Shown here: positions 1-64,000 of the stretch, piece after piece
Numbering within the stretch: the first letter of the stretch is position 1
How the letters are laid out: the number at the start of each line of letters is the position of its first letter
IMG/VR virus record: IMGVR_UViG_3300046535_001869
Location: 1-64,000 of that record
Source of the DNA: a virus
Strand: one strand, 5' to 3'
DNA length: 64,000 nucleotides
Program-made: the position numbers and the translations under genes
The notes under the pieces: model-generated
Told to the model about the DNA's origin: nothing
The model's database searches: none
The model's input: the letters and a program-made list of their open reading frames with translations, nothing else

Positions 1-1
1 C

Positions 2-151
2 ATCGCGGGGCAGCTCAGGCAGTCGATCGTGGATCTCGTCGATCCGCCGCTGGCGCCTTCCACGATCGCCCGTAAGGGCAGCTCAAAGCCTTTGATTGAT
101 ACCGGCGTGATGCTCCAGTCAGTCGATTTCGAGGTCGAGGAAGACCAGTGA
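2..151 (+). CDS. 3' end of neck/tail-completion protein (HK97 gp10-like), truncated by window edge
   Basis: Translates IAGQLRQSIV..PPLAPSTIARKGSSKPLIDTGVMLQSV, a motif typical of this family; its stop overlaps the next start (GTGA). Confidence 0.75.
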   Translation: MAGQLRQSIVDLVDPPLAPSTIARKGSSKPLIDTGVMLQSVDFEVEEDQ

Positions 152-1071
152 ACCTCAATTTTTGGTTAGGCAACCACACCCCCGCGGGCCAGCGTTCCCT
201 CGAAGACGTTATCGCGATCGTCGGTCACCAGCTCATGGCCCTCGGCCATCGCGCTATGTGGGACCCGAAGAACGACGATCTCATCACGGCCGGCGGTGTC
301 AACGTCATCGTCGAGGGCTTCAACGACAATATCGTCGACTTCGTCGCCGAGTGGCACGGTAAGGGCGCCCGGTTCATCTGCCTAGCGACCGAGGAGCCCG
401 TAGAGGGCGTCGGCTTCAACCATCAGGCCACCGGTGAGATGGCCAAGCGCCAGGCGGACTTCGTCAAGGTTGCGCCGTACCTAGACGCGATCTGGCACCT
501 CGTGCCGGGTCAGAACGTCACCGATTGGTACGCGCAGTACGCGCCCTCGGCCTACGTCGAGCTCGGCTACGCCAAGACGCTGGTCCGTTCCGAGACCCAG
601 CGCGAGCCGGCGTACGATTTCGGGTTCTATGGGACGATGTCCCGGCGCCGCGAGAGGCTGCTGAAAAAGTTGGCCAACGCGACCAATCGCCAGAAGGCGG
701 TCCGCGTCATGGCGGACTTCGGCAGTCAGGTCGACCGCGACCGGGCGATGCAGGAGGCGAAGGTCATCATTCAGATCCGGAAATTTGATGAGATGGGTCT
801 CGTCAGTTCTTCGAGATGCAACACCGCGCTCTGCCTGGGCCGGCCGGTCGTTGCTGAGCCGCACGAGATCGAACTGATGAAGCCCTGGGCTGATGTCGTT
901 AAGTTCGCGCGGACCGACGAGGAGTTCATCAGCCTAGCGCTGGCTACCCGCGGCGCCTGGCGCGGCGTCCACGCCGGCCAATTTGAGCGGTTCAGGGCGA
1001 AGTTTACCCCGGAGGTCTGCGTGGGACCGGCGCTGAAACTCCTCGAAAACGCGGCGCGACTGGCCGCCTGA
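148..1071 (+). CDS. Putative GT-B glycosyltransferase (Glyco_trans_1_2/CgeB-like)
   Basis: C-terminal YDFGFYGTMSRRRERLL...AKVIIQI...SSSRCNTALCLGRPVVAE resembles the GT-B donor-binding half; no signal peptide. Confidence 0.65.
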   Translation: MNLNFWLGNHTPAGQRSLEDVIAIVGHQLMALGHRAMWDPKNDDLITAGGVNVIVEGFNDNIVDFVAEWHGKGARFICLATEEPVEGVGFNHQATGEMAKRQADFVKVAPYLDAIWHLVPGQNVTDWYAQYAPSAYVELGYAKTLVRSETQREPAYDFGFYGTMSRRRERLLKKLANATNRQKAVRVMADFGSQVDRDRAMQEAKVIIQIRKFDEMGLVSSSRCNTALCLGRPVVAEPHEIELMKPWADVVKFARTDEEFISLALATRGAWRGVHAGQFERFRAKFTPEVCVGPALKLLENAARLAA

Positions 1072-1085
1072 CTGGACAGAATCAG

Positions 1086-1445
1086 ATGTTCCTTCGCGTC
1101 CTCGCGATCCTTCTCCTGACGGCGCTGCCGCTCTACGCTCAGACCGTGACCCCGCGGGCCTGCGGCGGTGCGACGAGCGTTACGACCGGCGGAGCTGCGG
1201 TCGTCGCGCTGACAGGTAAGGTCAACGGATACTACATCGTCAACCCGCTGAGCGCGACGGACCAGGGGATCGGCGCGGTTGAGCCGCTCTATATCGACAC
1301 GACGACGACAGCCACGACGACGGCGAGTGGTACTAACGCCGCGCTTGCTCCCGGGCAGCCGTTTGGCGGGATCTTTGGATCGACTACCAATGTTAGCGTC
1401 AACGCCGCGACGTCTGGCCATAATTTCACGTGCGTCAGGTGGTAA
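1086..1445 (+). CDS. Small secreted Thr-rich beta protein
   Basis: Signal peptide MFLRVLAILLLTALPLYA/Q; two Cys. Confidence 0.7.
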   Translation: MFLRVLAILLLTALPLYAQTVTPRACGGATSVTTGGAAVVALTGKVNGYYIVNPLSATDQGIGAVEPLYIDTTTTATTTASGTNAALAPGQPFGGIFGSTTNVSVNAATSGHNFTCVRW

Positions 1446-1450
1446 GGACG

Positions 1451-3412
1451 ATGAAGGGTATCATTGCTGCTACCCTCGCCGCGTGCTTGACTGCCAGTGC
1501 GGCCCACGCCCAGTGGCAGAACGCCGGTCCTGGTTCGGTCGGGACGACCGCGCCGGCCTCGACGGCGACCGCTGGTGTCGCGAAGTGCGACGGTGTCACG
1601 ACGACCTGCGCCGCAGATGGGACAATCACTGCGACGACCGGCGGGACGGCCGGTATCAACCAGTTGACCGGTGACGGTACCGCTGGACCGGCGTCCGGTT
1701 CGGCCGCTATTACGGTCTCGAAGATCGGCGGCAAGGCGTTGACCCTAGGTGGCGCGCTGACGACGACCGGCGGCGCGAGCGGTACGACCCTCGCGTTTCC
1801 GACCACGGGCACGTTCACGTTCCCTGCTGCCTCTGCGACCCTAGCCTCGTTAGCCGGATCCGAGGTCCTGACCAATAAGACGATAAACTGCGCTGACAAC
1901 ACCTGTACGGTACGGATCGGTTCCGACGTAAGCGGCCTGGGGACCAACGTTGCGACCGCGCTAGCGGTCAACGTTGGTACCGCTGGCGCTTTTCTGAAGA
2001 ACAACGGCGACGCGCTCAGCGGTACCTATAGTGGTAATTTTACGTTATCTGGCACGCCGACCATGACCGGCTTAGGTGCCGGCACAATCGCAGAATGCGC
2101 GGGGTTTGCGACCGCCAGCAATGTCATGATTCGCGCCGCGTGTTCGGGTGGTGGCGGCAGCGGCACGGTGACGAGCGTTACTCTCGGCGTACCGGCGTCC
2201 TCGATCTTCGGGACCAGCGGGACGAACCCCGTCACGACCTCTGGCACCTTCAACATAACGACGACCGGTAGCTCTGGGGGGATCCCCTACTTTTCCTCGG
2301 GGACGCAGCTTAGCAGCTCGGCAGCCCTACCCGCGGGGCAGATAGTTCTCGGCGGCGGTGCGGGCGCCGCACCGAACGCCATGTCAGCGATAAGCGGAGA
2401 CGGTTCGTTAGATACCTCAACCGGGATCGTCACCATTACGAGTACCAATGGCACGCCGTTCGCGGCCTCAGCGACGCTCGATACCACCAACGCCACGAAT
2501 ATCGGAAGCGGAACGCTCGACGGTGCGCGGCTCCCCAATACCGTCAACCAGTGCCCCTCGGACATCGACACCTGGAATGGTGTTTTGGACAAGACGATCA
2601 GCTCCACGGTCGGGTTTGTCTATACGACCGGCTCGACCCAGATCGCAGCCCCCAGGACCTTGACGTTGCCAATCGTAGCTGGGCACGGGATTTCAACTTG
2701 TCCGCTGGTCTTTATGGACCTTGCGAGGATCGTCAACAGCACGGGCACTGTTGTCCCGACGCGCCAGTCCACCGATACGATCGACGGAAACACGACCGGA
2801 ACAACGATGGCATGCGCGGGGCAAACCTCGGCGTGGACAGCGCCGGTGGCGGCGTCATGGGGGACCGTTGCGCCGCCGACGCTGTGCAGCGACACGGTGG
2901 TTACCGGTCAGTACCTTACTGTCATCAACGATAATGGGACCGTCGGCCGGGCTCAGGTGAATTTCAACCAACTCGCGGGTACGGCGACCGGAGCGCAGCT
3001 CCCGGCGGCGACCACCTCGACACAGGGCGCGGCGCTCTTACACAACGTGCCGTTCTCGATGGGCTGGAACAGCGCGACGAACCCGGACGGCAACTTCGTG
3101 GCGGTGGTAACGCAGGCGAGCCGGATAACCGCGATCAAGGGCCGGATAGGGCCGGCGGTCGGAGCGACGGCGGCGATTACGGTTAAGAAGGCCGCCAGTG
3201 CTGTTGATTGCGCGGCCTCGGGAACGCCGCTCCATACCGGCACCTTTGACGCTAACGGAACGGCGAATACAGTGCAAACGCTGACCCTGGTTGGCGGCGC
3301 AACGGACGATCTGGCCGTTAACGACACGGTATGCTTCTCGACGGCAAACGGGGCGGCGTTCCTCGCCGGGGTCGGCAAGGGCGTCATCTCAATCGATTGG
3401 GCGCCGCTATGA
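1451..3412 (+). CDS. Fibre-like Thr/Gly/Ala-rich protein with Sec signal peptide
   Basis: ATG 1451 after TAAGGAC; MKGIIAATLAACLTASAAHA/Q; fibre motif ATLASLAGSEVLTNKTI; several Cys pairs. Confidence 0.7.
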   Translation: MKGIIAATLAACLTASAAHAQWQNAGPGSVGTTAPASTATAGVAKCDGVTTTCAADGTITATTGGTAGINQLTGDGTAGPASGSAAITVSKIGGKALTLGGALTTTGGASGTTLAFPTTGTFTFPAASATLASLAGSEVLTNKTINCADNTCTVRIGSDVSGLGTNVATALAVNVGTAGAFLKNNGDALSGTYSGNFTLSGTPTMTGLGAGTIAECAGFATASNVMIRAACSGGGGSGTVTSVTLGVPASSIFGTSGTNPVTTSGTFNITTTGSSGGIPYFSSGTQLSSSAALPAGQIVLGGGAGAAPNAMSAISGDGSLDTSTGIVTITSTNGTPFAASATLDTTNATNIGSGTLDGARLPNTVNQCPSDIDTWNGVLDKTISSTVGFVYTTGSTQIAAPRTLTLPIVAGHGISTCPLVFMDLARIVNSTGTVVPTRQSTDTIDGNTTGTTMACAGQTSAWTAPVAASWGTVAPPTLCSDTVVTGQYLTVINDNGTVGRAQVNFNQLAGTATGAQLPAATTSTQGAALLHNVPFSMGWNSATNPDGNFVAVVTQASRITAIKGRIGPAVGATAAITVKKAASAVDCAASGTPLHTGTFDANGTANTVQTLTLVGGATDDLAVNDTVCFSTANGAAFLAGVGKGVISIDWAPL

Positions 3413-3597
3413 CCCGGGTCTTGCTGGTGCTGGGGTTGCTGGTGCTGGGGGCAGCTTCCGCCCATGCGTGGCTTATTCAAAGCTCTGGTGGCTCGGCACC
3501 GCCGTCTTGCAACGCGGTCATTACCGGGAGCGGCGCGGACGGCAACGCGATCTTGACGGGATCGGCGACGGCGCTGGGAAACCTGACGTGCCAATAG
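3409..3597 (+). CDS. Small secreted peptide
   Basis: ATGA overlap with the previous stop; MTRVLLVLGLLVLGAASAHA/W; two Cys. Confidence 0.65.
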   Translation: MTRVLLVLGLLVLGAASAHAWLIQSSGGSAPPSCNAVITGSGADGNAILTGSATALGNLTCQ

Positions 3598-3607
3598 GAG
3601 ACGTGCT

Positions 3608-4237
3608 GTGAACTTGAAAAAGCTACTGTCCGGCACGCTCGCGGTAACGCTTGCCGCTTATGGCGTGGCCTGGGCGGCGACGCAAACGCTGACCCTCGGG
3701 GCAAGCACCGGGCCGGGCGGTATCCTCACCCTGTTCGGCTCGACATCGGGAAGTTTCTTTCTTCAGCCGCCGGCTGCAGCCGGGACTGCGTCGGGGTGGA
3801 CTGTCCCATCGGGCGTAACGGACTTTAGCGGGACAAGCGGGTTCCTTCAACAGGCGACGACGGGTGCTGCAATTACCGCAGCGGCCATCACAGCAGCCCA
3901 AGTGCCGGCGACGCCGCTCGTGGCGGGGACGGGAGCGGCGCTGGTCGGGCCGAGAGAGTATTACGTCTGCACCGGCACCTGCACGCCGACGCCCCCCGTG
4001 CCGGTCGCGGGGTACGAGTTCTGTATCTACAACGACAACAATGTGGCGACGGCAATCACGCTTCAGGCATTGGGCTCGAGCGCGATGTATGAGAACTCGG
4101 CCCGGACAGCCTACGGTACGGCGGGAACCGGGACGCTGGCGCTGAGCGCAGCGGCGGCGAACAAGGTGTGCATCGTCGGCCGTGACGCTACGCACTATTC
4201 AACGGTCTCGTACAACGGCACGGTCACGGTGAACTAA
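3608..4237 (+). CDS. Fibre-like protein with Sec signal peptide
   Basis: AGGAG SD; MNLKKLLSGTLAVTLAAYGVAWA/A; fibre-like LFGSTSGSFFLQPPAAAG; four Cys. Confidence 0.7.
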   Translation: MNLKKLLSGTLAVTLAAYGVAWAATQTLTLGASTGPGGILTLFGSTSGSFFLQPPAAAGTASGWTVPSGVTDFSGTSGFLQQATTGAAITAAAITAAQVPATPLVAGTGAALVGPREYYVCTGTCTPTPPVPVAGYEFCIYNDNNVATAITLQALGSSAMYENSARTAYGTAGTGTLALSAAAANKVCIVGRDATHYSTVSYNGTVTVN

Positions 4238-4238
4238 G

Positions 4239-5117
4239 ATGTGGCGGTTTTTAACCGTAGCGCTCGCGTTGTGGAGCGCCTCCGCGCAGGCGCAGATGCT
4301 GAAAACCATCGTCGCTGGGAATAACCCGGTGGCGGCAGCCTATGCCGGCCCTGGCGACGTGGTGGCGAGCGCGACCGGATGGTGGGGTCTGCGGGGCTAC
4401 TCGGCGGCGGTCGCTGCCACGGGCACACAGAAATCAGTCACCATCCGTCGGGCGAGCGACGATGCGACCGCTGATATCGTGATCCTGACGACGGGCTATC
4501 TCGATGTGGCAACGGCGACGACGCACTGCGCCGCGACAACCTGCTTCGTGACGAAATTCTGGGATCAGAGCGGCAACAGCCGGGACATCTCGCAAGCAAC
4601 TGGCGCAAACCAGGCGCAGATTTTCCTGAGCGGCGGTCCGGCGGCGGGTTATCCGTATGTGGCCTTTACGGCTGGGACGAATTCTTACGCCGGGGCCGCG
4701 AACTTCACCCCGACGACAGGGGTCGAGTCGTTCAGCGCCGTTGCAAACAGGTCCACCGGCACGGGCCTGGTAAAGATGGTTCGGGGCGGCGGTGGCAATG
4801 AGTTTGACGGCAAGAGCGCCAGCGCGAACAACTGGATATTGACCGGAAACGCCAGTTCGATCACCGCCGCCGCCAACGATGCGACTTGGCATGCCGGCAG
4901 CGCGTTGCTGAACGGGGCAAGCTCGGCCGTTAACATCGACAACTCGGAGACGACCGGGACCGTGACGGGATTCACGACGGCGGCGGCCTACGGCATCATC
5001 GGGGCAAACAGCACGACGATGAAGATTGTCGAAAGCGGGTTCTGGTACAACATCACCTTCACTTCTCAAAACCGGACGGATTTGAGCGCGCAGCAGCACA
5101 GTGCATGGGGATTCTGA
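4239..5117 (+). CDS. Secreted ConA/LamG-like (arabinofuranosidase-B catalytic-like) protein
   Basis: MWRFLTVALALWSASAQA/Q; WWGLR..IRRASDDATADI..CFVTKFWDQSGNSRD pattern. Confidence 0.6.
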   Translation: MWRFLTVALALWSASAQAQMLKTIVAGNNPVAAAYAGPGDVVASATGWWGLRGYSAAVAATGTQKSVTIRRASDDATADIVILTTGYLDVATATTHCAATTCFVTKFWDQSGNSRDISQATGANQAQIFLSGGPAAGYPYVAFTAGTNSYAGAANFTPTTGVESFSAVANRSTGTGLVKMVRGGGGNEFDGKSASANNWILTGNASSITAAANDATWHAGSALLNGASSAVNIDNSETTGTVTGFTTAAAYGIIGANSTTMKIVESGFWYNITFTSQNRTDLSAQQHSAWGF

Positions 5118-5323
5118 TGAATATTTGGGAGCGGCACGATGCACGCCGGCTGATCAAGGAACGGCACGAGGCGGTCTGTAAAGACCCCTCGGGGTTCTGG
5201 GTTGTTCTGACTGTGGTGCTGGCAATTGGTGTGGCCGCTACGCTCATAGGCAGGTCAACGCCTCAGACATGTGTCCCGTGGGCGGGCGATGTGGCGACAC
5301 TGTTTTCGCAACTAAGGTGCTAA
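5117..5323 (+). CDS. Small single-TM membrane protein
   Basis: TGATG coupling; hydrophobic FWVVLTVVLAIGVAATLIG. Confidence 0.55.
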   Translation: MNIWERHDARRLIKERHEAVCKDPSGFWVVLTVVLAIGVAATLIGRSTPQTCVPWAGDVATLFSQLRC

Positions 5324-5327
5324 GATC

Positions 5328-8300
5328 GTGAGGCGAACCCGGCGAAGCATCCTGGCCGGCCTTGCCGCAAGCGTGCCGGGAATGGCATGGGCGGCGCGTC
5401 GCAGCAAGATTCCAACCGGGCCGCCGTCGATACCGCCGCAGATCGTCTCGGTCACGCCGACGACAGGCGGTTTCCTGGGCGGGACGGGATCGGCAAACAC
5501 ACCGATCATGACGATGATCGCCACAATGAGTCCGATGGTGCCGGCGTTCACGGGCACTTGGTCGATAACTGGGCCAGACGCATCTCTATTCGTGATCGAC
5601 GTCTCGACCGGGGTCTTGAGCGTCGGCGCGGTCGACGTAGCGGTGGGCACCTATAACCTTAGCGCCGTCGCTACCCAGGTCGGAGCAACCGGCTCGCCCT
5701 TTACCCAAGCTATCTCTGTCGTCGGCAGCGCGGGGGAATTGCTCGCGACGATGACGCTGGTGAACACTTCAGCCACGGTGGCTCAGCCGTCAGGGTTCGT
5801 CACGCCGATGTTTGGCTGGAATTTCCACAAGGGCCATATCCCGAGCGGGACGGCACCGACGTTCAAGAACGGTTCCCTGCCACAGCCATATTCGTGGGGT
5901 TGTCAATCCTATTGGAGCGACGGCAGCCTCAAGAACGCCTCGTTCATGATGATTTGCCTGGGCTCAACCGTCCCGGCCGGCGGCTCGATCGCGATTGGCG
6001 TGTGGAGCGGCGGCACGGCGCCGACGACGAGCGCAAGAACAGCGGCAGAAGTCTATACCGAGGCGATTCAGGTCAACCTTGTCGGACAGGGTTCGACCTT
6101 TGGACTGACCGGAACCTGGGGTGCGTGGCTGACGAGCGATGTCAACAACGCGGAGCAATTCGTCTATCTCGACGGTGACGCCGGAAAGGTCTGGCGGTTT
6201 CTGACGCATGTCGCCCCGACGCAGGGCGGGACGAAGCATGGCCAGATGGAGTGCTACCATTACGTCGCCGCGCTGACCAACGATACCGGCGGCCTCGGCG
6301 GGTTCCGCTATCTGCCGTGCCTGGCTCAGCCGTGGTATGACGTAAACAGCCCAGCCAAGGCATCCCGATCCTTCTCGACGATCAATTGGCAGCACGGGGC
6401 GGGTCCGACGACGGTGCCTTACCCGCTCTACTACACGCCGCAGACCTGGACCCAGCCGCTGACGACGCATGCGCTATCGACCGTCGTCTTTACCGGCGGT
6501 TCGCTCGCCAGCCTGACTTTCTCGGGCGGCGTCGTAACCGCGACGACCGTCCTACCGCACGGATTGAGCGGCGTGACGAGGATGGGGATCGCCGGGGTCA
6601 CGCCGAGTAACTATAACGGCAGTTTTGCTTGCACGGTCACGGGGGCGTCCACCTTTACCTATCCGATCAGTTCGTCGCCGACATCGCCCGCAACGATCCC
6701 TGGAACCTATGGATTTGTGACCGCCACGGCCGCAGCACCGCACGGGTTTGGCATCGCTACCACGAAGGCGCTGGCTATCCAGGGAAATACCCCGTCCGGG
6801 TACGATACCACCGCGATTACCTGCACGGTCACGACGACGACCGCCTTTAATTATCCGCTCGGGGTCAATCCCGGCACGAACACGGTTGCGGGCACCTATT
6901 TCCTCAACACGACCACGGTCACATCGGCGGGCGCAACGACGGCCTTCTACACGGGCGATGCAGCCAATCAGTTCTGCATCCCGGTGCGAGTGTCCTCGTC
7001 AGGCACCCTGCCGCCACCACTCGACGCTAACACGCTGTATTCCTGCCGGGGCACGAAGACCGGGACGACAACGGTCAACTTCACCACGGTCGCGAGCACG
7101 GCCGGGTCGCCGCTCACGATGACCGGACCCGGTTCCGGCACGCTCACGATTACGCCGCTGCCAACCCTCTATCACTTCGGTCGGATGTTCATGCCGACGA
7201 CAGATGCAAGGTGGAACTTCTTTCAAGGCGCAGGGTCGTACACGGCCGAGCCGACAATCAGGACCGTGATCGACCGGGCGTACTGGAACGGCGATTCGAC
7301 CAACAAGCTGAGCCTGATCAACCCGTGGGACATGACGCTAACTGGGGTTGTCAACTATGCGGCGGACTTCTCCTGGGCGCCTCAGTCCATCGGGAAGCTC
7401 TACTCCGCTCGATCGAGCGGCGGTGGAACGGACGGACGGCTGGACCTCGGCGCGATGACCGGCTATCAGGGAAGCGATTTCTTCAATCAGAGCGCTGCCA
7501 GCGATACGCTCAACCGGATACACGGATTTGCGGCGGCCCTCGATCACCGCTGTTTCCGAAATTCGACGAACGGAAACTGCGTCAACCTTCGTGGTTCGGG
7601 CCACCCGCATACCGGGATGACGGCAAATTCGACGATCCGGTACGTGGCGGATCATTTCAATTCAAATACCGGGTTTACCAGCCCACCGACGGCCAATACC
7701 AACGAGGTATTTGACCAGTCGAACAACACCCACTCCCCGGCCTTTACTTATTGGCCGTTCCTGCGAACCGGCGAGCCGCAGTTTCTCGACATGCTTCTCG
7801 AATGGGGGATCGGCGCAATCCTCGATTGCGACCCGAATTCACGAAACACGTTAGCAGGACAGCCGGCGGCATACACGGCCGTTGGTATCTTCTCTGGATC
7901 GGGCGGCGAGCGCCAGGTTGCTTGGGGCAATCGCGGGGTTCACACCGCAGCCGCCGTCTGCCCGTTGGTAATGCCGGACAGCTCGGACATACACGGCTGC
8001 CTGAGCGGCATGTCCGACGATACCTGCGCCGTATCGCTGGCGGTGTATACGTCCAACATCCTGGGGACATACGCATCGACCAACGGCCTGTTTGGGCCTT
8101 ACGGAGGCCCGGCGACCGGCGGCCCGACAATCTATCAAGACAGCTTTCAAAGCACCTATACCCGGATGGCGATGTGTCTCGCGGCTGGCGCTCGTGAGAA
8201 TCCGGACGCCCTGGTAATCTTGCAGAAGATGGCCGATTGGCACGCCTACCTCGTCAGCAAGTTCGGGTACTATTACACGACGGGGTATTTCAACAAGACG

Positions 8301-8903
8301 GGGATGGCAAACACCGACATCAATGTCGGCTGGCCGGCGATCTCGGTTGACGAGCAGTACGCGACAACGACGCCGTTTGTGGCCTCATGGACGACCAGTT
8401 CACCAAACTGGACGCTGGTGCGAGCGACGGCGGGAAACGGTGCCGTAGTCAGGGACGGCGATCGATTCATGTTCGAGAAGAACCCTCCGTTGCCGCCGCC
8501 AATCTCGGTCACGCTGAACTCACCGACCAACTACCTGCGGGATACGCCGTATTACGCCATCAACACAATAGCCGTAAACGCCACGACCTATACCTGCAAC
8601 ATGACGACAGTGCTCGGTAGCGCAGGCAATATTCTCGTCCCGGCCGCCCCCGGCAGCGGCGGGGCCAACGCCACCTATCATTGGTATGTTGGTCAGGACG
8701 TAGCGCCTGCGATTGGTGCGGAGAATACCGGCTATCAGAACCAGGGTTCCTATATGTCATGGAAGCGTTCATCGCATCTGTGGATGAAGGCGCTTGGAAT
8801 CACTGGGCTTGACGCGGCGATCACCGACGCAGGGTTAAGGTTCGACCATGCAGGGTTCTTGGCGGTCGTGCGCGGTGCGTTTCAGGACCATTTCGGCGCG
8901 TGA
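5328..8903 (+). CDS. Large (1191 aa) putative adhesin/virion appendage with Tat-like signal
   Basis: MRRTRRSILAGLAASVPGMAWA; cadherin-like WSITGPDASLFVIDVSTGVLSV; two repeated VTAT..PHG..I.G.TPS.Y..CTVT..TF.YP modules. Confidence 0.65.
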   Translation: MRRTRRSILAGLAASVPGMAWAARRSKIPTGPPSIPPQIVSVTPTTGGFLGGTGSANTPIMTMIATMSPMVPAFTGTWSITGPDASLFVIDVSTGVLSVGAVDVAVGTYNLSAVATQVGATGSPFTQAISVVGSAGELLATMTLVNTSATVAQPSGFVTPMFGWNFHKGHIPSGTAPTFKNGSLPQPYSWGCQSYWSDGSLKNASFMMICLGSTVPAGGSIAIGVWSGGTAPTTSARTAAEVYTEAIQVNLVGQGSTFGLTGTWGAWLTSDVNNAEQFVYLDGDAGKVWRFLTHVAPTQGGTKHGQMECYHYVAALTNDTGGLGGFRYLPCLAQPWYDVNSPAKASRSFSTINWQHGAGPTTVPYPLYYTPQTWTQPLTTHALSTVVFTGGSLASLTFSGGVVTATTVLPHGLSGVTRMGIAGVTPSNYNGSFACTVTGASTFTYPISSSPTSPATIPGTYGFVTATAAAPHGFGIATTKALAIQGNTPSGYDTTAITCTVTTTTAFNYPLGVNPGTNTVAGTYFLNTTTVTSAGATTAFYTGDAANQFCIPVRVSSSGTLPPPLDANTLYSCRGTKTGTTTVNFTTVASTAGSPLTMTGPGSGTLTITPLPTLYHFGRMFMPTTDARWNFFQGAGSYTAEPTIRTVIDRAYWNGDSTNKLSLINPWDMTLTGVVNYAADFSWAPQSIGKLYSARSSGGGTDGRLDLGAMTGYQGSDFFNQSAASDTLNRIHGFAAALDHRCFRNSTNGNCVNLRGSGHPHTGMTANSTIRYVADHFNSNTGFTSPPTANTNEVFDQSNNTHSPAFTYWPFLRTGEPQFLDMLLEWGIGAILDCDPNSRNTLAGQPAAYTAVGIFSGSGGERQVAWGNRGVHTAAAVCPLVMPDSSDIHGCLSGMSDDTCAVSLAVYTSNILGTYASTNGLFGPYGGPATGGPTIYQDSFQSTYTRMAMCLAAGARENPDALVILQKMADWHAYLVSKFGYYYTTGYFNKTGMANTDINVGWPAISVDEQYATTTPFVASWTTSSPNWTLVRATAGNGAVVRDGDRFMFEKNPPLPPPISVTLNSPTNYLRDTPYYAINTIAVNATTYTCNMTTVLGSAGNILVPAAPGSGGANATYHWYVGQDVAPAIGAENTGYQNQGSYMSWKRSSHLWMKALGITGLDAAITDAGLRFDHAGFLAVVRGAFQDHFGA

Positions 8904-9295
8904 ACCTCCACGCTATAGCCAGCCCGTACGTCGCGGCGATCAATCCGATGCTCCCGGTCTCGGTTCGCGTCAGCACCGGGTACTCGACCGGAGCCGACGG
9001 CTCGCGGATGCCGAGCTACGCTGCGCCGGTCGCGATGCTAGGCCAGGTCCAGCGCATGTCGTCGCGCGACCTGCGGCAGGTATCTGGGTTGAATTTACAA
9101 GGTACCATATCCGCGATCTACCTCGGCGGGGATATCGAGGGCGTCCAGCGCCCGCTGGTCAAGGGCGGCGACCTGATCACGTACCCGGACGGGACGGTGT
9201 GGCTCGTTGTGCTCTCGCTGGAAAGCTGGGGCGCGGTCGGCTCGCCCCAGGAGATGTGGTGCAAGGTCGCTGTGAATCTTCAGAACGGGTCCTGA
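8900..9295 (+). CDS. Head-closure/neck protein
   Basis: MNLHAIASPYVAAINP..KGGDLI..W..V..E.W..WCKVAV pattern of myophage neck proteins; position before terminator and sheath. Confidence 0.7.
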   Translation: MNLHAIASPYVAAINPMLPVSVRVSTGYSTGADGSRMPSYAAPVAMLGQVQRMSSRDLRQVSGLNLQGTISAIYLGGDIEGVQRPLVKGGDLITYPDGTVWLVVLSLESWGAVGSPQEMWCKVAVNLQNGS

Positions 9296-9296
9296 G

Positions 9297-10319
9297 TTGG
9301 CGCTCCCCGATCCCCAGCCGGCCGGCCTGCCGACGATCAGCCAGACCGAGGCGCGGACGCTCACCGGGCTGCGCTCGTTCCTCCTCGGCGTCCTGCCCGC
9401 GGGTACGGACGTAGTACGCGGGCAGGACAACCGCGTGCCGGAGCCGATCGGCGCGGATTTCGTTGTCATGACGCCGTTGATGCAGCCGCGGCTCGGGACG
9501 AACGAGGTCACATACTACGACGATGTGTTCGTTGGTTCGATCGCCGGGACGACGCTGACGGTTTATGCCGACGATCCGGACAGCTACCTGACCGATGATG
9601 CAGACCCACCGAACCTCGTAACTGACGATGCAACGCCGCCCGCGCCGCTGACTAACGATGATCCAGTGGCACTCGTCCTTGCCATGAACCTCGGTCCAGG
9701 CATGGTGGTAAGAGATCGGGTCGCTCCCGAGGATGCGGTCGTCTCGCTCCATACCTCGTCTGGCCTTCCGATCCTAACCTCCTCCGGGAGCCAGGTTACG
9801 GTCACGACCGCGGTCGCCCCGGGCACGGCAATCGTCCGCCAGCTCACCGGGACCCTCGGCGGACCCGGGACCTACGAGGTCTCGCCGTCGCAGTACACCG
9901 AGCCCGAGGTCATGTACGTCGGTGTCCGGGCCGATCTGGTTCCGACCGAGTATACGATCCAGCTCGACGTCCATGGCCCGCGCAGCGGCGACAGCACGCG
10001 GATCATCGAGGGGCTATATCGCTCCGAGTATGCGACGGACTTCCTCGACCCGTATGGCGTCTCGCCGCTGTACTGTAGCGATCCACGTCAAGCGCCGTTT
10101 GTCAACGACCAGGATCAGGTCGAATACCGCTGGTCGCTCGACGCACACCTTCAGGTTAACCCTGTGATCAATACGCCGCAGGAGTTCGCGACCGAGGTCT
10201 TCGTCGATCCACTTGTGGTTGCGCCGGTGCTTCCCTTCCTACCGCTGACGACCTCGTCTGGCGTGCACGTGCAGGCCTCGTCCGGCCACCAGGTCCTAGT
10301 TGGAGTAAACGTTGGCTAA
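9297..10319 (+). CDS. Tail terminator/neck protein with insertions
   Basis: VVRGQDNRVPEP..QLDVHGP..PLYCSDPRQAPFVNDQDQVEYRW..LQVNP; synteny. Confidence 0.7.
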   Translation: MALPDPQPAGLPTISQTEARTLTGLRSFLLGVLPAGTDVVRGQDNRVPEPIGADFVVMTPLMQPRLGTNEVTYYDDVFVGSIAGTTLTVYADDPDSYLTDDADPPNLVTDDATPPAPLTNDDPVALVLAMNLGPGMVVRDRVAPEDAVVSLHTSSGLPILTSSGSQVTVTTAVAPGTAIVRQLTGTLGGPGTYEVSPSQYTEPEVMYVGVRADLVPTEYTIQLDVHGPRSGDSTRIIEGLYRSEYATDFLDPYGVSPLYCSDPRQAPFVNDQDQVEYRWSLDAHLQVNPVINTPQEFATEVFVDPLVVAPVLPFLPLTTSSGVHVQASSGHQVLVGVNVG

Positions 10320-11028
10320 TCTGACTGTTGGTAGGCTCCCGCGCGCGACTGGTATCGCCCAGGTCGACGACTCCGCGTTCGTCGATGAGGGGTCGACCGG
10401 AATGACGGTGCGGCTCACATCGAGCTTGGATTCGTATGGGGATCAGGGACTAATCGTAGAGGGTCCGCCGGTTAGTGGTTCCGGTCCCACTATTGCGATC
10501 GGGTTGACAACCGGGGTAGGAGCGGGTGGCTTCGAAGCCCAAACTTTCGTTGGTCCTGGCGATATCTCGTTCTCCTTTATTACTTTGGCGCACGGCGGAA
10601 CGGTCGAGGCACCTACCTATCTGCCAGATACCACGATCGTCGGTAACTACGCAGCGTTTGCTTATGCTAGCGGGACGATGGGCGCCGTCACCTATAAGAC
10701 CGTCGCTGAGATAAATGTCGTCGCTGCTGGTGATCATTCCTCCGGCAACGCCGCGGTCAATTTTGGCATCAAGACCTGGAACAATGCGCAGGACTACTCC
10801 ACGCGCCTCGAGATTGACGGCGACGGCCACACCCGCGTCCTAAACGGCTATTTAGTCACCGACGACGTCCAGCTAGTCTCGGAGCTTCCCGCCGCATCAT
10901 CCGTTCCCCTCGGTACGCGCACGATGGTCAGCGATGCGCTGGCGCCGGTCTTCGCCGCGATCGTCGTTGGTAGCGGCGGCGTGGTCTGCCCGGTCTACAG
11001 CGACCACGTCAACTGGCGCTGCGGCTAA
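10312..11028 (+). CDS. Putative short fibre/decoration protein
   Basis: N-terminal MANLTVGRLPRAT; C-terminal VSELPAAS..VSDA..PVYSDHVNWRCG fibre-tip-like motif. Confidence 0.5.
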   Translation: MANLTVGRLPRATGIAQVDDSAFVDEGSTGMTVRLTSSLDSYGDQGLIVEGPPVSGSGPTIAIGLTTGVGAGGFEAQTFVGPGDISFSFITLAHGGTVEAPTYLPDTTIVGNYAAFAYASGTMGAVTYKTVAEINVVAAGDHSSGNAAVNFGIKTWNNAQDYSTRLEIDGDGHTRVLNGYLVTDDVQLVSELPAASSVPLGTRTMVSDALAPVFAAIVVGSGGVVCPVYSDHVNWRCG

Positions 11029-11062
11029 AGTCTACTTTTCTCCGAAATGGAGTAAACCTTAA

Positions 11063-12817
11063 ATGCCCATCTCCGTGACGCCGGCCATCCCCGCTTCCCA
11101 GATCGTAAACGTGATCCCATCGGTCCTCGCGGCCGGTGGCGACGCGCTCGACTTGGTTGGCCTGATCCTCACGACGGACATCCATCCGCCGATCGGCGAG
11201 GTGCTATCGTTCGCTGACGCTGCCGACGTGACGGATTACTTCGGCGGGCTGACCCAAGAGGACGCGCTCGGGACGATCTACTTCAACGGCCCGGACAACG
11301 CCACGGCCCAACCCGGCGCGCTGCTCGTGGCGCAGTACCCGCTAGTTGCGGTCTCTGGCTATCTGCGCGGCGGTGACATCTCCGGGATGGCGCTGGCCGA
11401 CCTCCAGGCGCTGCCGGTCGAGGCGTTTCACATCACGATCGCCGGGGCGGACCAGCCGACCTCGACGATCAATCTCTCGACGGCGACGAGCTTCTCGTCC
11501 GCCGCGATAATAATCGCCGGACGCACGGGATGGGACGGCCCGCAGGACGGGACGGCTACGGTCGCCATCACGGGGACGACCATGACGGTCTCCTCGGTCG
11601 CTAGCGGCACAATCGGAGTCGGAGACCACGTCCAGGGCACCGGGTTCACGGGCCAGGTATTCATCACGGCGCAACTCACCGGTACCGGCGGGGTGGGCAC
11701 CTACACCATCACCCCCAGCCAGCCGGGGACCTCGCCCGCGACGTCCCGCGACATCTATAAGCCGTCGTGCTACTACGACTCCGTGTCCGGGGCGCTCGTC
11801 CTTCAGACCCCTGGGACTGGTGTCACGGCGACGATCGGGTTCGCCACTGGCTCCGGGGCGGGTACGATCCAGGATAGCCTCAAGTTCACCGCCGCGACCG
11901 GTGCAGTCCTCTCTCAGGGTGCCGACGCGGCCGTGCCCGGTACGTTCATGGACGCGCTGATTGCGCGGACCCAGAACTGGGCCTCGTTTATGACCACTTG
12001 GGAGCCCGTGACGGCGGACAAGGAGGGGTTCGCGACGTGGACCAACGCGCAGCGCAACCGCTTCGTCTACGAGATGTGGGATACCGACGTGGCCAACATC
12101 GCAACCGGATCGGGCTCGGCCGCGGTCGCGTTCGTCAACGCCGGGGCGCTGTCTGGCATCTCGATGATCTATGAGGACCCGTCCGTCGACACCGTCGGCG
12201 GCGAGCTCGCGGCGTTCGAGATGGGGTGGACGGCCTCGCTCGACTTCACGCGACTCAATGGCCGGCAGACCGCGGCGTTCAAGCGCCAGTCGGGGTTGGC
12301 ACCGCAGATCTTCGACGGGACCGCGGCGAGCAACCTAATCGCCAAGGGGATGAACTTCTTTGGGGATTATACGACCCCGAACGAGGCGTTCCGATGGTAC
12401 TACCCGGGGTCGATCTCCGGGGAGTTCGTGTGGAAGGACTCGTATGTAAATCAGATCTGGCTCAACGCTGCGCTCCAGCTCGCGATCATGGTTGGGCTCG
12501 ATAATTCTCCGTCAATCCCGTATAACAGCGACGGGTACACGCAGATCGAGTCTTTCGTGATGGACCCGATCAACGCGGGGGTTCGGTTCGGCGCGATCGT
12601 CGCCGGGGTCGCGCTCTCGGCCGCCCAGAAGACCGAGGTAAATCGAGCGGCTGGGCTGACGATCGATACGATCCTCTTCCAGCGTGGCTGGTACTTCCAG
12701 GTGTCGCCCGCGACGGCGGCTATCAGGCGGGCACGAACGAGCCCATCCTGCACCCTTTGGTATTGCGACGGCGGGTCGATCCAGAAGATCACGCTCGCGA
12801 GCATCGAGATCCAGTAA
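11063..12817 (+). CDS. Tail sheath protein (DUF3383-like)
   Basis: IPASQIVNVIPSVLAAGG..YVNQIWLN..IPYN..GY..WYCDGGSIQKITLASIEIQ. Confidence 0.85.
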   Translation: MPISVTPAIPASQIVNVIPSVLAAGGDALDLVGLILTTDIHPPIGEVLSFADAADVTDYFGGLTQEDALGTIYFNGPDNATAQPGALLVAQYPLVAVSGYLRGGDISGMALADLQALPVEAFHITIAGADQPTSTINLSTATSFSSAAIIIAGRTGWDGPQDGTATVAITGTTMTVSSVASGTIGVGDHVQGTGFTGQVFITAQLTGTGGVGTYTITPSQPGTSPATSRDIYKPSCYYDSVSGALVLQTPGTGVTATIGFATGSGAGTIQDSLKFTAATGAVLSQGADAAVPGTFMDALIARTQNWASFMTTWEPVTADKEGFATWTNAQRNRFVYEMWDTDVANIATGSGSAAVAFVNAGALSGISMIYEDPSVDTVGGELAAFEMGWTASLDFTRLNGRQTAAFKRQSGLAPQIFDGTAASNLIAKGMNFFGDYTTPNEAFRWYYPGSISGEFVWKDSYVNQIWLNAALQLAIMVGLDNSPSIPYNSDGYTQIESFVMDPINAGVRFGAIVAGVALSAAQKTEVNRAAGLTIDTILFQRGWYFQVSPATAAIRRARTSPSCTLWYCDGGSIQKITLASIEIQ

Positions 12818-12850
12818 ATAGCGCGTCGAGACAAGGAGCCTTGAAATCCA

Positions 12851-13300
12851 ATGGCGACGATTACCGCTGCAAATGCGATCTTCCTTTTAACGATCGCCGA
12901 TCTTTATCCTGTAGCACAGCGGCTCCGTGGCTTCGGTGTCGATGATGCGTTCACGACGGACGCTGCGGATATGGGTGAGACCCAGGTCGGCGTCGACGGC
13001 TATGGTGTCGGCGGTTATGTGCCGCGCGTCGTCCCGATGACAATCCGATTCCTCGCCTCGTCCACCTCCCTCGATGTGTTCGAGAACTGGATCGGCGCGA
13101 TGGATGCCGCTCAGGAGGTGATCTACGGCAGCGCCGTTATCAATCAGCCATCAATCGGTCGGAAGTACACGTGTTACCTAGGCCAATTGATGCGCGTTAA
13201 CACGATGGCAGACGTCCGGCGGGTCCTAGCTAATCGGGAATTTCATATCTCGTGGCTCCCCCAAGGCACCATACCCGCGATCAGCGCCGCGCCGGTATAA
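12851..13300 (+). CDS. Tail tube protein
   Basis: MATITAANA..L.GF..DDAF..ETQVGVDG; directly follows the sheath gene. Confidence 0.8.
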   Translation: MATITAANAIFLLTIADLYPVAQRLRGFGVDDAFTTDAADMGETQVGVDGYGVGGYVPRVVPMTIRFLASSTSLDVFENWIGAMDAAQEVIYGSAVINQPSIGRKYTCYLGQLMRVNTMADVRRVLANREFHISWLPQGTIPAISAAPV

Positions 13301-13396
13301 TGCAGCGCGCCAGGAGCCTGCTGGAGAGCGGAAGCGTCCCGGGCGCGGTAACCTTACCCTGTGGGGCTAAGCGCGTCCAGCGCCGTCCCTAGACGC

Positions 13397-13591
13397 TTAG
13401 TGCCATCCCCAGGTCTGCCGGCTCACGCACCCGACTTTCTTGTAGTTGTTGCCGTGCCCGGTCGGCCCGTTCAGGTCCTTATAGATGGCCGCCCGTTGCT
13501 CGCACTGGGTGGCGGAGGCCAGCGGTTCCGAGAGTAGGTTGCACGACGTACCGGTGGCCATGTATAGGCACATCATAACGGCGTAGACCAT
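13397..13591 (-). CDS. Inverted small Cys-rich protein (moron-like)
   Basis: Only minus-strand gene in the tail operon; hydrophobic N-terminus, four Cys, GAAGGGG SD. Confidence 0.55.
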   Translation of the reverse strand: MVYAVMMCLYMATGTSCNLLSEPLASATQCEQRAAIYKDLNGPTGHGNNYKKVGCVSRQTWGWH

Positions 13592-13626
13592 GAGATTTCC
13601 CCTTCGTTAAAAACGTTCCAGTACAT

Positions 13627-13661
13627 TTACATAGTTACCTTCGCGAGAAAGTAAACCCCTT
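13627..13661 (-). promoter_or_regulatory. Copy of the phage early-promoter -35 element (GGGGTTTACTTT)
   Basis: aaagtaaacccct at 13648-13660 matches the repeat family; the -10 match is weaker. Confidence 0.5.
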
Positions 13662-13664
13662 ACC

Positions 13665-14267
13665 ATGCGGAAATCGAAGACCGTCGTGATCGAGGCCGAG
13701 GGCCGCGATCAGGGCAAGGCGTTCCTCCTAACCGAGATGCCGGCGCGCCAGGCCGAGGCCTGGGCCGACCGCGCGTTCCTCGCACTGGCCCACTCCAGCA
13801 TCGACCTGCCCGCCGGGATGGAGCGGTCCGGGATGGCGGGGATCGCCCAGCTGATGCGTCTGCTTGGCGATTCCGAAGTCCCCGACGCCGGCCCTCTGAT
13901 GAACGAGCTCGTCTCGACGCTGAGGATCGCCAATATCACGACGACGGCGCGCCTGGTGGCGCACATCAAGTTCCCGGAGCTCCAGCCGCTGATGGACGAG
14001 ATCCTCGGGTGCGTCCAGTTCGTCTGGGACCGCGGGAAGGGCCTGACGCGCCCGCTCAAGGACGACGGTGACGAGGGCGACGATATAGAGGAGGTCTCAA
14101 CCCGGCAGTTCCTGCGCTCGGAGGTGCTCGGGCTCCACGTAAATTTTTTGCTGGCCGCCGTGATCTTGAACTCGATCGCAGCGGCCTCGGAGATGCGAGA
14201 GCTACCGAGCCTAGAGACTACGTCAACGTCGCCTCCGCCGTCGGCGCCGTCGTCTCCGGCCGCCTAG
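13665..14267 (+). CDS. Tail assembly chaperone
   Basis: GRDQGKAFLLTEMPARQAEAWA..DIEEVSTR..LRSEVLGLHVNF; lies between tube and tape measure. Confidence 0.8.
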   Translation: MRKSKTVVIEAEGRDQGKAFLLTEMPARQAEAWADRAFLALAHSSIDLPAGMERSGMAGIAQLMRLLGDSEVPDAGPLMNELVSTLRIANITTTARLVAHIKFPELQPLMDEILGCVQFVWDRGKGLTRPLKDDGDEGDDIEEVSTRQFLRSEVLGLHVNFLLAAVILNSIAAASEMRELPSLETTSTSPPPSAPSSPAA

Positions 14268-14380
14268 CGACGTTGATCGAGCTCGATACGGTGTATGGGG
14301 TTCAGGACCTCTACGATCTGCTGGAGATACTACTGATCGACTCCCATAACCGAGCGGCTGCGATGAAGGTGGACGAGTAG
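14144..14380 (+). CDS. -1 frameshift extension of tail assembly chaperone
   Basis: Slippery T TTT TTG at 14144-14150; the -1 frame is open to TAG 14380 and encodes YVNV..VVSGRLATLIELDTVYGVQDLYDLLEI. Confidence 0.75.
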   Translation, partial: FFAGRRDLELDRSGLGDARATEPRDYVNVASAVGAVVSGRLATLIELDTVYGVQDLYDLLEILLIDSHNRAAAMKVDE

Positions 14381-14381
14381 C

Positions 14382-16181
14382 GTGCCCACGATCGTGGACT
14401 CTCTGATCGTGACGTTGTCCTTGGACCCTCGGAACTTCACCCAGGGGCAGAAGCATGCCATAGCGAGCCTGCAGCAAACCGCGCGGCAAATGCAGGCCAC
14501 GGCGACGAGCGTCCAGCGCTCCGGGAACCAGGCCGTCGCAGTCATCCAGGGCATCACGCACCCGGTCAACGCACTCCAGATGGCGTTCCAGCGCCTCGCG
14601 GTAACTACGGCGCGGCAGAGCCCGTTCCAGACGAACCTGGCGCAGATCGCAGCGCAGGGGCGCCGGACCGGCGCGGGCATCCAACAGGGCGCACTCGCGG
14701 GCGCGTCTGGACTCCGGATCCTCGGGGTCGCAGGCCTCGGCGCGTTCGCGGCGATCGAGACGCTGCGCAAGGCGATGGACCACGCCAAGAGCGCGGCCGG
14801 GGGCATCTTCACGGCCAGCGTCGGCGCAGGTGCCGCTGGCATGAACATCGAGCGGTTCACGGCCATCTCTCAGGCGCTGCAGACGCATGGCAACGTCGCG
14901 CAGCAGCAGACGCAGTCGTGGCTGAGTCAGATGGCACAGCGCCAGTTCGTCGCCCGTACCACCGGCGAGGGCGCGAGTGAGCTCGCGTTGGGTGCCGCGC
15001 GGACCGGCGCCAACATCAACGCGTTTTCGGACACGCCCGAGGAGATGATGCGGAAGATGGCCGCTACCTTCGCTGGCCTGTCCAAGCAGGAGGCGATCGG
15101 GCGCGGGAGCTTCCTGGGTCTTAGTCCGGAGCAGTCTCTCGCGCTACGCGAGTCCGGCAATAACTTCACACGGTTCGTCGACCAGGCGGCCGTTACCCTC
15201 AAGAGCCAGGAGCAGGCGGCCCGCGGCGTGACCGACGCGTCGAACCGGATGAGCGAGGCGTTCGGCAAGCTGACGCGCCTGATCGACGAGCAGTTGGCGC
15301 CGGGGATCGTGAAGGTCTATGATCTGATCACAAGGATCCTAAACCTGGTCACCGGTACCCTCGGGAAGCCGTTTGACGAGCCAGGTGCGAATACCGGGCC
15401 GCACGGCGCGTTCGTCGAGGGCATCAGGCGCGGATTGAACTGGTTACGAGGCGGGTCGCCCGCCACGAGCGCTCCGATCCCTCCGGGACCAGGCGCCGGC
15501 CATGTCGCACCGAGGGCTGAGCGCGTCGCCTTCATGCGTTCCTACGCAGCGAGTAAGGGTCTGAATCCAAACGCGGTCGAGGCGACGGCACGCGGCGAGG
15601 GGTTGAACGTCTATACTGGCGACAAAGGGACGTCGTTCGGCGATTTCCAGCTCCACGTCGGCGGCGGGATGGGGGATCAGGCACTTCGCGCCGGTGTGGA
15701 CATAAGGGACCCGAATAAGTGGAAGGAGCAGGACACGTTCGCTATCGACCAGATGGCTGCCAACCGTGACAAGGGTGCCGCCTGGTACGCGGGCCAGTGG
15801 CACGGTGCCCCAGGCTGGGCTGCAGCACAGTTCGCTATCCCCGGGTCGGCACCATCTCTCCCTGCAGCGGTGACCGCTGGGAGATCGGCGCTTCCTCCTG
15901 GAGTTCGCCTTAACTCCAGGGGCCAGATGATAAGCGAGGATCTCTTCCGCGACGTTTCAGGCCAGAGGGTCGGTGCCTCCGGTGCGCACGTCGATTTAGC
16001 ATACATGCGAGCGAACGCGGCGCGAGCTGCGGCTAACGCTTCGTCCGTTACCAACCACGGCAACGTGAGCGTCGGTGACGTGAACGTCTATACGCAGGCG
16101 ACGGACCCGGCGGCCGTCGCCCAGGCGGTCAAGACCTCGATCCAGCGTTCGGTGACCCAGGCCAATACGGGGTTGGAGTAG
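14382..16181 (+). CDS. Tape measure protein with C-terminal lysozyme/transglycosylase-like domain
   Basis: MPTIVDSLIVTLSLD; Ala/Gln-rich helical region; YAASKGLNP..ARGEG..SFGDFQL. Confidence 0.8.
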   Translation: MPTIVDSLIVTLSLDPRNFTQGQKHAIASLQQTARQMQATATSVQRSGNQAVAVIQGITHPVNALQMAFQRLAVTTARQSPFQTNLAQIAAQGRRTGAGIQQGALAGASGLRILGVAGLGAFAAIETLRKAMDHAKSAAGGIFTASVGAGAAGMNIERFTAISQALQTHGNVAQQQTQSWLSQMAQRQFVARTTGEGASELALGAARTGANINAFSDTPEEMMRKMAATFAGLSKQEAIGRGSFLGLSPEQSLALRESGNNFTRFVDQAAVTLKSQEQAARGVTDASNRMSEAFGKLTRLIDEQLAPGIVKVYDLITRILNLVTGTLGKPFDEPGANTGPHGAFVEGIRRGLNWLRGGSPATSAPIPPGPGAGHVAPRAERVAFMRSYAASKGLNPNAVEATARGEGLNVYTGDKGTSFGDFQLHVGGGMGDQALRAGVDIRDPNKWKEQDTFAIDQMAANRDKGAAWYAGQWHGAPGWAAAQFAIPGSAPSLPAAVTAGRSALPPGVRLNSRGQMISEDLFRDVSGQRVGASGAHVDLAYMRANAARAAANASSVTNHGNVSVGDVNVYTQATDPAAVAQAVKTSIQRSVTQANTGLE

Positions 16182-16182
16182 G

Positions 16183-16752
16183 GTGGCCCGCGGTCTTCTG
16201 ATAGCCGACAGTCCTGGGCTCATCGCCGCGTTCGGACCACCCCAATGGGGGATCTTCGACCAGAACGGCTCGCCGATCCTTGTGGTCGACGCGGTGGCCG
16301 ACGTCGAGTATGCGCACGACTACCGGATCTCCGACTATCCGCAGGAGGAGGGCGCATTCGCGAGCTACAACAAGGTCCAGGTCCCGTATCAAGCGAAGGT
16401 CGGGTTCTTCATCGCACAGTCGCGCGAGTCGTTCCTGAACGGGATCGAGGCTAAGCTCAAGTCCCTCGACTTTTTCTCAGTCGTCACCCCGGAGATCCGG
16501 TATTCAAGCGCCAACCTGACGCATTTTGGCTACCGGCGCGACGTCAGATCGGGAGTAACCCTGATCAAGGTAGAGGTCTGGTGTGAGGAGGTCCGGATCG
16601 TCAACGCGATCGTACCTTCTAACCCGCAGTCGACGAACGCCGCGACGCCGACCCAGTCGGGTCAGGTGCAGCCGATACCGGCAGGTGATGAGACCTTCTC
16701 TGATCTGGAGATCACTCCGGTAACGCCGACTCCGCTGAACCCGCCGACATGA
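16183..16752 (+). CDS. Tail tube initiator/baseplate protein
   Basis: QWGIFDQNG..ISDYPQEEGAFASYNKVQVP; synteny. Confidence 0.7.
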   Translation: MARGLLIADSPGLIAAFGPPQWGIFDQNGSPILVVDAVADVEYAHDYRISDYPQEEGAFASYNKVQVPYQAKVGFFIAQSRESFLNGIEAKLKSLDFFSVVTPEIRYSSANLTHFGYRRDVRSGVTLIKVEVWCEEVRIVNAIVPSNPQSTNAATPTQSGQVQPIPAGDETFSDLEITPVTPTPLNPPT

Positions 16753-17456
16753 CTAGCCTGAACTTTCAGATCGTTCCGACGACGGAGGCTCCGGCGCAGC
16801 GCATCCAGACGACGCTTGGCGGTCAAGCAGTAACGATCGATCTCTATACGAAGAGCGTTAACGTCCCGGTCGTCCCTCCCGGCTCGATCGAGCCGTCCGA
16901 CATTCCGATGGGGTCCTTCCTTGGTGTCATCGCGGGCAACGTCCTGACCGTCGGTAGTGTCGCTGCGGGCGGTATCCCGCCCGGGGTGGTGATCATCAGG
17001 GGACCCGGGGTGCTGTACCCGACCTACGTCTCGAGGTTCGGGACCGGCGTCGGCGGCGTCGGGACGTACATCGTGACCCCGTCGCAGGATGTTGGGCCGG
17101 TCGGGATGTACGCCGTCGCGCCGGCCGCGCCGACCTACGAGAATACGAACCCGGTCTTCCTCGACCTTTACGTCAACGACACGACGCTGATCGTTGGTGG
17201 GGTGCCGTGCCTCAACGACGTCCGGATAGTGAGAGACACCTACCTCGGGTTCATCGGCGATCTGTCCGTGATCGACACGGAGGGGAATGACGACCCGCAG
17301 GGCGTGCCGCTCCGTCTTCCGCTGCCGCCGCTGCGGAACGTCTGGCAGCGCAATCTGCCGCTCTCGCTGGCGGGAAAGGCGCCGCCGAACCTAGCTAACC
17401 GTATCCCTGGTCTCGGGTCGCGCTTCCTTTTGACCTACTGGCCGAACCTACCGTGA
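16749..17456 (+). CDS. Baseplate protein with inserted beta module
   Basis: Q...TLGGQ..FLDLYVN..GVPCLN..YLGFIGDL..DTEG..DP..GLGSRFLLTY. Confidence 0.65.
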   Translation: MTSLNFQIVPTTEAPAQRIQTTLGGQAVTIDLYTKSVNVPVVPPGSIEPSDIPMGSFLGVIAGNVLTVGSVAAGGIPPGVVIIRGPGVLYPTYVSRFGTGVGGVGTYIVTPSQDVGPVGMYAVAPAAPTYENTNPVFLDLYVNDTTLIVGGVPCLNDVRIVRDTYLGFIGDLSVIDTEGNDDPQGVPLRLPLPPLRNVWQRNLPLSLAGKAPPNLANRIPGLGSRFLLTYWPNLP

Positions 17457-18352
17457 CCGCTCCGTACGCTATCAGGCGTATCGTCCTGACGCTCCAGATC
17501 GGCAAGGGTAATACAGCGATCCAACTCGCCAGCGGTAACCCCGGTTTACGGATCCACGCGCACGTCGAGTTCGCGAATATGCCGACCACCGGGAACGCGC
17601 AGATCCGGATCTTTGGCCTGACGCTGGACCACATGAACCAGCTCTCGGTCGCTGGGCTCGTGTTCGAGTCGCGCCAGGGGCAGAACTTCGTCGCGATCCA
17701 GGCCGGGGACGATGTCTCGGGGCTCGCGACGATCTTTAGGGGACAGATTATCGAGGCCTACCCGGACTTCGCGCGCCAGCCGGACGTCTCGTTCTTTATC
17801 TTCGCGACGCCGTCTAACGAGATCCAGTTGAAGCCGATCGAGCCGTCGACCTTCCAGGCTGGGACCTCCGCAGGGACAGCGTTAGAGCAGATCGTCAAGA
17901 AGGTTGGCCTCACGCTGGAGAACAGTGGGGTCAACGTCGTCCTCTCGTCTCCCTACTTCCCGGGTACGGCGTGGCAGCAGATCCTCTCGTTGATCCGTGC
18001 AGCCAACTGCTTTGCCTATGTCGATGGCGTAAATAAGAAGTTGGCGGTCTGGCCGAAGGACGGGAGTCGATCTGGCGGTAAGATCACCATCTCGCCCGAG
18101 AATGGGATGATTGGCTATCCGCAATTCCAGGCCCTTAATCTGGTAGTCCGGACGCTTTTCAATACTGAGGTTAGTCCAGCCGACCCTGGCAAGAACATCA
18201 CGGTTAAGAGCCAGCTGACGGCCGCTAATGGCGACTTTACGGTGATTGGAGTGACCCACGAGTTGATGAGCGAGATGCCAGACGGACCTTGGGAGACGAC
18301 GATCGTGGCAACGCCGGTGAAGTCTGGTGACTTCTCTCTGAGGCCTGCGTGA
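17453..18352 (+). CDS. Baseplate hub protein
   Basis: AQIRIFGL..AGDD..IFRGQI..ISPENGMIGYP..HELMSEMPDGPW. Confidence 0.75.
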   Translation: MTAPYAIRRIVLTLQIGKGNTAIQLASGNPGLRIHAHVEFANMPTTGNAQIRIFGLTLDHMNQLSVAGLVFESRQGQNFVAIQAGDDVSGLATIFRGQIIEAYPDFARQPDVSFFIFATPSNEIQLKPIEPSTFQAGTSAGTALEQIVKKVGLTLENSGVNVVLSSPYFPGTAWQQILSLIRAANCFAYVDGVNKKLAVWPKDGSRSGGKITISPENGMIGYPQFQALNLVVRTLFNTEVSPADPGKNITVKSQLTAANGDFTVIGVTHELMSEMPDGPWETTIVATPVKSGDFSLRPA

Positions 18353-19083
18353 GCGATACCCCGTTCCTCGGCGCGCAGGACCAGGGCGATGGCGCGAGCC
18401 AGCACAACGCGTCCGACTTCCACATTCAACAGGCGCTTGCTCAGATTAACACGGCCGCTATGGTCAAGATCGTCCGCGCGCCGTATGACAAGGACGGGAA
18501 GGACATCGACCCGGGCTCGGTCGTCCCCGTCGGCTACGTCGACGTTCAGCCGATGGTCCACCAGATCGACGGCCACGGCCAGCCGACGCCTCACGGGACC
18601 GTCTTCCGGCTGTCGTACCACCGGGTCCAAGGCGGCCGGAACGCGATCATCTCCGATCCAGAGAAGGGCGACATCGGCCAGATGGTCGTCAACAGCCGCG
18701 ATACGAGCATCGTGCGCTCGACCAACGACGTGGGGAACCCAGGGTCGAGGCGCAAGTTCGATCTTGCAGACGGCATCTATGTCGGGAGTCCCCAGCAGAA
18801 GGAGAAGCCGGAACAATACCTGTCCTTTCCGAAGGGTGGGATCGTCATCTGTAATAAGGACGGCTGGAAGATCACGTTCAACGAGGACGGGATCGAGATC
18901 GAGGCGAAGGGGAACACGATCACGATGGGCGAGGACGGGGTGACGATCAACGGGTGCCTTGTGAATAAGAACGGAGATGTCATCACAAAGAAGGGCGTGA
19001 ATTTGGATACACACACCCACAACCAGGGAAACGACTCTAACGGCGATACCGAAGTCCCGACCGACGAGCCGAACGTCGGATGA
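18349..19083 (+). CDS. Baseplate central spike (Gp138/gpV-like)
   Basis: VDVQPMV..QGGRNAIISDPEKGDIG..SRRKFDLADGIY; C-terminal HTH (HxH metal-binding) motif. Confidence 0.8.
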   Translation: MSDTPFLGAQDQGDGASQHNASDFHIQQALAQINTAAMVKIVRAPYDKDGKDIDPGSVVPVGYVDVQPMVHQIDGHGQPTPHGTVFRLSYHRVQGGRNAIISDPEKGDIGQMVVNSRDTSIVRSTNDVGNPGSRRKFDLADGIYVGSPQQKEKPEQYLSFPKGGIVICNKDGWKITFNEDGIEIEAKGNTITMGEDGVTINGCLVNKNGDVITKKGVNLDTHTHNQGNDSNGDTEVPTDEPNVG

Positions 19084-19520
19084 ACACCCTGCTTCTCAGC
19101 GCCCCGAGCGAGGATGTCCCGTCAGGCTGGGACCTACAGCTCGACACGGCCGGCAACCTGGCCGTTGCGACCGGCCACTACGCCATAGCCCAGGACGTCG
19201 CCTCGGCCGTGCGGACGTTCCTAGGCGAAGAATGGTATAATACGACGTCTGGCGTGCCGTATCTTGAGCAGATCCTTGGTCAGCGCCCACCGCTCCAGTT
19301 CCTCAAGGCCCAGTTCGTCGCGGCTGGGATGACCGTGCCCGGCGTGGCCGGCATTACCTGCTTCCTGACTGGCCCAGGCCTCAACCGCGAGGTTGGTGGC
19401 CAGCTCCAGATCACTAACGACGTGGACAACCTCTTGACCGTGATCGAGTCGACGACGATTCTCGCGCCCGGGGTATCGCCCTGGTATGTTGTTAGCGTTG
19501 GACCGGAGGACCTTGGCTGA
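19080..19520 (+). CDS. Baseplate wedge (gp25/W-like)
   Basis: WDLQLDTAGNLA..AQDVASAVRTFLGEEWYNTTSGVPY. Confidence 0.75.
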   Translation: MNTLLLSAPSEDVPSGWDLQLDTAGNLAVATGHYAIAQDVASAVRTFLGEEWYNTTSGVPYLEQILGQRPPLQFLKAQFVAAGMTVPGVAGITCFLTGPGLNREVGGQLQITNDVDNLLTVIESTTILAPGVSPWYVVSVGPEDLG

Positions 19521-21016
19521 TGCCCACTAACGTCCCGAAGCCGGTCTTCGGCGATAAGGGATTCGTCGGGCCATCGGAGTCAGCGATCCTCGCCGGTGTC
19601 CAGGCCGACATCAACTTGGCGCTCGGTGGCAACGTCAACCCAAGGCTGAATACGCCGCAGGGACAGATCGCGACCACCGAGACGGCGGTCATCGGTGATA
19701 GTAATGCAACATTCCTGTATTTTTCCTCACAAGTTGACCCGGCGTTCAGCTCCGGACGGATGCAGGATGCGATCGGAAGAATTTATTTTCAGACCCGCAT
19801 CCCCGGCGCGCCGACCACGGTCCAGGCGACGTGCCGCGGCCTGACCGACGTGCCGATCCCGGTGGGAGCGCTGGCCCGCGCCACCGACGGAAACATCTAC
19901 ATCTGCCAGGCTGCCGGGACGATCGGCCTCGCCGGCACGGTGGTTCTCCCGTTCGCCTGCATCCAGAACGGCCCGATCCCGGCGCCGGTAGCCTCGGTCA
20001 ACCAGGTCTACCAGGCGATCCCTGGATGGGATTCGATCACCAACACCGAGGACGGCGTCCTCGGGCGGAACGTTGAGAGCCGCTCGGAGTTCGAGGCGCG
20101 TCGCGCGGCCTCGGTCGCGGCCAACGCGCGCGGCATCCTCGACTCGATCCAGGGCGCGGTGCTCGCGGTCCCCGGCGTCGTCGACGCGCTGGTCATCGAC
20201 AATCCTCTGGATACGCCAGTCGTGATCTACGGCTACTTCCGCTTCGGCGAGACCGGCCAGCTCTCGGGGTTCAACGACCAGCCGTTCTACACAGGTCAGC
20301 CGGCGCTGTACCTGGGTCCACACTCGCTCTACGTCTGCGCCCTCGGCGGGACCGATCAGGCCGTCGGAGAGGCGATCTGGACCAAGAAGGCGCCGGGTTG
20401 CGGCTACAACGGCAACACGACGGTCATCGTGGTCGACCCGAGCCCGGACTATAGCCCACCCGTCCCGACCTACTACGTCACATTCGAGCGTCCGATCGTC
20501 GAGGACTTCACGGTCCAGGTCACGCTTCAGAACAGCACTACGGTCCCGTCGGATGCGCTGGCCCAGATCCAGAACGCGGTGATCAACGCTTTCGCCGGAG
20601 CCGACGGCGGCTCGCGCGCCCGGATCGGCGGGACGGTGCTGGCCTCGCGCTACTACGGTCCTGTCGCGCTGCTCGGTTCATGGGCGCAGATCATCAGTAT
20701 CAAGGTCGGTCTTACCGGGCAGGTGGCGGTCTTCACGGGCTCGATCACCGGGACCGTTCTGACGGTCAGCGCCATGAACATAGGCACGATCGAGGCGGGC
20801 CAGTTGCTCCAGGATGCTGGCCTGATGGCCTCGGGGACGACCGTCGTCGACCAGCTCACCGGCACCACGGGCGGGATCGGGACCTACACCGTGTCGGTCG
20901 ACCAGACGATCCCGTCGGAGGCGATGAACTGTACCGACCTCCTCGACGACGTCGCGCTGAACATCAACCAGGTCCCGGCCATCTCGGCCGGTGAGATCCA
21001 CCTGACGCTGGTATGA
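19520..21016 (+). CDS. Baseplate J-like protein
   Basis: TPQGQIA..GRMQDAIGRIYF..GRNVESRSEFEARR..HSLYVCALGG..IWTKKAPGC. Confidence 0.85.
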   Translation: MPTNVPKPVFGDKGFVGPSESAILAGVQADINLALGGNVNPRLNTPQGQIATTETAVIGDSNATFLYFSSQVDPAFSSGRMQDAIGRIYFQTRIPGAPTTVQATCRGLTDVPIPVGALARATDGNIYICQAAGTIGLAGTVVLPFACIQNGPIPAPVASVNQVYQAIPGWDSITNTEDGVLGRNVESRSEFEARRAASVAANARGILDSIQGAVLAVPGVVDALVIDNPLDTPVVIYGYFRFGETGQLSGFNDQPFYTGQPALYLGPHSLYVCALGGTDQAVGEAIWTKKAPGCGYNGNTTVIVVDPSPDYSPPVPTYYVTFERPIVEDFTVQVTLQNSTTVPSDALAQIQNAVINAFAGADGGSRARIGGTVLASRYYGPVALLGSWAQIISIKVGLTGQVAVFTGSITGTVLTVSAMNIGTIEAGQLLQDAGLMASGTTVVDQLTGTTGGIGTYTVSVDQTIPSEAMNCTDLLDDVALNINQVPAISAGEIHLTLV

Positions 21017-21020
21017 CGCG

Positions 21021-21701
21021 ATGAGAACGTGGCCTCAAACGGTCCTTAGCCAATACTCCGACAGCCCGCGCCTGATGGCGCTGCTGGAGGACATTGACGA
21101 ATGGATCAGTCCGGACGCCAATATGGAGGCGTTCTATGAGCTGATCTGGAATATCCGTCGGGAGGGCGGCGCCGCGGGTTACGGCCTCGATGTGTGGGGA
21201 CGGATCGTCAACGTCAGTCGTGTTGTCTCGATGACGACCTTTGGCCCGTCGTTCGGCTTCGGAGAGGCCGGCGATCGGACCGGGTTCGATCAGGCGAACT
21301 TCTACGTCGGCGATCGCTCGACGATGAACTTTACGCTGACCGACGAGGTCTACCGGATTCTGATCTTTGCCAGAGCTGCACTGAATATCACGGACTGCTC
21401 GATCCCGGCGATCAATGCGATCATGCGGGGCCTCTTCCCCGGGCGGGGTAACGCCTTCGTTACGGACGGCGCCAACGGTCCGGTGGCCTCGTGCTTTGGA
21501 TTCGCCGAGGCGGGCGACCGGACCGGGTTCGACCAGGGCACGTTCCAGGACGATCAGATACCCGCCTCGCCGCGTCCGATGCACATCATTTACAACTTCG
21601 AGTTTGCCCTACAGCCGTTCGAGATCGCCATCGTGACAAACTCCGGGGTCCTGCCGCGCCCGGTCGGGGTGGCCGCGACGGCGAGCTATGAGGTAATCTG
21701 A
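21021..21701 (+). CDS. Baseplate wedge protein (DUF2612-like)
   Basis: TVLSQYSDSPRL..GYGLDVWGRIVNVSR..LPRPVGV. Confidence 0.8.
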   Translation: MRTWPQTVLSQYSDSPRLMALLEDIDEWISPDANMEAFYELIWNIRREGGAAGYGLDVWGRIVNVSRVVSMTTFGPSFGFGEAGDRTGFDQANFYVGDRSTMNFTLTDEVYRILIFARAALNITDCSIPAINAIMRGLFPGRGNAFVTDGANGPVASCFGFAEAGDRTGFDQGTFQDDQIPASPRPMHIIYNFEFALQPFEIAIVTNSGVLPRPVGVAATASYEVI

Positions 21702-24113
21702 ATGCGCAGATCCTTGCCGTTTGTCCTAGCTGCGGTCCTCCTTCTGCCTCGCCCGTCCGCTGTATGGGCCGAGACTACCTCTGACTTCATCTCTGGGTCG
21801 CCGCTCGCGACGAGTCCGATCCCTTCTACCGCCAAGATCCCGGTGGTCGAGGGGGCTACGCCAGGCGCGCTGATGCATGAGGTCCCGGTATCGTCGTTTC
21901 CTACCTATATGGGGCAACTCAAGGCGATTACACCGCAGCAGTATGGCGCCGTCGGTAATGGGTCGGCTGATGATACGGCAGCGGTGCAGGCTTGGTTCAC
22001 CGCACTAAAGACGGGCAATTATCTCGGATACTGCAACGGTGTCTTTCGGCTGACCGGAAGCGTCAATGCCTCCCCCACAAAATCGTACCGCGTAGAAGGA
22101 TCGTTTGCGGCGGTAAGCTCCACTTCTGGGACCGGCTGTAAATTCTACGTTGACTATAACAACTGGGCTAGTGCGGCGATAGACCTAACAACTCCGTCTA
22201 ACCCAACGACCAGCAACCGGGGTCGCGAGACGTGGTGGAGCAACGTTTCGATTATATATAATCCGGCATTGACAGCGCCTCCGGTCGGCTTTCGGCACAG
22301 ATATTCCTCGGCTCTTAATCTTGAAAACTTCTCGATCCTGCAATACACGGTCAATCGCGGGACGTGCCTGTCGATCAGCAGCGCATTTAATGATCGCCTG
22401 AAGGACAATGTGCAGATATGGGGATGCGGCGGAAACGTGCCGGCGCATCTGCGGCCAGCCGGGATCACGTTTTCGATCACGGCAGCGGCAACTACCCTGA
22501 CATCGAGCGCTACGTTCTTCTCTGCTGCCGATGTTGGTCAGGACATCGTGATCCTCGGGTCGCCTCTATATGAGGCGTTCCACATTGCGTCGTTTACGAA
22601 TACGACCACGGTCGAGGTTACTCGCGCGGCGACGAACACCCATACGGCGCAACTGGGAGCGGTCTCGGCGATCACCGGGGCGATGACCGCCGGCAGCCCA
22701 ACGCTGACGATCAACGTCGCCAACTTGTCGTCGAGTGACGTTGGTAGAAACGTCTACGTGCTCGGCTGCGGCTCGACAGACGGGACATCAATCGGGGCGC
22801 TGCGCTCGACGATCTCGGCCGTCAGTGGGGCCACGGTTACGCTCGCCGATAATGCCCTGACGAACTGCGCCGCCGGTGCGTCGATTATCATCGGCCCGGC
22901 CGTTGAGATTTACGCGGACGCGGACGGAACGATTAACAACGACGTTTCCTTGATTGGGTTGCACGAGGAGCAGAACTCCGGGACGGCGCTCGTTGTCGCG
23001 AACGCGGTCAACTTGCGCGGGACGATGCTCAAACTGCATTCGTGGAACAACGCGAATATCGGCGAGACAGCCTACGAGTCGCAGTTCAACGGGGTCTTTG
23101 TTAGAACTGACCTGGAACTGGGGCAGGCCGACATCGAGGGAACCTCAATAACGACGCTGGGGCAGATACTCCTTCAGGGCATCAATGCGGGCGGCAACAC
23201 GATCGGGATGCTCGATGGCTTCGCGATCACCGGGCAGCCGAAGGTCGCAATCTCCAACATCGCTGCGAACAACGGAGTCACGGTCGGCACGATCAACACG
23301 CCGCACCAATTAGCGTCAACCTGGGTTCCATCTCTTGTGACCTCAGACGGAACGGGGCGTGGGTTGCTCGCCCAGGGCGCGGTGACGACGCAGCTTACGC
23401 CAGCCCAGCTCCCGAAGCTGATCGCAACGACCACCAACGACAACGCCTGTGATGGCTGCGTTGGCCAGATGATCAGCAATGGGTCGGGGAGCGAGACTGC
23501 CACCGTTACCTTTACGGCGGCCACCCCTTCCGTGATTACGTGGACCTCACATGAACTCTCGCAGAGCAATCCGTCTATCCTTTATTTTACTTCCACTATG
23601 GCAGTGCCGACCGGCTTTACCGCTGACACGAACTATTGGACGGTGCCGGGGACGATCACGAACAACACATTCTCGGTTGCACCGACGCTGGCCGATGCAC
23701 TGGCCGGGACAAACCTTGTGGCGGCATCTGATACTGGGACAGGCGTGCAGACGGGGACTCGTTTGGGCTATTTGCCAGACAATACGCCGCTGAGCATCCT
23801 CGCCGTCACGCTGCCCGCCGGTGATTGGGACTGCTGGGGAGGCGCACGGTTTCTGCCTGCTGCGTCCACGACCCAATCTTTTAACGGCGTTGGCATCGCC
23901 CCGACCATCGATTATCTCGGGACGGTTGATCAAAGCAACGGGACGATGGAGACGTACACTGCTTATGCCGCAGGGAAGGCTGTCCAGTATCCAACCGGCC
24001 TGAGTTGGCGACGGCTTGCGACACAAACGGTCGTCTATCTTACGGCGCAGGCCGACTTTGCGGTCGATGTCGAGCGGGTTGCTGGTCGGATAGACTGCCG
24101 CCGGGCACGCTAA
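21702..24113 (+). CDS. Tailspike/fibre with pectate-lyase-like beta-helix start and Sec signal peptide
   Basis: MRRSLPFVLAAVLLLPRPSAVWA/E; PQQYGAVGNGSADDTAAVQA; C-terminal TTTNDNA..LPAGDWD..VYL.AQA.F..RRAR fibre domain. Confidence 0.7.
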   Translation: MRRSLPFVLAAVLLLPRPSAVWAETTSDFISGSPLATSPIPSTAKIPVVEGATPGALMHEVPVSSFPTYMGQLKAITPQQYGAVGNGSADDTAAVQAWFTALKTGNYLGYCNGVFRLTGSVNASPTKSYRVEGSFAAVSSTSGTGCKFYVDYNNWASAAIDLTTPSNPTTSNRGRETWWSNVSIIYNPALTAPPVGFRHRYSSALNLENFSILQYTVNRGTCLSISSAFNDRLKDNVQIWGCGGNVPAHLRPAGITFSITAAATTLTSSATFFSAADVGQDIVILGSPLYEAFHIASFTNTTTVEVTRAATNTHTAQLGAVSAITGAMTAGSPTLTINVANLSSSDVGRNVYVLGCGSTDGTSIGALRSTISAVSGATVTLADNALTNCAAGASIIIGPAVEIYADADGTINNDVSLIGLHEEQNSGTALVVANAVNLRGTMLKLHSWNNANIGETAYESQFNGVFVRTDLELGQADIEGTSITTLGQILLQGINAGGNTIGMLDGFAITGQPKVAISNIAANNGVTVGTINTPHQLASTWVPSLVTSDGTGRGLLAQGAVTTQLTPAQLPKLIATTTNDNACDGCVGQMISNGSGSETATVTFTAATPSVITWTSHELSQSNPSILYFTSTMAVPTGFTADTNYWTVPGTITNNTFSVAPTLADALAGTNLVAASDTGTGVQTGTRLGYLPDNTPLSILAVTLPAGDWDCWGGARFLPAASTTQSFNGVGIAPTIDYLGTVDQSNGTMETYTAYAAGKAVQYPTGLSWRRLATQTVVYLTAQADFAVDVERVAGRIDCRRAR

Positions 24114-24139
24114 AAAGATCCATTTGAGGAGCACGTGTA

Positions 24140-25339
24140 GTGCAGGACAGCAACACACCCGCCAAGATCCCTCTCCCCTGGGCGTCGAGCGCGGGCGGCG
24201 GGTACATCGAGGTGATCCCGACCGCGTCCCAGATCGGGATCACCCCGGGACGCGCCTCGTTCACCGACGGCTTCGTTCCGCTGAACTTCGTGCCGCTGGC
24301 CTCCGGCGGCGTCGGGCCGCTCGGCAAGGACTTCAACGGCATCCTCAACCAGGTCACGGCCGGGCTGCAGTGGCAGCAGGCAGGTGGTCCGATTCTCTAC
24401 GACGCGGCGTTCTCCTCGGCGATCGGTGGATACCCGGCCGGCGCGGTCATCGCCAAGGCGGGGATGGGCGGGCGATTCTGGTATTCGCTGGTCGACAACA
24501 ACGTTACGAACCCGGACGCGGCCGGCGCGGGGTGGATCGGGCTCGGCCTCCAGACGTTCGTCGATACACCGACGACGTACTACGTCGACTTCTCGACCGG
24601 CAGCGACTCGACCGGGACGGGGTTGATCTCGGCTCCGTGGAAGACGCTCCAGTACGCTTTCGACTACCTGAACACCCATGTCGTCGCTTCAGGCGTCGCG
24701 GTTACCATCTCCCAGAACGGGCCGGTAGATGGGCCGCACACCGATACGACCGGGCTGATTATCGCGAATGCGATCAACGGCGCGTCAATCCTCAACGTCG
24801 TGATCAATGGCGCGATCCTGACCAGCGCCGCAGCTGGGATCTTCGTGACGAACGGTGGCGTGGTTCAGATCAGCGGCAGTGGCAGCATCCGCGGTGCGAG
24901 CTACGACGTCGTTAGCACAGGAAACTCAGTCGTCCAGTATCAGGGGGCCACCCCCGGGGCATGTGCACTTGTGAAACTGCTAGCCCAGTTCGGTGCGACG
25001 CTTCGGATCACCGGAGACTACACGGACTCGGGAAACTCTGGTCATCACTGGTTCGCGGACTTCGGTGGTCTAATCAGTGTCGACCGCGGGACCGGCGTCG
25101 CGTCTACGATCACGACCTCGGGTACGCCGGCTTACGGAGTCGCCTTCGCCGACGCGTCGAGCGGGAGCATCATCCGCTGCACGACCGCGCTCACGGTCTT
25201 TGCCGGAACGGGAGCGACCGGAACGCGGTACCTCGTCGACAAGACCAGTGGGATCGATACTGGAGGTGGTGGTTCGACGTTCATCCCAGGCAGTGTCGGG
25301 GGGACGGCCGACGCGGCGACCTTCGGCTGGTACGCGTGA
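24140..25339 (+). CDS. Canonical baseplate-anchored tail fibre
   Basis: PAKIPLPWA..ASFTDGF.PL..GGVGPLGKDFNGIL..AIGGYPAGA..NPD...W; no signal peptide. Confidence 0.8.
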   Translation: MQDSNTPAKIPLPWASSAGGGYIEVIPTASQIGITPGRASFTDGFVPLNFVPLASGGVGPLGKDFNGILNQVTAGLQWQQAGGPILYDAAFSSAIGGYPAGAVIAKAGMGGRFWYSLVDNNVTNPDAAGAGWIGLGLQTFVDTPTTYYVDFSTGSDSTGTGLISAPWKTLQYAFDYLNTHVVASGVAVTISQNGPVDGPHTDTTGLIIANAINGASILNVVINGAILTSAAAGIFVTNGGVVQISGSGSIRGASYDVVSTGNSVVQYQGATPGACALVKLLAQFGATLRITGDYTDSGNSGHHWFADFGGLISVDRGTGVASTITTSGTPAYGVAFADASSGSIIRCTTALTVFAGTGATGTRYLVDKTSGIDTGGGGSTFIPGSVGGTADAATFGWYA

Positions 25340-27960
25340 TGCGCCGCCTTCTGGTCGTCCTCGCGCTCCTGCTGGCGGCGTCGGGCGCCGAGGCCCAGAC
25401 CTGCCCGGTGACCCAGTCGACGCCCGCGCTGACCGCCGGGGGCAACGTTTTCGGGCGCATCGCGTCGCAGTGGAACTCGTACTTTGGCGCGAAGGTCGAC
25501 GCGAACAACGGGAGCCTTTGCAATCCGACGATAAACGGACAGGCCGCGTTCCCGGACCTCCCCAACGGCGAGCTCCTCGGCGCGTTCGGCGGCCACCTGG
25601 TACCGGTGACCGTGGGATCGCACCTGGTCCTCACGGGGAGTATCCTGTCGGCCGATCCCGCGGCGGTCTATGGGCCAGCCAGCGCCGTGTTGAACGAGAT
25701 CGCGACCTACGCCGACACCACGGGCAAACTGATCAAAGGAACCGGCGCAGCATATTTAGACGCGGCCGGACTGAACATCGGCATCGGAGTCGCAGCACAG
25801 GCCAACGTGCCGGGCTATGCAATGGAGGTCCAACAGAAGAGCATCGGGCTCACCGGGTTCAGCTCGACGGCAGCTTTCTTTCACAACGATTTCACGGGCT
25901 CCGATGCAAACGCGAACGTCAACGGCTCGTATAGCGATCTGTGGTACGAGGGGACGACGGCGGGCAACCAGGGGTTTGGGAGCAGAAACAGTGCCTTTAC
26001 CTACACGGCCGGGTCTCCGCTTGGTAGTTTGCCGCACCAGTACTTCAACTCTCCCAATATCGGCACACTGACTTATCTGGCCGGGGTCTACGGGCGTACC
26101 GCGCACTACCTTCCGGGCACCATCACCTATGCCGCCTCGGTCTTGGCGGACGGCATCTACAACATCTCGACTCCGGTCGGCGGCGCGGTCTCAAACTTTT
26201 CCAATTTTCTGGCAATTCCTCCTTATGCGGCCGCTAGTCTCAATTATGCCTTCTTGATCCCCGCCGCTACGTGTAGCCCGAATTGCTATGATATCACATT
26301 TCGTACACTCGGAGACCCGCTGACCTTTGGGACCGCTGGCGGGGCGGGCTTGGCGGTTCTTGATCCAGGCGCGACGATAGCAAATTATACTGCGATATAC
26401 GGCGCCGCTACGGGCGCGGGGCCGACAATTCGGGCGCAGGGTACAGATCCAAACCCAGATATCACCGTGGGCGCCAAGGGCACGGGTAGCGTCATACTTC
26501 AGAGCAACAGCCTCAACTCGGCGACATTTTCGGCACCCGCAGGTGGGGTCAACAATTTCTCCTTCCTTGGGTCGATCAGTGGCTCGTCGCTCTCGATCGG
26601 CGCGGCCGGCTCGGATACCGATATCCGTATTGCGGTTCTACCAAAAGGAGCGGGATCATTCGACGTTTTCTCGCCAGCCAACGTATATAACAACATCGCC
26701 TCCGGCATCACGGCGGACGGCGCGACGCTGACGGCCCAGAGCGACGCGACGACGGCCCACTACGTCTACACCTGCGCGATCGGGACCTGCAACGGCACGG
26801 CGCCGATCTACGATGCCGTGCGCGGGGTCATGAATTCGCTCGCTGGTCAGGGCTCGGATACGTTCACGAACGCGGTCAGCGGTTACGTTATCGAGCGCAC
26901 CGGCAGGTCCGGGCCGCCCTATGGGTCGTTTCCGGTCAGCGCGGCGTTCAACGCGATTGGCATCTGTGCGGCGGACGGGTGCGGCGTCTGGGGCTTCAAC
27001 TCGATCTTGACGGATAACGAGGGGCAGAGCGTCAGCTCCCACGGAGCGCGGTTCCTATTCAATGAATACGACTTCAACGTCACGTCGCCAAACACAACGG
27101 TCTCTGCGCTGAACATCGGCGGGACCTGGCTGTCCCAGCCGCTCGCCGCCTTCGGCCCGTCGATCCTGGCGCCGAGCGGCGAGGTGGTGATCTCGACCAA
27201 CAACACGACGGCCTCAGGAAACAACACGCTCCACTTCGCCTCGACGACCGGCGTGGTCGACGGGCGAAAGATCCAGACGGCCAATGTAATGGCCGGGACG
27301 ACCGTTTCGTCCCATACCAGCACGACGGTAGTAATGAGCGCCAACGCAACCGGGTCTGGCGTGGCGAGTTCGCAGGCCGTCTACTTCGAACCAGGGTTCA
27401 TCTGGAACTGGGGTTGGGGGACGACGGATAACTGCTGCTTGACGGCGTTCCACGTCGGCGCCGCCGCGGCAGCTGGTGCGAGCGTTGCGAGCCAGAACGT
27501 CGACATGCTGTGGTTTGACGCGAGCGGCGTCCAGAAGACGACGACGCTGGCCGCCACGGCTACCGGCCTGAACCTGGCGAGCAGCGGTAGCAGCGGCTCG
27601 CTCGCCATCAACCTCCTTGGCGCCGGGACCTTCCGGACCGGGGACGGAGGTGGCTTGTCGATCAACGGATTGGCGGTGGCGTCCGGCAGCGGAACCACGC
27701 TAAGCCTGGGTTCCGATGCCGGGTGGACTACCGCGATCGGTGTCGGAAATACGGTCGCGCCCCTGAACCTTCACGGAACTTCTGTAGCCGTCGACAACGG
27801 TCTGCGTACCAGCACGGCTATCGATAAGGGCGCCGGTTCGGTGAACTCGCTGACCTACTGGGCCGACGGAACGCAGGGCATCGCCTCCTGCTCGGTCGTA
27901 ACGGCGGCGGCGACGATCACGATCAAGGCTGGCTTGGTCGTTGGAATGACGGGGTGTTAG
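25339..27960 (+). CDS. Fibre protein with Sec signal peptide
   Basis: ATG 25339 (TGATG); MRRLLVVLALLLAASGAEA/Q; fibre motif GPASAVLNEIATYADTTGKLIK; GTD.N.DI...KG.G repeats; many Cys pairs. Confidence 0.7.
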   Translation: MRRLLVVLALLLAASGAEAQTCPVTQSTPALTAGGNVFGRIASQWNSYFGAKVDANNGSLCNPTINGQAAFPDLPNGELLGAFGGHLVPVTVGSHLVLTGSILSADPAAVYGPASAVLNEIATYADTTGKLIKGTGAAYLDAAGLNIGIGVAAQANVPGYAMEVQQKSIGLTGFSSTAAFFHNDFTGSDANANVNGSYSDLWYEGTTAGNQGFGSRNSAFTYTAGSPLGSLPHQYFNSPNIGTLTYLAGVYGRTAHYLPGTITYAASVLADGIYNISTPVGGAVSNFSNFLAIPPYAAASLNYAFLIPAATCSPNCYDITFRTLGDPLTFGTAGGAGLAVLDPGATIANYTAIYGAATGAGPTIRAQGTDPNPDITVGAKGTGSVILQSNSLNSATFSAPAGGVNNFSFLGSISGSSLSIGAAGSDTDIRIAVLPKGAGSFDVFSPANVYNNIASGITADGATLTAQSDATTAHYVYTCAIGTCNGTAPIYDAVRGVMNSLAGQGSDTFTNAVSGYVIERTGRSGPPYGSFPVSAAFNAIGICAADGCGVWGFNSILTDNEGQSVSSHGARFLFNEYDFNVTSPNTTVSALNIGGTWLSQPLAAFGPSILAPSGEVVISTNNTTASGNNTLHFASTTGVVDGRKIQTANVMAGTTVSSHTSTTVVMSANATGSGVASSQAVYFEPGFIWNWGWGTTDNCCLTAFHVGAAAAAGASVASQNVDMLWFDASGVQKTTTLAATATGLNLASSGSSGSLAINLLGAGTFRTGDGGGLSINGLAVASGSGTTLSLGSDAGWTTAIGVGNTVAPLNLHGTSVAVDNGLRTSTAIDKGAGSVNSLTYWADGTQGIASCSVVTAAATITIKAGLVVGMTGC

Positions 27961-27961
27961 T

Positions 27962-28213
27962 ATGATGATCACGGTACGCGTACTTTTTGCGATGATCCTC
28001 CTTTCGAGCGCGGCGCTGGCCCAACAACCCGTGCCGGTCCCGGCCCCGCAGCAGCAGATCGACCCGGTGACGATGGCTTACCAGCTCGGTATCTCCCTGG
28101 GCACCGCCCTCACCCAGATGGAGGCCCAGAAGGCGACGCTGATCGAGTGGCTGAAGGCCGCCCAGGCGGAGACGGAGGCGGTAAAGCGTCGCGCCGAAAA
28201 TATAAAGAAGTGA
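27962..28213 (+). CDS. Small secreted coiled-coil protein (possible fibre chaperone)
   Basis: MMITVRVLFAMILLSSAALA/Q; follows the fibre gene. Confidence 0.55.
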   Translation: MMITVRVLFAMILLSSAALAQQPVPVPAPQQQIDPVTMAYQLGISLGTALTQMEAQKATLIEWLKAAQAETEAVKRRAENIKK

Positions 28214-29040
28214 GACCTGCTCTCGTTGGTCTCTTGTTTCTCGCTGCCTGCGGTGGCGGTAGTTCCCCTGTACCGCCATCACCCGGACCGTTGACGATCG
28301 CTGACGTTAGGGGTTACCTCGCCCAGACGCGGTGTCCCGATGGATCACCTCCGCTGGGATGCCTCGGAACGGCGCAGCAGCGCGCCTCCGATCCAATGCT
28401 GTGGCGGCGCGCGGACTGGCCGCTCCCCGGGTATCAGACCTCGGATAGCGTCGTCGCTGACGACGACTCGTACTTCATCACCACGTGGTCTTATCCGCCG
28501 TTCGGGCCGTTTGTCGCGGCCAACGGGGACGGCGGTGAGGTCTACATGGTCAGCAACGGCGCGGTGCGCATCTGCTGTACCCAGGACGGCGGGCAACCAG
28601 GGATCCAGCGCTTCGCTGACTGGTGGCTTTTCGACGACGCGACGCCGAGCGGCGCGTGGCGACAGTACGACTCGAAGTCGCGTGCCCGGCGCGAGACCGT
28701 GACGTTCCCGGCCTCCGGCTACGGGCTGACGCAGATCACCGCCGACACGATCATCTCGGAGCACTACGACGCCGTGGGGCTCGACGGGAAGATGGAGCGG
28801 TTCTACATGGCCGCGGGTTGGGGCCGGCTGCTGTGGCAGGTGTGGTGGCCGCCTGGGTCGCTGTTTCCGCCGCCGTCTGATATCGCCACGCGTTGCCCCG
28901 CTGTTTCGTGGGATGGGCCGCCGGCCGAGCACCCGGACTGGATTCTGCAGGACTGTAGGCTGACGACTAACCTCGTATCGGCTGACGGGATGCTCAGTGT
29001 TCGCAGCTTCGGATGGCCCCCGGCGGGGTTCGCGCCGTGA
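28210..29040 (+). CDS. Lipoprotein of unknown function
   Basis: GTG 28210; MRPALVGLLFLAA/C lipobox. Confidence 0.6.
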   Translation: MRPALVGLLFLAACGGGSSPVPPSPGPLTIADVRGYLAQTRCPDGSPPLGCLGTAQQRASDPMLWRRADWPLPGYQTSDSVVADDDSYFITTWSYPPFGPFVAANGDGGEVYMVSNGAVRICCTQDGGQPGIQRFADWWLFDDATPSGAWRQYDSKSRARRETVTFPASGYGLTQITADTIISEHYDAVGLDGKMERFYMAAGWGRLLWQVWWPPGSLFPPPSDIATRCPAVSWDGPPAEHPDWILQDCRLTTNLVSADGMLSVRSFGWPPAGFAP

Positions 29041-29070
29041 TTGTATGTTCACCATGCGCGAGGTTCCTCG

Positions 29071-29472
29071 ATGCATCTAGATTGGGTCGCCCTACTCGCC
29101 GCACTTGGAGTCTGGACAGGCGTAGTCGGCGGCGGCATCGGGTGGATGCACAAGCAGGGTATGCGGAGCCGACAGGCGCTAGCTGACTCGATTACCGCGC
29201 TGTCCCTTAGGATGGACACGGCGCACCGCACGCTTTCCGATCGGATGACCAACGAGCACAACGCCGTGCGGGCGCAGATCGGCGATATGATCGAGACGAC
29301 GAACCAGAACTACGTGCCGCGACGTGAGTTTGATATAGCGCTGCGCGGCCTCGAGGGCTCGATCACCAATGCCAGGAAAGACATCGGCGTGGTCGGTGAT
29401 AGTGTCGATAAGATGGCCACGCGGGTCGACGAACTTTTTGGAAAGGTGGAATTTCGTAGGACGCAACGCTGA
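29071..29472 (+). CDS. N-terminal TM plus coiled-coil protein (lysis-associated?)
   Basis: GAGG SD; WVALLAALGVWTGVVGGGIGW. Confidence 0.55.
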   Translation: MHLDWVALLAALGVWTGVVGGGIGWMHKQGMRSRQALADSITALSLRMDTAHRTLSDRMTNEHNAVRAQIGDMIETTNQNYVPRREFDIALRGLEGSITNARKDIGVVGDSVDKMATRVDELFGKVEFRRTQR

Positions 29473-29903
29473 TGACCGACATCCTGGTGGTTGAGGACAA
29501 CGACGAAGTGGCCGCCTACCTGCAGGACATGCTGGAGCAGGGCGGCTACCGGGTAGAGCGCGCGGCGACGGCCTACGGCGCGGTCATACGCGCTGGAAAG
29601 ACGAGGTTCAACATCGTGCTGATGGACCTCAGTCTCGGCGGTCCATCTGGTCCCATGGACCTAGATATGGACGGGGGACACCCTACGGGTCGCCAGGGCG
29701 ACGTCAATGGCGCCGTGGCGACCTTGGCGCTGCGCGGGCTCGGCTACACGGATGTTCCGATCGTCGTGATCACCGGGGGTCTCACGGTCCTAGATCCGGA
29801 TATCGAGACGGCGTGCAGGTTCGCCGGTAAACTCCTGAAGCCGGCGTTGCCGCGCGACGTGCTGCCAGAGATCGAGAAGCATCTGGCTCGGTCTGGGAAG
29901 TGA
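29472..29903 (+). CDS. Single-domain response regulator receiver (DivK/CheY-like)
   Basis: ILVVEDN..VLMD..PIVVIT..LLKP: acidic pocket, phospho-acceptor Asp, Thr and Lys-Pro all present. Confidence 0.8.
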   Translation: MTDILVVEDNDEVAAYLQDMLEQGGYRVERAATAYGAVIRAGKTRFNIVLMDLSLGGPSGPMDLDMDGGHPTGRQGDVNGAVATLALRGLGYTDVPIVVITGGLTVLDPDIETACRFAGKLLKPALPRDVLPEIEKHLARSGK

Positions 29904-30091
29904 GCGACGATGTTGACCCGGACGCCTACGGCGGTGGGGTCGAGGATCGCGCTGCAGCCATGAAGACCGAGATGGAAGTCACCGTCGACGATCTGCGCAA
30001 GATGGGTTACGGCGACCGCGAAATCTACGACGCGCTGATCCTGGTGGCGCGCGAGATCAGGGCGGGCCGCGACCTGACGGAGTTTGCATGA
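29900..30091 (+). CDS. Hypothetical protein
   Basis: Translationally coupled ORF. Confidence 0.5.
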   Translation: MSDDVDPDAYGGGVEDRAAAMKTEMEVTVDDLRKMGYGDREIYDALILVAREIRAGRDLTEFA

Positions 30092-30405
30092 ACTGGCTGA
30101 ACGAGGCCCAAGGGTGGCTGAATACGCTCGGCGCGATAGGCGGCCCACTGCTCGTGCTCTGGCAACTAGTCAAGACGAAGCAGGCCGCCGTGTCGGCGGC
30201 GGGGAAGGCCGAGCTGGCCGCCTCCGATGCGGCAACGCACGCCCAAAGCGCCACTACCGCCGTTACGGGAATGGCGGGAGATATAGCTGAACTCACGATG
30301 AACACGAATAGCATCAAGGACGCGCTGGTCAAGACTAGCGGAGAGCTAGGCCGCCTGGCCGGTCGCGAGGAGATGCGCGTCGAGCAATCGGAAAAGAAAT
30401 CATGA
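30088..30405 (+). CDS. Small TM protein, holin/antiholin candidate
   Basis: One TM segment; immediately upstream of the endolysin. Confidence 0.5.
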   Translation: MNWLNEAQGWLNTLGAIGGPLLVLWQLVKTKQAAVSAAGKAELAASDAATHAQSATTAVTGMAGDIAELTMNTNSIKDALVKTSGELGRLAGREEMRVEQSEKKS

Positions 30406-31262
30406 GTTGGAACGACCTGCCCGGTGGCTACGACTTTTCGCACTGGAACGGCGACATCGACTGGGATGCGGTCGCCGCGACCAAGCCGGCCTTCGTCGGG
30501 CTGAAGGCGACCGAGGGCACGCACGTCGACCCAAAATTCGAGGTCAACCGCCGCGCCGCGGCCGACCGGGGCATCTTGGTAATTCCGTACCCGTTCATCC
30601 GGCCAGACGACACCAACGCGGCGCATCGGGCCTTCGACTCGGTGGTCGGCGACGAGACGATCCCGACGATGCTTGACTGGGAGCGTACCGGAGTCGGTAG
30701 CGCCGTCGTCGAGCGCTGGATAGACGCGTTGAAGCGCCAGCCGCTGATCTATTACGGCAGGTGGCCGCCGGCCCCGGTGACCCAGAAGATCGCTGCCTGC
30801 CCGCGCTGGTATGCGCAGTACCCGGGGCGCGACGACGCGCCGCCCAAGCTACCGCCATGGGATGGCAAGCCGACGACGAACTGGTCGGACAAGTGGCTGA
30901 TATGGCAATGGTCCCAGGAGGGACACGTCCCGGGGGTAACCGGCAACGTCGACATGGACCGGTTGGCGTGCTCAGTGGATGCGTTTACGGCATGGTATAG
31001 GACCGGTGCTTCGCTCGTGTCTGATGGACTGACGCCAACCAAGCCGCTACTCGGCATCGGCCGGGTGCCGCTGCGCCGGTTGATGACCGGAGAGGACGTC
31101 GGCGTGCTGCAGAAGGCGCTGACCGCGCACGGCTTCGTCGTTATGGTCGATCGCGACTTCGGCCCAGCGACCGAGACGGCGGTGAGGGCGTTCCAGGAGC
31201 GTAGACACCTGACGGTAGACGGGATCGCTGGCAAAGACACGCTGGTCGCTCTGGCAACGTAA
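30402..31262 (+). CDS. GH25 muramidase endolysin with C-terminal peptidoglycan-binding domain
   Basis: GYDFSHWNG..KATEG..LDWE..WQWS..GNVDMD; GEDV..LQ.AL..DFGPATETAVRAFQ..L.VDGIAG. Confidence 0.9.
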   Translation: MSWNDLPGGYDFSHWNGDIDWDAVAATKPAFVGLKATEGTHVDPKFEVNRRAAADRGILVIPYPFIRPDDTNAAHRAFDSVVGDETIPTMLDWERTGVGSAVVERWIDALKRQPLIYYGRWPPAPVTQKIAACPRWYAQYPGRDDAPPKLPPWDGKPTTNWSDKWLIWQWSQEGHVPGVTGNVDMDRLACSVDAFTAWYRTGASLVSDGLTPTKPLLGIGRVPLRRLMTGEDVGVLQKALTAHGFVVMVDRDFGPATETAVRAFQERRHLTVDGIAGKDTLVALAT

Positions 31263-31278
31263 TATCGAGACTACGCGC

Positions 31279-31377
31279 GGCGACTAACGCGCTCGGTGCG
31301 ACGAACCGCGAGCTTCCTCGCTCGGGGTGCGTTGCTCTGCAACCCCCTGGAATTCTCGCACCCGGGCTTAGTCGGCC
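31279..31377 (+). ncRNA. Predicted structured RNA element (three-way junction) between endolysin and holin-like gene
   Basis: CGACTAA 31281/TTAGTCG 31368 and GGTGCGA 31295/TCGCACC 31356 enclose hairpins GCGAG-CTTC-CTCGC and GTTGC-TCT-GCAAC. Confidence 0.4.
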
Positions 31378-31398
31378 CCGGGCGAGGGAGGCTAGAAC

Positions 31399-31839
31399 AT
31401 GAGTGAGATGCAGACCTTCAACCTGCCGGACGCGCCGGATCCGGCGATAGTGAGTAAGTGGACCGGGATCATCAGGGCTTGGATACCGATCTTGGCCATG
31501 TTCGGGGTCGCCGTTCCTAACCTCCCGGATGGTAAGCTGCAGGCCTATGTATCGGCTCTGCTGATGTTTATCGGCGTGGCGGTCTCCGTATGGTCTTGGA
31601 TGGAGAAGACCTTTAAGGCCACGAAGACGAAGGAGATGGTCGTGGACTCGGCCGTGGCCTCGGCAAAGTCCGGCGTCCCCGTCGTCGTAACCGTCACTCA
31701 GCAGACGCCGTCTGGGCAGCCGAACATCGGGGTCGCGACCCCGGTCGCGGTCGCTGATCTGAAGACCGCTACCATCGCGCCGAGCCCACCCGGGACCACG
31801 GCGGACGACCTCAACCGTTCACAGGGAGTAGCGAGATGA
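31399..31839 (+). CDS. Holin-like two-TM protein
   Basis: GGGAGG SD; two TM segments ending VWSWMEK; next to the endolysin. Confidence 0.55.
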   Translation: MSEMQTFNLPDAPDPAIVSKWTGIIRAWIPILAMFGVAVPNLPDGKLQAYVSALLMFIGVAVSVWSWMEKTFKATKTKEMVVDSAVASAKSGVPVVVTVTQQTPSGQPNIGVATPVAVADLKTATIAPSPPGTTADDLNRSQGVAR

Positions 31840-32216
31840 CACGTAAAGAACATCTAAGCGCCGCCAGGGGCGCTCTAGCCGGCTCTCTTCTCCTATTCGG
31901 CATAACCCTAGTACTGCCGGCGGTCCTTGAGGGGTGTGCCCAACCATCCACCGGCGTCAGCAACTCGGTCATCGCGGCTGAGCGCACCCTGACCCTCGCT
32001 GAGCAGACCGCGAAGATCTACACCGACCTGCCGCGCTGCGGCTCGTTGCCGGCGGTGGGTAAGCCGTTCTGCTCGGATCCGGCACTGGTCGCTAAGATGG
32101 CCGACGCCGACAACAAGGCGTACGCCGCGGTCAAGGCGGCGCAGCGTAACGAGGCGCTCCTCGGCGCGGCGCTCGATGCCATCGCCGCCTACCAGTCACT
32201 CACCCTAGGGAGGTGA
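31836..32216 (+). CDS. Lipoprotein (spanin candidate)
   Basis: Hydrophobic stretch followed by LEG/C lipobox; helical. Confidence 0.5.
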   Translation: MTRKEHLSAARGALAGSLLLFGITLVLPAVLEGCAQPSTGVSNSVIAAERTLTLAEQTAKIYTDLPRCGSLPAVGKPFCSDPALVAKMADADNKAYAAVKAAQRNEALLGAALDAIAAYQSLTLGR

Positions 32217-32219
32217 TCC

Positions 32220-32447
32220 ATGCCCGCAATCTCAGTCATTCTACCGATCGTCCTTCAACTCCTCGAGCTGGCCCCGCAGCTCGTCACCGGCGGCCAGGCC
32301 TTCATCGCCGCGGCCCAATCCATCTGGGAGACCGCGACGTCGAACGTCGCCGCGACCGCCGACGAGCAGGCCCAGTACGACGCCGCGCTCGAAGCCAGCC
32401 ACGCCGCGTTCCAGGCCTCGGCCAACCGTCAGGACCCGACCGCGTGA
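32220..32447 (+). CDS. Small Ala-rich protein (lysis cassette)
   Basis: GGAGG SD; hydrophobic N-terminus. Confidence 0.55.
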   Translation: MPAISVILPIVLQLLELAPQLVTGGQAFIAAAQSIWETATSNVAATADEQAQYDAALEASHAAFQASANRQDPTA

Positions 32448-32641
32448 AGTGGGTCATCCTCGGCCTCGCGGTGGTCGGGATCGCGCTTCTCGCGCTCGGC
32501 TACCACATCAGTAACAGAGTGGACCACAGCACCGACGAGAACTTGGCGGCGGTGATCCCCTGGCTGATTGGGATCGTCGTCCTCGGGACCGACTTCGTGC
32601 TGCTGATCGGCTTCGTGATCTACAAGGCATTTGCCTCGTGA
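32444..32641 (+). CDS. Small two-TM protein
   Basis: GTGA overlap; KWVILGLAVVGIALLALG..WLIGIVVLG. Confidence 0.55.
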   Translation: MKWVILGLAVVGIALLALGYHISNRVDHSTDENLAAVIPWLIGIVVLGTDFVLLIGFVIYKAFAS

Positions 32642-32835
32642 TCGATTGGCCCACCTTGCTGCGAACGCTAATGCACCGTCTGGGTTTCCACGGACCAAAC
32701 TGGTATCCATTCTGGAACATGGGCGATATCTGGATCGAATGCATTGTTTGCGGCGCTCGTCGATTTCCGCCGTCTGAAGATATGAATGTTGTACCGCCGG
32801 AGGAAATAGCGCCGCAATCGAGGTTTGCGCAATGA
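32638..32835 (+). CDS. Hypothetical protein with CxxC
   Basis: Coupled ORF; H..CIVCG. Confidence 0.45.
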   Translation: MIDWPTLLRTLMHRLGFHGPNWYPFWNMGDIWIECIVCGARRFPPSEDMNVVPPEEIAPQSRFAQ

Positions 32836-32948
32836 CCGACTGGTCCACCTCACTCAACTGGGATGGCCCGATGGCGCAGATCGGGCTGGCGATGATGGTG
32901 GCGCTGCTGGTTATCGTGATTCTGATCGGGGTGGGGCAGCGCCGATGA
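32832..32948 (+). CDS. 38-aa single-TM peptide
   Basis: ATGA overlaps at both ends; MTDWSTSLNWDGPMAQIGLAMMVALLVIVILIGVGQRR. Confidence 0.45.
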   Translation: MTDWSTSLNWDGPMAQIGLAMMVALLVIVILIGVGQRR

Positions 32949-33121
32949 GCCGGACCCTCGTCGTCGCGTTATGCGCGGCTGTGCTTCTCGTTGTTGTCGG
33001 GGAGAGCGAGCTTCACCTCGGCGGCTCGGTCGTCTGGGGCGGGGTATCGGTCCTGATCGGCGGCCTCCTCCTCCTCGCCGAAATCGTTATGGCCGCGGCC
33101 TACAGCGATCGAACAGAGTAG
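32945..33121 (+). CDS. Small two-TM protein
   Basis: MSRTLVVALCAAVLLVVVG..; last gene before the terminator. Confidence 0.5.
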   Translation: MSRTLVVALCAAVLLVVVGESELHLGGSVVWGGVSVLIGGLLLLAEIVMAAAYSDRTE

Positions 33122-33141
33122 CTCCGAGGCTTCGCCCTCTC

Positions 33142-33179
33142 AACCCCGCGCCGGGAAACCAGCGCGGGGTTTTTCGTTT
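33142..33179 (+). terminator. Intrinsic terminator at the convergence of late and early arms
   Basis: AACCCCGCGC-CGGGAAACCA-GCGCGGGGTT stem followed by TTTCGTTT. Confidence 0.8.
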
Positions 33180-33182
33180 CTA

Positions 33183-34967
33183 CTACTTCCCGAGCTCCAT
33201 GTCCTCGTCGCGGATGTAGATCAGCGTCTCCTTGGCGCGCGTCGCGGCGACGTATTGAAGATTTTCTTCTTGACAAATTTGCCAATCTTGCCGCGCCGCC
33301 TTCGAGGGCATCAGCTCCGGGCGGAGGATCGCGACCTGCTGCCATTCTTTTCCCTTAGCTTTGTGACATGTGCAAAGCGTCAAGACCGTCTGCTTCTCGC
33401 CCTTCTTGTCGTCCTGGAACATCGAGCGGATCTTCTCGATCAGCGCCGGGATGGTCCGCTCGGTCTCCGCGAGGCCGCCGATCAGGACCAGCGCGCAGTC
33501 GACCCGATCGCCGACCGCCTCGGCCTGCCGCTCCTGGGCGCGGGCAATGAACTTCGCGACCTCGCGCTCCCGGAAGTGGTTGAGCTTCTCGACGAGCCGG
33601 TCGATCCCACGCGCCTTCTGGCGCTCGATCAGGTTGACGAGGCCCTCGCCGATCTCGCGCCCGAGGATCCGGCAGGGCCGCCCGCGGGCTATCAGACCGT
33701 ACGCGACGGTGACGAGCGGCGCGGTCTGGCGGCATAAAATGGCGTCGGTCGCCGTAAGGCGAGCGAGGGTATTTTGTAGGGATACGTTATTGAGAACCTC
33801 GCCCTCTGCTGCGCCTGGAGCCGACTCGATGTCCGGCACCCAGGTCTGGGCCATCTCGACGACGGCGCGCGAGCAGCGGTAGGAAACGGTCAGCGGCAGC
33901 TCGCGGGTGTTGAACTCGCGGGCGATCACGTCGAGCGCGTCCGTGGAGGCGCCGGTGAAGCCCATGATCGACTGGCGGTCGTCGCCGACCGCGAAGAGGC
34001 GACCACCGTCCTTCAGCGCCAGGTGGGTCATGGCGCGGCGAACGGGGTTCGTGTCCTGTGCCTCGTCCACGATCACGACGTCGTTCCGCCAGAGTCGGAG
34101 CTTCCAGAGGCAGACGAGGTAGAGCATGTCGGCGAAGTCGATCAGGCCCTGGCGCGCCGCCGCGTTCGACCGCGCGAGGAGCTCGCGGGCGATCTCGATG
34201 CCGGTGGCGGGGTTGGCCTCCTCGGAGTCGAGGTAGAGCCCGTAGTGGTCGACGATCGTCCACCACCGGTCCTCGGTGTCGGCGACCAGCGGGCCGATCC
34301 CTTCGCCCTTGGCCTTCTCCACGAGGTCACGCACGAACGCGGAGTAGAGGCCGAACGTCTCCTCGCCCTCGGGGGTGACGCACAGCCATTCGCGTAGGAG
34401 CTTCAGGCACTTGCCTGGGTCGACGACGATCTGGCTCTTCGGGAGGTTCAGGTGACGCAGGACCGCGGCCATCCCCACGGAGTGGAACGTCCCGGCGCGT
34501 ACATCGCGGAACGACCGGTCCGGGTACCGTGCGGCGAGCTCCTTGATCGCGTCGTCGAGCTGCGCGGCGGCCTCGGTCCCGAAGGCGAAGAGCTGGACGT
34601 GGGCACGCGGCGGGAGATAGACGACCATGTTCTTCATCGTGGTGGTCTTGCCGACGCCAGCGCGCGCCTTAACGATAACCGACCCACGGCCGTACTTGGC
34701 GTGCTCGAAGATCGCCGCCTGGTACGGCGAGGCGGTATGCCCCGACAGAAGCGTGTAGACGTCGTCGCTCGAGGCCGCTGGCGCGCGAACCACCGCGGCG
34801 CGTAGGCTTACCGCCCCGGCGCTCTCAGGTGCCCCAGCGGGCTCCTGCGAGGCGCAACCGGCGTGCCGCACGGCCCACCGGCCGTCGTTACCCTTATACG
34901 CCTCGCCCTCGCCGGCCTCGACGCGGGTGGAGCACTCGGTGCAGGTGCCGGGGTACTTGTTAATCAT
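33183..34967 (-). CDS. UvrD/Rep SF1 helicase with N-terminal Zn-finger-like segment
   Basis: ARAGVGKTT, VDEAQD, VGDDRQSI, SYRC, HKAKGKEW, YVAATRAK; ATG 34967 after GAGGAGA. Confidence 0.9.
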   Translation of the reverse strand: MINKYPGTCTECSTRVEAGEGEAYKGNDGRWAVRHAGCASQEPAGAPESAGAVSLRAAVVRAPAASSDDVYTLLSGHTASPYQAAIFEHAKYGRGSVIVKARAGVGKTTTMKNMVVYLPPRAHVQLFAFGTEAAAQLDDAIKELAARYPDRSFRDVRAGTFHSVGMAAVLRHLNLPKSQIVVDPGKCLKLLREWLCVTPEGEETFGLYSAFVRDLVEKAKGEGIGPLVADTEDRWWTIVDHYGLYLDSEEANPATGIEIARELLARSNAAARQGLIDFADMLYLVCLWKLRLWRNDVVIVDEAQDTNPVRRAMTHLALKDGGRLFAVGDDRQSIMGFTGASTDALDVIAREFNTRELPLTVSYRCSRAVVEMAQTWVPDIESAPGAAEGEVLNNVSLQNTLARLTATDAILCRQTAPLVTVAYGLIARGRPCRILGREIGEGLVNLIERQKARGIDRLVEKLNHFREREVAKFIARAQERQAEAVGDRVDCALVLIGGLAETERTIPALIEKIRSMFQDDKKGEKQTVLTLCTCHKAKGKEWQQVAILRPELMPSKAARQDWQICQEENLQYVAATRAKETLIYIRDEDMELGK

Positions 34968-35036
34968 GAGGTCTCTCCTCGGTTGGTAAGGGTAGTATCG
35001 CGCCATTGCAGCGAAAAGTAAACCCCTAATTTGCCC
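34965..35036 (-). promoter_or_regulatory. Repeated promoter-SD cassette, copy 1 (TTTACT-N17-GATACT..GAGGAGA..ATG)
   Basis: 69/72 nt identical to 48006-48077. Confidence 0.8.
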
Positions 35037-35055
35037 TTAGCTGTGATAATTTCGA

Positions 35056-35083
35056 GGGGCAGGCCGGCTATTTTGCCTGCCCC
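35056..35083. terminator. GC hairpin, possible terminator upstream of the helicase promoter
   Basis: GGGGCAGGC-loop-GCCTGCCCC. Confidence 0.4.
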
Positions 35084-35147
35084 TGTTCAGTGCGGACCAC
35101 CACGTTCGGGCTCGCGTAGCCCGCGGTGACCTCGCTTGCCAGGATAG

Positions 35148-35627
35148 TTATGACGAGCATTCGATCGCGTCCAGGTCGTCCTCGTCGAAGACGCCCTCGG
35201 CGACTGCGTAGGGCGGCCCGCGGAACCAGCCCGCGGCCTCGGCCTGCGCCTGGTCGAGCGCCTCCTCGACGCCGTCCCGGATCACCGTGACCTGATCTAT
35301 TCGGATCGCGATGACGGTCCGCGTCCCGACGTCGGTCACGCGGTAGGTGTGGTCACCCAGGGTGAACTCGTCGCCGATCCTCATCACCTCCCTCCTTACC
35401 GGAAACCACGCCTCAACGAACGCAACGGCCTGGTCGTAGTTGCCGGCGTTGGCGACGTTCTCGCGCAGCGCCTCGATCCGGTCCGTTGGGATCGCGAGCT
35501 GGCGAAGCATGGCGACGGCCGTACCGACGATGTAGAAGATGTTGGCGCCCGGCCCGCGCCCGTTGATGACAGTCGTGAAGACCGGGGTCGCAGCGTCGTC
35601 GGTCCAGTGGTGAATCTCGTAGGTCAC
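35148..35627 (-). CDS. Hypothetical protein (possible internal restart)
   Basis: GTGA coupling; internal GGAGG-ATG at MRIGDEF. Confidence 0.5.
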   Translation of the reverse strand: MTYEIHHWTDDAATPVFTTVINGRGPGANIFYIVGTAVAMLRQLAIPTDRIEALRENVANAGNYDQAVAFVEAWFPVRREVMRIGDEFTLGDHTYRVTDVGTRTVIAIRIDQVTVIRDGVEEALDQAQAEAAGWFRGPPYAVAEGVFDEDDLDAIECSS

Positions 35628-36073
35628 AGCGCAATCCTCCTCCCGAACGAGTTCTCCTCGATCCGGCCGTCGGGCCATACGACCGTCACCGGGATACCCT
35701 TTAGCCGAGCCCGACGGACCGTGAACCACGTGCCGGAGCGGCGCTGGGACGTATGCTCTTCCGGCGCGCGAGGCACGGCGATCAGGTACTCGGCAGCGTC
35801 GACGATCGCCTGGTTCCTGACCAGGTAGGGGAACGGGTCGGCCAGGGCGTCGCACGCGCAGAACGCACGCTTGCTCGGGTTCGACGGCGGATGGCCGTAC
35901 ATGAACCACAGCCGAACGCGGGCGACGGCGTGCGCCTCCGCGTCGGCCCCGACGCAGTCGCCGTGGTGGAACTCGCCGCGGCTGGCAACGAACCAATCGA
36001 TCACGTTGATGAATCCGCGATGCTGGGCATCGGTCATCCCGTGTTGGGTCCCGGTGAAGCCGAGGATGGTCAT
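35624..36073 (-). CDS. SLOG-superfamily (DprA/YspA-like) protein
   Basis: GFTGT..HHGDCVGAD..RNQAIVD..SGTWFTVRRA. Confidence 0.65.
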   Translation of the reverse strand: MTILGFTGTQHGMTDAQHRGFINVIDWFVASRGEFHHGDCVGADAEAHAVARVRLWFMYGHPPSNPSKRAFCACDALADPFPYLVRNQAIVDAAEYLIAVPRAPEEHTSQRRSGTWFTVRRARLKGIPVTVVWPDGRIEENSFGRRIAL

Positions 36074-36282
36074 CGATCGTACGCCTGACCAAGAAACGGA
36101 GAATTTAGGATTTCTTTTCGCTCCTTACAGAACGAACATTCGCCAACGGCTTGTCGGCTATCTGGGGGTCCCATTTCGCTATAAGTCAGCGTCCAAAGAA
36201 TACCGTCTCGGCAAACCGTATCCCCGTAGGATTTATCAAGAGGACAAGGCGAACGCGCCGGCTTTCCCGGCGCTGGTCGCAT
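36070..36282 (-). CDS. Hypothetical Cys-containing protein
   Basis: AAGGAGG SD; lies downstream of a promoter copy. Confidence 0.45.
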   Translation of the reverse strand: MRPAPGKPARSPCPLDKSYGDTVCRDGILWTLTYSEMGPPDSRQAVGECSFCKERKEILNSPFLGQAYDR

Positions 36283-36353
36283 GGTGGCCTCCTTTGGACT
36301 ATCTGGCACCGAAACAACTCCTCGGATACCTGCCGCTATGGCAGTACTTGGCT

Positions 36354-36382
36354 TATATACGCCGATCGGGGCGAAAAGTAAA
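36354..36382 (-). promoter_or_regulatory. Promoter copy (TTTACT-N17-TATATA)
   Basis: gcgaaaagtaaacc motif with 17-nt spacer. Confidence 0.65.
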
Positions 36383-36389
36383 CCGCTAT

Positions 36390-36806
36390 CTATTCCCCGT
36401 CCCTCGGCGAGCCGCAGAAGACGCATAACGGCCAGCGCGTGTTCGGCGGCCGGAGGTCCCAGACGCAGTGCACGACGAGCCGCGTGCCGAAGCACACCAT
36501 CGAGTCGCTGAACTGGAGGTCCTCGACCACGCACCCAACCGCCACGGCCACGGCGCTGCGATACTCCTGGGTGACCTTAGCTACCTTTGCCCTGGCTGCC
36601 TCCAGCTCGCGCCTAGCCGCGCTGATCGCTCGCTCCTTCTCGAATACCTTGTGGGCCAGGAGGATACGTCGGTCGCGGTCGGTCGTCGTGTCTATAGCCG
36701 AGGGCACCTTCAGGCGATTCGCCGAGCAGTCGTCTGGGTCGTGGTTGTGGTCGACCCGCATGTCGACCCCGCACCAGGGGCAGTCTACCGTGTGGTTGGC
36801 CATCAC
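36390..36806 (-). CDS. Hypothetical Zn-finger protein
   Basis: CPWC..H..C and CVFCG motifs. Confidence 0.55.
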   Translation of the reverse strand: MMANHTVDCPWCGVDMRVDHNHDPDDCSANRLKVPSAIDTTTDRDRRILLAHKVFEKERAISAARRELEAARAKVAKVTQEYRSAVAVAVGCVVEDLQFSDSMVCFGTRLVVHCVWDLRPPNTRWPLCVFCGSPRDGE

Positions 36807-37345
36807 GCCGCCTCCCGCGCCGCGGCGAGCCGCGCGTTGAGATCCTCGATCCGCAGCGCCGGCAGCGCGACCGGAGCCAGCTCGTGGTGCGGGAAGTAGG
36901 CGTAGCCCTCGGGCCAGCCTTCGGCCAGCTTCTCGACGGTGGTGAAGGCCTGGAGCGTCCCCGTGATCTCGAGCTTCAACTGCTCACGCTCTTTCCTAAG
37001 CACCCCCTGGGCCACGGTGTGGTCGTCCCACAGCTTCCGCCAGTGCGTCGGTACTTTTGGGTAGCTGTGGGACGCCGGGAGGCGCACTGGGTCGGTCAGG
37101 GCGATGGTGTGGTTGTAATGCCGTTCAGCTTCGCTATATTTGAAGCTGATACGGCTAGCCAGTGGCAGCCACCCCTCGGGCAGCATCGCCATCTGCCGCA
37201 GCGCATCCTCGCCGTACAGCACGCGGAGCAGCCGCAGCCCGAGCGCGTGCTCCTGTTGCTTGAGGCGCAGTTCGCGCTCGGCGAACGTCGCGGCGAGGAG
37301 GCGCGTGGTGATCGCCTCGCGGTGGGACTTCAGCAGCTTGGTCAT
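36803..37345 (-). CDS. Nmad5-like (nucleotide-modification-associated) protein
   Basis: MTKL.K..RE.I..; TTVEKLAEGWPE pattern, recalled from this family. Confidence 0.45.
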   Translation of the reverse strand: MTKLLKSHREAITTRLLAATFAERELRLKQQEHALGLRLLRVLYGEDALRQMAMLPEGWLPLASRISFKYSEAERHYNHTIALTDPVRLPASHSYPKVPTHWRKLWDDHTVAQGVLRKEREQLKLEITGTLQAFTTVEKLAEGWPEGYAYFPHHELAPVALPALRIEDLNARLAAAREAA

Positions 37346-37584
37346 CCCGTGTTCCTCCTGTATAGCTCCGCGAGGACCGCGGCGTCACCCCGGGCCTCCT
37401 CGTGCGTGACCCGGAGCCGTCGCGCCGTGACGGTAACCTTTCCACAGTCGCACCGCAGCTGGGCGCGATAGCCGTCCGTCTCGGGGTCGTGGACGACGTG
37501 CTCCTCGGGGATGTGGGGGCACGTTGCTGCCGTAGACCCGCGCGGGTAGCTGGCGCCTGGCGAGGCACGCGGGCGGTGGGTCAT
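37342..37584 (-). CDS. Hypothetical protein
   Basis: Coupled ORF; CPH..CDCG. Confidence 0.45.
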   Translation of the reverse strand: MTHRPRASPGASYPRGSTAATCPHIPEEHVVHDPETDGYRAQLRCDCGKVTVTARRLRVTHEEARGDAAVLAELYRRNTG

Positions 37585-37877
37585 TGGTCCCCTCCTGGGT
37601 ATATCCCGGTCTTCCGGTACTCGCGGATTTTCAGCAGGCTCCGCTGGGACTGCCGCAGGCCCTCGCGGAAGGTCGGCAGGTCCATTAGCGCGAGGACCCG
37701 GCGCGCGGCCAGGCAGTTCGCGACGGCCATCCGGCGCAGCGCCGCGGCGTTCTGGGCCAGGGTCATCGCGGCGGTGACGCGGTCGAGTTCCTCATTTGCG
37801 CGCCGCAGTTCGGCGTCCTGCTCCGCCTCGGTCAGTGCCATCCAGCGGTCCCACTCCTCGTCGTCATTGTCGGTCAT
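37581..37877 (-). CDS. Hypothetical protein
   Basis: ATGA coupling. Confidence 0.5.
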   Translation of the reverse strand: MTDNDDEEWDRWMALTEAEQDAELRRANEELDRVTAAMTLAQNAAALRRMAVANCLAARRVLALMDLPTFREGLRQSQRSLLKIREYRKTGIYPGGDQ

Positions 37878-38107
37878 AGATTGATGTTCCACCCCTTCCG
37901 CACCAGGGCGACCAGCTCGCGCAGCAGGTCGTCGAGCGTATCGCCGTGACCGGTCGGATAGCCGTTGGCGATCATCCAATCGGCGACGACGGCCTTGGCG
38001 AAGTCGTCGAACTCCTTGGCTAGATCGACCAGGCTGCTGTAGTGGTTGGCCTGATCGTGCATGACACGACGCGCGGAACTCGTGGCTTTGTCGGTCGGGG
38101 CGCTCAT
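37874..38107 (-). CDS. Hypothetical protein
   Basis: GAGG SD; ATGA coupling. Confidence 0.5.
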   Translation of the reverse strand: MSAPTDKATSSARRVMHDQANHYSSLVDLAKEFDDFAKAVVADWMIANGYPTGHGDTLDDLLRELVALVRKGWNINL

Positions 38108-38481
38108 GTTGTATCCCTCTCGCTGCGCTTCGGCTCGGTCGTCTCGCCGAGAATGTACTCGACGTCGATCACCAAGCCGTCGGTTAGCATGCTGTCGAAG
38201 AACCAATGTCCGCCGTGCTTGTTTACCTGCTCCTGTAGCCAGTAGTGCGCGTTCTGGTGCGTCCGGTCGTTCCAGTCGTACACGTCGGAGTGCGCCTTTT
38301 GGTCGGCCATACGCATTAGGATGACAATCGCCAGGCCGCCGCTAGGTGTCTCGACGCGGGTCGGGTACCCCGTTCGCCGCATATAGTATCGCTGCGCCTC
38401 GTTCTCGTCCTCGACGAGGATCGCCAGCGCCGGGACGAACGTGTTGCGGTCGCGGATCTCGACTATCCGGGTGATCATCAC
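38104..38481 (-). CDS. Conserved phage hypothetical protein
   Basis: EIRDRNTFVPALAI..VIDVEYILGE. Confidence 0.55.
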   Translation of the reverse strand: MMITRIVEIRDRNTFVPALAILVEDENEAQRYYMRRTGYPTRVETPSGGLAIVILMRMADQKAHSDVYDWNDRTHQNAHYWLQEQVNKHGGHWFFDSMLTDGLVIDVEYILGETTEPKRSERDTT

Positions 38482-39515
38482 TCGGCCTCGTTCACGAAGC
38501 GAACCAACCCGTCTAGTAGCGCGCCACGATCATCGTCCGAGACGCAGTCGTGCGCGCAGAGGATCTGACGCCCAAGGTTGTCTTGTATGTCGAACTCGTT
38601 GGCGATCCAGGGGCGCGGGAATCGATCGAATAGGGACGGCTCGACCGGCTGCGGCGCGGCGTAGGCCGCATAGTAGCGTTGAGCCGGCTCTGGCGCGTGG
38701 TTGCCGCGCCGTGCCATCACCGTGCGGAACGTGTCGGACGGGCTCCCGGCGTAGGAGAAGTCGAGGTCGTGCTCCCAGGCCGTCTCTGGAGAGGAGAGGA
38801 CCAGGTCGACCAGCCCCTCGTCATCGGACCGGGTGACGAACTCGGCGACGGCGGAGCGGATCAGGAACTCGTACTTCAGTGTCCGGTCCTCGGTCAGTTC
38901 GTGCTCGGTCTGGAGGTTCCACGTCACCTGCGCCGGCTTGCGCAGGTCGTAGGCGCGCATCCCGCGGTAGTAGACGTGCCGGCTCTCTCGCCGGGAGTAG
39001 TTGACCCGCGCGTCGCCGTCGTCCAGCTCGCTAAGGAAGATCTCGCCGCGCTGCTCGTGCGCCTCCAGCATCGCCGGGTGGTCCGTGGCGATTAGCGTAT
39101 GGTCGGCGATACCCTCGACCGGGTCCTCGGTCAGGTACGTCTCGCCGCGCTCGTCGCGCGTATTGGCCTCCAGCTCGCGGTACGCCTGCCACGCCTCCCA
39201 GGTCGCGCCGAGCTGGGTGGTGAACGGTAGCTCGTCGCTCTGGTTCGGCGCGAACTCGAAGCGTCGGTGGCGCATCTCGATCATGTCGAACGCCCCGCCG
39301 CGGAATTCAACCGGCCGCAGGTGGAACGAGCATGTTGCGTGGTGCCGATGGAGCACCGGCTCGGCGCCCAGACGGACCATCACGGCCAGCGCATACTTCA
39401 GCCCAGTGCCGAACATGCCGATCGGAGACGTCGAATTCGGCTTGGCCGACATCCCGAAGGTGGTCAGCGCGCGCAGGTCAAGCACGCCGGGCGTCTTGAA
39501 TACCAGGGTGGTCAT
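38478..39515 (-). CDS. GHKL (HATPase_c)-family ATPase, rIIA/MORC-like
   Basis: FGMSAK..IGMFGTGLKYA and RELEANTRDE motifs. Confidence 0.65.
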   Translation of the reverse strand: MTTLVFKTPGVLDLRALTTFGMSAKPNSTSPIGMFGTGLKYALAVMVRLGAEPVLHRHHATCSFHLRPVEFRGGAFDMIEMRHRRFEFAPNQSDELPFTTQLGATWEAWQAYRELEANTRDERGETYLTEDPVEGIADHTLIATDHPAMLEAHEQRGEIFLSELDDGDARVNYSRRESRHVYYRGMRAYDLRKPAQVTWNLQTEHELTEDRTLKYEFLIRSAVAEFVTRSDDEGLVDLVLSSPETAWEHDLDFSYAGSPSDTFRTVMARRGNHAPEPAQRYYAAYAAPQPVEPSLFDRFPRPWIANEFDIQDNLGRQILCAHDCVSDDDRGALLDGLVRFVNEAE

Positions 39516-39814
39516 AACGTAATCCTCAATACCTTAGACGACGCCGCAGCGACCAGGACGATCACCGCGATCGTCGCTACGAACATCATCGAGGCGGTCA
39601 TCCAGCCGCGCCACAGTCGCGGGCGCGGTCGAGCCTCCTCGCGCCAGGAGCACGGCAACCCGGACAGGGCCGCGGTCATGTGGAGCGCGACGCGTCCCGG
39701 GACCCAGGCGACGGGGCGGCCGATGCGACCACGAGGGGATCGACCGATCCGGTACAGCCTGGGGCCGACGAGGATGTAACGCCGCGAGTCGACGCGCTCG
39801 GGGAAGGGGATCAT
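39512..39814 (-). CDS. Hypothetical membrane protein
   Basis: C-terminal TM segment; coupled. Confidence 0.4.
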   Translation of the reverse strand: MIPFPERVDSRRYILVGPRLYRIGRSPRGRIGRPVAWVPGRVALHMTAALSGLPCSWREEARPRPRLWRGWMTASMMFVATIAVIVLVAAASSKVLRITL

Positions 39815-40863
39815 ATGTGATAATCCACGACGGTGACCCACTGGTCGGGACGGATGGTCGCGAGGATAGCGTCGAGCTGAGCCGGCCAGTCGCCCTTCTC
39901 GTCGGCAACCGACCCCCACCACCCGAGCTGCCCGCGCTCGGCCCATCGTCCGTCTTTGACGACGGCGAAGGCCGATAGTCCGGCCGCCGTCGCGACGTGG
40001 GCCTCGCGCGTATACGCGCCGCTGATCGAGTAGTCGCCGAACATGTCGTTGGCATGGCCGACGAGCTTGCGCAATCGGGTGGCCTCAGGGTCGGCCTCGA
40101 TGCGCTGGTACAGGGCCTGCCCGGATCTCGTATCAGCGCGAAGGGCCGCTAGTAGGTCATCGTAGTTGCGCAGTACCGATCCGAACGAGACGTCGTCGGT
40201 CGCCTTCTCCCTGTATTTCGCCTCCGCGCCGTCCCACTCCTCGGCCTTCTTCCGGCGCTCCTCGGCCAGCATCCCCTCCAGGTCGAGATCGCCCCAGCGG
40301 ATCTGGTCGTACCCGTCGCGACCGTGACCGTGGTCTGGCCCCCACTTACCTCCGGTACGCGAGTCCTCGTTGCGGTAGGCCGGAACCAGGTTGCGCGGCA
40401 TCAGGCGACCGCCGTAGCGCCCGCCGATTTGCCACCAGTCCCACTTCCGGTTGGGGTTGGTACGACGGCCGAACCGCCCGGGCTGGTCAGGAATCGCCGC
40501 GTAGCCCTCGCGGTCCGCCGCCTCGAACAGGTTCTCTCCGGCTGCGGCGCGGGTCATCTGGACCTCGACAGCGCCCGGGGGAACCGGGAGCGTCTCGTAC
40601 GACCGGTAGTTGTTGGCCTTCGTTGGCTCGACCTCCCTGTAGAACCGATCGTCGTAGGCGTCGACCAGTTCACCGTCGTGGAGACGAACGTACGCGCGCT
40701 CGGTCTCGTTGAACTCCTTGGTGAACTCGTCGGTATGGTCGACCCATTCCAGGTACCGCTCGATCCCGGTGCACTCGTACTCGTGCCACGGCAGGAGGAT
40801 CTCCTGGAGCTTCGCCTCACTCGGGCGGGTGTCGGTGATGACTAGAACGCTCGCGTGGCTCAT
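39811..40863 (-). CDS. Conserved phage hypothetical protein
   Basis: MSHASVLVI..NPNRKWDWWQIGGRY..G.W.ERG..GWW..VVDYHI. Confidence 0.65.
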   Translation of the reverse strand: MSHASVLVITDTRPSEAKLQEILLPWHEYECTGIERYLEWVDHTDEFTKEFNETERAYVRLHDGELVDAYDDRFYREVEPTKANNYRSYETLPVPPGAVEVQMTRAAAGENLFEAADREGYAAIPDQPGRFGRRTNPNRKWDWWQIGGRYGGRLMPRNLVPAYRNEDSRTGGKWGPDHGHGRDGYDQIRWGDLDLEGMLAEERRKKAEEWDGAEAKYREKATDDVSFGSVLRNYDDLLAALRADTRSGQALYQRIEADPEATRLRKLVGHANDMFGDYSISGAYTREAHVATAAGLSAFAVVKDGRWAERGQLGWWGSVADEKGDWPAQLDAILATIRPDQWVTVVDYHI

Positions 40864-41120
40864 GACTCTTTCTCCCCGTTCAATCCTAACGCCCTCAGTT
40901 CGAGGTCGCTCAACTTGGCCCTGGCGCTCTTCCGCAGCTGCTCGTCGATCGTCGCATTCATCGCGCGGAGCACCGGCTCGCTGAACGGCTGGACGTCGAC
41001 GTTCAGCCGGCAGCGCTGCCACTCGTAGGCGGGGTACTCCTTCGCGGCCGACGTCTCCATGAAGTAGACGTAGTCGCTGATCTGCTGGCACGAGTTCGCG
41101 AGCAGCGGGTCGTCTACCAT
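40860..41120 (-). CDS. Hypothetical protein
   Basis: Coupled ORF. Confidence 0.45.
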   Translation of the reverse strand: MVDDPLLANSCQQISDYVYFMETSAAKEYPAYEWQRCRLNVDVQPFSEPVLRAMNATIDEQLRKSARAKLSDLELRALGLNGEKES

Positions 41121-41555
41121 ACCGCCCTTCTCGATAAAGTTGTGGTAACACCATTCGCGCCCCCGGACCGGCGAGTGGTGCGGTGCGCGTAGATGATCCG
41201 AGCGAAAGTTTCATCGCCGACGTTCCGATCCAGTGCATCCTGCGCTATCGCTGCGGCCTCGCGACAGCGGTAGTCGCCCGACGCGAGATCCGGGCCGTTG
41301 TTGAGGTTCTCGATCGACCGCAGCGCTGCCTCGTAGGCGTCGAGCTTGTTCACAGCGTCACTCCCCATCTCTTGGCTAGCGCCCGGAGGTGCTCGACGAT
41401 GTCATCGCAGGCCTGCGCCCCTCCGGCGGTCGTCTCCTCGTGGTCCTTGTAGCGCAGCACCACCAGCGCCGCCTGGGTCAGGACTCGGTCAGCGGTCTCG
41501 TGGGAGAATAATATCCACGAGTCTGGCCCAAGATCGCGGCTCAGGTCGGGCACGG

Positions 41556-41867
41556 TTACCTCCACTTGACGAACTTGCGTTCGAATCCTAGCGCGTGGGC
41601 CACCCACGTCACGGTCAGGTTCTGTGGCCGGCGCGTCTTACCGCTCAGCCAGTTGGCAATCGTCGAGTAACCCAGGTGGACCGTGTTGTGCGACGCGTCG
41701 AGCACGTCCTCGATGATGTCGCCGATCGACTTGCCCGAGTCGGTGATCATCCGGGTGATCTCGTCGAGCACCGGGTCACGGTCGACGAACCTATACCCGC
41801 GGTCGCGCTTCAGGTGACCCAGGTTACGGGCCTTTGGGCGAAGTTCCTGTACGTTTGATCTAGTCAT
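41556..41867 (-). CDS. XRE-like HTH protein
   Basis: GYSTIANWLSGKTRRPQNLTV..VAHALG. Confidence 0.65.
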   Translation of the reverse strand: MTRSNVQELRPKARNLGHLKRDRGYRFVDRDPVLDEITRMITDSGKSIGDIIEDVLDASHNTVHLGYSTIANWLSGKTRRPQNLTVTWVAHALGFERKFVKWR

Positions 41868-41883
41868 CGTCTGTTTTCCCTGT

Positions 41884-42225
41884 CTATCTGTTGTACTTCT
41901 TGGCCAACCCCGGGCTACCGTAGACGCCGCCTTCCAGGAGCGGGAAGAAGGCGTGCGGGTTGGCCAGATCGCGCTGGTACTGCGCGTTGAGGAAGTCCTG
42001 ACCGTCGCCGTAGTCGTCCAAGTCCTCGATCGCGCGGCGTGGACGCCGATCCGCGATTGGTCCGCGCCCGTATTCGTCGAGCGTTCTTGCTAGCGTCGAC
42101 GTCCTCTCGGATATTCGGCGTCGTTTTCGCAGGATCATTCGCAACGTGTTGCGAACATGCTCTTCGGTCATCTCGCCGACGGCGATGCGGCGCCCGTCGC
42201 GGGTCGTCCAGTACTCGTCGTCCAT
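41884..42225 (-). CDS. Hypothetical protein
   Basis: WTTRDGRRIAVGEMTEEHVRN.LRM, a motif common in phages. Confidence 0.55.
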   Translation of the reverse strand: MDDEYWTTRDGRRIAVGEMTEEHVRNTLRMILRKRRRISERTSTLARTLDEYGRGPIADRRPRRAIEDLDDYGDGQDFLNAQYQRDLANPHAFFPLLEGGVYGSPGLAKKYNR

Positions 42226-42527
42226 CTCAGCACCCTAGCGTGGCGAACAGCGTCTCGACGTTGCCGTCCCACGGACGCGCGACGCACCCCGGGTCGTGAC
42301 TCGCAGCAGCCAGGAATAGGCCCAGTGCGAAGGCGAAGGCGACCGCAGCGGGGACCACCATCGAGCACAGGGACGGGAACGCGCGGCCGAACGCTTCGAC
42401 CTCGCCGAGAGGGTCGGTGTAGCGCAGCGCCGCACGCTCCGCCGCCTCGATCCGGACGAACGACGGGTGCGCGTCCTCGGCGTTCTCGGCGCGCAGTGCC
42501 TCGATCCGGCGGAGCTTGGATTGGAGG

Positions 42528-42791
42528 TTAGGTGCCATGGTTGTCCGGATCCTCTTCCTTGCACCACTCGGCGATGCCGCGACTGGTATCGGAGAACGAG
42601 TGGTGGTGCGGCGGGCTGTAAGTGACAAGATTGACGATCCGTCGGAACTCCTCGTTGAGGGTAGCCGACCGGACGTCCTGGATGACGCAAGTGATCAGGG
42701 TCTCGTTCATCCCGGCGCGGCGCATCGTCCAGATCGCGTTGCGGCAGTTTAGGAGGAAGCTCTGGTCTGGGTAGGGCGGAGGCTCGGTCAT
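42528..42791 (-). CDS. Hypothetical protein (paralog of 46729-46956)
   Basis: CRNAI..MR..GMNET.I..V...RSA.L..EF. Confidence 0.55.
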   Translation of the reverse strand: MTEPPPYPDQSFLLNCRNAIWTMRRAGMNETLITCVIQDVRSATLNEEFRRIVNLVTYSPPHHHSFSDTSRGIAEWCKEEDPDNHGT

Positions 42792-42979
42792 TTCTCCCTC
42801 CCAAGAATCTCCGATATGGAAGATCCGCAGTAGGGACAAAAGTAGATCGGCACGGTATACTCGCCGTCGTTCAAGTCCAAGACCATCTGCGGTGGTTCGC
42901 CACCAACCGACGGATGAACCCTGATCGGCGGGTGGTAAAACGGAGCCGACGAACAATTATGAGCGATCGGATCGGTCAA
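42788..42979 (-). CDS. Small Zn-binding hypothetical protein
   Basis: Directly behind a promoter-SD cassette; IYFCPYCG. Confidence 0.55.
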   Translation of the reverse strand: MTDPIAHNCSSAPFYHPPIRVHPSVGGEPPQMVLDLNDGEYTVPIYFCPYCGSSISEILGREK

Positions 42980-43045
42980 TGAGATCTCTCCTCGGTTGGT
43001 ATGACCAGTTATACGCGCGATCCTGCGAAAAGTAAACTACTAATT
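42977..43045 (-). promoter_or_regulatory. Repeated promoter-SD cassette (TTTACT-N17-TATAAC)
   Basis: -35 at 43031-43036, -10 at 43008-43013, ACCAACCGAGGAGAGATCTC leader. Confidence 0.8.
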
Positions 43046-43270
43046 CTGGTCGCGCGCCTCGGCGATCGCCTCTGCGGCCTCGTCCAGGGTCCCGGCGATC
43101 AGGCGGTCGAGGCTATCCTGCCCGACCGGCGGCGGGCGCAGCTTGGCCCGCTTGCGCAGGCGGACGGCGTACCACGTCAGCGCCTCGCGCATAGGCCCGA
43201 GCATGTACGCCGGCAGGACCACGGTCACCGGGGTGTGGTCGCGGGTGTCGGTCACGGCAGTGGCATCCAT
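43040..43270 (-). CDS. Hypothetical protein
   Basis: ORF with SD. Confidence 0.45.
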   Translation of the reverse strand: MDATAVTDTRDHTPVTVVLPAYMLGPMREALTWYAVRLRKRAKLRPPPVGQDSLDRLIAGTLDEAAEAIAEARDQN

Positions 43271-43632
43271 AGCATCGGCTCCTCTCCATCATCGGTGAAG
43301 TCGTCGTTCGAGTGGGTAATCCAGCGGTTCGCCTTGTACGTCGTTCCCCAACGACCGACGTGGGCGCGCAGCGGCGTTGTGGTGTATCCGCTCGGCCCGG
43401 CAAGGAGGACGAAGGTCCCGTCGCGCGGCGCGGTCTCGATTGAGAGCCAGTTTGCGCGGTTCAGCGCATCGATGATCATCTGCGGCGAGTCGGGATCGCC
43501 GCGCGTCGTCCAGGCGATGATGGCCGGATCGGTCCCGGACATCGGATCTTCGTGGTCCTCGATAGCCCTGGCGTCGCGCCATGGCTCGATCCTTGGGTTT
43601 CGGTCTCCCAGGCGATATCTCAGGTTAGACAT
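43252..43632 (-). CDS. DUF551-like protein
   Basis: WLSIETAPRDGTFVLL..WMPLP. Confidence 0.6.
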   Translation of the reverse strand: MSNLRYRLGDRNPRIEPWRDARAIEDHEDPMSGTDPAIIAWTTRGDPDSPQMIIDALNRANWLSIETAPRDGTFVLLAGPSGYTTTPLRAHVGRWGTTYKANRWITHSNDDFTDDGEEPMLWMPLP

Positions 43633-44551
43633 TAACGAACCTCCTCGCGTTGAGCATCCGGTAGCCACGGACCAGCTCCTCGATCCCGCGGTCGAGGTCC
43701 TCAATAAGAGCAAATCCAGCTTGGTATAGTCGTTCTCCAGAGACCGCATAGTCGCGCTTGTCCGGGTCCTGGCGCAGCTCAGCCTCGTGATAGATGAAAC
43801 CTGGAACGTGGGTCGCAATGATCTCAACGAGCTGTCGCTTCGTAACGTTACCACCAACGACGTTGAACGCCCGACTGCCCATCGCTCCATAATTCTCCGC
43901 TGCATGGATAAACGCCCGCGCCACGTCACGCACATGAACCACCGACCGCCGGTGGTGGGCCTCGAATAGCGTCACCGAACCGTCGGTCACGGCACGGTGG
44001 ACGAAGTCGTTTACGAGCAGATCAATTCTCATCTTTGGCGACATCCCGAAGACGGTCGCGAGCCGCAGTGATACGCCACCGAGCTCGAGAACCCGCTCCT
44101 CGGCCTCGCACTTCGTCGTGCCATAGAGCGAGACCGGCCGTAGCGGGGTATCCTCGTCGCACGGCTTGTTGGACCCGGACGCGCCATACCCAGAGTTTGT
44201 GTTCGGATATATGATACGCTGGTCCTTCGACAGGATCTTGGTAAGCCCGAGGATCGCGCCCAGGTTGACGTCGCGCGCGGCCCATGGGTCGGCAGCGCAC
44301 GCCGACGCACCGACGATAGCTGCCAGAGGCACGACTACGTCGACCTTGGCAACTAGCTCCGCGACCAGACGCAGATCACGCACGTCGCCGCGGACCGGGG
44401 TGAAGATCGGGTACTGGCAGCAAGCGGCCAGGGACGGGCTGGCGGCGCTGAACCTGTCCAGGACGGTGACCGCGTGCCCCGCGCGGAGGAGCTCCGGGAC
44501 GAGGATGGAGCCGATGTAGCCAGCGCCTCCGGTGATCAGATAGCGGGTCAT
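43625..44551 (-). CDS. NAD-dependent epimerase/dehydratase (extended SDR)
   Basis: LITGGAGYIGS; YGTTK (YxxxK); RLATVFG. Confidence 0.9.
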   Translation of the reverse strand: MTRYLITGGAGYIGSILVPELLRAGHAVTVLDRFSAASPSLAACCQYPIFTPVRGDVRDLRLVAELVAKVDVVVPLAAIVGASACAADPWAARDVNLGAILGLTKILSKDQRIIYPNTNSGYGASGSNKPCDEDTPLRPVSLYGTTKCEAEERVLELGGVSLRLATVFGMSPKMRIDLLVNDFVHRAVTDGSVTLFEAHHRRSVVHVRDVARAFIHAAENYGAMGSRAFNVVGGNVTKRQLVEIIATHVPGFIYHEAELRQDPDKRDYAVSGERLYQAGFALIEDLDRGIEELVRGYRMLNARRFVNV

Positions 44552-44688
44552 TTAACAATCCTCCTTAGGGCAACGCCTATCGAAATAGCTAATGATATCA
44601 TAGCTAGTGGACAGAAATACAAAAAGCCATCACACCACCAAGGAAAATCCGGAAGACAACCATTCCATATCCAAATAATCCAATTCAT
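44548..44688 (-). CDS. AT-rich 46-aa membrane peptide
   Basis: MNWIIWIWNGCLPDFPWWCDGFLYFCPLAMISLAISIGVALRRIVK; ATGA overlaps. Confidence 0.4.
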   Translation of the reverse strand: MNWIIWIWNGCLPDFPWWCDGFLYFCPLAMISLAISIGVALRRIVK

Positions 44689-44990
44689 TTTACCATCTGC
44701 CTTAACCTCCGCGCGGCCTCTCGCGCCTGGCTCGGCGGGCCGTACTGCGACCCGCGCGACGACTGGTTCGGGACCGGCTCGCGCGGCTGGGCTAGCCTGG
44801 CGCTGCGCGCTCGGCGGAACGACGCGCGGTGCTCGTTGCCGGGTCGGGGTTCTTGGGTTTGGGTCATCTATACTCCCTCAGTATGGCCAAGTTTTCGTAC
44901 GATATATACTGCGCGCAATGAAAAATCCGAGCGCGTAACCGAGCGTCATGCCACAGAATATCCCAATCAACAGCGCTTCCTCAGGTCCGA

Positions 44991-45611
44991 TCATAATCTA
45001 AGCTCCCGCCGCGCCCGCTCCAGCTCGGCTGGCGTGCCGATGTCGACGAAGTAGCCATCGAGCCGCACGTCGGCGAACCCGGACGGGTGGCCTGTGATGA
45101 ACTCCTCCAGCGAGAGGGTCTCTGCATCGACGTCGTCGATCACCGAGCGGCGCAGCACGTAGAGGCCGGCGGGGGTACCGTCCCGAAGGCGTGCCACGAG
45201 ACCGGCGACTGGTCCCTTCGGACAACTAAGCCACCCGTTCTTTACCATGTTGAAAAGCGGGCGCGGATCCACGTCGAAGAACGTGTCCCCATTGGCTAGG
45301 ATGAACGTCTCATCGAGGCGATGGCGGGCGTACCATAGCGCGCCGCCGGTCCCGGCGTCCGGGACCGGCTCGATAGCGACGTAGATCGGGACGCCGAGGC
45401 GTCGGTCCGCCTCGCGAGCGTACTCCACTACCTTCATCGCCTCGAAGCCGGCGAGCAGGAGGAAGCGGTCGCACCCGTGGTCGCGCAGGTGGGCGATGAC
45501 GTGGTCGAGGAACGGTACCCCGCCGACCTCGAGCAGAGGCTTCGGGGTGGAGGCGGTCAGCGCACCGAGGCGGGTGCCCCGGCCACCGACGAGGATCGCG
45601 GCCTGGGTCAT
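44991..45611 (-). CDS. Sugar-phosphate nucleotidyltransferase (HddC-like)
   Basis: LVGGRGTRL..PKPL..GTGGAL..NGDTF..FVDIGTP. Confidence 0.85.
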   Translation of the reverse strand: MTQAAILVGGRGTRLGALTASTPKPLLEVGGVPFLDHVIAHLRDHGCDRFLLLAGFEAMKVVEYAREADRRLGVPIYVAIEPVPDAGTGGALWYARHRLDETFILANGDTFFDVDPRPLFNMVKNGWLSCPKGPVAGLVARLRDGTPAGLYVLRRSVIDDVDAETLSLEEFITGHPSGFADVRLDGYFVDIGTPAELERARRELRL

Positions 45612-45982
45612 CTCCCATACTCCCCGAACGGCCCGCGCGGCTCCTCGGGGTCTGGGTGCATGGTCAACTCGGCGAACACGTCGCGGTAGTCGACGTCGTC
45701 GAACTCCGCGGCGCGCGGGTCGTACTCGACGATGTTCGGGATGACGTTCCCGAACGGGAAGGGGTGGGTCTTAGTCCGGCGCATCATGGCTTCACCTGCG
45801 CCGCACGGATCTCATCCTTCAACTTACGCCAGCGTTTCGCCGCGCGCATATATCGCATCATCAGGTCATCTGGGACCTCTGCGTGATCGAACCCGCCGTA
45901 GCCGTCGTCGCTCTTGGACGCGACCGGCTCCATCTCGCCGTCTAGGTAGTCCCACTGTATCTTCATGAGGTTTCTCCTCGGG

Positions 45983-46327
45983 TTAATTCAGCTCTTGCGC
46001 TGATCCCAGAAATTCCGCCACCGTACGGCAACGGGACATGGAGGTAAAGTAATCTAGATGGCGTTCCATGCCATCTGGACCTGATCGGCTGACTCTAGCC
46101 ATTTCAATCTCGCCGTTGTCAGTGCGCGAGACCTCGGTACCGACGTATACTCCCAACCTTCTGTAGAAGTATTCTGCCTCGAGCGGAGTGCGCATACCTG
46201 CGGGAGCTGTTATAGTAAATTCGCAGGTTCGATTACCGTAACTTAACAGCACCCAGCTGCGGGCCTGGACGGTCGCGGTGGTTAAGACAAGAGCGGTCGC
46301 TGTAGCCGCAATGAGCTTGGTAAACAC
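45983..46327 (-). CDS. Secreted hypothetical protein
   Basis: MFTKLIAATATALVLTTATVQA; behind the repeated SD leader. Confidence 0.6.
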   Translation of the reverse strand: MFTKLIAATATALVLTTATVQARSWVLLSYGNRTCEFTITAPAGMRTPLEAEYFYRRLGVYVGTEVSRTDNGEIEMARVSRSGPDGMERHLDYFTSMSRCRTVAEFLGSAQELN

Positions 46328-46372
46328 TGAGGTCTCTCCTCGGGTTTGGGGTTCAGCTATCTCCTCTGGGGA

Positions 46373-46732
46373 TTAAGTTAAACGTTCTTTGGCTGCCGGA
46401 TCATCCGGCTCGTTGCTGTCGTCGTAGTTGTACGGGGACGGCTCGGCGTCGTGGTACCTGGCGAACACCACCCGGTCGATCGCCGGGGCGATCTCGCGCG
46501 CGGCGCGCTGGTCCCAGACGTAATGAGTAACGTCGGGCTCGCCGAAGACGCGGACCGCGTTCTCCCACTGCTGGGGATCGCGAAATCCGACGAAGTGCGT
46601 CGCGGGGCGGACGCCGTCCATCAGCAGATCGAGCAGCGTGGCGCCGGTAGACTTGCAGCAGCGCCGGGCGCAGGCGCCGGCCGTCGCGCAATCGCTGGCG
46701 TCTATGGGGCAGATCGGGCTAGGTTTAGTCAT
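46373..46732 (-). CDS. Hypothetical protein
   Basis: HFVGFR..AVRVFGEPD..H..WD.RA. Confidence 0.55.
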   Translation of the reverse strand: MTKPSPICPIDASDCATAGACARRCCKSTGATLLDLLMDGVRPATHFVGFRDPQQWENAVRVFGEPDVTHYVWDQRAAREIAPAIDRVVFARYHDAEPSPYNYDDSNEPDDPAAKERLT

Positions 46733-46956
46733 CCCTCGTACTTCCTAGCTATGTCCATCATCGCGCCGTGCGACAGGTGCGTCGGTGGATTCGTCCTCAC
46801 TAGCTCCTGGAGCCTGAAGAACTCCTGGCTGAGCGCGGCGGACCGGATCGTGGTCAGGACGACCGCGATCCGGGTCTCGTTCATGCCCTCCTCGCGCATC
46901 ATCTCGATCGCGGTCCGGCAGCGGGAGACGAAGATGGCGTCATCGGCGGTGATCAT
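46729..46956 (-). CDS. Hypothetical protein (paralog of 42528-42791)
   Basis: CRTAI.MMR..GMNETRI..V...RSAALSQEF. Confidence 0.55.
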   Translation of the reverse strand: MITADDAIFVSRCRTAIEMMREEGMNETRIAVVLTTIRSAALSQEFFRLQELVRTNPPTHLSHGAMMDIARKYEG

Positions 46957-46961
46957 AACGA

Positions 46962-47357
46962 CTACCCACGATCCTCGAGATAGCCGATCAGGTCCGCGCA
47001 GAGGCGGTTCCAGCCGCGCTCGGCGTCCTCGGCGGGGATGGTGATGTCGGCCCTCGGGTCGATCGCGAGGACCGCCTGGGCGACGCGCTTCAGCGACAGG
47101 CGTAGGATGGCGAGCTCGTGGGCCGAGGTGCGGCCTATCAACTCGGCCGTCTTACGGTCTTTCCCGGCCGCCCACGCGGCGTGGGCCAGCGGGGCGCGGT
47201 TATACGGGGTCGCGCGACCACCGTGGTGATAGCCGCGCCGGTAGGCCGAGGTCAGCCCGGTACCCGCGGGGTTATCCAGCTCGGGGATCTCGGTCTTCGC
47301 GATATAGACCGCGTAGACCTTCTCCTGGCCGGGATAGGCGAAGGTTCGATTATTCAT
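46962..47357 (-). CDS. Hypothetical protein
   Basis: ATG behind the GAGGAGAGACCTC leader. Confidence 0.55.
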   Translation of the reverse strand: MNNRTFAYPGQEKVYAVYIAKTEIPELDNPAGTGLTSAYRRGYHHGGRATPYNRAPLAHAAWAAGKDRKTAELIGRTSAHELAILRLSLKRVAQAVLAIDPRADITIPAEDAERGWNRLCADLIGYLEDRG

Positions 47358-47789
47358 GAGGTCTCTCCTCGTATGCGCTCCCAGAGCCGGCGCAGCGCGC
47401 GGATCCACCGCGGATAGCGCAGCTCGCTCAGATCGTGGCAGTATTGGCGCAGGTGCGCTTCCTTGACGCCCGCGACGTTGCGCTGGTGGGCCGCATCGAC
47501 CGCGCGCCACTCGGCCGGGGTCCTCGGGTAGGAGCCGCCGTTGAGCTTCGCGTAGTATTCGGCGCTCACGACCCGCGCTCCAGCTCGGCGAGCATCTCGA
47601 CGACGCGGTCGAGGACCACGTGGTACGGCGCGTCGATCACGACGCGATGGACCTGGGTCCCGGCGACGAAGCGCCGGCCCTCGTAGTGGGCCGCGGTGCG
47701 AACCGCGACGGCGATCCCGATCGGGGTGTCGCTCACGGTCGCGCGGTAGGCGGCGCTCGGGGAGAGGACGGTGGTCATCGCCTGATCCC

Positions 47790-48008
47790 CTAATAGAAAC
47801 TATTGTAGATCGTCTTACAGCCGCCGCGTGGGCCGACAAAGACGCACTCATGATATTCGACCTTGAAGCCGGGTTGGCTGTAGGTACGGGTCACACTCAG
47901 CGTATCTGTACCGCCAACCCGGTCCACCTCGTAACTGCGAAGCTCGTAGTTACCACCGTACGGTACGAGCCTGAGGTTATGTACGATTTCGATTTGACGG
48001 TCGGTCAT
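47790..48008 (-). CDS. Hypothetical protein
   Basis: ATG at the end of the repeated cassette; FVGPRGG. Confidence 0.55.
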   Translation of the reverse strand: MTDRQIEIVHNLRLVPYGGNYELRSYEVDRVGGTDTLSVTRTYSQPGFKVEYHECVFVGPRGGCKTIYNSFY

Positions 48009-48077
48009 GAGGTATCTCCTCGGTTGGTAGGGGTAGTATCGCGCCATTGCAGCGAAAAGTAAACCCCTATTTTGCCC
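48006..48077 (-). promoter_or_regulatory. Repeated promoter-SD cassette, copy 2
   Basis: -35 at 48058-48063, -10 at 48035-48040; near-identical to 34965-35036. Confidence 0.8.
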
Positions 48078-48083
48078 GAATTT

Positions 48084-48395
48084 TCAGTCGACCCGGGAGA
48101 CCTCAAACGAACCATCGGGCTGGACGACCGCGAGCCAAGAGCAGTCGTAGAACCGGATCACCTCGTCGCGCAGGCGCGTCTCGGCCAGGACCGCGAGCGG
48201 GTCATCGCCTGGGTACGACAGGCGACCGTCCGCGAGCATCTTGAACTTCGGTATCGGCCGCCATCCGCCGCCGTGGCGGTAGTTCTCGTCGATCTGTTCG
48301 CGCGCCGGGCGCGAGTCGCGTTCGTCGAGGAACGCGGGGACCAGACCGAGGAGGTCCATCGACGCGCTCGGGTGCCTCATGATCCATTTCATCAT
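48084..48395 (-). CDS. Conserved hypothetical protein
   Basis: D.RPAREQ...Y.HGGGW..L.YPGD..QPDGSFEVSR.D. Confidence 0.6.
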   Translation of the reverse strand: MMKWIMRHPSASMDLLGLVPAFLDERDSRPAREQIDENYRHGGGWRPIPKFKMLADGRLSYPGDDPLAVLAETRLRDEVIRFYDCSWLAVVQPDGSFEVSRVD

Positions 48396-48450
48396 GGTTT
48401 TCCTTTTATTTGAGGTTCAAACCAAGGTTGGCCAGACCAGTTGTTGATTC

Positions 48451-48789
48451 TTAACGTTTTATGGGTGGCCGATCCTGCGCCCGGAACATGGCCGTCCAGA
48501 CGTCCGAGTAGGCGTCGTGGCGCCGGTGGTCGCGTGGCGCGACCGTATTCTTAAAGTTCGGATAGTCGATCTCGTTGATCCGATCGGCCATCTCGGCCCA
48601 GACCTCGTAACGCGGGACCAGCGCCCGGTAGCGATAGTCCTTCTGCGGGGTCGTCGAGACCCTCGCAGAGGGGAACACACGCCGGATGTCGCCCTTGAAG
48701 CGGGCGCGGACTAGGAGCTGGTCTCCGGTCAGGTCGTCGTCGGGCGCGACAATCGAGAACATCGCGTCGGAGAGGAAGATCCACATCAC
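48451..48789 (-). CDS. Conserved phage hypothetical protein
   Basis: MWIF..FSIV..LLVRAR..DYRYRA..IDYPNFK. Confidence 0.6.
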   Translation of the reverse strand: MMWIFLSDAMFSIVAPDDDLTGDQLLVRARFKGDIRRVFPSARVSTTPQKDYRYRALVPRYEVWAEMADRINEIDYPNFKNTVAPRDHRRHDAYSDVWTAMFRAQDRPPIKR

Positions 48790-49106
48790 GGCACCCGCGC
48801 CGCGCGCAGCGCCGCCTCGTAGGCGTCGATCCCGCCCGCGTGCGCCTCGTCGAGGAGGCGCGCGACGGTGCGCTCCGTGAAGGGAATCGAGTCGCCAGCG
48901 CGGCCCATCGACGAGAAGCGCAGCGCGCCGTTCTTGCCGACGTAGACGCGATGGCGCAGCAGGTCCTCCTGCGGCTTGAGGAGGCTCCGCGTCTCGGCGG
49001 TCGGCCTGAAGACGACCTTCTTCGTCACGTGGGTCGCGGTGTCGACGACGTAGCCGCGCGCGAGGAGCGCGGTGGTCAGGAGCTGCTGGCGGGTGGGCTT
49101 GGGCAT
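48786..49106 (-). CDS. Hypothetical protein
   Basis: ATG behind the repeated SD leader; YVGKNGALR. Confidence 0.55.
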   Translation of the reverse strand: MPKPTRQQLLTTALLARGYVVDTATHVTKKVVFRPTAETRSLLKPQEDLLRHRVYVGKNGALRFSSMGRAGDSIPFTERTVARLLDEAHAGGIDAYEAALRAARVP

Positions 49107-49123
49107 GAGGTCTCTCCTCGGTT

Positions 49124-49300
49124 TCAAAGTCCAGCTTCGATGGCGCTGAGGATCTCGCGAGCCCAGCGCTTGACCTTCGGCTCGTACTCGCCGGTGATGA
49201 AGTGCTCGGTCAGATCGCGCGCGTGGCGCAGGGCCTCCTCCTGGCGGATCAACTTCTGACCGACGAGCTCGTCCTGGAGGTCGTGACGGGTGGTCTTCAT
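49124..49300 (-). CDS. Hypothetical protein
   Basis: ATG at the end of cassette copy 3. Confidence 0.55.
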   Translation of the reverse strand: MKTTRHDLQDELVGQKLIRQEEALRHARDLTEHFITGEYEPKVKRWAREILSAIEAGL

Positions 49301-49366
49301 GAGGTATCTCCTCGGATTGGTAGGGGTAGTATCGCGCCGTTGCGGCGAAAAGTAAACCCCTAATTT
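49298..49366 (-). promoter_or_regulatory. Repeated promoter-SD cassette, copy 3
   Basis: -35 at 49351-49356, -10 at 49328-49333. Confidence 0.8.
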
Positions 49367-49505
49367 CGCGATCTTGGAAGATTTCTGCGGAGCCCGAGCT
49401 CGAACCGCACAAGCGGCGCGTGCCACCACGGCAGCGGGCCAAACGTGCGCTGCCACGCGGCGCGGGTCTCGGCCTGCCGCCAGATCCGGCGCCAGTCGAG
49501 CCGGC

Positions 49506-50495
49506 TCACGTCGCCCACCCGTTTACGACGACCGTCGAGCCGGAGCGGGCGATACCCACCGGCACGAACACCGCGCTCGGGAGCGCGGCGCGGACCCGCG
49601 TGTGGTCCTCCGGGCACGCGAATAGCAAACAAAATCCCCCTCCGCCTGCTCCCAGCAGCTTCCCGCCGATCGCACCGGCCGCGCGGGCTCGCTCGTACAG
49701 CTCGCCGACTGTCGGGGTGGCTACCAGGGGTGAGAGGGCTTGCTTTAATCGCCAGGCCTCGTCCAGCAGCTCGCCTAGCGCCTCTATCGGCGTTGTCGAG
49801 GACAGCAGGATCGTCTCGGCCTCGTCGACCTGCTCGCGCATGCGGGCTAGGTACGGGGAGATCGGGGAGAGGTCGAGCGAGGCGGCGATCTGCGGCGCAT
49901 CTCTGACTTCTCCCGTAAACGCGAGTAGCAGATGATCGAGTAGCTCGCGCTGGCGGGCCTGGGGGACCATCGGGCGCCGGACTTCCCATCCGGACGGCCC
50001 GAAATCGACCCGGAGCAGATCGCCGTAGGCGGCGAAGATCTGGTCCTGTTCGCCGCCCAATTCCGCCATCACCGTGCGCTCCAGGTGGATCGCGCGGCGG
50101 GCGAGGAGGCCCGGGTGGTCGTGGCGGCCCGAGAGGGCATCGATCGCGGTGATCAGGCCACAGATGAAGGCTGACGATGATCCGAGGCCCGCGCGGGAGG
50201 GCAGGTCCGCCGAGTATGTGCACTCGATGTTAGTAGGGCGTCCCAGCTGGGTCAGGACGGCGCGGGCGGCCGGGTGGATCAGATCGTCGGCGTGCTCGGT
50301 CAGCTCGATCCTGGAATATACGAGCCTGACGTTGTGCTCGTGAAATGCGGGGAGCTCCCTCACAGTCAAGTAGACGTAGTGGTCGATGGCGAACCCGAGG
50401 ACCGCACCGCCGCGCGGGGACTCGTTGTAATAGGCCGGCGTGTCTGTGCCGCCGCCGAAGAGGCTCACCCTTAGTGGCGTTCGCGTGATGATCAC
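49506..50495 (-). CDS. GHMP sugar kinase (HddA-like heptose-7-phosphate kinase)
   Basis: TPLRVSLFGGGTD..DLPSRAGLGSSS..QDQ..GGKLLGAGGGGF. Confidence 0.88.
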   Translation of the reverse strand: MIITRTPLRVSLFGGGTDTPAYYNESPRGGAVLGFAIDHYVYLTVRELPAFHEHNVRLVYSRIELTEHADDLIHPAARAVLTQLGRPTNIECTYSADLPSRAGLGSSSAFICGLITAIDALSGRHDHPGLLARRAIHLERTVMAELGGEQDQIFAAYGDLLRVDFGPSGWEVRRPMVPQARQRELLDHLLLAFTGEVRDAPQIAASLDLSPISPYLARMREQVDEAETILLSSTTPIEALGELLDEAWRLKQALSPLVATPTVGELYERARAAGAIGGKLLGAGGGGFCLLFACPEDHTRVRAALPSAVFVPVGIARSGSTVVVNGWAT

Positions 50496-50878
50496 GGATC
50501 AATCCTCTCCACAACGAGCTCGTACCCGCTCGGACGCTCCTCGACGCGGACGATCGCGTTGCCGCTGCTCGTGTGCTGGTCTGGCGCGACCCAGACCGCG
50601 GTATCGGTCCGAGCGACGTAGCCGCCGCCCTTGTAGCCCACGAACACGCGCCCGATGGCGTCCGAAAGCAGGCCCGCCAGCGCGCCCGCGGTCTGGGGAC
50701 GGTCGCCGCGCTGGACGAACACCAGCGCCAGGTCCTCGTAGTAGCCGCGGTAGCTGACCAAGTGGTCCCAGCGGTAGCGGCCCGAGCCGACCCAGACCTT
50801 GGCCGAGCGTGGCAGGCGGGTGAGCGTGGCGAGGAGCGTCCCGACCGTCATCGCGCCGAGCGCGGCGCCGGGGCTCAC
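50492..50878 (-). CDS. Conserved phage hypothetical protein
   Basis: SYRGYYEDLAL..GRVFVGYKGG..T.VWVA. Confidence 0.6.
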   Translation of the reverse strand: MSPGAALGAMTVGTLLATLTRLPRSAKVWVGSGRYRWDHLVSYRGYYEDLALVFVQRGDRPQTAGALAGLLSDAIGRVFVGYKGGGYVARTDTAVWVAPDQHTSSGNAIVRVEERPSGYELVVERIDP

Positions 50879-51108
50879 TGCTTCTCCCCATAGATCAGGC
50901 GCGTGACCCGCTCGCGCAGGCCCTCGCAGAACGCCTCGACGAGCTCGTCGGGCTGCTTGTTGTAGCGCACCGCGTTGAACGCGATCAAACCGGCGACCAT
51001 GCCCTCAACCGCGACCATCTCGGTCTCGAACTGACCGATCGCAGCCATCTTGGCGCCGAACTCCCGGATCAGGGAGGCGGTCAGGTCATTGATCTCATCC
51101 GTGGTCAC
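50875..51108 (-). CDS. Hypothetical protein
   Basis: Coupled ORF. Confidence 0.5.
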   Translation of the reverse strand: MTTDEINDLTASLIREFGAKMAAIGQFETEMVAVEGMVAGLIAFNAVRYNKQPDELVEAFCEGLRERVTRLIYGEKQ

Positions 51109-51437
51109 TCGACCAACCCGCGGATCGTCGCGTCGTACAGGTCGAGGACGTCCTCTACGGTCCGCTCGGGCGCGTCGTTCCAGTCAGCGACGGGACAGGA
51201 GATGCCCCGGCCCACGAGTGTCTTCCTTAGTGCGTCGAAGGCGACCTGGCGGCGGACGGTATCCTCGTAGGTGCACATCCGGCCGCCGACCACCGCAAAG
51301 ATGCCCCCTACTGCGCAGGCTCGTCCGTTATCAATGGAGACATTCTGGCACCAGCCGTGGGTTACGATGTACTCGCGAGCGGCGCGGAGGTCCTCGACGA
51401 GGGTACTCGGGGCGAAGGTAGTGCTGTCTAGGGGCAT
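51105..51437 (-). CDS. DUF6197-like protein
   Basis: GWCQ..CAVGGI..WNDAPERTVEDV. Confidence 0.55.
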   Translation of the reverse strand: MPLDSTTFAPSTLVEDLRAAREYIVTHGWCQNVSIDNGRACAVGGIFAVVGGRMCTYEDTVRRQVAFDALRKTLVGRGISCPVADWNDAPERTVEDVLDLYDATIRGLVE

Positions 51438-51446
51438 ATCGGACTC

Positions 51447-51746
51447 CTATGATTTAACCAGCTTGACGACCTTCTCGGCGGGTGGCTCGTCGACCCAGTC
51501 CAGGAAGGTGCGGACCGCGGCGAAGTCGGGGAAGATCTTGGCGCGGGCGTAGTCCTCGCCCGGCTGAAGCATCAGCAGGTGGAGGTCGACGAGGTACGAG
51601 CCGATCTTATTGGGCTCGCCGGTCTGTGGATTAAGGCACTCGACGAGATACATCGTCTTCGTGACCCGCTCGCGGAACCGAACCAGAGTCCAGTGCCCCT
51701 CGTCCGGGTCGTCGATCATGGCGAGGAGGTTGATCATGGCCACCAT
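51447..51746 (-). CDS. Hypothetical protein
   Basis: ORF with phage-like codon usage. Confidence 0.5.
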   Translation of the reverse strand: MVAMINLLAMIDDPDEGHWTLVRFRERVTKTMYLVECLNPQTGEPNKIGSYLVDLHLLMLQPGEDYARAKIFPDFAAVRTFLDWVDEPPAEKVVKLVKS

Positions 51747-52057
51747 CCGTTATTGGTATGAACCTTTGTTGCCAGATAGCCTAGAATCGTGAGACGAGTA
51801 TCGATCCAGGGCGCGCCGCACGAGGAGCAGACGCAGACGTCGAACCTACTTGCTTCCTCTGGTATAGTCTGACCCATGGCGTAGTTATGGAACATTTTTG
51901 TAACGATCACGTCCCCCTCGGGTCCTGGGTCTTGGCCGGCCGGGACCCCAACGGGGGCCGGTCGTATGACTACCTTCGTCTCGCAGATCCGGTGTCCATT
52001 CTCGCAGGTTATCTCGGTCCCAGCCGGTAACGGCCCGGAGTAACCGTCGTAAGTCAC
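51734..52057 (-). CDS. Hypothetical Zn-binding protein
   Basis: CENGH.IC..CSSCGAPW. Confidence 0.5.
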   Translation of the reverse strand: MTYDGYSGPLPAGTEITCENGHRICETKVVIRPAPVGVPAGQDPGPEGDVIVTKMFHNYAMGQTIPEEASRFDVCVCSSCGAPWIDTRLTILGYLATKVHTNNGWWP

Positions 52058-53568
52058 TTCGCCTCCTCCAACAGATCCCGTTTCAGCGTATACGACGTCA
52101 TCCTACGGATCTCCTCGACCGCCGCTTGGCCGAACTTGTCGCGGATCATCGCGAGGTAGCCCGGGTCGGTGAAGTAGCACGTGAAGGCGGTGTCGCGGAA
52201 GCGGAGGACCTCAGCGGCGGGGACGGTCTCGGTGTCTAGTGGACGAGATACGGAATTGTGCTGAGAATATCCGGCCCAGGACGATGGAGGCGTCCATCCC
52301 TCGGCGAGGGCCTGGTCGTATAGAGGCGAGCCGGGATAGGCCATCGCGCAGTAGAAATTGGCAAACTCGGTTCGGAGGGAGCGCGCGAGATCGAGGGTCT
52401 CTCCCATCGTCTCCATCGTATCGCCGCGCAGGCCAAAGATATAGTTCCCAATCACGTTGATCCCCGCGGCCTGGATCATCGCAACAACCCGGCGGATCTC
52501 GGCGTTATCGTCCTGGCCGGCGCGCAGGCGCTTGTTCGCCCCGGCGCGGACGTGGGCCGAGCCGGCCTCTATGCCGAGGGCTAACCATTTGATCCCAGCC
52601 TTGCGTAGAAGTGGTAAGTCGTCGTCGTGGACCGTGTCGGTACGAGAGTAGGCCCATATGTTCAGGTCGTCGGCGATCCCGGAGGCGATCAGCCGATGGC
52701 AGATCTCGCGAAAATGCCCGCGGTTCAAAACAAAGAGCTCGTCAGTTATCTTGAACGTTCGGATACCGTACTCGCGATAGAGCATCACGATCTCGTCGAC
52801 GACCTTGCGCGGATCGCGGCGCCGGTAAACGTTCGAGTGCTGGAATACGTTAATCATGCAGAAGTGGCACTTGAAGCTACACCCCAGGCTCGTGTGGATC
52901 GACGCGTAAGGCTGACGCCGCGTCGGGTCCTCCAGGCACTGCCAGTTGTGCGCCCGGTAGAGGTGCATCGGCAGCAGGTGCCACGCCGACGAGCCGTGGA
53001 GATCGCAGTCGAGGTCGAGGAGCGGTGCGCGGGGATTGGCGACCGCTCGCTCGTCCCCGCCGCAGGTCGGGTGGGACCACACCAGGCCTGGGATCTCCTG
53101 CGGGTACCAGACGCCACCGTGCTTGTGGATTTGCTCTAGGAGTCCCTCGATCGTCAGTGGTCCCTCGCCGTCGCAGACGAAGTCAACCGGCTCCTCGCGC
53201 AGCGTCCTTTCTGGTAGCGCCGAAGGGTGGTTACCGAGCATGAGGATCGGAGGGGGGAAGAGCAGGACGCGGATGGCCTGAGCTACGGCCCGCGCTCCCG
53301 TCATTTGCTGTGTACTCGCCGATGGTTGATGACCGTGGACGCATATCGCAACTAGACGCGGTCGATAGAAGGTAACCTTGATAGCAACCTGCTCCGGTGA
53401 AAGGTGTTCGGCCTCCTGGTCGATGATCGCGACGGTCTTCCCACGATCTAGAAAGTAGGAAGCGATAATTCGACACCACAGAGCCTGTTCGATAGCCGTG
53501 AGGGTGCCACCAAGCTCGCCGTAGATGCCGTGCACCGCGCCGGGATGGATCAGGACCAGGTCGATCAT
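52054..53568 (-). CDS. Cobalamin-binding radical SAM enzyme
   Basis: N-terminal B12-binding region (GHQPSASTQ..GNHPSALP..GEG); CSFKCHFC (CxxxCxxC); DELF; LGIEAG; YPGS. Confidence 0.9.
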   Translation of the reverse strand: MIDLVLIHPGAVHGIYGELGGTLTAIEQALWCRIIASYFLDRGKTVAIIDQEAEHLSPEQVAIKVTFYRPRLVAICVHGHQPSASTQQMTGARAVAQAIRVLLFPPPILMLGNHPSALPERTLREEPVDFVCDGEGPLTIEGLLEQIHKHGGVWYPQEIPGLVWSHPTCGGDERAVANPRAPLLDLDCDLHGSSAWHLLPMHLYRAHNWQCLEDPTRRQPYASIHTSLGCSFKCHFCMINVFQHSNVYRRRDPRKVVDEIVMLYREYGIRTFKITDELFVLNRGHFREICHRLIASGIADDLNIWAYSRTDTVHDDDLPLLRKAGIKWLALGIEAGSAHVRAGANKRLRAGQDDNAEIRRVVAMIQAAGINVIGNYIFGLRGDTMETMGETLDLARSLRTEFANFYCAMAYPGSPLYDQALAEGWTPPSSWAGYSQHNSVSRPLDTETVPAAEVLRFRDTAFTCYFTDPGYLAMIRDKFGQAAVEEIRRMTSYTLKRDLLEEAK

Positions 53569-53777
53569 CAGAACTCCTTCATCAACGTGACGATGATCCG
53601 GCCGCGGCCGAACGCGTCGCGCTCAAACTTAAAACCAGACTGGAACGAGAGCCTGGACGCCTCCTCCCAGAGCTCCAGGACCGGCGCGAGCGCCTCCTCG
53701 ATCCGACGCTTCAGGTCGACGGCGACCTCGGCGTCGCTCCGGGTCGTCAGCAGGCGAACCGGCGGGTCGTCGTTCAC
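53568..53777 (-). CDS. Hypothetical protein
   Basis: Coupled ORF. Confidence 0.5.
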   Translation of the reverse strand: MNDDPPVRLLTTRSDAEVAVDLKRRIEEALAPVLELWEEASRLSFQSGFKFERDAFGRGRIIVTLMKEF

Positions 53778-54022
53778 TTCACCCTCGTCAGCTTGAGCAC
53801 GTTCGGAACCCGCCCGATGCCCCTGGTCTCGGCCAGCACCGCGTCCAGCTGTCGGTTCAGCGCGTCACAGCGCGTGTAGAGAGTCGTCTTGGACACGCCG
53901 CCGTAGTCGCGCCAGATCCCTGCGACAACGTTCTTGGACACGCCGAAGCGTTCCGCGACCACGGACTGGATCTCGCCGTCGCCGAGGAGGTCGAGGATCG
54001 CGGTGCGGCGCTCTGGGGTCAT
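53774..54022 (-). CDS. GcrA-like N-terminal HTH protein
   Basis: TPER...LDLL..G.....VAERFGVSKNVVAGIWR resembles the GcrA sigma-binding HTH. Confidence 0.5.
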   Translation of the reverse strand: MTPERRTAILDLLGDGEIQSVVAERFGVSKNVVAGIWRDYGGVSKTTLYTRCDALNRQLDAVLAETRGIGRVPNVLKLTRVK

Positions 54023-54453
54023 CCGGCAAACTTCTCGCGAGCCCTCATACTGAACCAGTGGTGGACGTTCAGGATAGCGGCTTGCGCGATCTCATCGATT
54101 TGCTTTGATGAACCATCGCTACCCTCGGTATCAGCGACGAGCTCCCCATTAAGATCGCCATCATTAAACGAGAATACGAGCTTCACACTGCCACGGTCCG
54201 CGAGAGCGGTTCGTATAGCCTCTAGGGCTGGTTCCTTGAAGCCGGAGACAGCAAGCTCAGTCGCGGCGCGAAATCGCATCCCCCGCTCGGCAGCAACGAT
54301 CGTTACTAGTTGATCTGCGGTTGCGTCCGGCAGCTTTCCGCGAACGTACTCGGTGGGATCAAGGTCCTCGTCCGTGAGATATGCCGTAACGCTCCGTTCG
54401 CTGAAGATCTCTCCTTCAGCTCCGACTCTAAACGTCAATTTTGCTAGATGCAT
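54019..54453 (-). CDS. Hypothetical protein (lower GC)
   Basis: AAGGA SD, ATG 54453. Confidence 0.5.
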   Translation of the reverse strand: MHLAKLTFRVGAEGEIFSERSVTAYLTDEDLDPTEYVRGKLPDATADQLVTIVAAERGMRFRAATELAVSGFKEPALEAIRTALADRGSVKLVFSFNDGDLNGELVADTEGSDGSSKQIDEIAQAAILNVHHWFSMRAREKFAG

Positions 54454-54639
54454 GATGTCTTCCTTACGAAATAAGCCGCCCGCGCCGCGCGATACTCCTC
54501 GCGCGTCGGCCGCGGGGTCGGCGATGCGGGCCGGACGCGGATGAACTCTCGCATATCGGCCTCGTTGACGCAGCGTTAGGCGAGCCACTCGCGGCCGGCG
54601 TGGAGGAAGGTGTGGGTCATGATTCTTTATCATAGTCGT

Positions 54640-55812
54640 TCATAGTGTGTTCTTTAAAATTTTTACAGCTTTTTCAATAAGATCTGGGATTGGCCACGGC
54701 GCGCAGCCCAGGAACAGGCCAGTATCGTGGATCCGATCGGCGTTCGGCGTCGGGTTCGCCTCGCGCCAGGGCGCGCCGTAGGGATGACGGGTAAAGGACC
54801 CGCCGGTAGGTAAGCGTGCGTCGATCGAGGCTTCGCGCAGGGCCGCGACCAGGGCACGGCGGCGCTCGCGCGACTCGACCGTAAACGGCAGCCCGAACGG
54901 ACTGGGAGTCCCCTCGATCCTCGGGTGGACGATCGGTAGATCAGTCGTGAGGCTACGAAATAGGTCGGCGTTGGTGCGACGCGCGGCGATCATCTCGGGG
55001 AGCTTCCGTAGCTGCTCGCGGGCGACCGCGGCGTGGATCTCGACTGGCCGCAAATTGTACCCGAAAATGGTGAAATTGTAGTGCTCCTCAACCTCGGCGC
55101 TGCCCCACCCGGCGTTCCCGTGGTCGCGCAGGAGGCGCATCGTCCGGGCTAGGTCGTCGTCGTCGGTCAGCGCGGCGCCGCCTTCCCAAGCGCTAATCTG
55201 GTGGGAGTAGAAGAAACTAACGGTGGCGATGGCGCCGAACTCGATGGCGTCTACCCCAGGAGGCTTGCCCGCAAAGGCGCCGATCGACTCGCAGGCATCT
55301 ACTAGGAGCGGGATGTTGAGACGAGTAGCCAAGATCTGCCAGTCGACAAGATATGCCGGGTTGCCGAGGACCGGAACGGTGACGAGGAGCGACAACTTGT
55401 CCCACTCCATTTCGACGAGGTTTCCGGCGGGCGCATTCCACGTGTCGTCTACGTCGACAACTAGCGGCGCGAGGCCGTGCTGGATCGGGGGAGCATAGGT
55501 CGTGGCCCAGGCGATGGCCGGCGCGGCGAATCGGGAGATCTCCAGGGGAGGATCTCCCATCCACTGCTCGCCGTTCCGGATCCACCCATCCCCAGCGCGA
55601 TGCGCCAGCGCCACCACCGCGATGAGGTTAGCCGACGACCCGGAGTTGACCATCACCGCGTGGCGGCGGCCGTGGAATGCCGCGAGCTCGGCCTCCAGCG
55701 CCTCGGTCTCCGGCCCCATCGTCAGGCGGTCGGAGGCCAGCACGCGGGCGACGGCGGCGGCCTCTTCCGCTCCGTGCGCGCTGAAGGCTGTCGGAAAGTC
55801 CCACGTCGTCAT
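54640..55812 (-). CDS. DegT-fold PLP enzyme, ColD-like NDP-4-keto-6-deoxysugar 3-dehydratase
   Basis: TMGP..MVNSGSSANL..DACES..SFFYSHQISAWEGG (His at the Schiff-base Lys position)..GYNLRP. Confidence 0.8.
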   Translation of the reverse strand: MTTWDFPTAFSAHGAEEAAAVARVLASDRLTMGPETEALEAELAAFHGRRHAVMVNSGSSANLIAVVALAHRAGDGWIRNGEQWMGDPPLEISRFAAPAIAWATTYAPPIQHGLAPLVVDVDDTWNAPAGNLVEMEWDKLSLLVTVPVLGNPAYLVDWQILATRLNIPLLVDACESIGAFAGKPPGVDAIEFGAIATVSFFYSHQISAWEGGAALTDDDDLARTMRLLRDHGNAGWGSAEVEEHYNFTIFGYNLRPVEIHAAVAREQLRKLPEMIAARRTNADLFRSLTTDLPIVHPRIEGTPSPFGLPFTVESRERRRALVAALREASIDARLPTGGSFTRHPYGAPWREANPTPNADRIHDTGLFLGCAPWPIPDLIEKAVKILKNTL

Positions 55813-56082
55813 TAGTATACTCCCAGACCGTGCGCTACGTCGTTCGCGAACAGTAGGACGACCATGAGCAGGACGACCGCACCGATCGCGTATGCTAGTG
55901 CTTCCATTACACCCTCACGTTCCAGATCCGGAGGCCTAGTCGACAGAGCTCGGTGAAGGCCAAACGACGCTTAATGTGAAACTCGTCTCCGGGGTTAATA
56001 GGGTAAGCTGGATTCTCAATGGCATCGCGGGTCCGCTGGTCGACATTCCGCATTAGGTCCTCGTAGCGGCGCTCCAGGTCGG

Positions 56083-56667
56083 TCATCCCTGGTCCTCCGT
56101 CTCGTATAGCTCCGCCCTCTCGACGAGGATCGTCGACGTCGGACGACGAAGGGCATCCATATAATAGGGGACGATCATGTACGGCTCGAATAGTTCTATC
56201 ACGTGGATAGTCCGCAGCATCGCGCGGAGCGCAGCGACGTAACCGGTGGGAACAAGGTCGACCTCGTCCGAGAGATAGTTGCCGCCCTCAGGGTCGACGT
56301 GCTGCGGACCTGGGTCGAGCGGGATCGGGGAGGCGATCGACGTACGGATGATGACCTTCGGGCGATAGTCGGAGTAGAGCGGGATCGCGTCGAGGTGGAG
56401 GACGAGCTGATTCATCGCCAGCAGAAGGAAGTTGATTCGCGGGTAGACCGCTACCGGGATCGCGCCGGTCAACGACAGCCCCGTGGCGATTCCCATCTGA
56501 GTATCTTCAAAGACAGGCGTCTCGATCATCCTCTCGCGCGGAACGTCGCGGAACGTCGCGGTCATCGCGGTGCCGCCGGCTACGATGGACTGGCCAAGAA
56601 ACATGACGCGAGGGTCCTCGGCGAGGAGGGTCATCGCCTCGGTCAGGCGATCACGATAGGTGGTCAA
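56083..56667 (-). CDS. ThDP-dependent enzyme beta subunit (pyrimidine-binding domain only)
   Basis: FLGQ..ETPVFEDTQMGIATGL..YPRINFLLLAMNQLV..PGPQH. Confidence 0.8.
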   Translation of the reverse strand: MTTYRDRLTEAMTLLAEDPRVMFLGQSIVAGGTAMTATFRDVPRERMIETPVFEDTQMGIATGLSLTGAIPVAVYPRINFLLLAMNQLVLHLDAIPLYSDYRPKVIIRTSIASPIPLDPGPQHVDPEGGNYLSDEVDLVPTGYVAALRAMLRTIHVIELFEPYMIVPYYMDALRRPTSTILVERAELYETEDQG

Positions 56668-56685
56668 AACTCTTTCCTCGTGACG

Positions 56686-57387
56686 TTAGTCATCATCATG
56701 TAGTCGTAATTTCCCTGGAGCACCAAGGGCATGAATGCCCAACCGCGTAACCCAGTCTAGTATGTGGCACCATCGCCGATCGTCTTTCTCGAATCGGGGA
56801 ACCTTACCATCAGCGACATCAAGGCACACACAGGCGACGCAATTCAATTGCGCATCAGCCATTCCAATCTGCTCCATCAGTTCGATGTAGCGAAGATCAT
56901 CGGCGGTCGGTTCAATTGGCACCATGCCATGCGGGTCAGGCAGAGGTACAGGTTCGCCCAACTTAACGTAGGAGTTTGTAGTTTCCCAATGCCGTATCGT
57001 TTGCAAGCATCGCTCGTACCAACGCACCCATTTTTCTGGTTCCCACACGATGTTCGCATTCATCGAGCGTCCGAATCGCTTGTACCAGCGTATCTCGACG
57101 CCCTCGAACGAGAAATTCGGAGCGTCGGCTAGTTGCTGATCCCAGTCGGCATCTTCGGGCGAACCACCCCAATTATAATAGTGATTCCAAACAATCCCCT
57201 GCGGCAGTGGCGTTAGCCCCCCTTCGTCTGACCACATATCAAAATCGCGACCCGCTTCCCATTGTTTCTGCTGGGTATTCCAATATGCTCGATTCAGGTG
57301 CGCGCGTAACCCCTCTATCAGTGCATCAACGTAATCTGGCAGCGGTGCGCCGACAGGGTTGTTGTGAATTATTTGTCCTAATTCCAT
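56686..57387 (-). CDS. Hypothetical protein (lower GC) between the ThDP subunits
   Basis: MELGQ..PNF..IRWYK..GR. Confidence 0.6.
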   Translation of the reverse strand: MELGQIIHNNPVGAPLPDYVDALIEGLRAHLNRAYWNTQQKQWEAGRDFDMWSDEGGLTPLPQGIVWNHYYNWGGSPEDADWDQQLADAPNFSFEGVEIRWYKRFGRSMNANIVWEPEKWVRWYERCLQTIRHWETTNSYVKLGEPVPLPDPHGMVPIEPTADDLRYIELMEQIGMADAQLNCVACVCLDVADGKVPRFEKDDRRWCHILDWVTRLGIHALGAPGKLRLHDDD

Positions 57388-57441
57388 TTGTAAAACCAGC
57401 GTCCTTTAAGCGCGGTCACAGTCCGGCACGAAGGATTTTCG

Positions 57442-58032
57442 TCAGAAATCGACGCGGACACCCGCACCAGCGTGCGGGAACTTATTCTTATAGAAGTATC
57501 GATGCTCCTCTGCCGCCCCCGGGTGTGCGCCCCAAGCCTCCTGCGTATCGGTCATGACGGAGAGGCCGTTATCTTCGACGACGAACGAGATCGGCAGCGC
57601 CTGGCGCCGCGCGTAGGTCGTCGCCTCGTGATATGCTCCAGTCACTGCTGTCATGTCGCCACAAAATACATGAACCTTGGCGTCAGACCCCTGGCGTCTT
57701 AACCCCACCGCGATCCCCACGGCGATCGGCAGGATTCCGCCGACGATCGCCGACGAGACGACCCGGTGCTCGAGGAAGCACAACGTGATCGAGCGGCCGG
57801 CGAGGATCGCGGCGCGGACCTCGTCCGAGGGGACTTCGGCCAGGAGGCAGTGGTAGTGCATTCGCCATGACCCACAGACCCAGTCGCCGCGGGCCGCGTC
57901 GTGGTGCGCGGCGAAGTAGTCGATCAGCTGCTGCTCGTTGCCGCCCGAGAGGTGTACCGGGTGTGGGATCTCGGCGCGGTTGAACCGCTCGGCGATGTCC
58001 GCCTCGAAGGCTATCAGGTCGGCGGGGGTCAT
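57442..58032 (-). CDS. ThDP-dependent enzyme alpha subunit (short E1-alpha-like)
   Basis: PVHLSGGNE..WR.HYH..SAIVGG..GDM..VEDN; ATG 58032 after AAGGAGG. Confidence 0.82.
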   Translation of the reverse strand: MTPADLIAFEADIAERFNRAEIPHPVHLSGGNEQQLIDYFAAHHDAARGDWVCGSWRMHYHCLLAEVPSDEVRAAILAGRSITLCFLEHRVVSSAIVGGILPIAVGIAVGLRRQGSDAKVHVFCGDMTAVTGAYHEATTYARRQALPISFVVEDNGLSVMTDTQEAWGAHPGAAEEHRYFYKNKFPHAGAGVRVDF

Positions 58033-58061
58033 CTTCGAGTCCTCCTTCGAGCAGGTTCCCG

Positions 58062-58090
58062 ACCATAGCGCACTAACAACGAAAAGTAAA
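58062..58090 (-). promoter_or_regulatory. Promoter copy (TTTACT-N17-TATGGT) upstream of the ThDP alpha gene
   Basis: cgaaaagtaaac motif with 17-nt spacer. Confidence 0.7.
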
Positions 58091-58510
58091 CTAAGGAAAT
58101 CGGAATCCACGCTCCTCCCAGAACGCGACGACGCGCGGGTCGGCCTCGCGCTCCAGGCGGAGGTACCACGGCCGACTGACGCCGAGGCTTTCGTACACGT
58201 CGACGAGGAGCTCGCCGGACCGGCGGCGCGCGGCGGCGCACAGCTCGGCCTGGGTGGGTACCAGACCCTCGATCGGTTCGGCAGCGGCGGCGACCTCCGC
58301 GGCTAAGACGCGAGCACCAAGGCCAGCCTCGATCGCACGATAGGAACTGTAGCTAACGCCGATCGTCGCGGCTGCCTCGGTCTGAGTCATCGCCGGCCCG
58401 GCCCGGCCGAAGGTCCTCCCGTTTCGGCTGAGCTGCCGACGGCGCCAGATCCACAGCCGCTCGGCGTCGGTCAGGTAGCCGAGGTCGTAGCGCGTCGATA
58501 CATCGTTCAT
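58091..58510 (-). CDS. Tandem XRE-HTH protein
   Basis: MTQTEAAATIGVSYSSYRAIEAG and LGVSRPWYLRLE. Confidence 0.6.
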   Translation of the reverse strand: MNDVSTRYDLGYLTDAERLWIWRRRQLSRNGRTFGRAGPAMTQTEAAATIGVSYSSYRAIEAGLGARVLAAEVAAAAEPIEGLVPTQAELCAAARRRSGELLVDVYESLGVSRPWYLRLEREADPRVVAFWEERGFRFP

Positions 58511-58905
58511 CTGAATCGCTTCGTTATGACGCGTCGTTCAATCGGCGCCAGGTGGCGGAGGATCTCCTTCAGCGGGAACGCGCCCTCGGCGCGGACCACC
58601 GGCGCGGGTTCGGCGTGCTCGTAGAGTAGACGCGTTCCCACGGCGTCATGGAGGAACCACGTCCGGTCGGCGTATAGCAGGACGTGGTAGAGACCGCCGG
58701 CCTTGACCCACCGCTCGCCGAACAGAACCTGGTCGAGCGTGATCGAGCCGATGGTCGCTTTCATTTCTAGCGTCCCGGTGACCCCGACGAGGCAGTACAC
58801 CGTGTCCGGGAACCCAAGCGAGACGCCGTTCTCGACGCGCTCTAGCACGCCGAACGGCGCGAGGTGGTCGCGCGTGGTGGACCAGGCGTGGGACTCAAGG
58901 GGCAT
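58507..58905 (-). CDS. PD-(D/E)xK nuclease (VRR-NUC/resolvase-like)
   Basis: RVENG...GFPD...LEMK..Q..GG. Confidence 0.65.
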   Translation of the reverse strand: MPLESHAWSTTRDHLAPFGVLERVENGVSLGFPDTVYCLVGVTGTLEMKATIGSITLDQVLFGERWVKAGGLYHVLLYADRTWFLHDAVGTRLLYEHAEPAPVVRAEGAFPLKEILRHLAPIERRVITKRFR

Positions 58906-59090
58906 TAGATTTCAAGAGCCTTCTTCACAGCCGATTTTTCATCGCCCTTATAGGCTTTCTTTAGTCCTTCTTTATCAAATAAAGAGATGAATACCGGAAG
59001 CATCTTACTTGCCGCGAACCTGAAACCGACCCATATCATAAAAGCAGACCAGGCTAAGAAGCCTGCAAATAGAACTAAGGTCTCCATCAC
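58905..59090 (-). CDS. AT-rich small TM protein
   Basis: One TM segment plus Lys-rich tail. Confidence 0.45.
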   Translation of the reverse strand: MMETLVLFAGFLAWSAFMIWVGFRFAASKMLPVFISLFDKEGLKKAYKGDEKSAVKKALEI

Positions 59091-59464
59091 CTCACCCTCC
59101 CTCCCGGGTGCCTCTCCGCCGCGCGGTCCGCGGCGTCCACCACGACGGCCCGCTGTCTCGGGCTGACGAACCCGCGAGCGTAGTACTGCTCGCGGATCGA
59201 GTTGAGGACCCCGCGGAATTCACCGCTGGCGTTTCGCATAGCCAGGTCGAACGCGGCCTCGAGGTCGTCGTCCCCAGCCGGGGCAGACTCGACTTCTGCC
59301 ACGACCGAGATCACCCTCGACAGTGCCATCTCCCACGTGTAGCCGTTGCGCGCCAGGAGCGACGTCGCCTGACGTAGGCACGCCAGCGCCTCGTGATCGT
59401 TGTCCGACGTCGAGAGGGTCATCAGCTTCTTTAACTGACCGAAGTCCTTGAGGTTCATCCACAT
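59087..59464 (-). CDS. Hypothetical protein
   Basis: KKLM.L.TSDNDHEAL; SPRQ. Confidence 0.55.
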   Translation of the reverse strand: MWMNLKDFGQLKKLMTLSTSDNDHEALACLRQATSLLARNGYTWEMALSRVISVVAEVESAPAGDDDLEAAFDLAMRNASGEFRGVLNSIREQYYARGFVSPRQRAVVVDAADRAAERHPGGRVR

Positions 59465-62400
59465 CCCTCGTTATACGAGCACCGCGTACAAGTCCGGCAG
59501 GTCCCGGTCCTAACAAGCGACAGGTTGTGACAGTCTGGGCACTCGTCGAGCTCAGCCTTCCTGGCGACGTTTACCCACGCGGCCAGGGCGACCGGTGGTC
59601 GGCTCTCGACGAACTCCGAGATCTTCCGGTGGATCTCCTCGACCCCGACCGCAGCCTCGACCGCCGGGACGTTAGCCAGTTCCTCGCGCCCGAGGTAGTG
59701 GATAGCCACGTCGCGGAAGATCAAGTCGAACAGCGACTGTGCCAACCTGATCCGCTCGTGGCCCTCGACGATCCCCGCCGGCTCGAACTTTGTATGAACG
59801 AACGCGTCGACGAATTCGTCGAGCGGGACACCGTACTGAAGGCCGATCGAGATCGCCTTGGCGAACCCGTTGACCAGGGAGCGGACGGTCGACCCTTCCT
59901 TGCTCATCTCGGTGAAGATCTCGGCGAGCCGCCCGTCCGGGTACTCCCCGGTGTGGAGATAGACCGAGTGCCCGTCGAGCTTGAACTTTTGCCGATAGCC
60001 GCGAGCGCGTGGAGTTAGCGCCTCGCGTTCATTACGGGAGAAAACCGTATCCGCAACAACAGAATATCGACGCTTGGGATCGGTCAAGAAATCGGTTTCG
60101 CCGGAGGTCTGTGCGATTTTAGGTTTGGCAGCCGCGAGCGGCTGCGTCAGTTTCGACCCGTCGCGGTACAACGCGATGGCCTTGACGCCGAGCCGCCAAG
60201 CCTCGCGGTAGACGCCGGACACGTCCTCGACCGTCGCATCGTTCGGCAGGTTCACGGTCTTCGACGCCGCGCCCGAGAGATGCGGCTGGAGCGCGGCGAC
60301 CATCAACACATGGGCCATCGGGCGGAGGTCGGCGACGCAGTGGAAGACCCGTAGGGTCAGCGTCGGTGCACGATAAATACCGGGCCAACCATCTAGGGTA
60401 CCAGCCTCGCTGATCCAATTTATGGCGTCTCTGGTATCTCGTTCATCGAAACCGAGGCGTCCTAGAGCCATAGGAACCGCCTGGTTGACGATCACCATCG
60501 TCCCGCCGCCGGCCAGCTGCTTGTCCTTGACCAGCGCGTAGTCCGGCTCACACCCGGTGGTGTCGCAGTCCATCACGAACGAGATAGTCCCGGTCGGCGC
60601 GATCAGCGTCGTCTGGGCGTTGCGGAAGGATTTGGCCTCGAGGACATGCTCCCAGACATAGATGGATCGATCGACGATCCTTCCGGCCTGCCCCTCGCAG
60701 CTCACGAAGTCGACCGCCTCGCGGTGCTTGTGCATCACGCCGTAGAACGAGGCAACATTTGCCTCCCACCGAGGGAACGGCCCGAGCTCCTCGGCCAGCT
60801 CCGCCGAGGTCCGATAGGCGACGCCGGTCATCAACGCGGTCAGGGCAGCAGCGAGCGCGCGACCCTCGTCGGAATCGTACGGTAGCGCCAGACGCATCAG
60901 CAACCCACCGAGGTCAGCGTAGCCCAGGCCCAGGGTCCGGTAGTTGTACGCGCCCTCGGCGAACTCGCGCGCCGGGAACGAGGCCATCGAGACGCTGATG
61001 TCGAGCACCATCGTCCACAGCCGGCAAGCGTGCTCGTAGCGGTCAAGGTCGATCGAGCCGTCGTCGTTAAGGAAGGCGGTCAGGCGGAGGGAGGCGAGGT
61101 TGCACGCCGAGCCGTCATTTGAGTGAAATTCTGCGCACGGGTTCGTCGTCCTAATAGGACCGTCCGCGGCCGTAGTGTGCCAGGAGTTAATCGTATCGTG
61201 GAACAGTAGCCCAGGGTCCGCGCTGGCCCAGGCGGCACGACAGATCTCGTTCCAGACCTCACCGGCGTTAACGATCTTCGCCACCTCGCCGGTCGTGCGC
61301 GCTATCAAGTTCCACGGTTTATGTCCCTCGGCTGAACGCATGAACGCGTCGGTCACTCGGACCGAGTTGTTCGAGTTCTGCCCATCGATCGTCCGCATCG
61401 CCTCGGACTCCCAGGTCGCTGGGAGCGCTTCGGGCTCGAAGCCGTTCTCAAGTCGATCGATCATCGGCTGGGGGATATCGATGCCGATGGGAGCGAACCC
61501 CCCGTATTTTAATCGTAGCACCTGACTCCCGACGTCCATCGCCGCGGCCTTGCCCTCCTCGCGAACCTTCCAGCGAATGAACTCCAGGAGCTCCGGGTGG
61601 TCGTCGTCCAGGCAGACCATCTTGGCCGCGCGCCGGGTCGTCCCACCGGACTGGATCGCTCCGGCGGCTCTATCCCCGATCGCTAGCCAACTCATCACGC
61701 CGGAGGCTCGACCACCTCCGGATAACGGTTCGTGCAGCGCGCGCCAGGTGCTAGGATTTACCCCCGACCCGGACCCGTGCTTGAAGATCCGCGCCTCGCG
61801 GACCCACGTGTCCATGATCCCGCCCTCGTTGACGAGGTCGTCCCGGGTTGGCGTCAGGAAGCAGGCGTGCGGCTGGGGGTTCTCGTAGCTGTTGTAGACG
61901 CGATCGGCGATCGGCCAGCCGTCATCGGTGACCTTGTGCTCCTTCCCGACCCGCCACATCCCCGAGTCGGGTCCGGCGATGCCGTAGGCCCAGTGGAGGC
62001 CGGTGTTGAACCATTGCGGGGAGTTCGGCACCGCGATCTGCATCGCGAGCATGTAGTAGAGCTCGTCGTAGAACGCGCGGGCGTCCTCCTCTCCGATTTT
62101 ATCCGCGTCCGCACCGAGAACTTTGAAGTACCCCTCGCGCCAGCCCCAGTACGTCCACGCGCCGGCCATCCTGTTGAAGATCTGGCGCGCTGAGGTCTCG
62201 GGGCCATACGTTATAGTCCTGTTCGTGCCGCTGTGGGGTTCACGAGGCCTTAACCAAAATGGTAGGGAATGATCTATGTCCTTGACGCTATCAATCGTTT
62301 CGCTCGGCACCCCTGCCTTCCGCAGGTACTTGTCCGCGAGGATGTTCGCAGCGTTCTGGGACCAGCGCGCCGGTACCTCGACCCGCGGCACCTGGGCGAC

Positions 62401-62490
62401 CTTACCGGTGATGGCGACGTCGACGGTCTTCCATTCGATCTGGTCCTCGATGGGACGGTCAGTGGTCGTATATAGGCGGGTTATCTTCAC
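59455..62490 (-). CDS. nrdJ: Class II (adenosylcobalamin-dependent) ribonucleotide reductase
   Basis: PNSPQWFNTG, QPHACF, GGTTRRAAKM, TNPCAE, CNLASL, IAPTGTIS, YRDGSK, C-terminal TSCPD-like domain and Zn ribbon; GTG 62490 after AGGAGA. Confidence 0.93.
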   Translation of the reverse strand: MKITRLYTTTDRPIEDQIEWKTVDVAITGKVAQVPRVEVPARWSQNAANILADKYLRKAGVPSETIDSVKDIDHSLPFWLRPREPHSGTNRTITYGPETSARQIFNRMAGAWTYWGWREGYFKVLGADADKIGEEDARAFYDELYYMLAMQIAVPNSPQWFNTGLHWAYGIAGPDSGMWRVGKEHKVTDDGWPIADRVYNSYENPQPHACFLTPTRDDLVNEGGIMDTWVREARIFKHGSGSGVNPSTWRALHEPLSGGGRASGVMSWLAIGDRAAGAIQSGGTTRRAAKMVCLDDDHPELLEFIRWKVREEGKAAAMDVGSQVLRLKYGGFAPIGIDIPQPMIDRLENGFEPEALPATWESEAMRTIDGQNSNNSVRVTDAFMRSAEGHKPWNLIARTTGEVAKIVNAGEVWNEICRAAWASADPGLLFHDTINSWHTTAADGPIRTTNPCAEFHSNDGSACNLASLRLTAFLNDDGSIDLDRYEHACRLWTMVLDISVSMASFPAREFAEGAYNYRTLGLGYADLGGLLMRLALPYDSDEGRALAAALTALMTGVAYRTSAELAEELGPFPRWEANVASFYGVMHKHREAVDFVSCEGQAGRIVDRSIYVWEHVLEAKSFRNAQTTLIAPTGTISFVMDCDTTGCEPDYALVKDKQLAGGGTMVIVNQAVPMALGRLGFDERDTRDAINWISEAGTLDGWPGIYRAPTLTLRVFHCVADLRPMAHVLMVAALQPHLSGAASKTVNLPNDATVEDVSGVYREAWRLGVKAIALYRDGSKLTQPLAAAKPKIAQTSGETDFLTDPKRRYSVVADTVFSRNEREALTPRARGYRQKFKLDGHSVYLHTGEYPDGRLAEIFTEMSKEGSTVRSLVNGFAKAISIGLQYGVPLDEFVDAFVHTKFEPAGIVEGHERIRLAQSLFDLIFRDVAIHYLGREELANVPAVEAAVGVEEIHRKISEFVESRPPVALAAWVNVARKAELDECPDCHNLSLVRTGTCRTCTRCSYNEGCG

Positions 62491-62697
62491 GCGTGTTCTC
62501 CTAACTTCAGTATCACTCCACCCTCCCACCGGCGTACAGGCCGAGGTCGAGGAGCCCGCGGAGCGTCTCGCGTGCAGCGTCGTCTTCGACGATCCGGTAT
62601 CCGTTGAGCTTGATCGGCACCGCCCCGGCGGTCAGTCGGAAGATCACCGGGCCGACGTCGCGGACGGTTAGTTCTCGGCCGGTGGAGTAGATGAGCT

Positions 62698-62898
62698 TCA
62701 CTCGATGCCCCTCCGGTCCTTGCCTAACGGCCAAATCTTATCCTGGTAGATCTGGCCGTGACGTCGGAGCTGCGTTACACCATCGATCTTGTCCCACTCG
62801 GACAGCTCCGGCACCAGCTCGATGGCGCGGCGGCGGAGGACCGGGTCGACGCAGGCCTGGAAGAGGTGGACTAGGCAGGTCAGCTCGCGGATGGTCAC
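62698..62898 (-). CDS. Hypothetical protein
   Basis: Coupled ORF. Confidence 0.45.
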   Translation of the reverse strand: MTIRELTCLVHLFQACVDPVLRRRAIELVPELSEWDKIDGVTQLRRHGQIYQDKIWPLGKDRRGIE

Positions 62899-63923
62899 TT
62901 GTCTCCCTCCCAGCCCTGCGGGCGCTCGAAGCCGCCCGCGCCGTGGTGCCCACCGCCCCCGTACAGCGCGCAGACCTTCGACACGTCAGCGCCCTCGGGG
63001 CGCGAGCGGAGGCTGAAGTTGCGCCGGCCATCGCGGTCGTAATAGGTGGCAGCAAAAGCCGCGGCCATCATAAATTCACCGCTAGTACCGGTCATAGATT
63101 GAGGCTCGGTTAACGCGTGCCCCACATCAGAAGCCAACCACGGCGGGCAGTTGCAGACTGGGACGCGAACGCCGCCAATAACCATCGTGCGGCGGGTGGT
63201 GCGAATGATGGTCTGAACGTCGAGGTCGTGCTTGCGGAGGATGCCGGTGCCCTCCTTGATAAGGTCAGCTCCGAACCAAGCACCTGAATCCGCTATATTT
63301 CCGTTGTCCTCGTATAGCCGATCCCACAGCGCGAAGGAGAGCGGGTAGGAGGTCACCGCGGCGTGGAACGGGCGCGAGCGGTCGTCGGTGAACTTCCAGA
63401 TGTCGTAGTCCTCAACTAGGTCGATGAACCAGGGGCGCGAGACGCCGGGGTTGAAGAAGTCCCAGGTAATGCCGGCGCCACTCCTCGACATATCGAATAA
63501 CACGCCGAGGTTTACTGGAGCGCCGGAAGAAATATATCTTACGGGTTCATCGGTCACATGATATGTCATACCTTGAATAGGAAGCGCTGGCCGACCAGCG
63601 AGTGTTTCGATCATATTGATTTCTAATGCCCAAGAGATAAAGTTTGAACGCGGAGAGGCTAATTCAGCCAGGTCCTCCGCTGCGGATTTATGGTGATCCA
63701 ACACGAGCACCGAGCGGGCGGTGCGGGCCATCGCCTCGAGGATCGGACGAGGGTAGGAGAAGTCGACGATCAGGACGTCGCGGTCCTTGACGTCCGGCGG
63801 ATCCTGGTTATACGACGCGTAGACGAATTCGACGTTGTTCTGGAGCGCGCGATGGACGACCCAGGAGGCAGCGAAGCCGTCGATGCAGGAGGAGCCGTGG
63901 GCGATGCAGAGGGTTTTGGTCAT
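62895..63923 (-). CDS. DHH/DHHA1 phosphoesterase
   Basis: H..C.DG, VDFS, LDHHKS, SGAG, D.D.W, SLRS, GGGHHGAGGF. Confidence 0.85.
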   Translation of the reverse strand: MTKTLCIAHGSSCIDGFAASWVVHRALQNNVEFVYASYNQDPPDVKDRDVLIVDFSYPRPILEAMARTARSVLVLDHHKSAAEDLAELASPRSNFISWALEINMIETLAGRPALPIQGMTYHVTDEPVRYISSGAPVNLGVLFDMSRSGAGITWDFFNPGVSRPWFIDLVEDYDIWKFTDDRSRPFHAAVTSYPLSFALWDRLYEDNGNIADSGAWFGADLIKEGTGILRKHDLDVQTIIRTTRRTMVIGGVRVPVCNCPPWLASDVGHALTEPQSMTGTSGEFMMAAAFAATYYDRDGRRNFSLRSRPEGADVSKVCALYGGGGHHGAGGFERPQGWEGDK

Positions 63924-64000
63924 CGTCCAACTCCGACTAACACGTTGCGGTACCGCGGGACGAACGTCTTCTTGATCTTGACGCCCCTCCACCGCGTGCC

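Follow-up and report, generated by a model that had tools for sequence, protein, structure and literature searches.

The assumption has been that phages produce their depolymerases and receptor-binding proteins in the cytoplasm, and that these then become attached to the particle or escape when the cell lyses. In the complete genome (109 kb) of an uncultured contractile-tailed phage, ten genes that start with export signals are found within the late virion operon, where they sum to 13.7 kb, i.e., 12.5% of the genome. A preliminary description of a 64,000-nucleotide stretch of this genome (referred to as the window) considered them a second set of fibres that is exported, folded with disulfide bonds in the periplasm and docked on particles at lysis or, alternatively, displayed on or released from the infected cell. 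According to the analysis presented here, the ten proteins probably enter the periplasm and are liberated when the cell lyses, and they are unlikely to be integral components of the virion: the sequence features support export and disulfide bonds, but not docking at lysis, and release from the infected cell would fit better.

The ten genes, named here by their first position, form two blocks. Block 1 (1086-8903) is flanked by head genes and the collar gene:

148..1071, + strand: left flank of insertion 1, a 307-aa protein without a signal and with no assigned function
1086..1445, + strand: 119-aa Sec-signal protein with 2 Cys (26 and 116)
1451..3412, + strand: 653-aa Sec-signal protein of fibre-like type, with a small Cys module (CDGVTTTC), tail-fibre repeats in its centre and a conserved C-terminal domain
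3409..3597, + strand: 62-aa Sec-signal peptide, mature form 42 aa with 2 Cys; ATGA overlap with the upstream stop
3608..4237, + strand: 209-aa Sec-signal protein with 4 Cys; AGGAG ribosome-binding site
4239..5117, + strand: 292-aa Sec-signal protein similar to the catalytic domain of GH54 arabinofuranosidase-B (Pfam ArabFuran-catal, 3e-9)
5105..5323, + strand: 72-aa protein that has a single membrane helix at its centre and is inherited together with the Tat protein 5328
5328..8903, + strand: 1191-aa Tat-signal protein with a cadherin/Ig-like domain, a predicted PL26-like lyase fold of three domains and a repeat region inserted at ~aa 370-540
8900..9295, + strand: right flank of insertion 1, a collar/head-tail connector (phrog_1912 at 1e-32)

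Block 2 (21702-24113 and 25339-29040) surrounds the tail fibre gene 24140, a context gene outside the exported set:

21021..21701, + strand: left flank of insertion 2, a DUF2612 baseplate protein (Pfam, 2e-48)
21702..24113, + strand: 803-aa Sec-signal, depolymerase-like right-handed beta-helix with a variable C-terminal domain
24140..25339, + strand: canonical tail fibre without a signal (phrog_12796 N-terminal domain at 1e-31)
25339..27960, + strand: 873-aa Sec-signal fibre-like protein, its conserved N-domain bracketed by Cys22 and Cys61
27962..28213, + strand: 83-aa Sec-signal protein, Pro-rich then helical, no Cys
28210..29040, + strand: 276-aa predicted lipoprotein, lipobox LAAC and 6 further Cys; GTGA overlap with the upstream stop

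All ten N-termini display the n-/h-/c-region layout of a signal peptide, and by rule eight are assigned to Sec, one to Tat and one to the lipoprotein pathway. The Sec rule, i.e., a positive n-region, an uncharged h-region of ~8-15 residues and small residues at -3 and -1, fits 8/8 Sec candidates, with predicted cleavage at PLYA↓Q (1086), AAHA↓Q (1451), SAHA↓W (3409), VAWA↓A (3608), SAQA↓Q (4239), AVWA↓E (21702), GAEA↓Q (25339) and AALA↓Q (27962); the AxA-type site is classic in seven, while 1086 has L at -3. The Tat rule (a motif of the S/T-R-R-x-F-L-K type, a mildly hydrophobic stretch and an AxA site) fits 5328, which carries TRRSIL and a predicted signal end at MAWA↓A (TRRSILAG...AWA). In 28210 the LAAC lipobox, with its Cys at residue 14 counted from the chosen start, conforms to the lipoprotein rule ([LVI][ASTVI][GAS]C ending the signal peptide).

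Signals were called on 122 genes by one fixed, rule-based heuristic that is home-made rather than a trained predictor. It is passed by 12 genes, composed of the ten, one false positive with a Rossmann fold and, from the lysis cassette, 31836, i.e., by 10/25 genes in the region (1086-29040) against 2/97 elsewhere (Fisher p=1.2e-6), which bears out the earlier count by a rule-based measure. The sheath, tube and baseplate proteins and fibre 24140 are free of signals under this heuristic, as had been described; alone among these core parts, the tube passed a looser early rule that did not ask for a positive n-region, and it fails the stricter one. The fibre motifs and close Cys pairs quoted in the preliminary description are all found in the translations. 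All ten N-termini that it lists are present, and its reading frames need these corrections: 3409 ends at 3597, not 3611, and 1451, 25339 and 28210 are internal starts within the longer ORFs 1430, 24961 and 28147, for which start-stop overlaps (ATGA/GTGA) or a ribosome-binding site speak.

That homologues keep the signals had been proposed as a check, and they do: signals are retained at 35-70% identity while the adjacent linkers diverge. Four of five homologues of 21702 pass the signal rule; in the fifth, for which a longer start was called, a signal-like segment lies further in. For 25339, P0005, P0007, P0011 and L006 keep the signal and both N-domain Cys, while the C-terminal parts vary; a weaker match in L007/L008 retains the signal and lacks the Cys pair. 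For 1451, a signal is found in 15/15 homologues that share its N- or C-terminal module, and in 30/99 that share the central repeats only. The smaller members of block 1 recur as well: copies of 3409 are found at the same cassette position in L036 (95% identical) and L037 (61%), of 3608 in L036 (92%) and L037 (39%), and of 4239 in L029 (75%), and 5105 lies immediately 5' of the Tat gene in L029 (75%) and L036 (36%). No homologue of 1086 is present in the fetched loci.

After predicted cleavage, the number of Cys residues is even in 9/9 Cys-containing exported proteins (12 in 1451), compared with 32/78 other genes, and the Cys frequency is 1.54% in the exported set against 0.62% in signal-less structural genes. 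In the PL26-like family, Cys density and parity do not distinguish members that have a signal from those that lack one. The Cys pair of 4239 aligns with that of secreted fungal GH54 enzymes (CAATTC against CANTTC; PDB 6sxr/1wd3, E 4e-4). Because the signals are kept in homologues, Cys numbers are even and this pair is aligned, the ten proteins are probably export substrates that form disulfide bonds outside the cytoplasm. The opposite view, that the hydrophobic N-termini are not export signals and that the proteins are cytoplasmic virion or lysis-released proteins, or have their true starts downstream, is in line with the public gene call P0017 for 21702, which begins at Met70 and leaves out the signal, and with the dependence of the calls on the home-made heuristic. 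It is nevertheless very improbable, given the conservation of the signals relative to the linkers, the location of the start-stop overlaps at the long starts and the Cys parity.

Three of the exported proteins resemble secreted sugar-cutting enzymes, i.e., a PL26-like lyase (5328), a tailspike-type beta-helix (21702) and the GH54-like domain of 4239. The AF2 model of 5328 (pLDDT 76) contains a cadherin-like match at aa 34-135 (Z 11.5) and a moderate match to the PL26 lyase 5xqg (Z 10.9, rmsd 4.7), of a family composed of an N-terminal beta domain, an alpha/alpha toroid and a C-terminal beta-sandwich; the PL26 alignments, at rmsd 4.3-4.7, take in 505-522 residues and extend over the full target. 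Of nine homologues, three match the Pfam PcRGLX N-domain; a profile search of PDB sequences was empty for 5328, and the phage protein itself has no sequence-level PL26 match. HMMER yields 835 relatives, many of which bear Tat or Sec signals; RR motifs are common among the 150 listed, and near-identical signals are found in L028, L029 and L036. The model of 21702 is reliable only at ~aa 73-440, about half of the protein, where it matches Geobacillus virus E2 ORF18 (Z 26.5), the AS12 tailspike (24.0), WceF (20.1) and VexL (18.8).

The nearest solved relatives of all three enzyme-like members are pectin-active families, and signal peptides have been reported on 5% of prophage CAZymes (PMC13507307). 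The proteins could thus be auxiliary carbon-degrading enzymes with PL26-, pectate-lyase- and GH54-like folds that degrade pectin-type polymers of plants or soil to the benefit of the infected cell. The chance of this is slight: the genome looks virulent, the genes reside in a late operon beside lysis genes and travel with fibre-like proteins, and beta-helix and lyase folds are also standard among phage depolymerases.

A search of the genome for an integrase or resolvase found none, so that lytic late expression alone is likely; a terminator-like site at 33152 closes the plus-strand operon. Both blocks are accessory insertions in a late virion operon that is conserved in other respects, the phage being a virulent myovirus of 109 kb. 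Its closest relatives, in which the genes for head, neck, sheath and baseplate are the same, have neither block. In L002, a 60% identical homologue of 148..1071, a protein without matches in Pfam, PHROG or PDB sequences, directly precedes the collar gene (which in this phage weakly matches E217 gp28), and in L003 the head genes run to the collar; block 1 is missing from both. In L005, DUF2612 is directly followed by the fibre, whose N-terminus is 52% identical to that of 24140, and a chaperone-like gene. As in morons, the insertions thus lie between genes that are adjacent in related phages (L002, L003, L005); the other moron traits, an own promoter and terminator and a deviant composition, are not seen, as neither element was detected at the block borders (the promoter scan covered the sigma-70 consensus only) and GC3 is 0.77 against 0.80 (p=0.10).

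The order 1451-3409-3608-(4239)-5105-5328 recurs at 36-95% identity in two other viral contigs, L036 and the 45.8-kb contig L037+L029, and no other gene of this phage was matched in the ~24 kb of their fetched flanks. Since the phages between which block 1 moves have no further gene in common within these flanks, no fixed docking partner travels along, which argues against the proteins being periplasm-matured appendages that attach to finished particles at lysis as extra receptor-binding or depolymerase arms. The same is true of the absence of the blocks from relatives with the same neck and baseplate, although extra receptor-binding proteins are variable insertions elsewhere too, so that this absence is no proof of a non-virion location. 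Moreover, a 25339-type gene follows the portal gene in L006 and the tail fibre in this phage. An all-versus-all BLASTP search among the signal-peptide proteins gave no matching pair and hence no common adaptor motif, and Pfam and PHROGs revealed no N-terminal particle-binding or adaptor domain in them, while the signal-less 24140, the canonical fibre that is already present, does have one (phrog_12796); an adaptor of unfamiliar type may still be present. Signal-less PL26-like phage homologues bear another conserved N-terminal peptide in place of the signal, and the literature searched offered no precedent. What speaks for appendages is that the genes lie within the virion operon, translationally coupled to baseplate and fibre genes; that, as in tailspikes, beta-helix or fibre-repeat bodies are present (tail-fibre repeats in 1451 and 25339, the tailspike fold in 21702); that the 25339 family combines a conserved N-domain with varied C-terminal parts, like anchored receptor-binding proteins; and that 4239 is weakly matched by phrog_10356, annotated "virion structural protein". 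On balance, appendages of this kind are doubtful, and with at least three enzyme-like members, a mobile block 1, blocks missing from relatives that share the virion genes and no common N-terminal adaptor detected, the docking part of the original proposal is not supported. Because the cassette moves between phage backbones, attachment might use a generic handle rather than a protein-specific adaptor, e.g., lectin-like binding to a glycosylated capsid or tail; that the exported fibres and depolymerases become virion parts at lysis in this way is more doubtful still.

Downstream of block 2 the operon continues into lysis-type genes:

29041..29472, + strand: 143-aa protein with a membrane helix at the N-terminus and helical thereafter, a layout like that of an inner-membrane spanin subunit, judged from sequence only
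30088..32447, + strand: lysis cassette with a GH25 endolysin, a holin-like protein and a signal/lipobox-like protein
30402-31262, + strand: GH25 endolysin (Pfam Glyco_hydro_25 at 9e-20, and PG_binding_1)
31399-31839, + strand: two-helix holin-like protein, assigned by sequence
31836-32216, + strand: signal/lipobox-like protein, assigned by sequence, which passes the signal heuristic

This neighbourhood is relevant to the view that the proteins work before lysis on the envelope of the infected cell itself. Acting from the periplasm or outer membrane, they would trim or block the receptor polysaccharide, which would exclude superinfecting phages or shield progeny from debris; in this view the lipoprotein would have a role like that of T5 Llp or phi80 Cor, and 27962 and 28210, together with the adjoining signal-less 29041, may serve lysis or exclusion. 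The tail fibre and lysis genes do have a lipoprotein and a membrane-anchored coiled-coil protein as neighbours, genes of lysis type border the cassette in L028 and L029, and exported bacterial look-alikes exist (WceF and VexL). Late expression, however, leaves little time for exclusion, and 28210 (276 aa) is far larger than Llp, Cor and typical outer-membrane spanin subunits. Unlike in a spanin pair, it lies upstream of 29041 rather than embedded or downstream, with the endolysin 1 kb further on. Family searches gave no match for 29041 and none for 28210, for which a protein atlas yields unnamed bacterial clusters only, and no homology to exclusion or spanin families was found. Action before lysis is unlikely.

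The reading that we prefer, at a probability of roughly 0.55, is that of a mobile late-gene cassette of exported glycan-binding and glycan-degrading proteins that fold in the periplasm and are freed at lysis. The set looks like a kit composed of a Tat PL26-like lyase, a beta-helix depolymerase, a GH54-like protein, two fibre-like proteins, small partners and a lipoprotein. The gene junctions are tight, and the genes would be co-transcribed and in part translationally coupled with the virion genes, presumably with the same timing. The host Sec, Tat and lipoprotein pathways would export the products and their signals would be cleaved, as sequence and conservation suggest, and folding in the periplasm would involve disulfide bonds, to which Cys parity and local pairs point. 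The proteins would stay in the periplasm, or already cut polysaccharide on its way out, up to the point at which holin, endolysin and spanin breach the envelope; judging from the folds, the free proteins could then remove capsule, EPS or LPS from cell debris and from cells nearby, such that progeny are not trapped and a route to new hosts is opened. Against this reading, Sec and Tat reach the periplasm only, away from capsule and EPS before lysis, and the fibre-like members have repeats in common with true tail fibres.

If true, a late-gene cassette that is exchanged horizontally and uses Sec or Tat, with maturation like that of bacterial extracellular enzymes, would be a third route beside particle-fixed and lysis-spilled proteins. 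Annotation would change, since gene callers and "tail fibre" labels overlook the signals; a source of disulfide-stabilised depolymerases would become available, and the time and place of phage attack on the host sugar coat would become a testable question.

Among known systems, the tailspike depolymerases AS12 gp42 (Acinetobacter), Depo32 (Klebsiella), KP32gp38 and CBA120 TSP1-4 have the same beta-helix fold as 21702 (Z 22-24) and are likewise encoded next to baseplate and tail fibre genes. They are virion parts with an N-terminal anchor or adaptor and no signal peptide, whereas 21702 starts with a Sec signal that is followed by a variable linker. Lambda lom and bor, T5 llp and phi80 cor are exported, non-virion accessory insertions among or beside tail genes, and are single small genes with roles in exclusion or host fitness; the present phage differs in harbouring ten genes, including large enzymes and fibres, without homology to these. 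Predicted use of host secretion by phage-encoded proteins is common to this phage, to prophage CAZymes (PMC13507307) and to signal-bearing genes without known function in Porphyromonas phages (PMC10367356), but clustered, co-inherited cassettes of export-tagged fibres and depolymerases in a virion operon are described in neither; beyond such signal-peptide counts on prophage CAZymes, the literature search found no export cassettes in tailed-phage late operons. The PL26 exo-rhamnogalacturonan lyase PcRGLX (5xq3/5xqg) can be aligned in its three-domain layout with the model of 5328 over ~520 residues, at moderate similarity, while 5328 has an extra cadherin-like domain and the inserted repeat region. 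WceF of Pantoea stewartii is a trimeric, tailspike-like EPS glycosidase with a Tat signal that affects EPS chain length and whose final location was not determined (PMC7949094), and VexL is a periplasmic depolymerase according to its PDB entry title (6fi2). No sequence homology between these two and 21702 was detected, and their genes are chromosomal, within polysaccharide-synthesis clusters, while 21702 belongs to the late operon of a virulent phage; yet, like 21702, both combine the right-handed beta-helix depolymerase fold with an export signal instead of a particle-binding domain.

Export-type N-termini, as claimed in the preliminary description, were found on all ten reading frames (named here by start coordinate), each combining a short, positively charged n-region with a hydrophobic core free of charges and an end of AxA type; the N-terminus of 5328 additionally carries TRRSIL and that of 28210 a LAAC lipobox. 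With one fixed rule, applied identically to all 122 called genes, the signal was scored in 10 of 25 genes in the region vs 2 of 97 elsewhere (p = 1.2e-6), where the two extra passes are a lysis-cassette gene and a Rossmann-fold false positive. The long starts are backed by ATGA/GTGA start-stop overlaps (3409, 25339, 28210) or by ribosome-binding sites (1451, 3608, 5328), and in 21702 by a start that directly adjoins the stop of the gene before it. The end of the 3409 frame, previously placed at 3611, was corrected to 3597. The public call for 21702 (P0017, 734 aa) begins at Met70 and leaves out the signal peptide (window 21702-21911), i.e., automated annotation can hide such signals. We consider it highly probable (roughly 0.85-0.9) that the ten proteins are export substrates. 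At position +1 of the predicted cleavage site a Gln is found in five of nine proteins (1086, 1451, 4239, 25339 and 27962), and likewise in several homologues (P0007, L006, L007); an N-terminal pyroglutamate at the exposed Gln is possible.

The signals are retained in homologues of the beta-helix protein (21702), 25339, 5328 and the end modules of 1451. Among beta-helix relatives (35-57% identity), in which the linker after the signal varies, four of five passed the same rule and the fifth has a signal-like segment behind a longer called start. The N-domain of 25339 combines the signal with two invariant Cys (22, 61) in 3/3 protein relatives, the C-terminal parts of which are unrelated, and viral contig L006 holds a fourth copy with the same layout. 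For 1451, a signal was found in 15/15 relatives with its N- or C-terminal module in common vs 30/99 related through the central tail-fibre repeats only (p = 2e-7). The Tat signal of 5328 is almost unchanged in three viral contigs (L028, L029, L036), and RR motifs are common among 835 relatives. Judged from sequence, the signals are under selection.

The cysteine content of the mature proteins fits an oxidizing compartment, as far as sequence can indicate. After predicted cleavage, the Cys counts of the nine proteins that contain this residue are 2, 12, 2, 4, 2, 16, 10, 12 and 6, with many Cys in close pairs; the count is even in 9/9 vs 32/78 other genes. The Cys frequency is 1.54% in signal-bearing proteins vs 0.62% in structural genes without a signal. 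The CAATTC pair of 4239, a protein that resembles the GH54 catalytic domain, lines up with CANTTC of secreted fungal GH54 enzymes. Within the family of 5328, signal-bearing members were not clearly richer in, or more paired for, Cys. The mature proteins have few charged residues and much Thr, Ser, Gly and Asn.

The AF2 model of 5328 (pLDDT 76) contains a cadherin/Ig-like domain (Z 11.5), and the remainder of this predicted structure aligns over ~520 residues with PL26 exo-rhamnogalacturonan lyase (Z 10.9, rmsd 4.7), the Pfam N-domain of which is matched by 3/9 homologues. A repeat-containing insertion with two similar modules (aa 370-540, window ~6440-6950) is missing in most relatives and was modeled with very low confidence. 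Directly upstream, 5105-5323 encodes 72 aa with a single membrane helix; this protein occupies the same position in L029 (75% identical) and L036 (36%) and may be a dedicated membrane partner. The AF2 model of 21702 has an overall pLDDT of 52, but its reliable part (aa 73-440) is a right-handed beta-helix that matches phage tailspike depolymerases (Z 22-26). Members of this family with the common C-terminal domain (window 24105-24113; P0019, P0022) end in a conserved Cys-Arg-Arg-x-Arg tail. Genes 1451 and 25339 encode fibre-like mosaics, and no known family was found for 1086, 3409, 3608, 27962 or the lipoprotein 28210.

Searches of the PDB with the sequences of 5328, 21702, 25339, 1451 and gp148 (the signal-less gene at 148), or with a profile built from 58 members of the 5328 family, gave no match; in the protein atlas, 28210 fell only into unnamed clusters and 5328 had no usable match. 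Among isolate phages, no match was seen at the DNA level or to the 5328 protein, and 21702 and 25339 had only small domains in common with them; the Rhizobium phage match corresponds to a tail protein's small Ig-like module. Gene 5328 was not detected in 301 genomes from the order to which the Bradyrhizobium-labelled MAG belongs, nor 1451 in the two MAGs searched. An alphaproteobacterial host is suggested only by remote matches to MAGs and a single Tardiphaga homologue. The beta-helix alignment, scanned against viral contigs, gave motif-level matches only.

The IMG/VR record, of which the window covers the first 64 kb, is a complete genome of 109,299 bp with 127-bp terminal repeats. Its late operon, on the + strand, begins at ~87.8 kb with terminase, portal and head genes, runs across the record start into the window and ends at a terminator-like site at 33152.

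Late-operon landmarks (window coordinates, strand, feature)
148, +, gp148, ahead of the collar
8900, +, collar
9297-10319, +, neck terminator
11063, +, DUF3383-type sheath, then tube and tape measure
19520-21016, +, baseplate J-like
21021, +, baseplate DUF2612
24140, +, tail fibre
30402, +, GH25 endolysin of the lysis cassette, downstream of the tail fibre

The tail module is closest to Burkholderia PE067-type phages (sheath identity 48%). No integrase or resolvase was found in the genome, and the phage thus looks virulent. A stretch of ~30-35 aa in the neck terminator recurs in baseplate J and in a head protein (genome 104946-105914) at 56-59% identity, and is also present in the neck and sheath regions of L002. 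A protein with a response-regulator receiver domain (Pfam 6e-9) is encoded at 29472-29903, after the exported block and before the lysis cassette. Within the cassette, the hydrophobic segment at the N-terminus of a 126-aa protein (31836-32216) terminates in LEGC, which may be an atypical lipobox and the protein a spanin candidate.

On sequence evidence, both signal-bearing blocks (block 1, 1086-8903; block 2, 21702-24113 and 25339-29040) are accessory and mobile. In the related contig L002 (sheath 54%, gp148 60% identical) the collar gene directly follows gp148 and the 7.8-kb block 1 is missing, as it is between head genes and collar in L003; in L005, the tail fibre and a chaperone-like gene come directly after DUF2612, and signal-bearing genes are lacking. 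A 45.8-kb contig behind L037 and L029 keeps the block 1 order 1451, 3409, 3608, 4239, 5105, 5328, as does L036, where a 4239 copy was not detected (identities across these copies 36-95%); ~24 kb of their flanks held no further homologue of this genome. At least two more signal-bearing genes precede block 1 in L037, and an endolysin-like gene follows it in L029. L006, related in the head module, has a 25339-type gene directly behind the portal gene. Tested by composition, a foreign origin received no significant support.

Eight viral contigs carry PL26-like genes, with a Tat or Sec signal in five and none in two, the eighth not being assignable. The signal-less genes (L032 7929-10403, L033 5915-8359) lie directly behind the portal gene and have a conserved N-terminal YPGTPGTTLYAG-type peptide. 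The two forms look like two delivery routes of one enzyme family, where the signal-less form may be a virion-attached version of the same enzyme.

For the exported proteins themselves, docking onto particles, as originally proposed, received no direct support. Several features would fit it, but synteny and mobility lower its likelihood. The best account appears to be a kit of late genes, exchanged horizontally, whose exported products bind or degrade glycans. The kit proteins would mature in the periplasm and would be set free at lysis, or be active on the envelope earlier. In the literature searched, no tailed-phage virion operon was described with cassettes for export-tagged fibres or depolymerases; the only related reports found are counts of how many prophage CAZymes carry signal peptides (PMC13507307) and signal-bearing genes, left without explanation, in Porphyromonas phages (PMC10367356). 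The beta-helix of 21702 matches not only tailspikes but also WceF and VexL, which are exported bacterial enzymes, and WceF carries a Tat signal (PMC7949094).

Follow-up and report, generated by a model that had tools for sequence, protein, structure and literature searches.

A widespread nucleotide-sugar cassette of phages and bacteria that most likely yields a heptose-derived, carbon-branched deoxy sugar

Seven sugar-enzyme genes of an uncultured soil phage are a spread-out copy of one conserved nucleotide-sugar cassette and together make up one pathway. As judged by sequence, the cassette most likely turns GDP-heptose into an unusual 3-deoxy, carbon-branched sugar, whose purpose is probably the decoration of phage proteins. 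We hold the whole pathway, from phage-borne cassette through heptose-derived branched deoxy sugar to phage proteins by way of a GT-B glycosyltransferase, to be on balance probable. The window, the stretch of 64,000 nt that we read from the 109-kb genome, contains the following features:

148-1071, plus strand: GT-B glycosyltransferase of the virion module (AlphaFold model and Foldseek)
43625-44551, minus strand: SDR, Cj1427-like GDP-heptose C4-dehydrogenase (Pfam Epimerase 1.4e-32)
44991-45611, minus strand: HddC-like nucleotidyltransferase (Pfam NTP_transferase 5.9e-13)
48053-48064, minus strand: copy of the 12-mer GTTTACTTTTCG, preceding the unit with the nucleotidyltransferase and SDR
49346-49357, minus strand: copy of the same 12-mer, the next after 58080-58091, closing the alpha-to-kinase unit
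49506-50495, minus strand: HddA-like GHMP kinase (N domain 3.7e-11, C domain 2.1e-8)
52054-53568, minus strand: class B B12-radical SAM enzyme (Radical_SAM 8.2e-17, 62.3 bits; B12-binding 5.5e-11, 42.8 bits)
54640-55812, minus strand: DegT-family, ColD/E1-type PMP-dependent 3-dehydratase (3e-52)
56083-56667, minus strand: ThDP beta subunit, pyrimidine-binding, 194 aa (Transket_pyr 1.1e-6)
57442-58032, minus strand: ThDP alpha subunit, diphosphate-binding, trimmed E1-alpha, 196 aa (E1_dh 5.6e-10)
58080-58091, minus strand: copy of the same 12-mer, 48 nt upstream of the alpha start codon

The seven genes are dispersed along the phage genome with their catalytic machinery intact. A sequence-only reading had placed them at these positions, all on the minus strand and scattered among small ORFs, and this layout was borne out: every enzyme has a significant family match (Pfam, NCBIfam), and about 22 small orphan ORFs are interspersed among them, none of those searched belonging to a known family. 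A motif scan found the catalytic motifs intact across the enzyme set (radical SAM, SDR, alpha, beta and nucleotidyltransferase). No enzyme of the set scores above the curated NCBIfam cut-off for any characterised equivalog, so their substrates are assigned from best matches. The 12-mer has six exact copies in the window, none on the plus strand; chance alone would yield 0.06, and the earlier claim of a promoter copy directly upstream of the ThDP alpha gene is upheld. In that copy, a TATGGT hexamer lies 17 nt after TTTACT, and transcription would start from this phage promoter-like motif. The alpha start is most likely the ATG at 58032, giving 196 aa; it agrees with the protein-database gene call P0001 and has a ribosome site, GAAGGAGG, upstream of it.

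Elsewhere, the same genes lie side by side. They form a compact cassette in bacteria of at least seven phyla, with 7/7 genes in 23 of the 36 loci whose full flanks were available. Across all 80 bacterial loci, found via the alpha subunit, we counted beta in 79, the His-type DegT enzyme in 74, the kinase in 68, the radical SAM enzyme in 59, the SDR in 57 and the nucleotidyltransferase in 48. The corresponding counts for 80 viral loci were beta 79, radical SAM 67, DegT 57, SDR 52, kinase 28 and nucleotidyltransferase 2. A ThDP subunit is encoded on at least 587 viral contigs, a count from IMG/VR in which some contigs may be cellular DNA. Gene co-occurrence had been proposed as a check on the pathway, and it is seen in both settings: the genes are packed into a cassette in bacteria and form an operon in related phages. 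The phage operon is a tight five-gene core (ThDP alpha and beta, ColD-like enzyme, SDR and B12-radical SAM enzyme), spanning 4.7 kb in viral locus L001; in another, L101, the full set of seven and GmhA fit within 7 kb. Among three complete close relatives, one has the kinase and none the nucleotidyltransferase, so the five-gene core must be able to use a host-made NDP-sugar, heptose or other, a point against the heptose reading. For each of the radical SAM, alpha and DegT genes, the copy in this phage belongs to a clade of about 20 sequences, all viral, and the three clades share most of their members. We found no description of the cassette in the literature; it is widespread, yet unstudied and apparently undescribed.

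The phage also encodes a probable user of the pathway sugar. The protein encoded at 148-1071, just downstream of which lie genes for Ser/Thr-rich exported proteins, had no match in Pfam, NCBIfam or PHROG. Its AlphaFold model (pLDDT 80) is predicted to be a two-Rossmann GT-B fold: Foldseek returned the GT-B enzymes TarM, SenB, PimA, BshA, SdgB and GtfA (3e-7 to 2e-5), with probability 1.00 and TM 0.5-0.6 to many GT-B enzymes. The gene directly neighbours the sugar module in 11 of 31 viral loci, and of 19 large related contigs with the module, 18 also encode it. Glycosylation of phage virions is described by Freeman et al. 2023, as cited in PMC12801897. Phage-encoded glycosyltransferases and sugar genes, as found here, are shared by virion-glycosylating phages and the cyanophages S-SM2 and P-TIM68, whose heptose gene clusters are known from annotation; in S-SM2 a fused alpha-beta homologue sits next to the heptose genes. 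Mycobacteriophages are not known to produce their own rare sugar via such a pathway.

An unlikely alternative destination for the same sugar is the host surface (LPS or capsule) during infection, where it would mask receptors or exclude other phages. In bacteria the cassette does lie within O-antigen-type loci, in a glycan-export setting that includes GT2 enzymes and a Wzm/Wzt exporter, and the sugar genes of the phage are in its early/middle region, preceded by promoter copies of early type. Yet the only glycosyltransferase found in the phage is the soluble GT-B enzyme, inside the late virion operon, and the entire L001 module is flanked by head genes and the tail sheath gene. Nor did the few families searched reveal a Wzx/Wzy pair, exporter or lipid-carrier enzyme in the phage.

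Three enzymes tie the pathway to GDP-heptose. The kinase has HddA as its best NCBIfam match (7.4e-23, 81.5 bits vs a cut-off of 600) and heptose kinases 3K85, 4USK and 4N3O as its best PDB matches (1e-22 to 3e-19). The nucleotidyltransferase, which carries the motif GGRGTRL, scores 72 bits to HddC vs a cut-off of 300; its best PDB matches are 6JQ8 and 5XHW, "6-deoxy-D-mannoheptose pathway protein" (5.9e-19), with 6JQ8 (HddC) aligned at full length. The SDR matches PDB 6VO6 over its full length (residues 3-307, 3e-88, about 55% identity), which we take to be the Cj1427 C4-dehydrogenase, reportedly from the 2020 work of Huddleston et al. The proposed look at nearest relatives thus led to GDP-heptose enzymes as the closest solved or curated ones. 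The SDR retains GGAGYIG for NAD binding and YxxxK as YGTTK, and is the sole PF01370 match and only extended SDR in the 109-kb genome. It had been cast as a YerF-like branch reductase, an assignment we replace with a Cj1427-type C4-dehydrogenase, the enzyme predicted from this similarity to create the 4-keto group.

The Campylobacter jejuni capsular pathway is a close parallel. It comprises GmhA, HddA, GmhB, HddC, the Cj1427 C4-dehydrogenase and the HS:5 C3-dehydratase, and in vitro Cj1427 and the C3-dehydratase yield GDP-3-deoxy-4-keto-heptose, with Cj1427 cycling 2-oxoglutarate and L-2-hydroxyglutarate (PMC10680097). The phage shares the HddA-like kinase, HddC-like nucleotidyltransferase, 6VO6-like SDR and His-type PLP/PMP 3-dehydratase. 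C. jejuni has neither the ThDP enzyme nor the radical SAM enzyme, whereas the phage lacks the epimerases and C4-reductases with which the C. jejuni pathway ends. GmhA and GmhB were not found in the phage genome; a second, divergent gmhA lies within the cassette in 13 of 80 bacterial loci, and a dedicated gmhA is present in 4 of 80 viral loci. An L-2-hydroxyglutarate oxidase (536 bits vs a cut-off of 299) accompanies the SDR in 19 of 80 bacterial loci and, by analogy, fits the cofactor cycle of Cj1427. A second, Fcl-like SDR, present in 29 of the 80 bacterial cassettes, does not fit readily into the route proposed here.

The DegT enzyme has the hallmark of a 3-dehydratase. Its best PDB match is ColD (2GMS, 1.2e-45, full length), followed by the CDP-sugar 3-dehydrases 3BCX and 3BB8. 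At the position of the aminotransferase Lys it has a His (SHQ) that aligns with the SHH of ColD, the ColD residue in question being identified by the H188N mutant entry 3B8X. Every phage copy and 56 of 57 copies from bacterial cassettes keep this His, which is typical of ColD/E1 3-dehydratases, and the earlier ColD-like call stands.

The ThDP enzyme is a trimmed E1 pair that may act like YerE without belonging to its family. Alpha carries the ThDP-binding motif GDM...EDN and beta the activating-Glu motif ETPVFED. The alpha match to the E1-alpha model spans 16-180 of 315 positions; beta matches NCBIfam PDH E1-beta (3.8e-6) only at positions 5-95 of 327 and is without the C-terminal domain of E1-beta, and both scores fall far below the cut-off. 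We rejected a full-length 2-oxoacid dehydrogenase E1, with its beta C-terminal domain and E2/E3 complex, given subunits of 196 and 194 aa and partial matches. We also rejected a single-chain, acetolactate-synthase-like carboligase of the YerE type, there being two chains with E1_dh and Transket_pyr domains. Of the earlier YerE-like description, the mode of action survives and the family does not.

Known branching systems offer parallels for that mode of action. YerE, ErwE and MMAR_2332, with YerF-type reductases, share the branching logic in yersiniose, erwiniose and caryophyllose: a ColD/E1-type enzyme supplies a 3-deoxy-4-keto NDP-sugar, to which a ThDP carboligase adds the branch (PMC9306805). 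Those carboligases consist of a single acetolactate-synthase-like chain, use CDP-hexoses as substrates and depend on a ketoreductase, whereas the phage has split, trimmed E1 alpha and beta, a presumed GDP-heptose substrate and no second SDR. Two-subunit pairs like that of the phage have been proposed for avilamycin (AviB1/AviB2) and paulomycin (Pau11/Pau12), where they would install a C-4 acetyl branch from pyruvate (PMC4753412). These belong to actinomycete antibiotic clusters and are likened by proposed role; the two phage chains are just 196 and 194 residues long.

We consider it quite unlikely that the ThDP enzyme instead acts first, in the manner of transketolase or DXS, to give a higher ketose phosphate that GmhA, the kinase and the nucleotidyltransferase then activate. 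In favour of this, the subunits are members of the transketolase-like ThDP superfamily, a DXP-synthase Pfam tag appears on some homologues, and the fused S-SM2 form, within its heptose cluster, is annotated as transketolase-like; the lincosamide octose pathway is built along comparable lines, with a transaldolase. The alpha profile (21 homologues) nevertheless matches PDH E1-alpha best (3.7e-13), then BCKDH (1.7e-8), and far exceeds its matches to DXS (5e-6) and transketolase (3e-5). Moreover, alpha and beta adjoin the 3-dehydratase, which makes the acceptor classically used by branching ThDP enzymes (PMC9306805), and the viral five-gene core keeps them mostly without kinase and GmhA. Late action, on the 4-keto sugar, remains our preferred role for the pair.

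The B12-radical SAM enzyme belongs to class B and, by family score, lies nearest to ring-forming enzymes. Both Pfam domains exceed their cut-offs, and the CX3CX2C motif is present as CSFKCHFC at residue 230, features that it shares with BchE, HpnJ, calditol synthase, PhpK, TsrM and AprD4. PhpK, TsrM and AprD4 are methylating or dehydrating class B enzymes, whereas BchE, HpnJ and calditol synthase are ring-forming B12-domain radical SAM enzymes (PMC9092360). NCBIfam scores were 131 bits for BchE (cut-off 481), 113 for HpnJ (578) and 67 for PhpK (600), so that BchE, HpnJ and methyltransferase subfamily cut-offs were all missed; the best PDB match was AprD4 (2e-15). It differs from the known families in reaching no cut-off and in its presumed nucleotide-sugar substrate. 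The class assigned previously holds; methylation as the sole reading does not, because BchE and HpnJ outscore the methylases.

Assembled in order, these activities suggest a route. On best matches, the host would supply D-glycero-D-manno-heptose 7-phosphate (GmhA) and the 7-phosphatase (GmhB). The SDR would oxidise C4, its bound NAD recycled by 2-oxoglutarate, because of its similarity to 6VO6 and the oxidase in bacterial cassettes. The ColD-like enzyme would then strip the 3-hydroxyl to give GDP-3-deoxy-4-keto-heptose, as suggested because the diagnostic His is present and the Campylobacter two-enzyme reaction was shown in vitro. By analogy with YerE and AviB1/AviB2, ThDP alpha/beta would decarboxylate pyruvate and place a two-carbon unit on the C4 ketone. 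The radical SAM enzyme would perform the final carbon-centred step; we lean towards ring closure from C7 to the branch carbonyl, with C-methylation about as likely. Finally, the GT-B enzyme would move the sugar onto virion parts or the downstream Ser/Thr-rich proteins. The C-branched 3-deoxy higher sugar first put forward from the sequence, still a candidate like its acceptor, is supported by gene co-occurrence, heptose-enzyme relatives and the ColD-type His.

A possible product, which we name tentatively, is a caryose-type carbocyclic nonose. The predicted enzyme set fits such a candidate atom for atom. C1-C7 would come from heptose, with C4 oxidised by the Cj1427-type enzyme rather than a 4,6-dehydratase, so that the 6-hydroxyl would be retained; the ColD-like enzyme would create the 3-deoxy position. 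C8-C9 (C9 being a methyl) would derive from pyruvate as the ThDP enzyme attacks C4, and the radical SAM enzyme would join C7 to the C8 carbonyl to form a cyclopentane ring. A ketoreductase would not be required, in keeping with the phage core having one SDR only.

That the sugar ends up on phage DNA, perhaps attached to a modified base as one more defence against restriction, seems very improbable. T4 DNA glucosyltransferases are themselves GT-B enzymes, but the GT-B gene here sits in the late virion operon, its structural neighbours glycosylate protein or teichoic acid and are not DNA glucosyltransferases, and the bacterial cassette is a polysaccharide cassette. We give almost no weight to the seven genes being unrelated metabolic pick-ups in one region, an idea prompted by the orphan ORFs and at least two promoter copies between them and contradicted by their being neighbours in many bacterial phyla and many viral contigs.

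The cassette joins GDP-heptose C4 oxidation, PMP-dependent 3-deoxygenation, a minimal E1-type ThDP carboligase and B12-radical SAM chemistry, four chemistries that, to our knowledge, have not been seen to work together. It spans bacteria of many phyla and hundreds of viral contigs, and it suggests a specific way, open to experiment, in which branched or carbocyclic higher sugars, caryose among them, could be made. If the caryose reading is true, a phage lineage decorates its own proteins with a carbocyclic sugar. These findings indicate that entire phage lineages, ranging from soil to marine T4-like phages, produce their own rare sugar, with a bearing on virion glycosylation, on phage recognition and on the many genes of this sort in viral metagenomes now labelled metabolic or "antibiotic".

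The seven sugar genes of this phage form one pathway rather than a collection of strays. The window covers the first 64 kb of a complete virus record of 109,299 bp with direct terminal repeats and ~63% G+C. As the sequence-only reading had claimed, all seven genes lie on the minus strand, and each gives a clear family match with catalytic motifs intact:

57442-58032, minus strand, ThDP alpha subunit
56083-56667, minus strand, ThDP beta subunit
54640-55812, minus strand, ColD-like DegT enzyme
52054-53568, minus strand, B12-radical SAM enzyme
49506-50495, minus strand, kinase
44991-45611, minus strand, nucleotidyltransferase
43625-44551, minus strand, SDR

The alpha gene most likely starts at ATG 58032, which is the start in the protein-database gene call (196 aa) and has a strong ribosome site on its 5' side. 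About 22 small ORFs separate the seven genes, and those searched match no known family; the orphan ORFs 56686-57387 and 54019-54633 have no match in Pfam, NCBIfam, PHROGs or the protein Atlas. By megablast, the sugar-gene region has no DNA match among cultured phages, where the radical SAM protein finds distant matches only. The 2 kb holding both ThDP genes (56001-58000) has 58.8% G+C against ~63% for the window, which hints weakly that they came from elsewhere. The gene at 59455-62529, immediately upstream of the module, encodes a ribonucleotide reductase large subunit of 1024 aa (PHROG 84, 9.5e-108).

The same genes travel together in bacteria and in other viruses. Searching with the radical SAM protein recovered six related viral contigs in which the alpha, beta, ColD-like, SDR and radical SAM genes form a tight operon, spanning 4.7 kb in the viral locus L001. 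An alpha-subunit profile searched against species-representative bacterial genomes retrieved 342 stretches, from Verrucomicrobiota, Nitrospirota, Burkholderiales, Saccharibacteria, Acidobacteriota, Planctomycetota and Bacteroidota; applied to viral contigs, this profile gave at least 587. We counted neighbors in the best 80 of the 342 bacterial loci and the best 80 of the at least 587 viral loci, with ORFs called crudely as the longest non-overlapping frames, some loci cut by contig ends, and some IMG/VR contigs that may be cellular DNA.

Genes found beside the ThDP alpha gene in the best 80 bacterial and best 80 viral loci
ThDP beta: bacterial 79/80, viral 79/80
DegT (ColD-like): bacterial 74/80, viral 57/80
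GHMP kinase: bacterial 68/80, viral 28/80
B12-radical SAM: bacterial 59/80, viral 67/80
SDR: bacterial 57/80, viral 52/80
Nucleotidyltransferase: bacterial 48/80, viral 2/80

Of the 36 bacterial loci whose 10-kb flanks are intact, 23 contain the complete seven-gene set, and one viral locus, L101, packs all seven genes and GmhA into 7 kb. The predicted co-occurrence in relatives therefore holds, as clustered cassettes in bacteria and an operon in related phages. Distribution of the cassette is patchy, with a cassette-type alpha in just 4 of 401 Burkholderiales species sampled. Piscinibacter defluvii SH-1, Piscinibacter sp. MQ-18 and Massilia sp. 2TAF26 are among its cultured hosts. Pattern scans of viral contigs with single kinase and nucleotidyltransferase sequences returned no useful relatives. 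In 29 viral loci (L110:6275-6706 and 28 others) the module is preceded by a ~143-aa family for which Pfam gives no match; the 109-kb phage genome lacks this family. In a related phage, an IS605 OrfB/TnpB-type gene (L004:6806-7981) is inserted between the ThDP beta and ColD-like genes of the module.

The individual enzyme families are already known, as is phage glycosylation. Our literature search found no paper describing this enzyme combination, its spread or its presence in many phages. A 2025 cyanophage paper lists a gene pair of the DegT and radical SAM families as unexplained "antibiotic synthesis genes" (PMC12801897). In two cultured cyanophages, S-SM2 and P-TIM68, heptose gene clusters include a fused alpha-beta homologue; in Synechococcus phage S-SM2 (143601-159059 of its record) this protein is 402 aa long, and the genes clustered with it encode sugar epimerases, a carbohydrate kinase, an RfaE-type adenylyltransferase and a phosphoheptose isomerase.

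Trees show that the module has been passed on as one unit within this phage lineage. This phage's radical SAM, alpha and DegT genes each fall in an all-viral clade of ~20 sequences, and the membership of these clades is largely common to all three. Spanning 14.4 kb here, the module is near the top of the range seen in viruses (median 6.8 kb), so its dispersed layout is a derived state.

Expression of the module appears to follow a promoter-like motif. The window holds six copies of the 12-mer GTTTACTTTTCG, all on the minus strand, compared with 0.06 expected by chance. One copy lies 48 nt 5' of the alpha start codon, bearing out the earlier proposal of a phage promoter upstream of this gene. 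Judging by two more copies, at 49346 and 48053, there may be two transcription units: one would run from alpha to the kinase, and the other would contain the nucleotidyltransferase and SDR. Scanning the sugar-gene region for sigma-70 promoters and terminators did no better than shuffled sequence. Three copies of a 73-nt intergenic element (34964-35036, 48005-48077 and 49298-49370; 70-100% identity) combine the 12-mer with a ribosome site and a start codon; the element looks like a reused early-gene leader. A ribosome-site-plus-ATG motif is conserved at seven gene starts from 34961 to 49318; because it occurs twice within the 218-aa ORF 48786-49442, that ORF probably represents two small genes, at 49124-49300 and 48786-49106.

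Best matches point to heptose chemistry at the pathway's entry. The kinase best matches three solved heptose kinases and the nucleotidyltransferase best matches HddC, although no phage enzyme assignment attains an equivalog cut-off. The SDR aligns at 3e-88 and ~55% identity with PDB 6VO6, which we take to be Cj1427, the Campylobacter GDP-heptose C4-dehydrogenase; a second extended SDR is absent from the phage genome. In Cj1427 the bound NAD is regenerated as 2-oxoglutarate is reduced to L-2-hydroxyglutarate (PMC10680097), and an L-2-hydroxyglutarate oxidase fits this chemistry: its gene lies in 19 bacterial cassettes, including L016:5382-6590 (NF008726, 536 bits against an NCBI cut-off of 299), and in 6 viral loci. 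The oxidase probably regenerates the co-substrate that the Cj1427-like dehydrogenase consumes. The DegT protein can be aligned with ColD over its full length, and at the position of the aminotransferase Lys it has His; this also holds for every phage copy and for 56 of 57 bacterial ones. In vitro, the Campylobacter C4-dehydrogenase and C3-dehydratase together yield GDP-3-deoxy-4-keto-heptose (m/z 616.08; PMC10680097).

Precursor supply points to the host. GmhA and GmhB, which the sequence-only reading had raised as possible elsewhere in the phage genome, are both absent from it. In bacteria, 13 of 80 cassettes include their own GmhA-like gene, and Burkholderiales carriers have a housekeeping gmhA besides the cassette copy. 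Close viral relatives usually lack the kinase and nucleotidyltransferase, so the five-gene core (alpha, beta, ColD-like, SDR and radical SAM) must be able to run on a host nucleotide sugar.

The ThDP and radical SAM proteins would complete the sugar. The ThDP subunits, in which both cofactor motifs are present, are E1-type but trimmed; alpha is closest to pyruvate dehydrogenase E1-alpha in profile comparison, and the pair lacks the parts linking E1 to a dehydrogenase complex. The radical SAM enzyme has a B12 domain, scores highest against BchE and HpnJ, below their cut-offs, and has AprD4 as its best solved relative. A phosphonate pathway, with a split phosphonopyruvate decarboxylase, a Fom3/PhpK-like radical SAM enzyme and a cytidylyltransferase, is rejected because the genome has no PEP mutase and the ThDP subunits' matches are E1 proteins, not the decarboxylases.

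In the sugar route that we consider most likely, the phage kinase and nucleotidyltransferase would convert host heptose 7-phosphate to GDP-heptose, followed by C4 oxidation and loss of the 3-hydroxyl. The ThDP enzyme would then attach a pyruvate-derived two-carbon unit at the C4 ketone, and the radical SAM enzyme would act last. Homology and the published enzymology of relatives support the first three conversions; we infer the branching, by analogy, and the radical SAM step. We liken the ThDP step to that of YerE-type enzymes, whose branching logic has been shown (PMC9306805), and of the two-subunit pairs AviB1/AviB2 and Pau11/Pau12, for which similar branching has been proposed (PMC4753412). 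In the boldest reading, the product may be of the type of caryose (4,8-cyclo-3,9-dideoxy-nonose), whose biosynthesis is stated to be unknown (PMC9092360). The predicted enzyme set fits this sugar atom for atom: a heptose would gain two pyruvate carbons at C4, lose its 3-hydroxyl and keep its 6-hydroxyl, and a radical reaction would close the ring from C7 to the branch carbonyl.

The sugar's destination probably differs by carrier. In Nitrospira, genes for GT2 enzymes and a Wzm/Wzt exporter border the cassette, and thus the bacterial cassette supplies surface polysaccharide. The sole glycosyltransferase found in the phage lies in the virion operon:

148-1071, plus strand, GT-B fold glycosyltransferase

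The further glycosyltransferases that had been envisaged elsewhere did not appear: Pfam PF13524 and PF00535, and tblastn queries from the GT, RmlC-like and PfkB families that related viral loci contain, returned no further sugar genes in the phage genome. The 148-1071 protein has no sequence-family match; its structural model (pLDDT 80) matches GT-B enzymes whose acceptors are proteins and teichoic acids. Its family adjoins the module in 11 of 31 viral loci, lies inside it once, and shares a contig with it in 18 of 19 large contigs checked. In L001 the entire module has head genes on one side and the tail sheath gene on the other. In the four ORFs 3' of the transferase (1430-8903), Ser and Thr together account for 21-25% of residues, compared with 11-15% for typical virion genes. 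These ORFs start with signal-like peptides, of which one is Tat-like (RRTRRS), and their products are candidate acceptors of the sugar. Together, the GT-B fold, the linkage to the module, the virion context in L001 and the Ser/Thr-rich ORFs make protein glycosylation the leading reading of the sugar's use in the phage.
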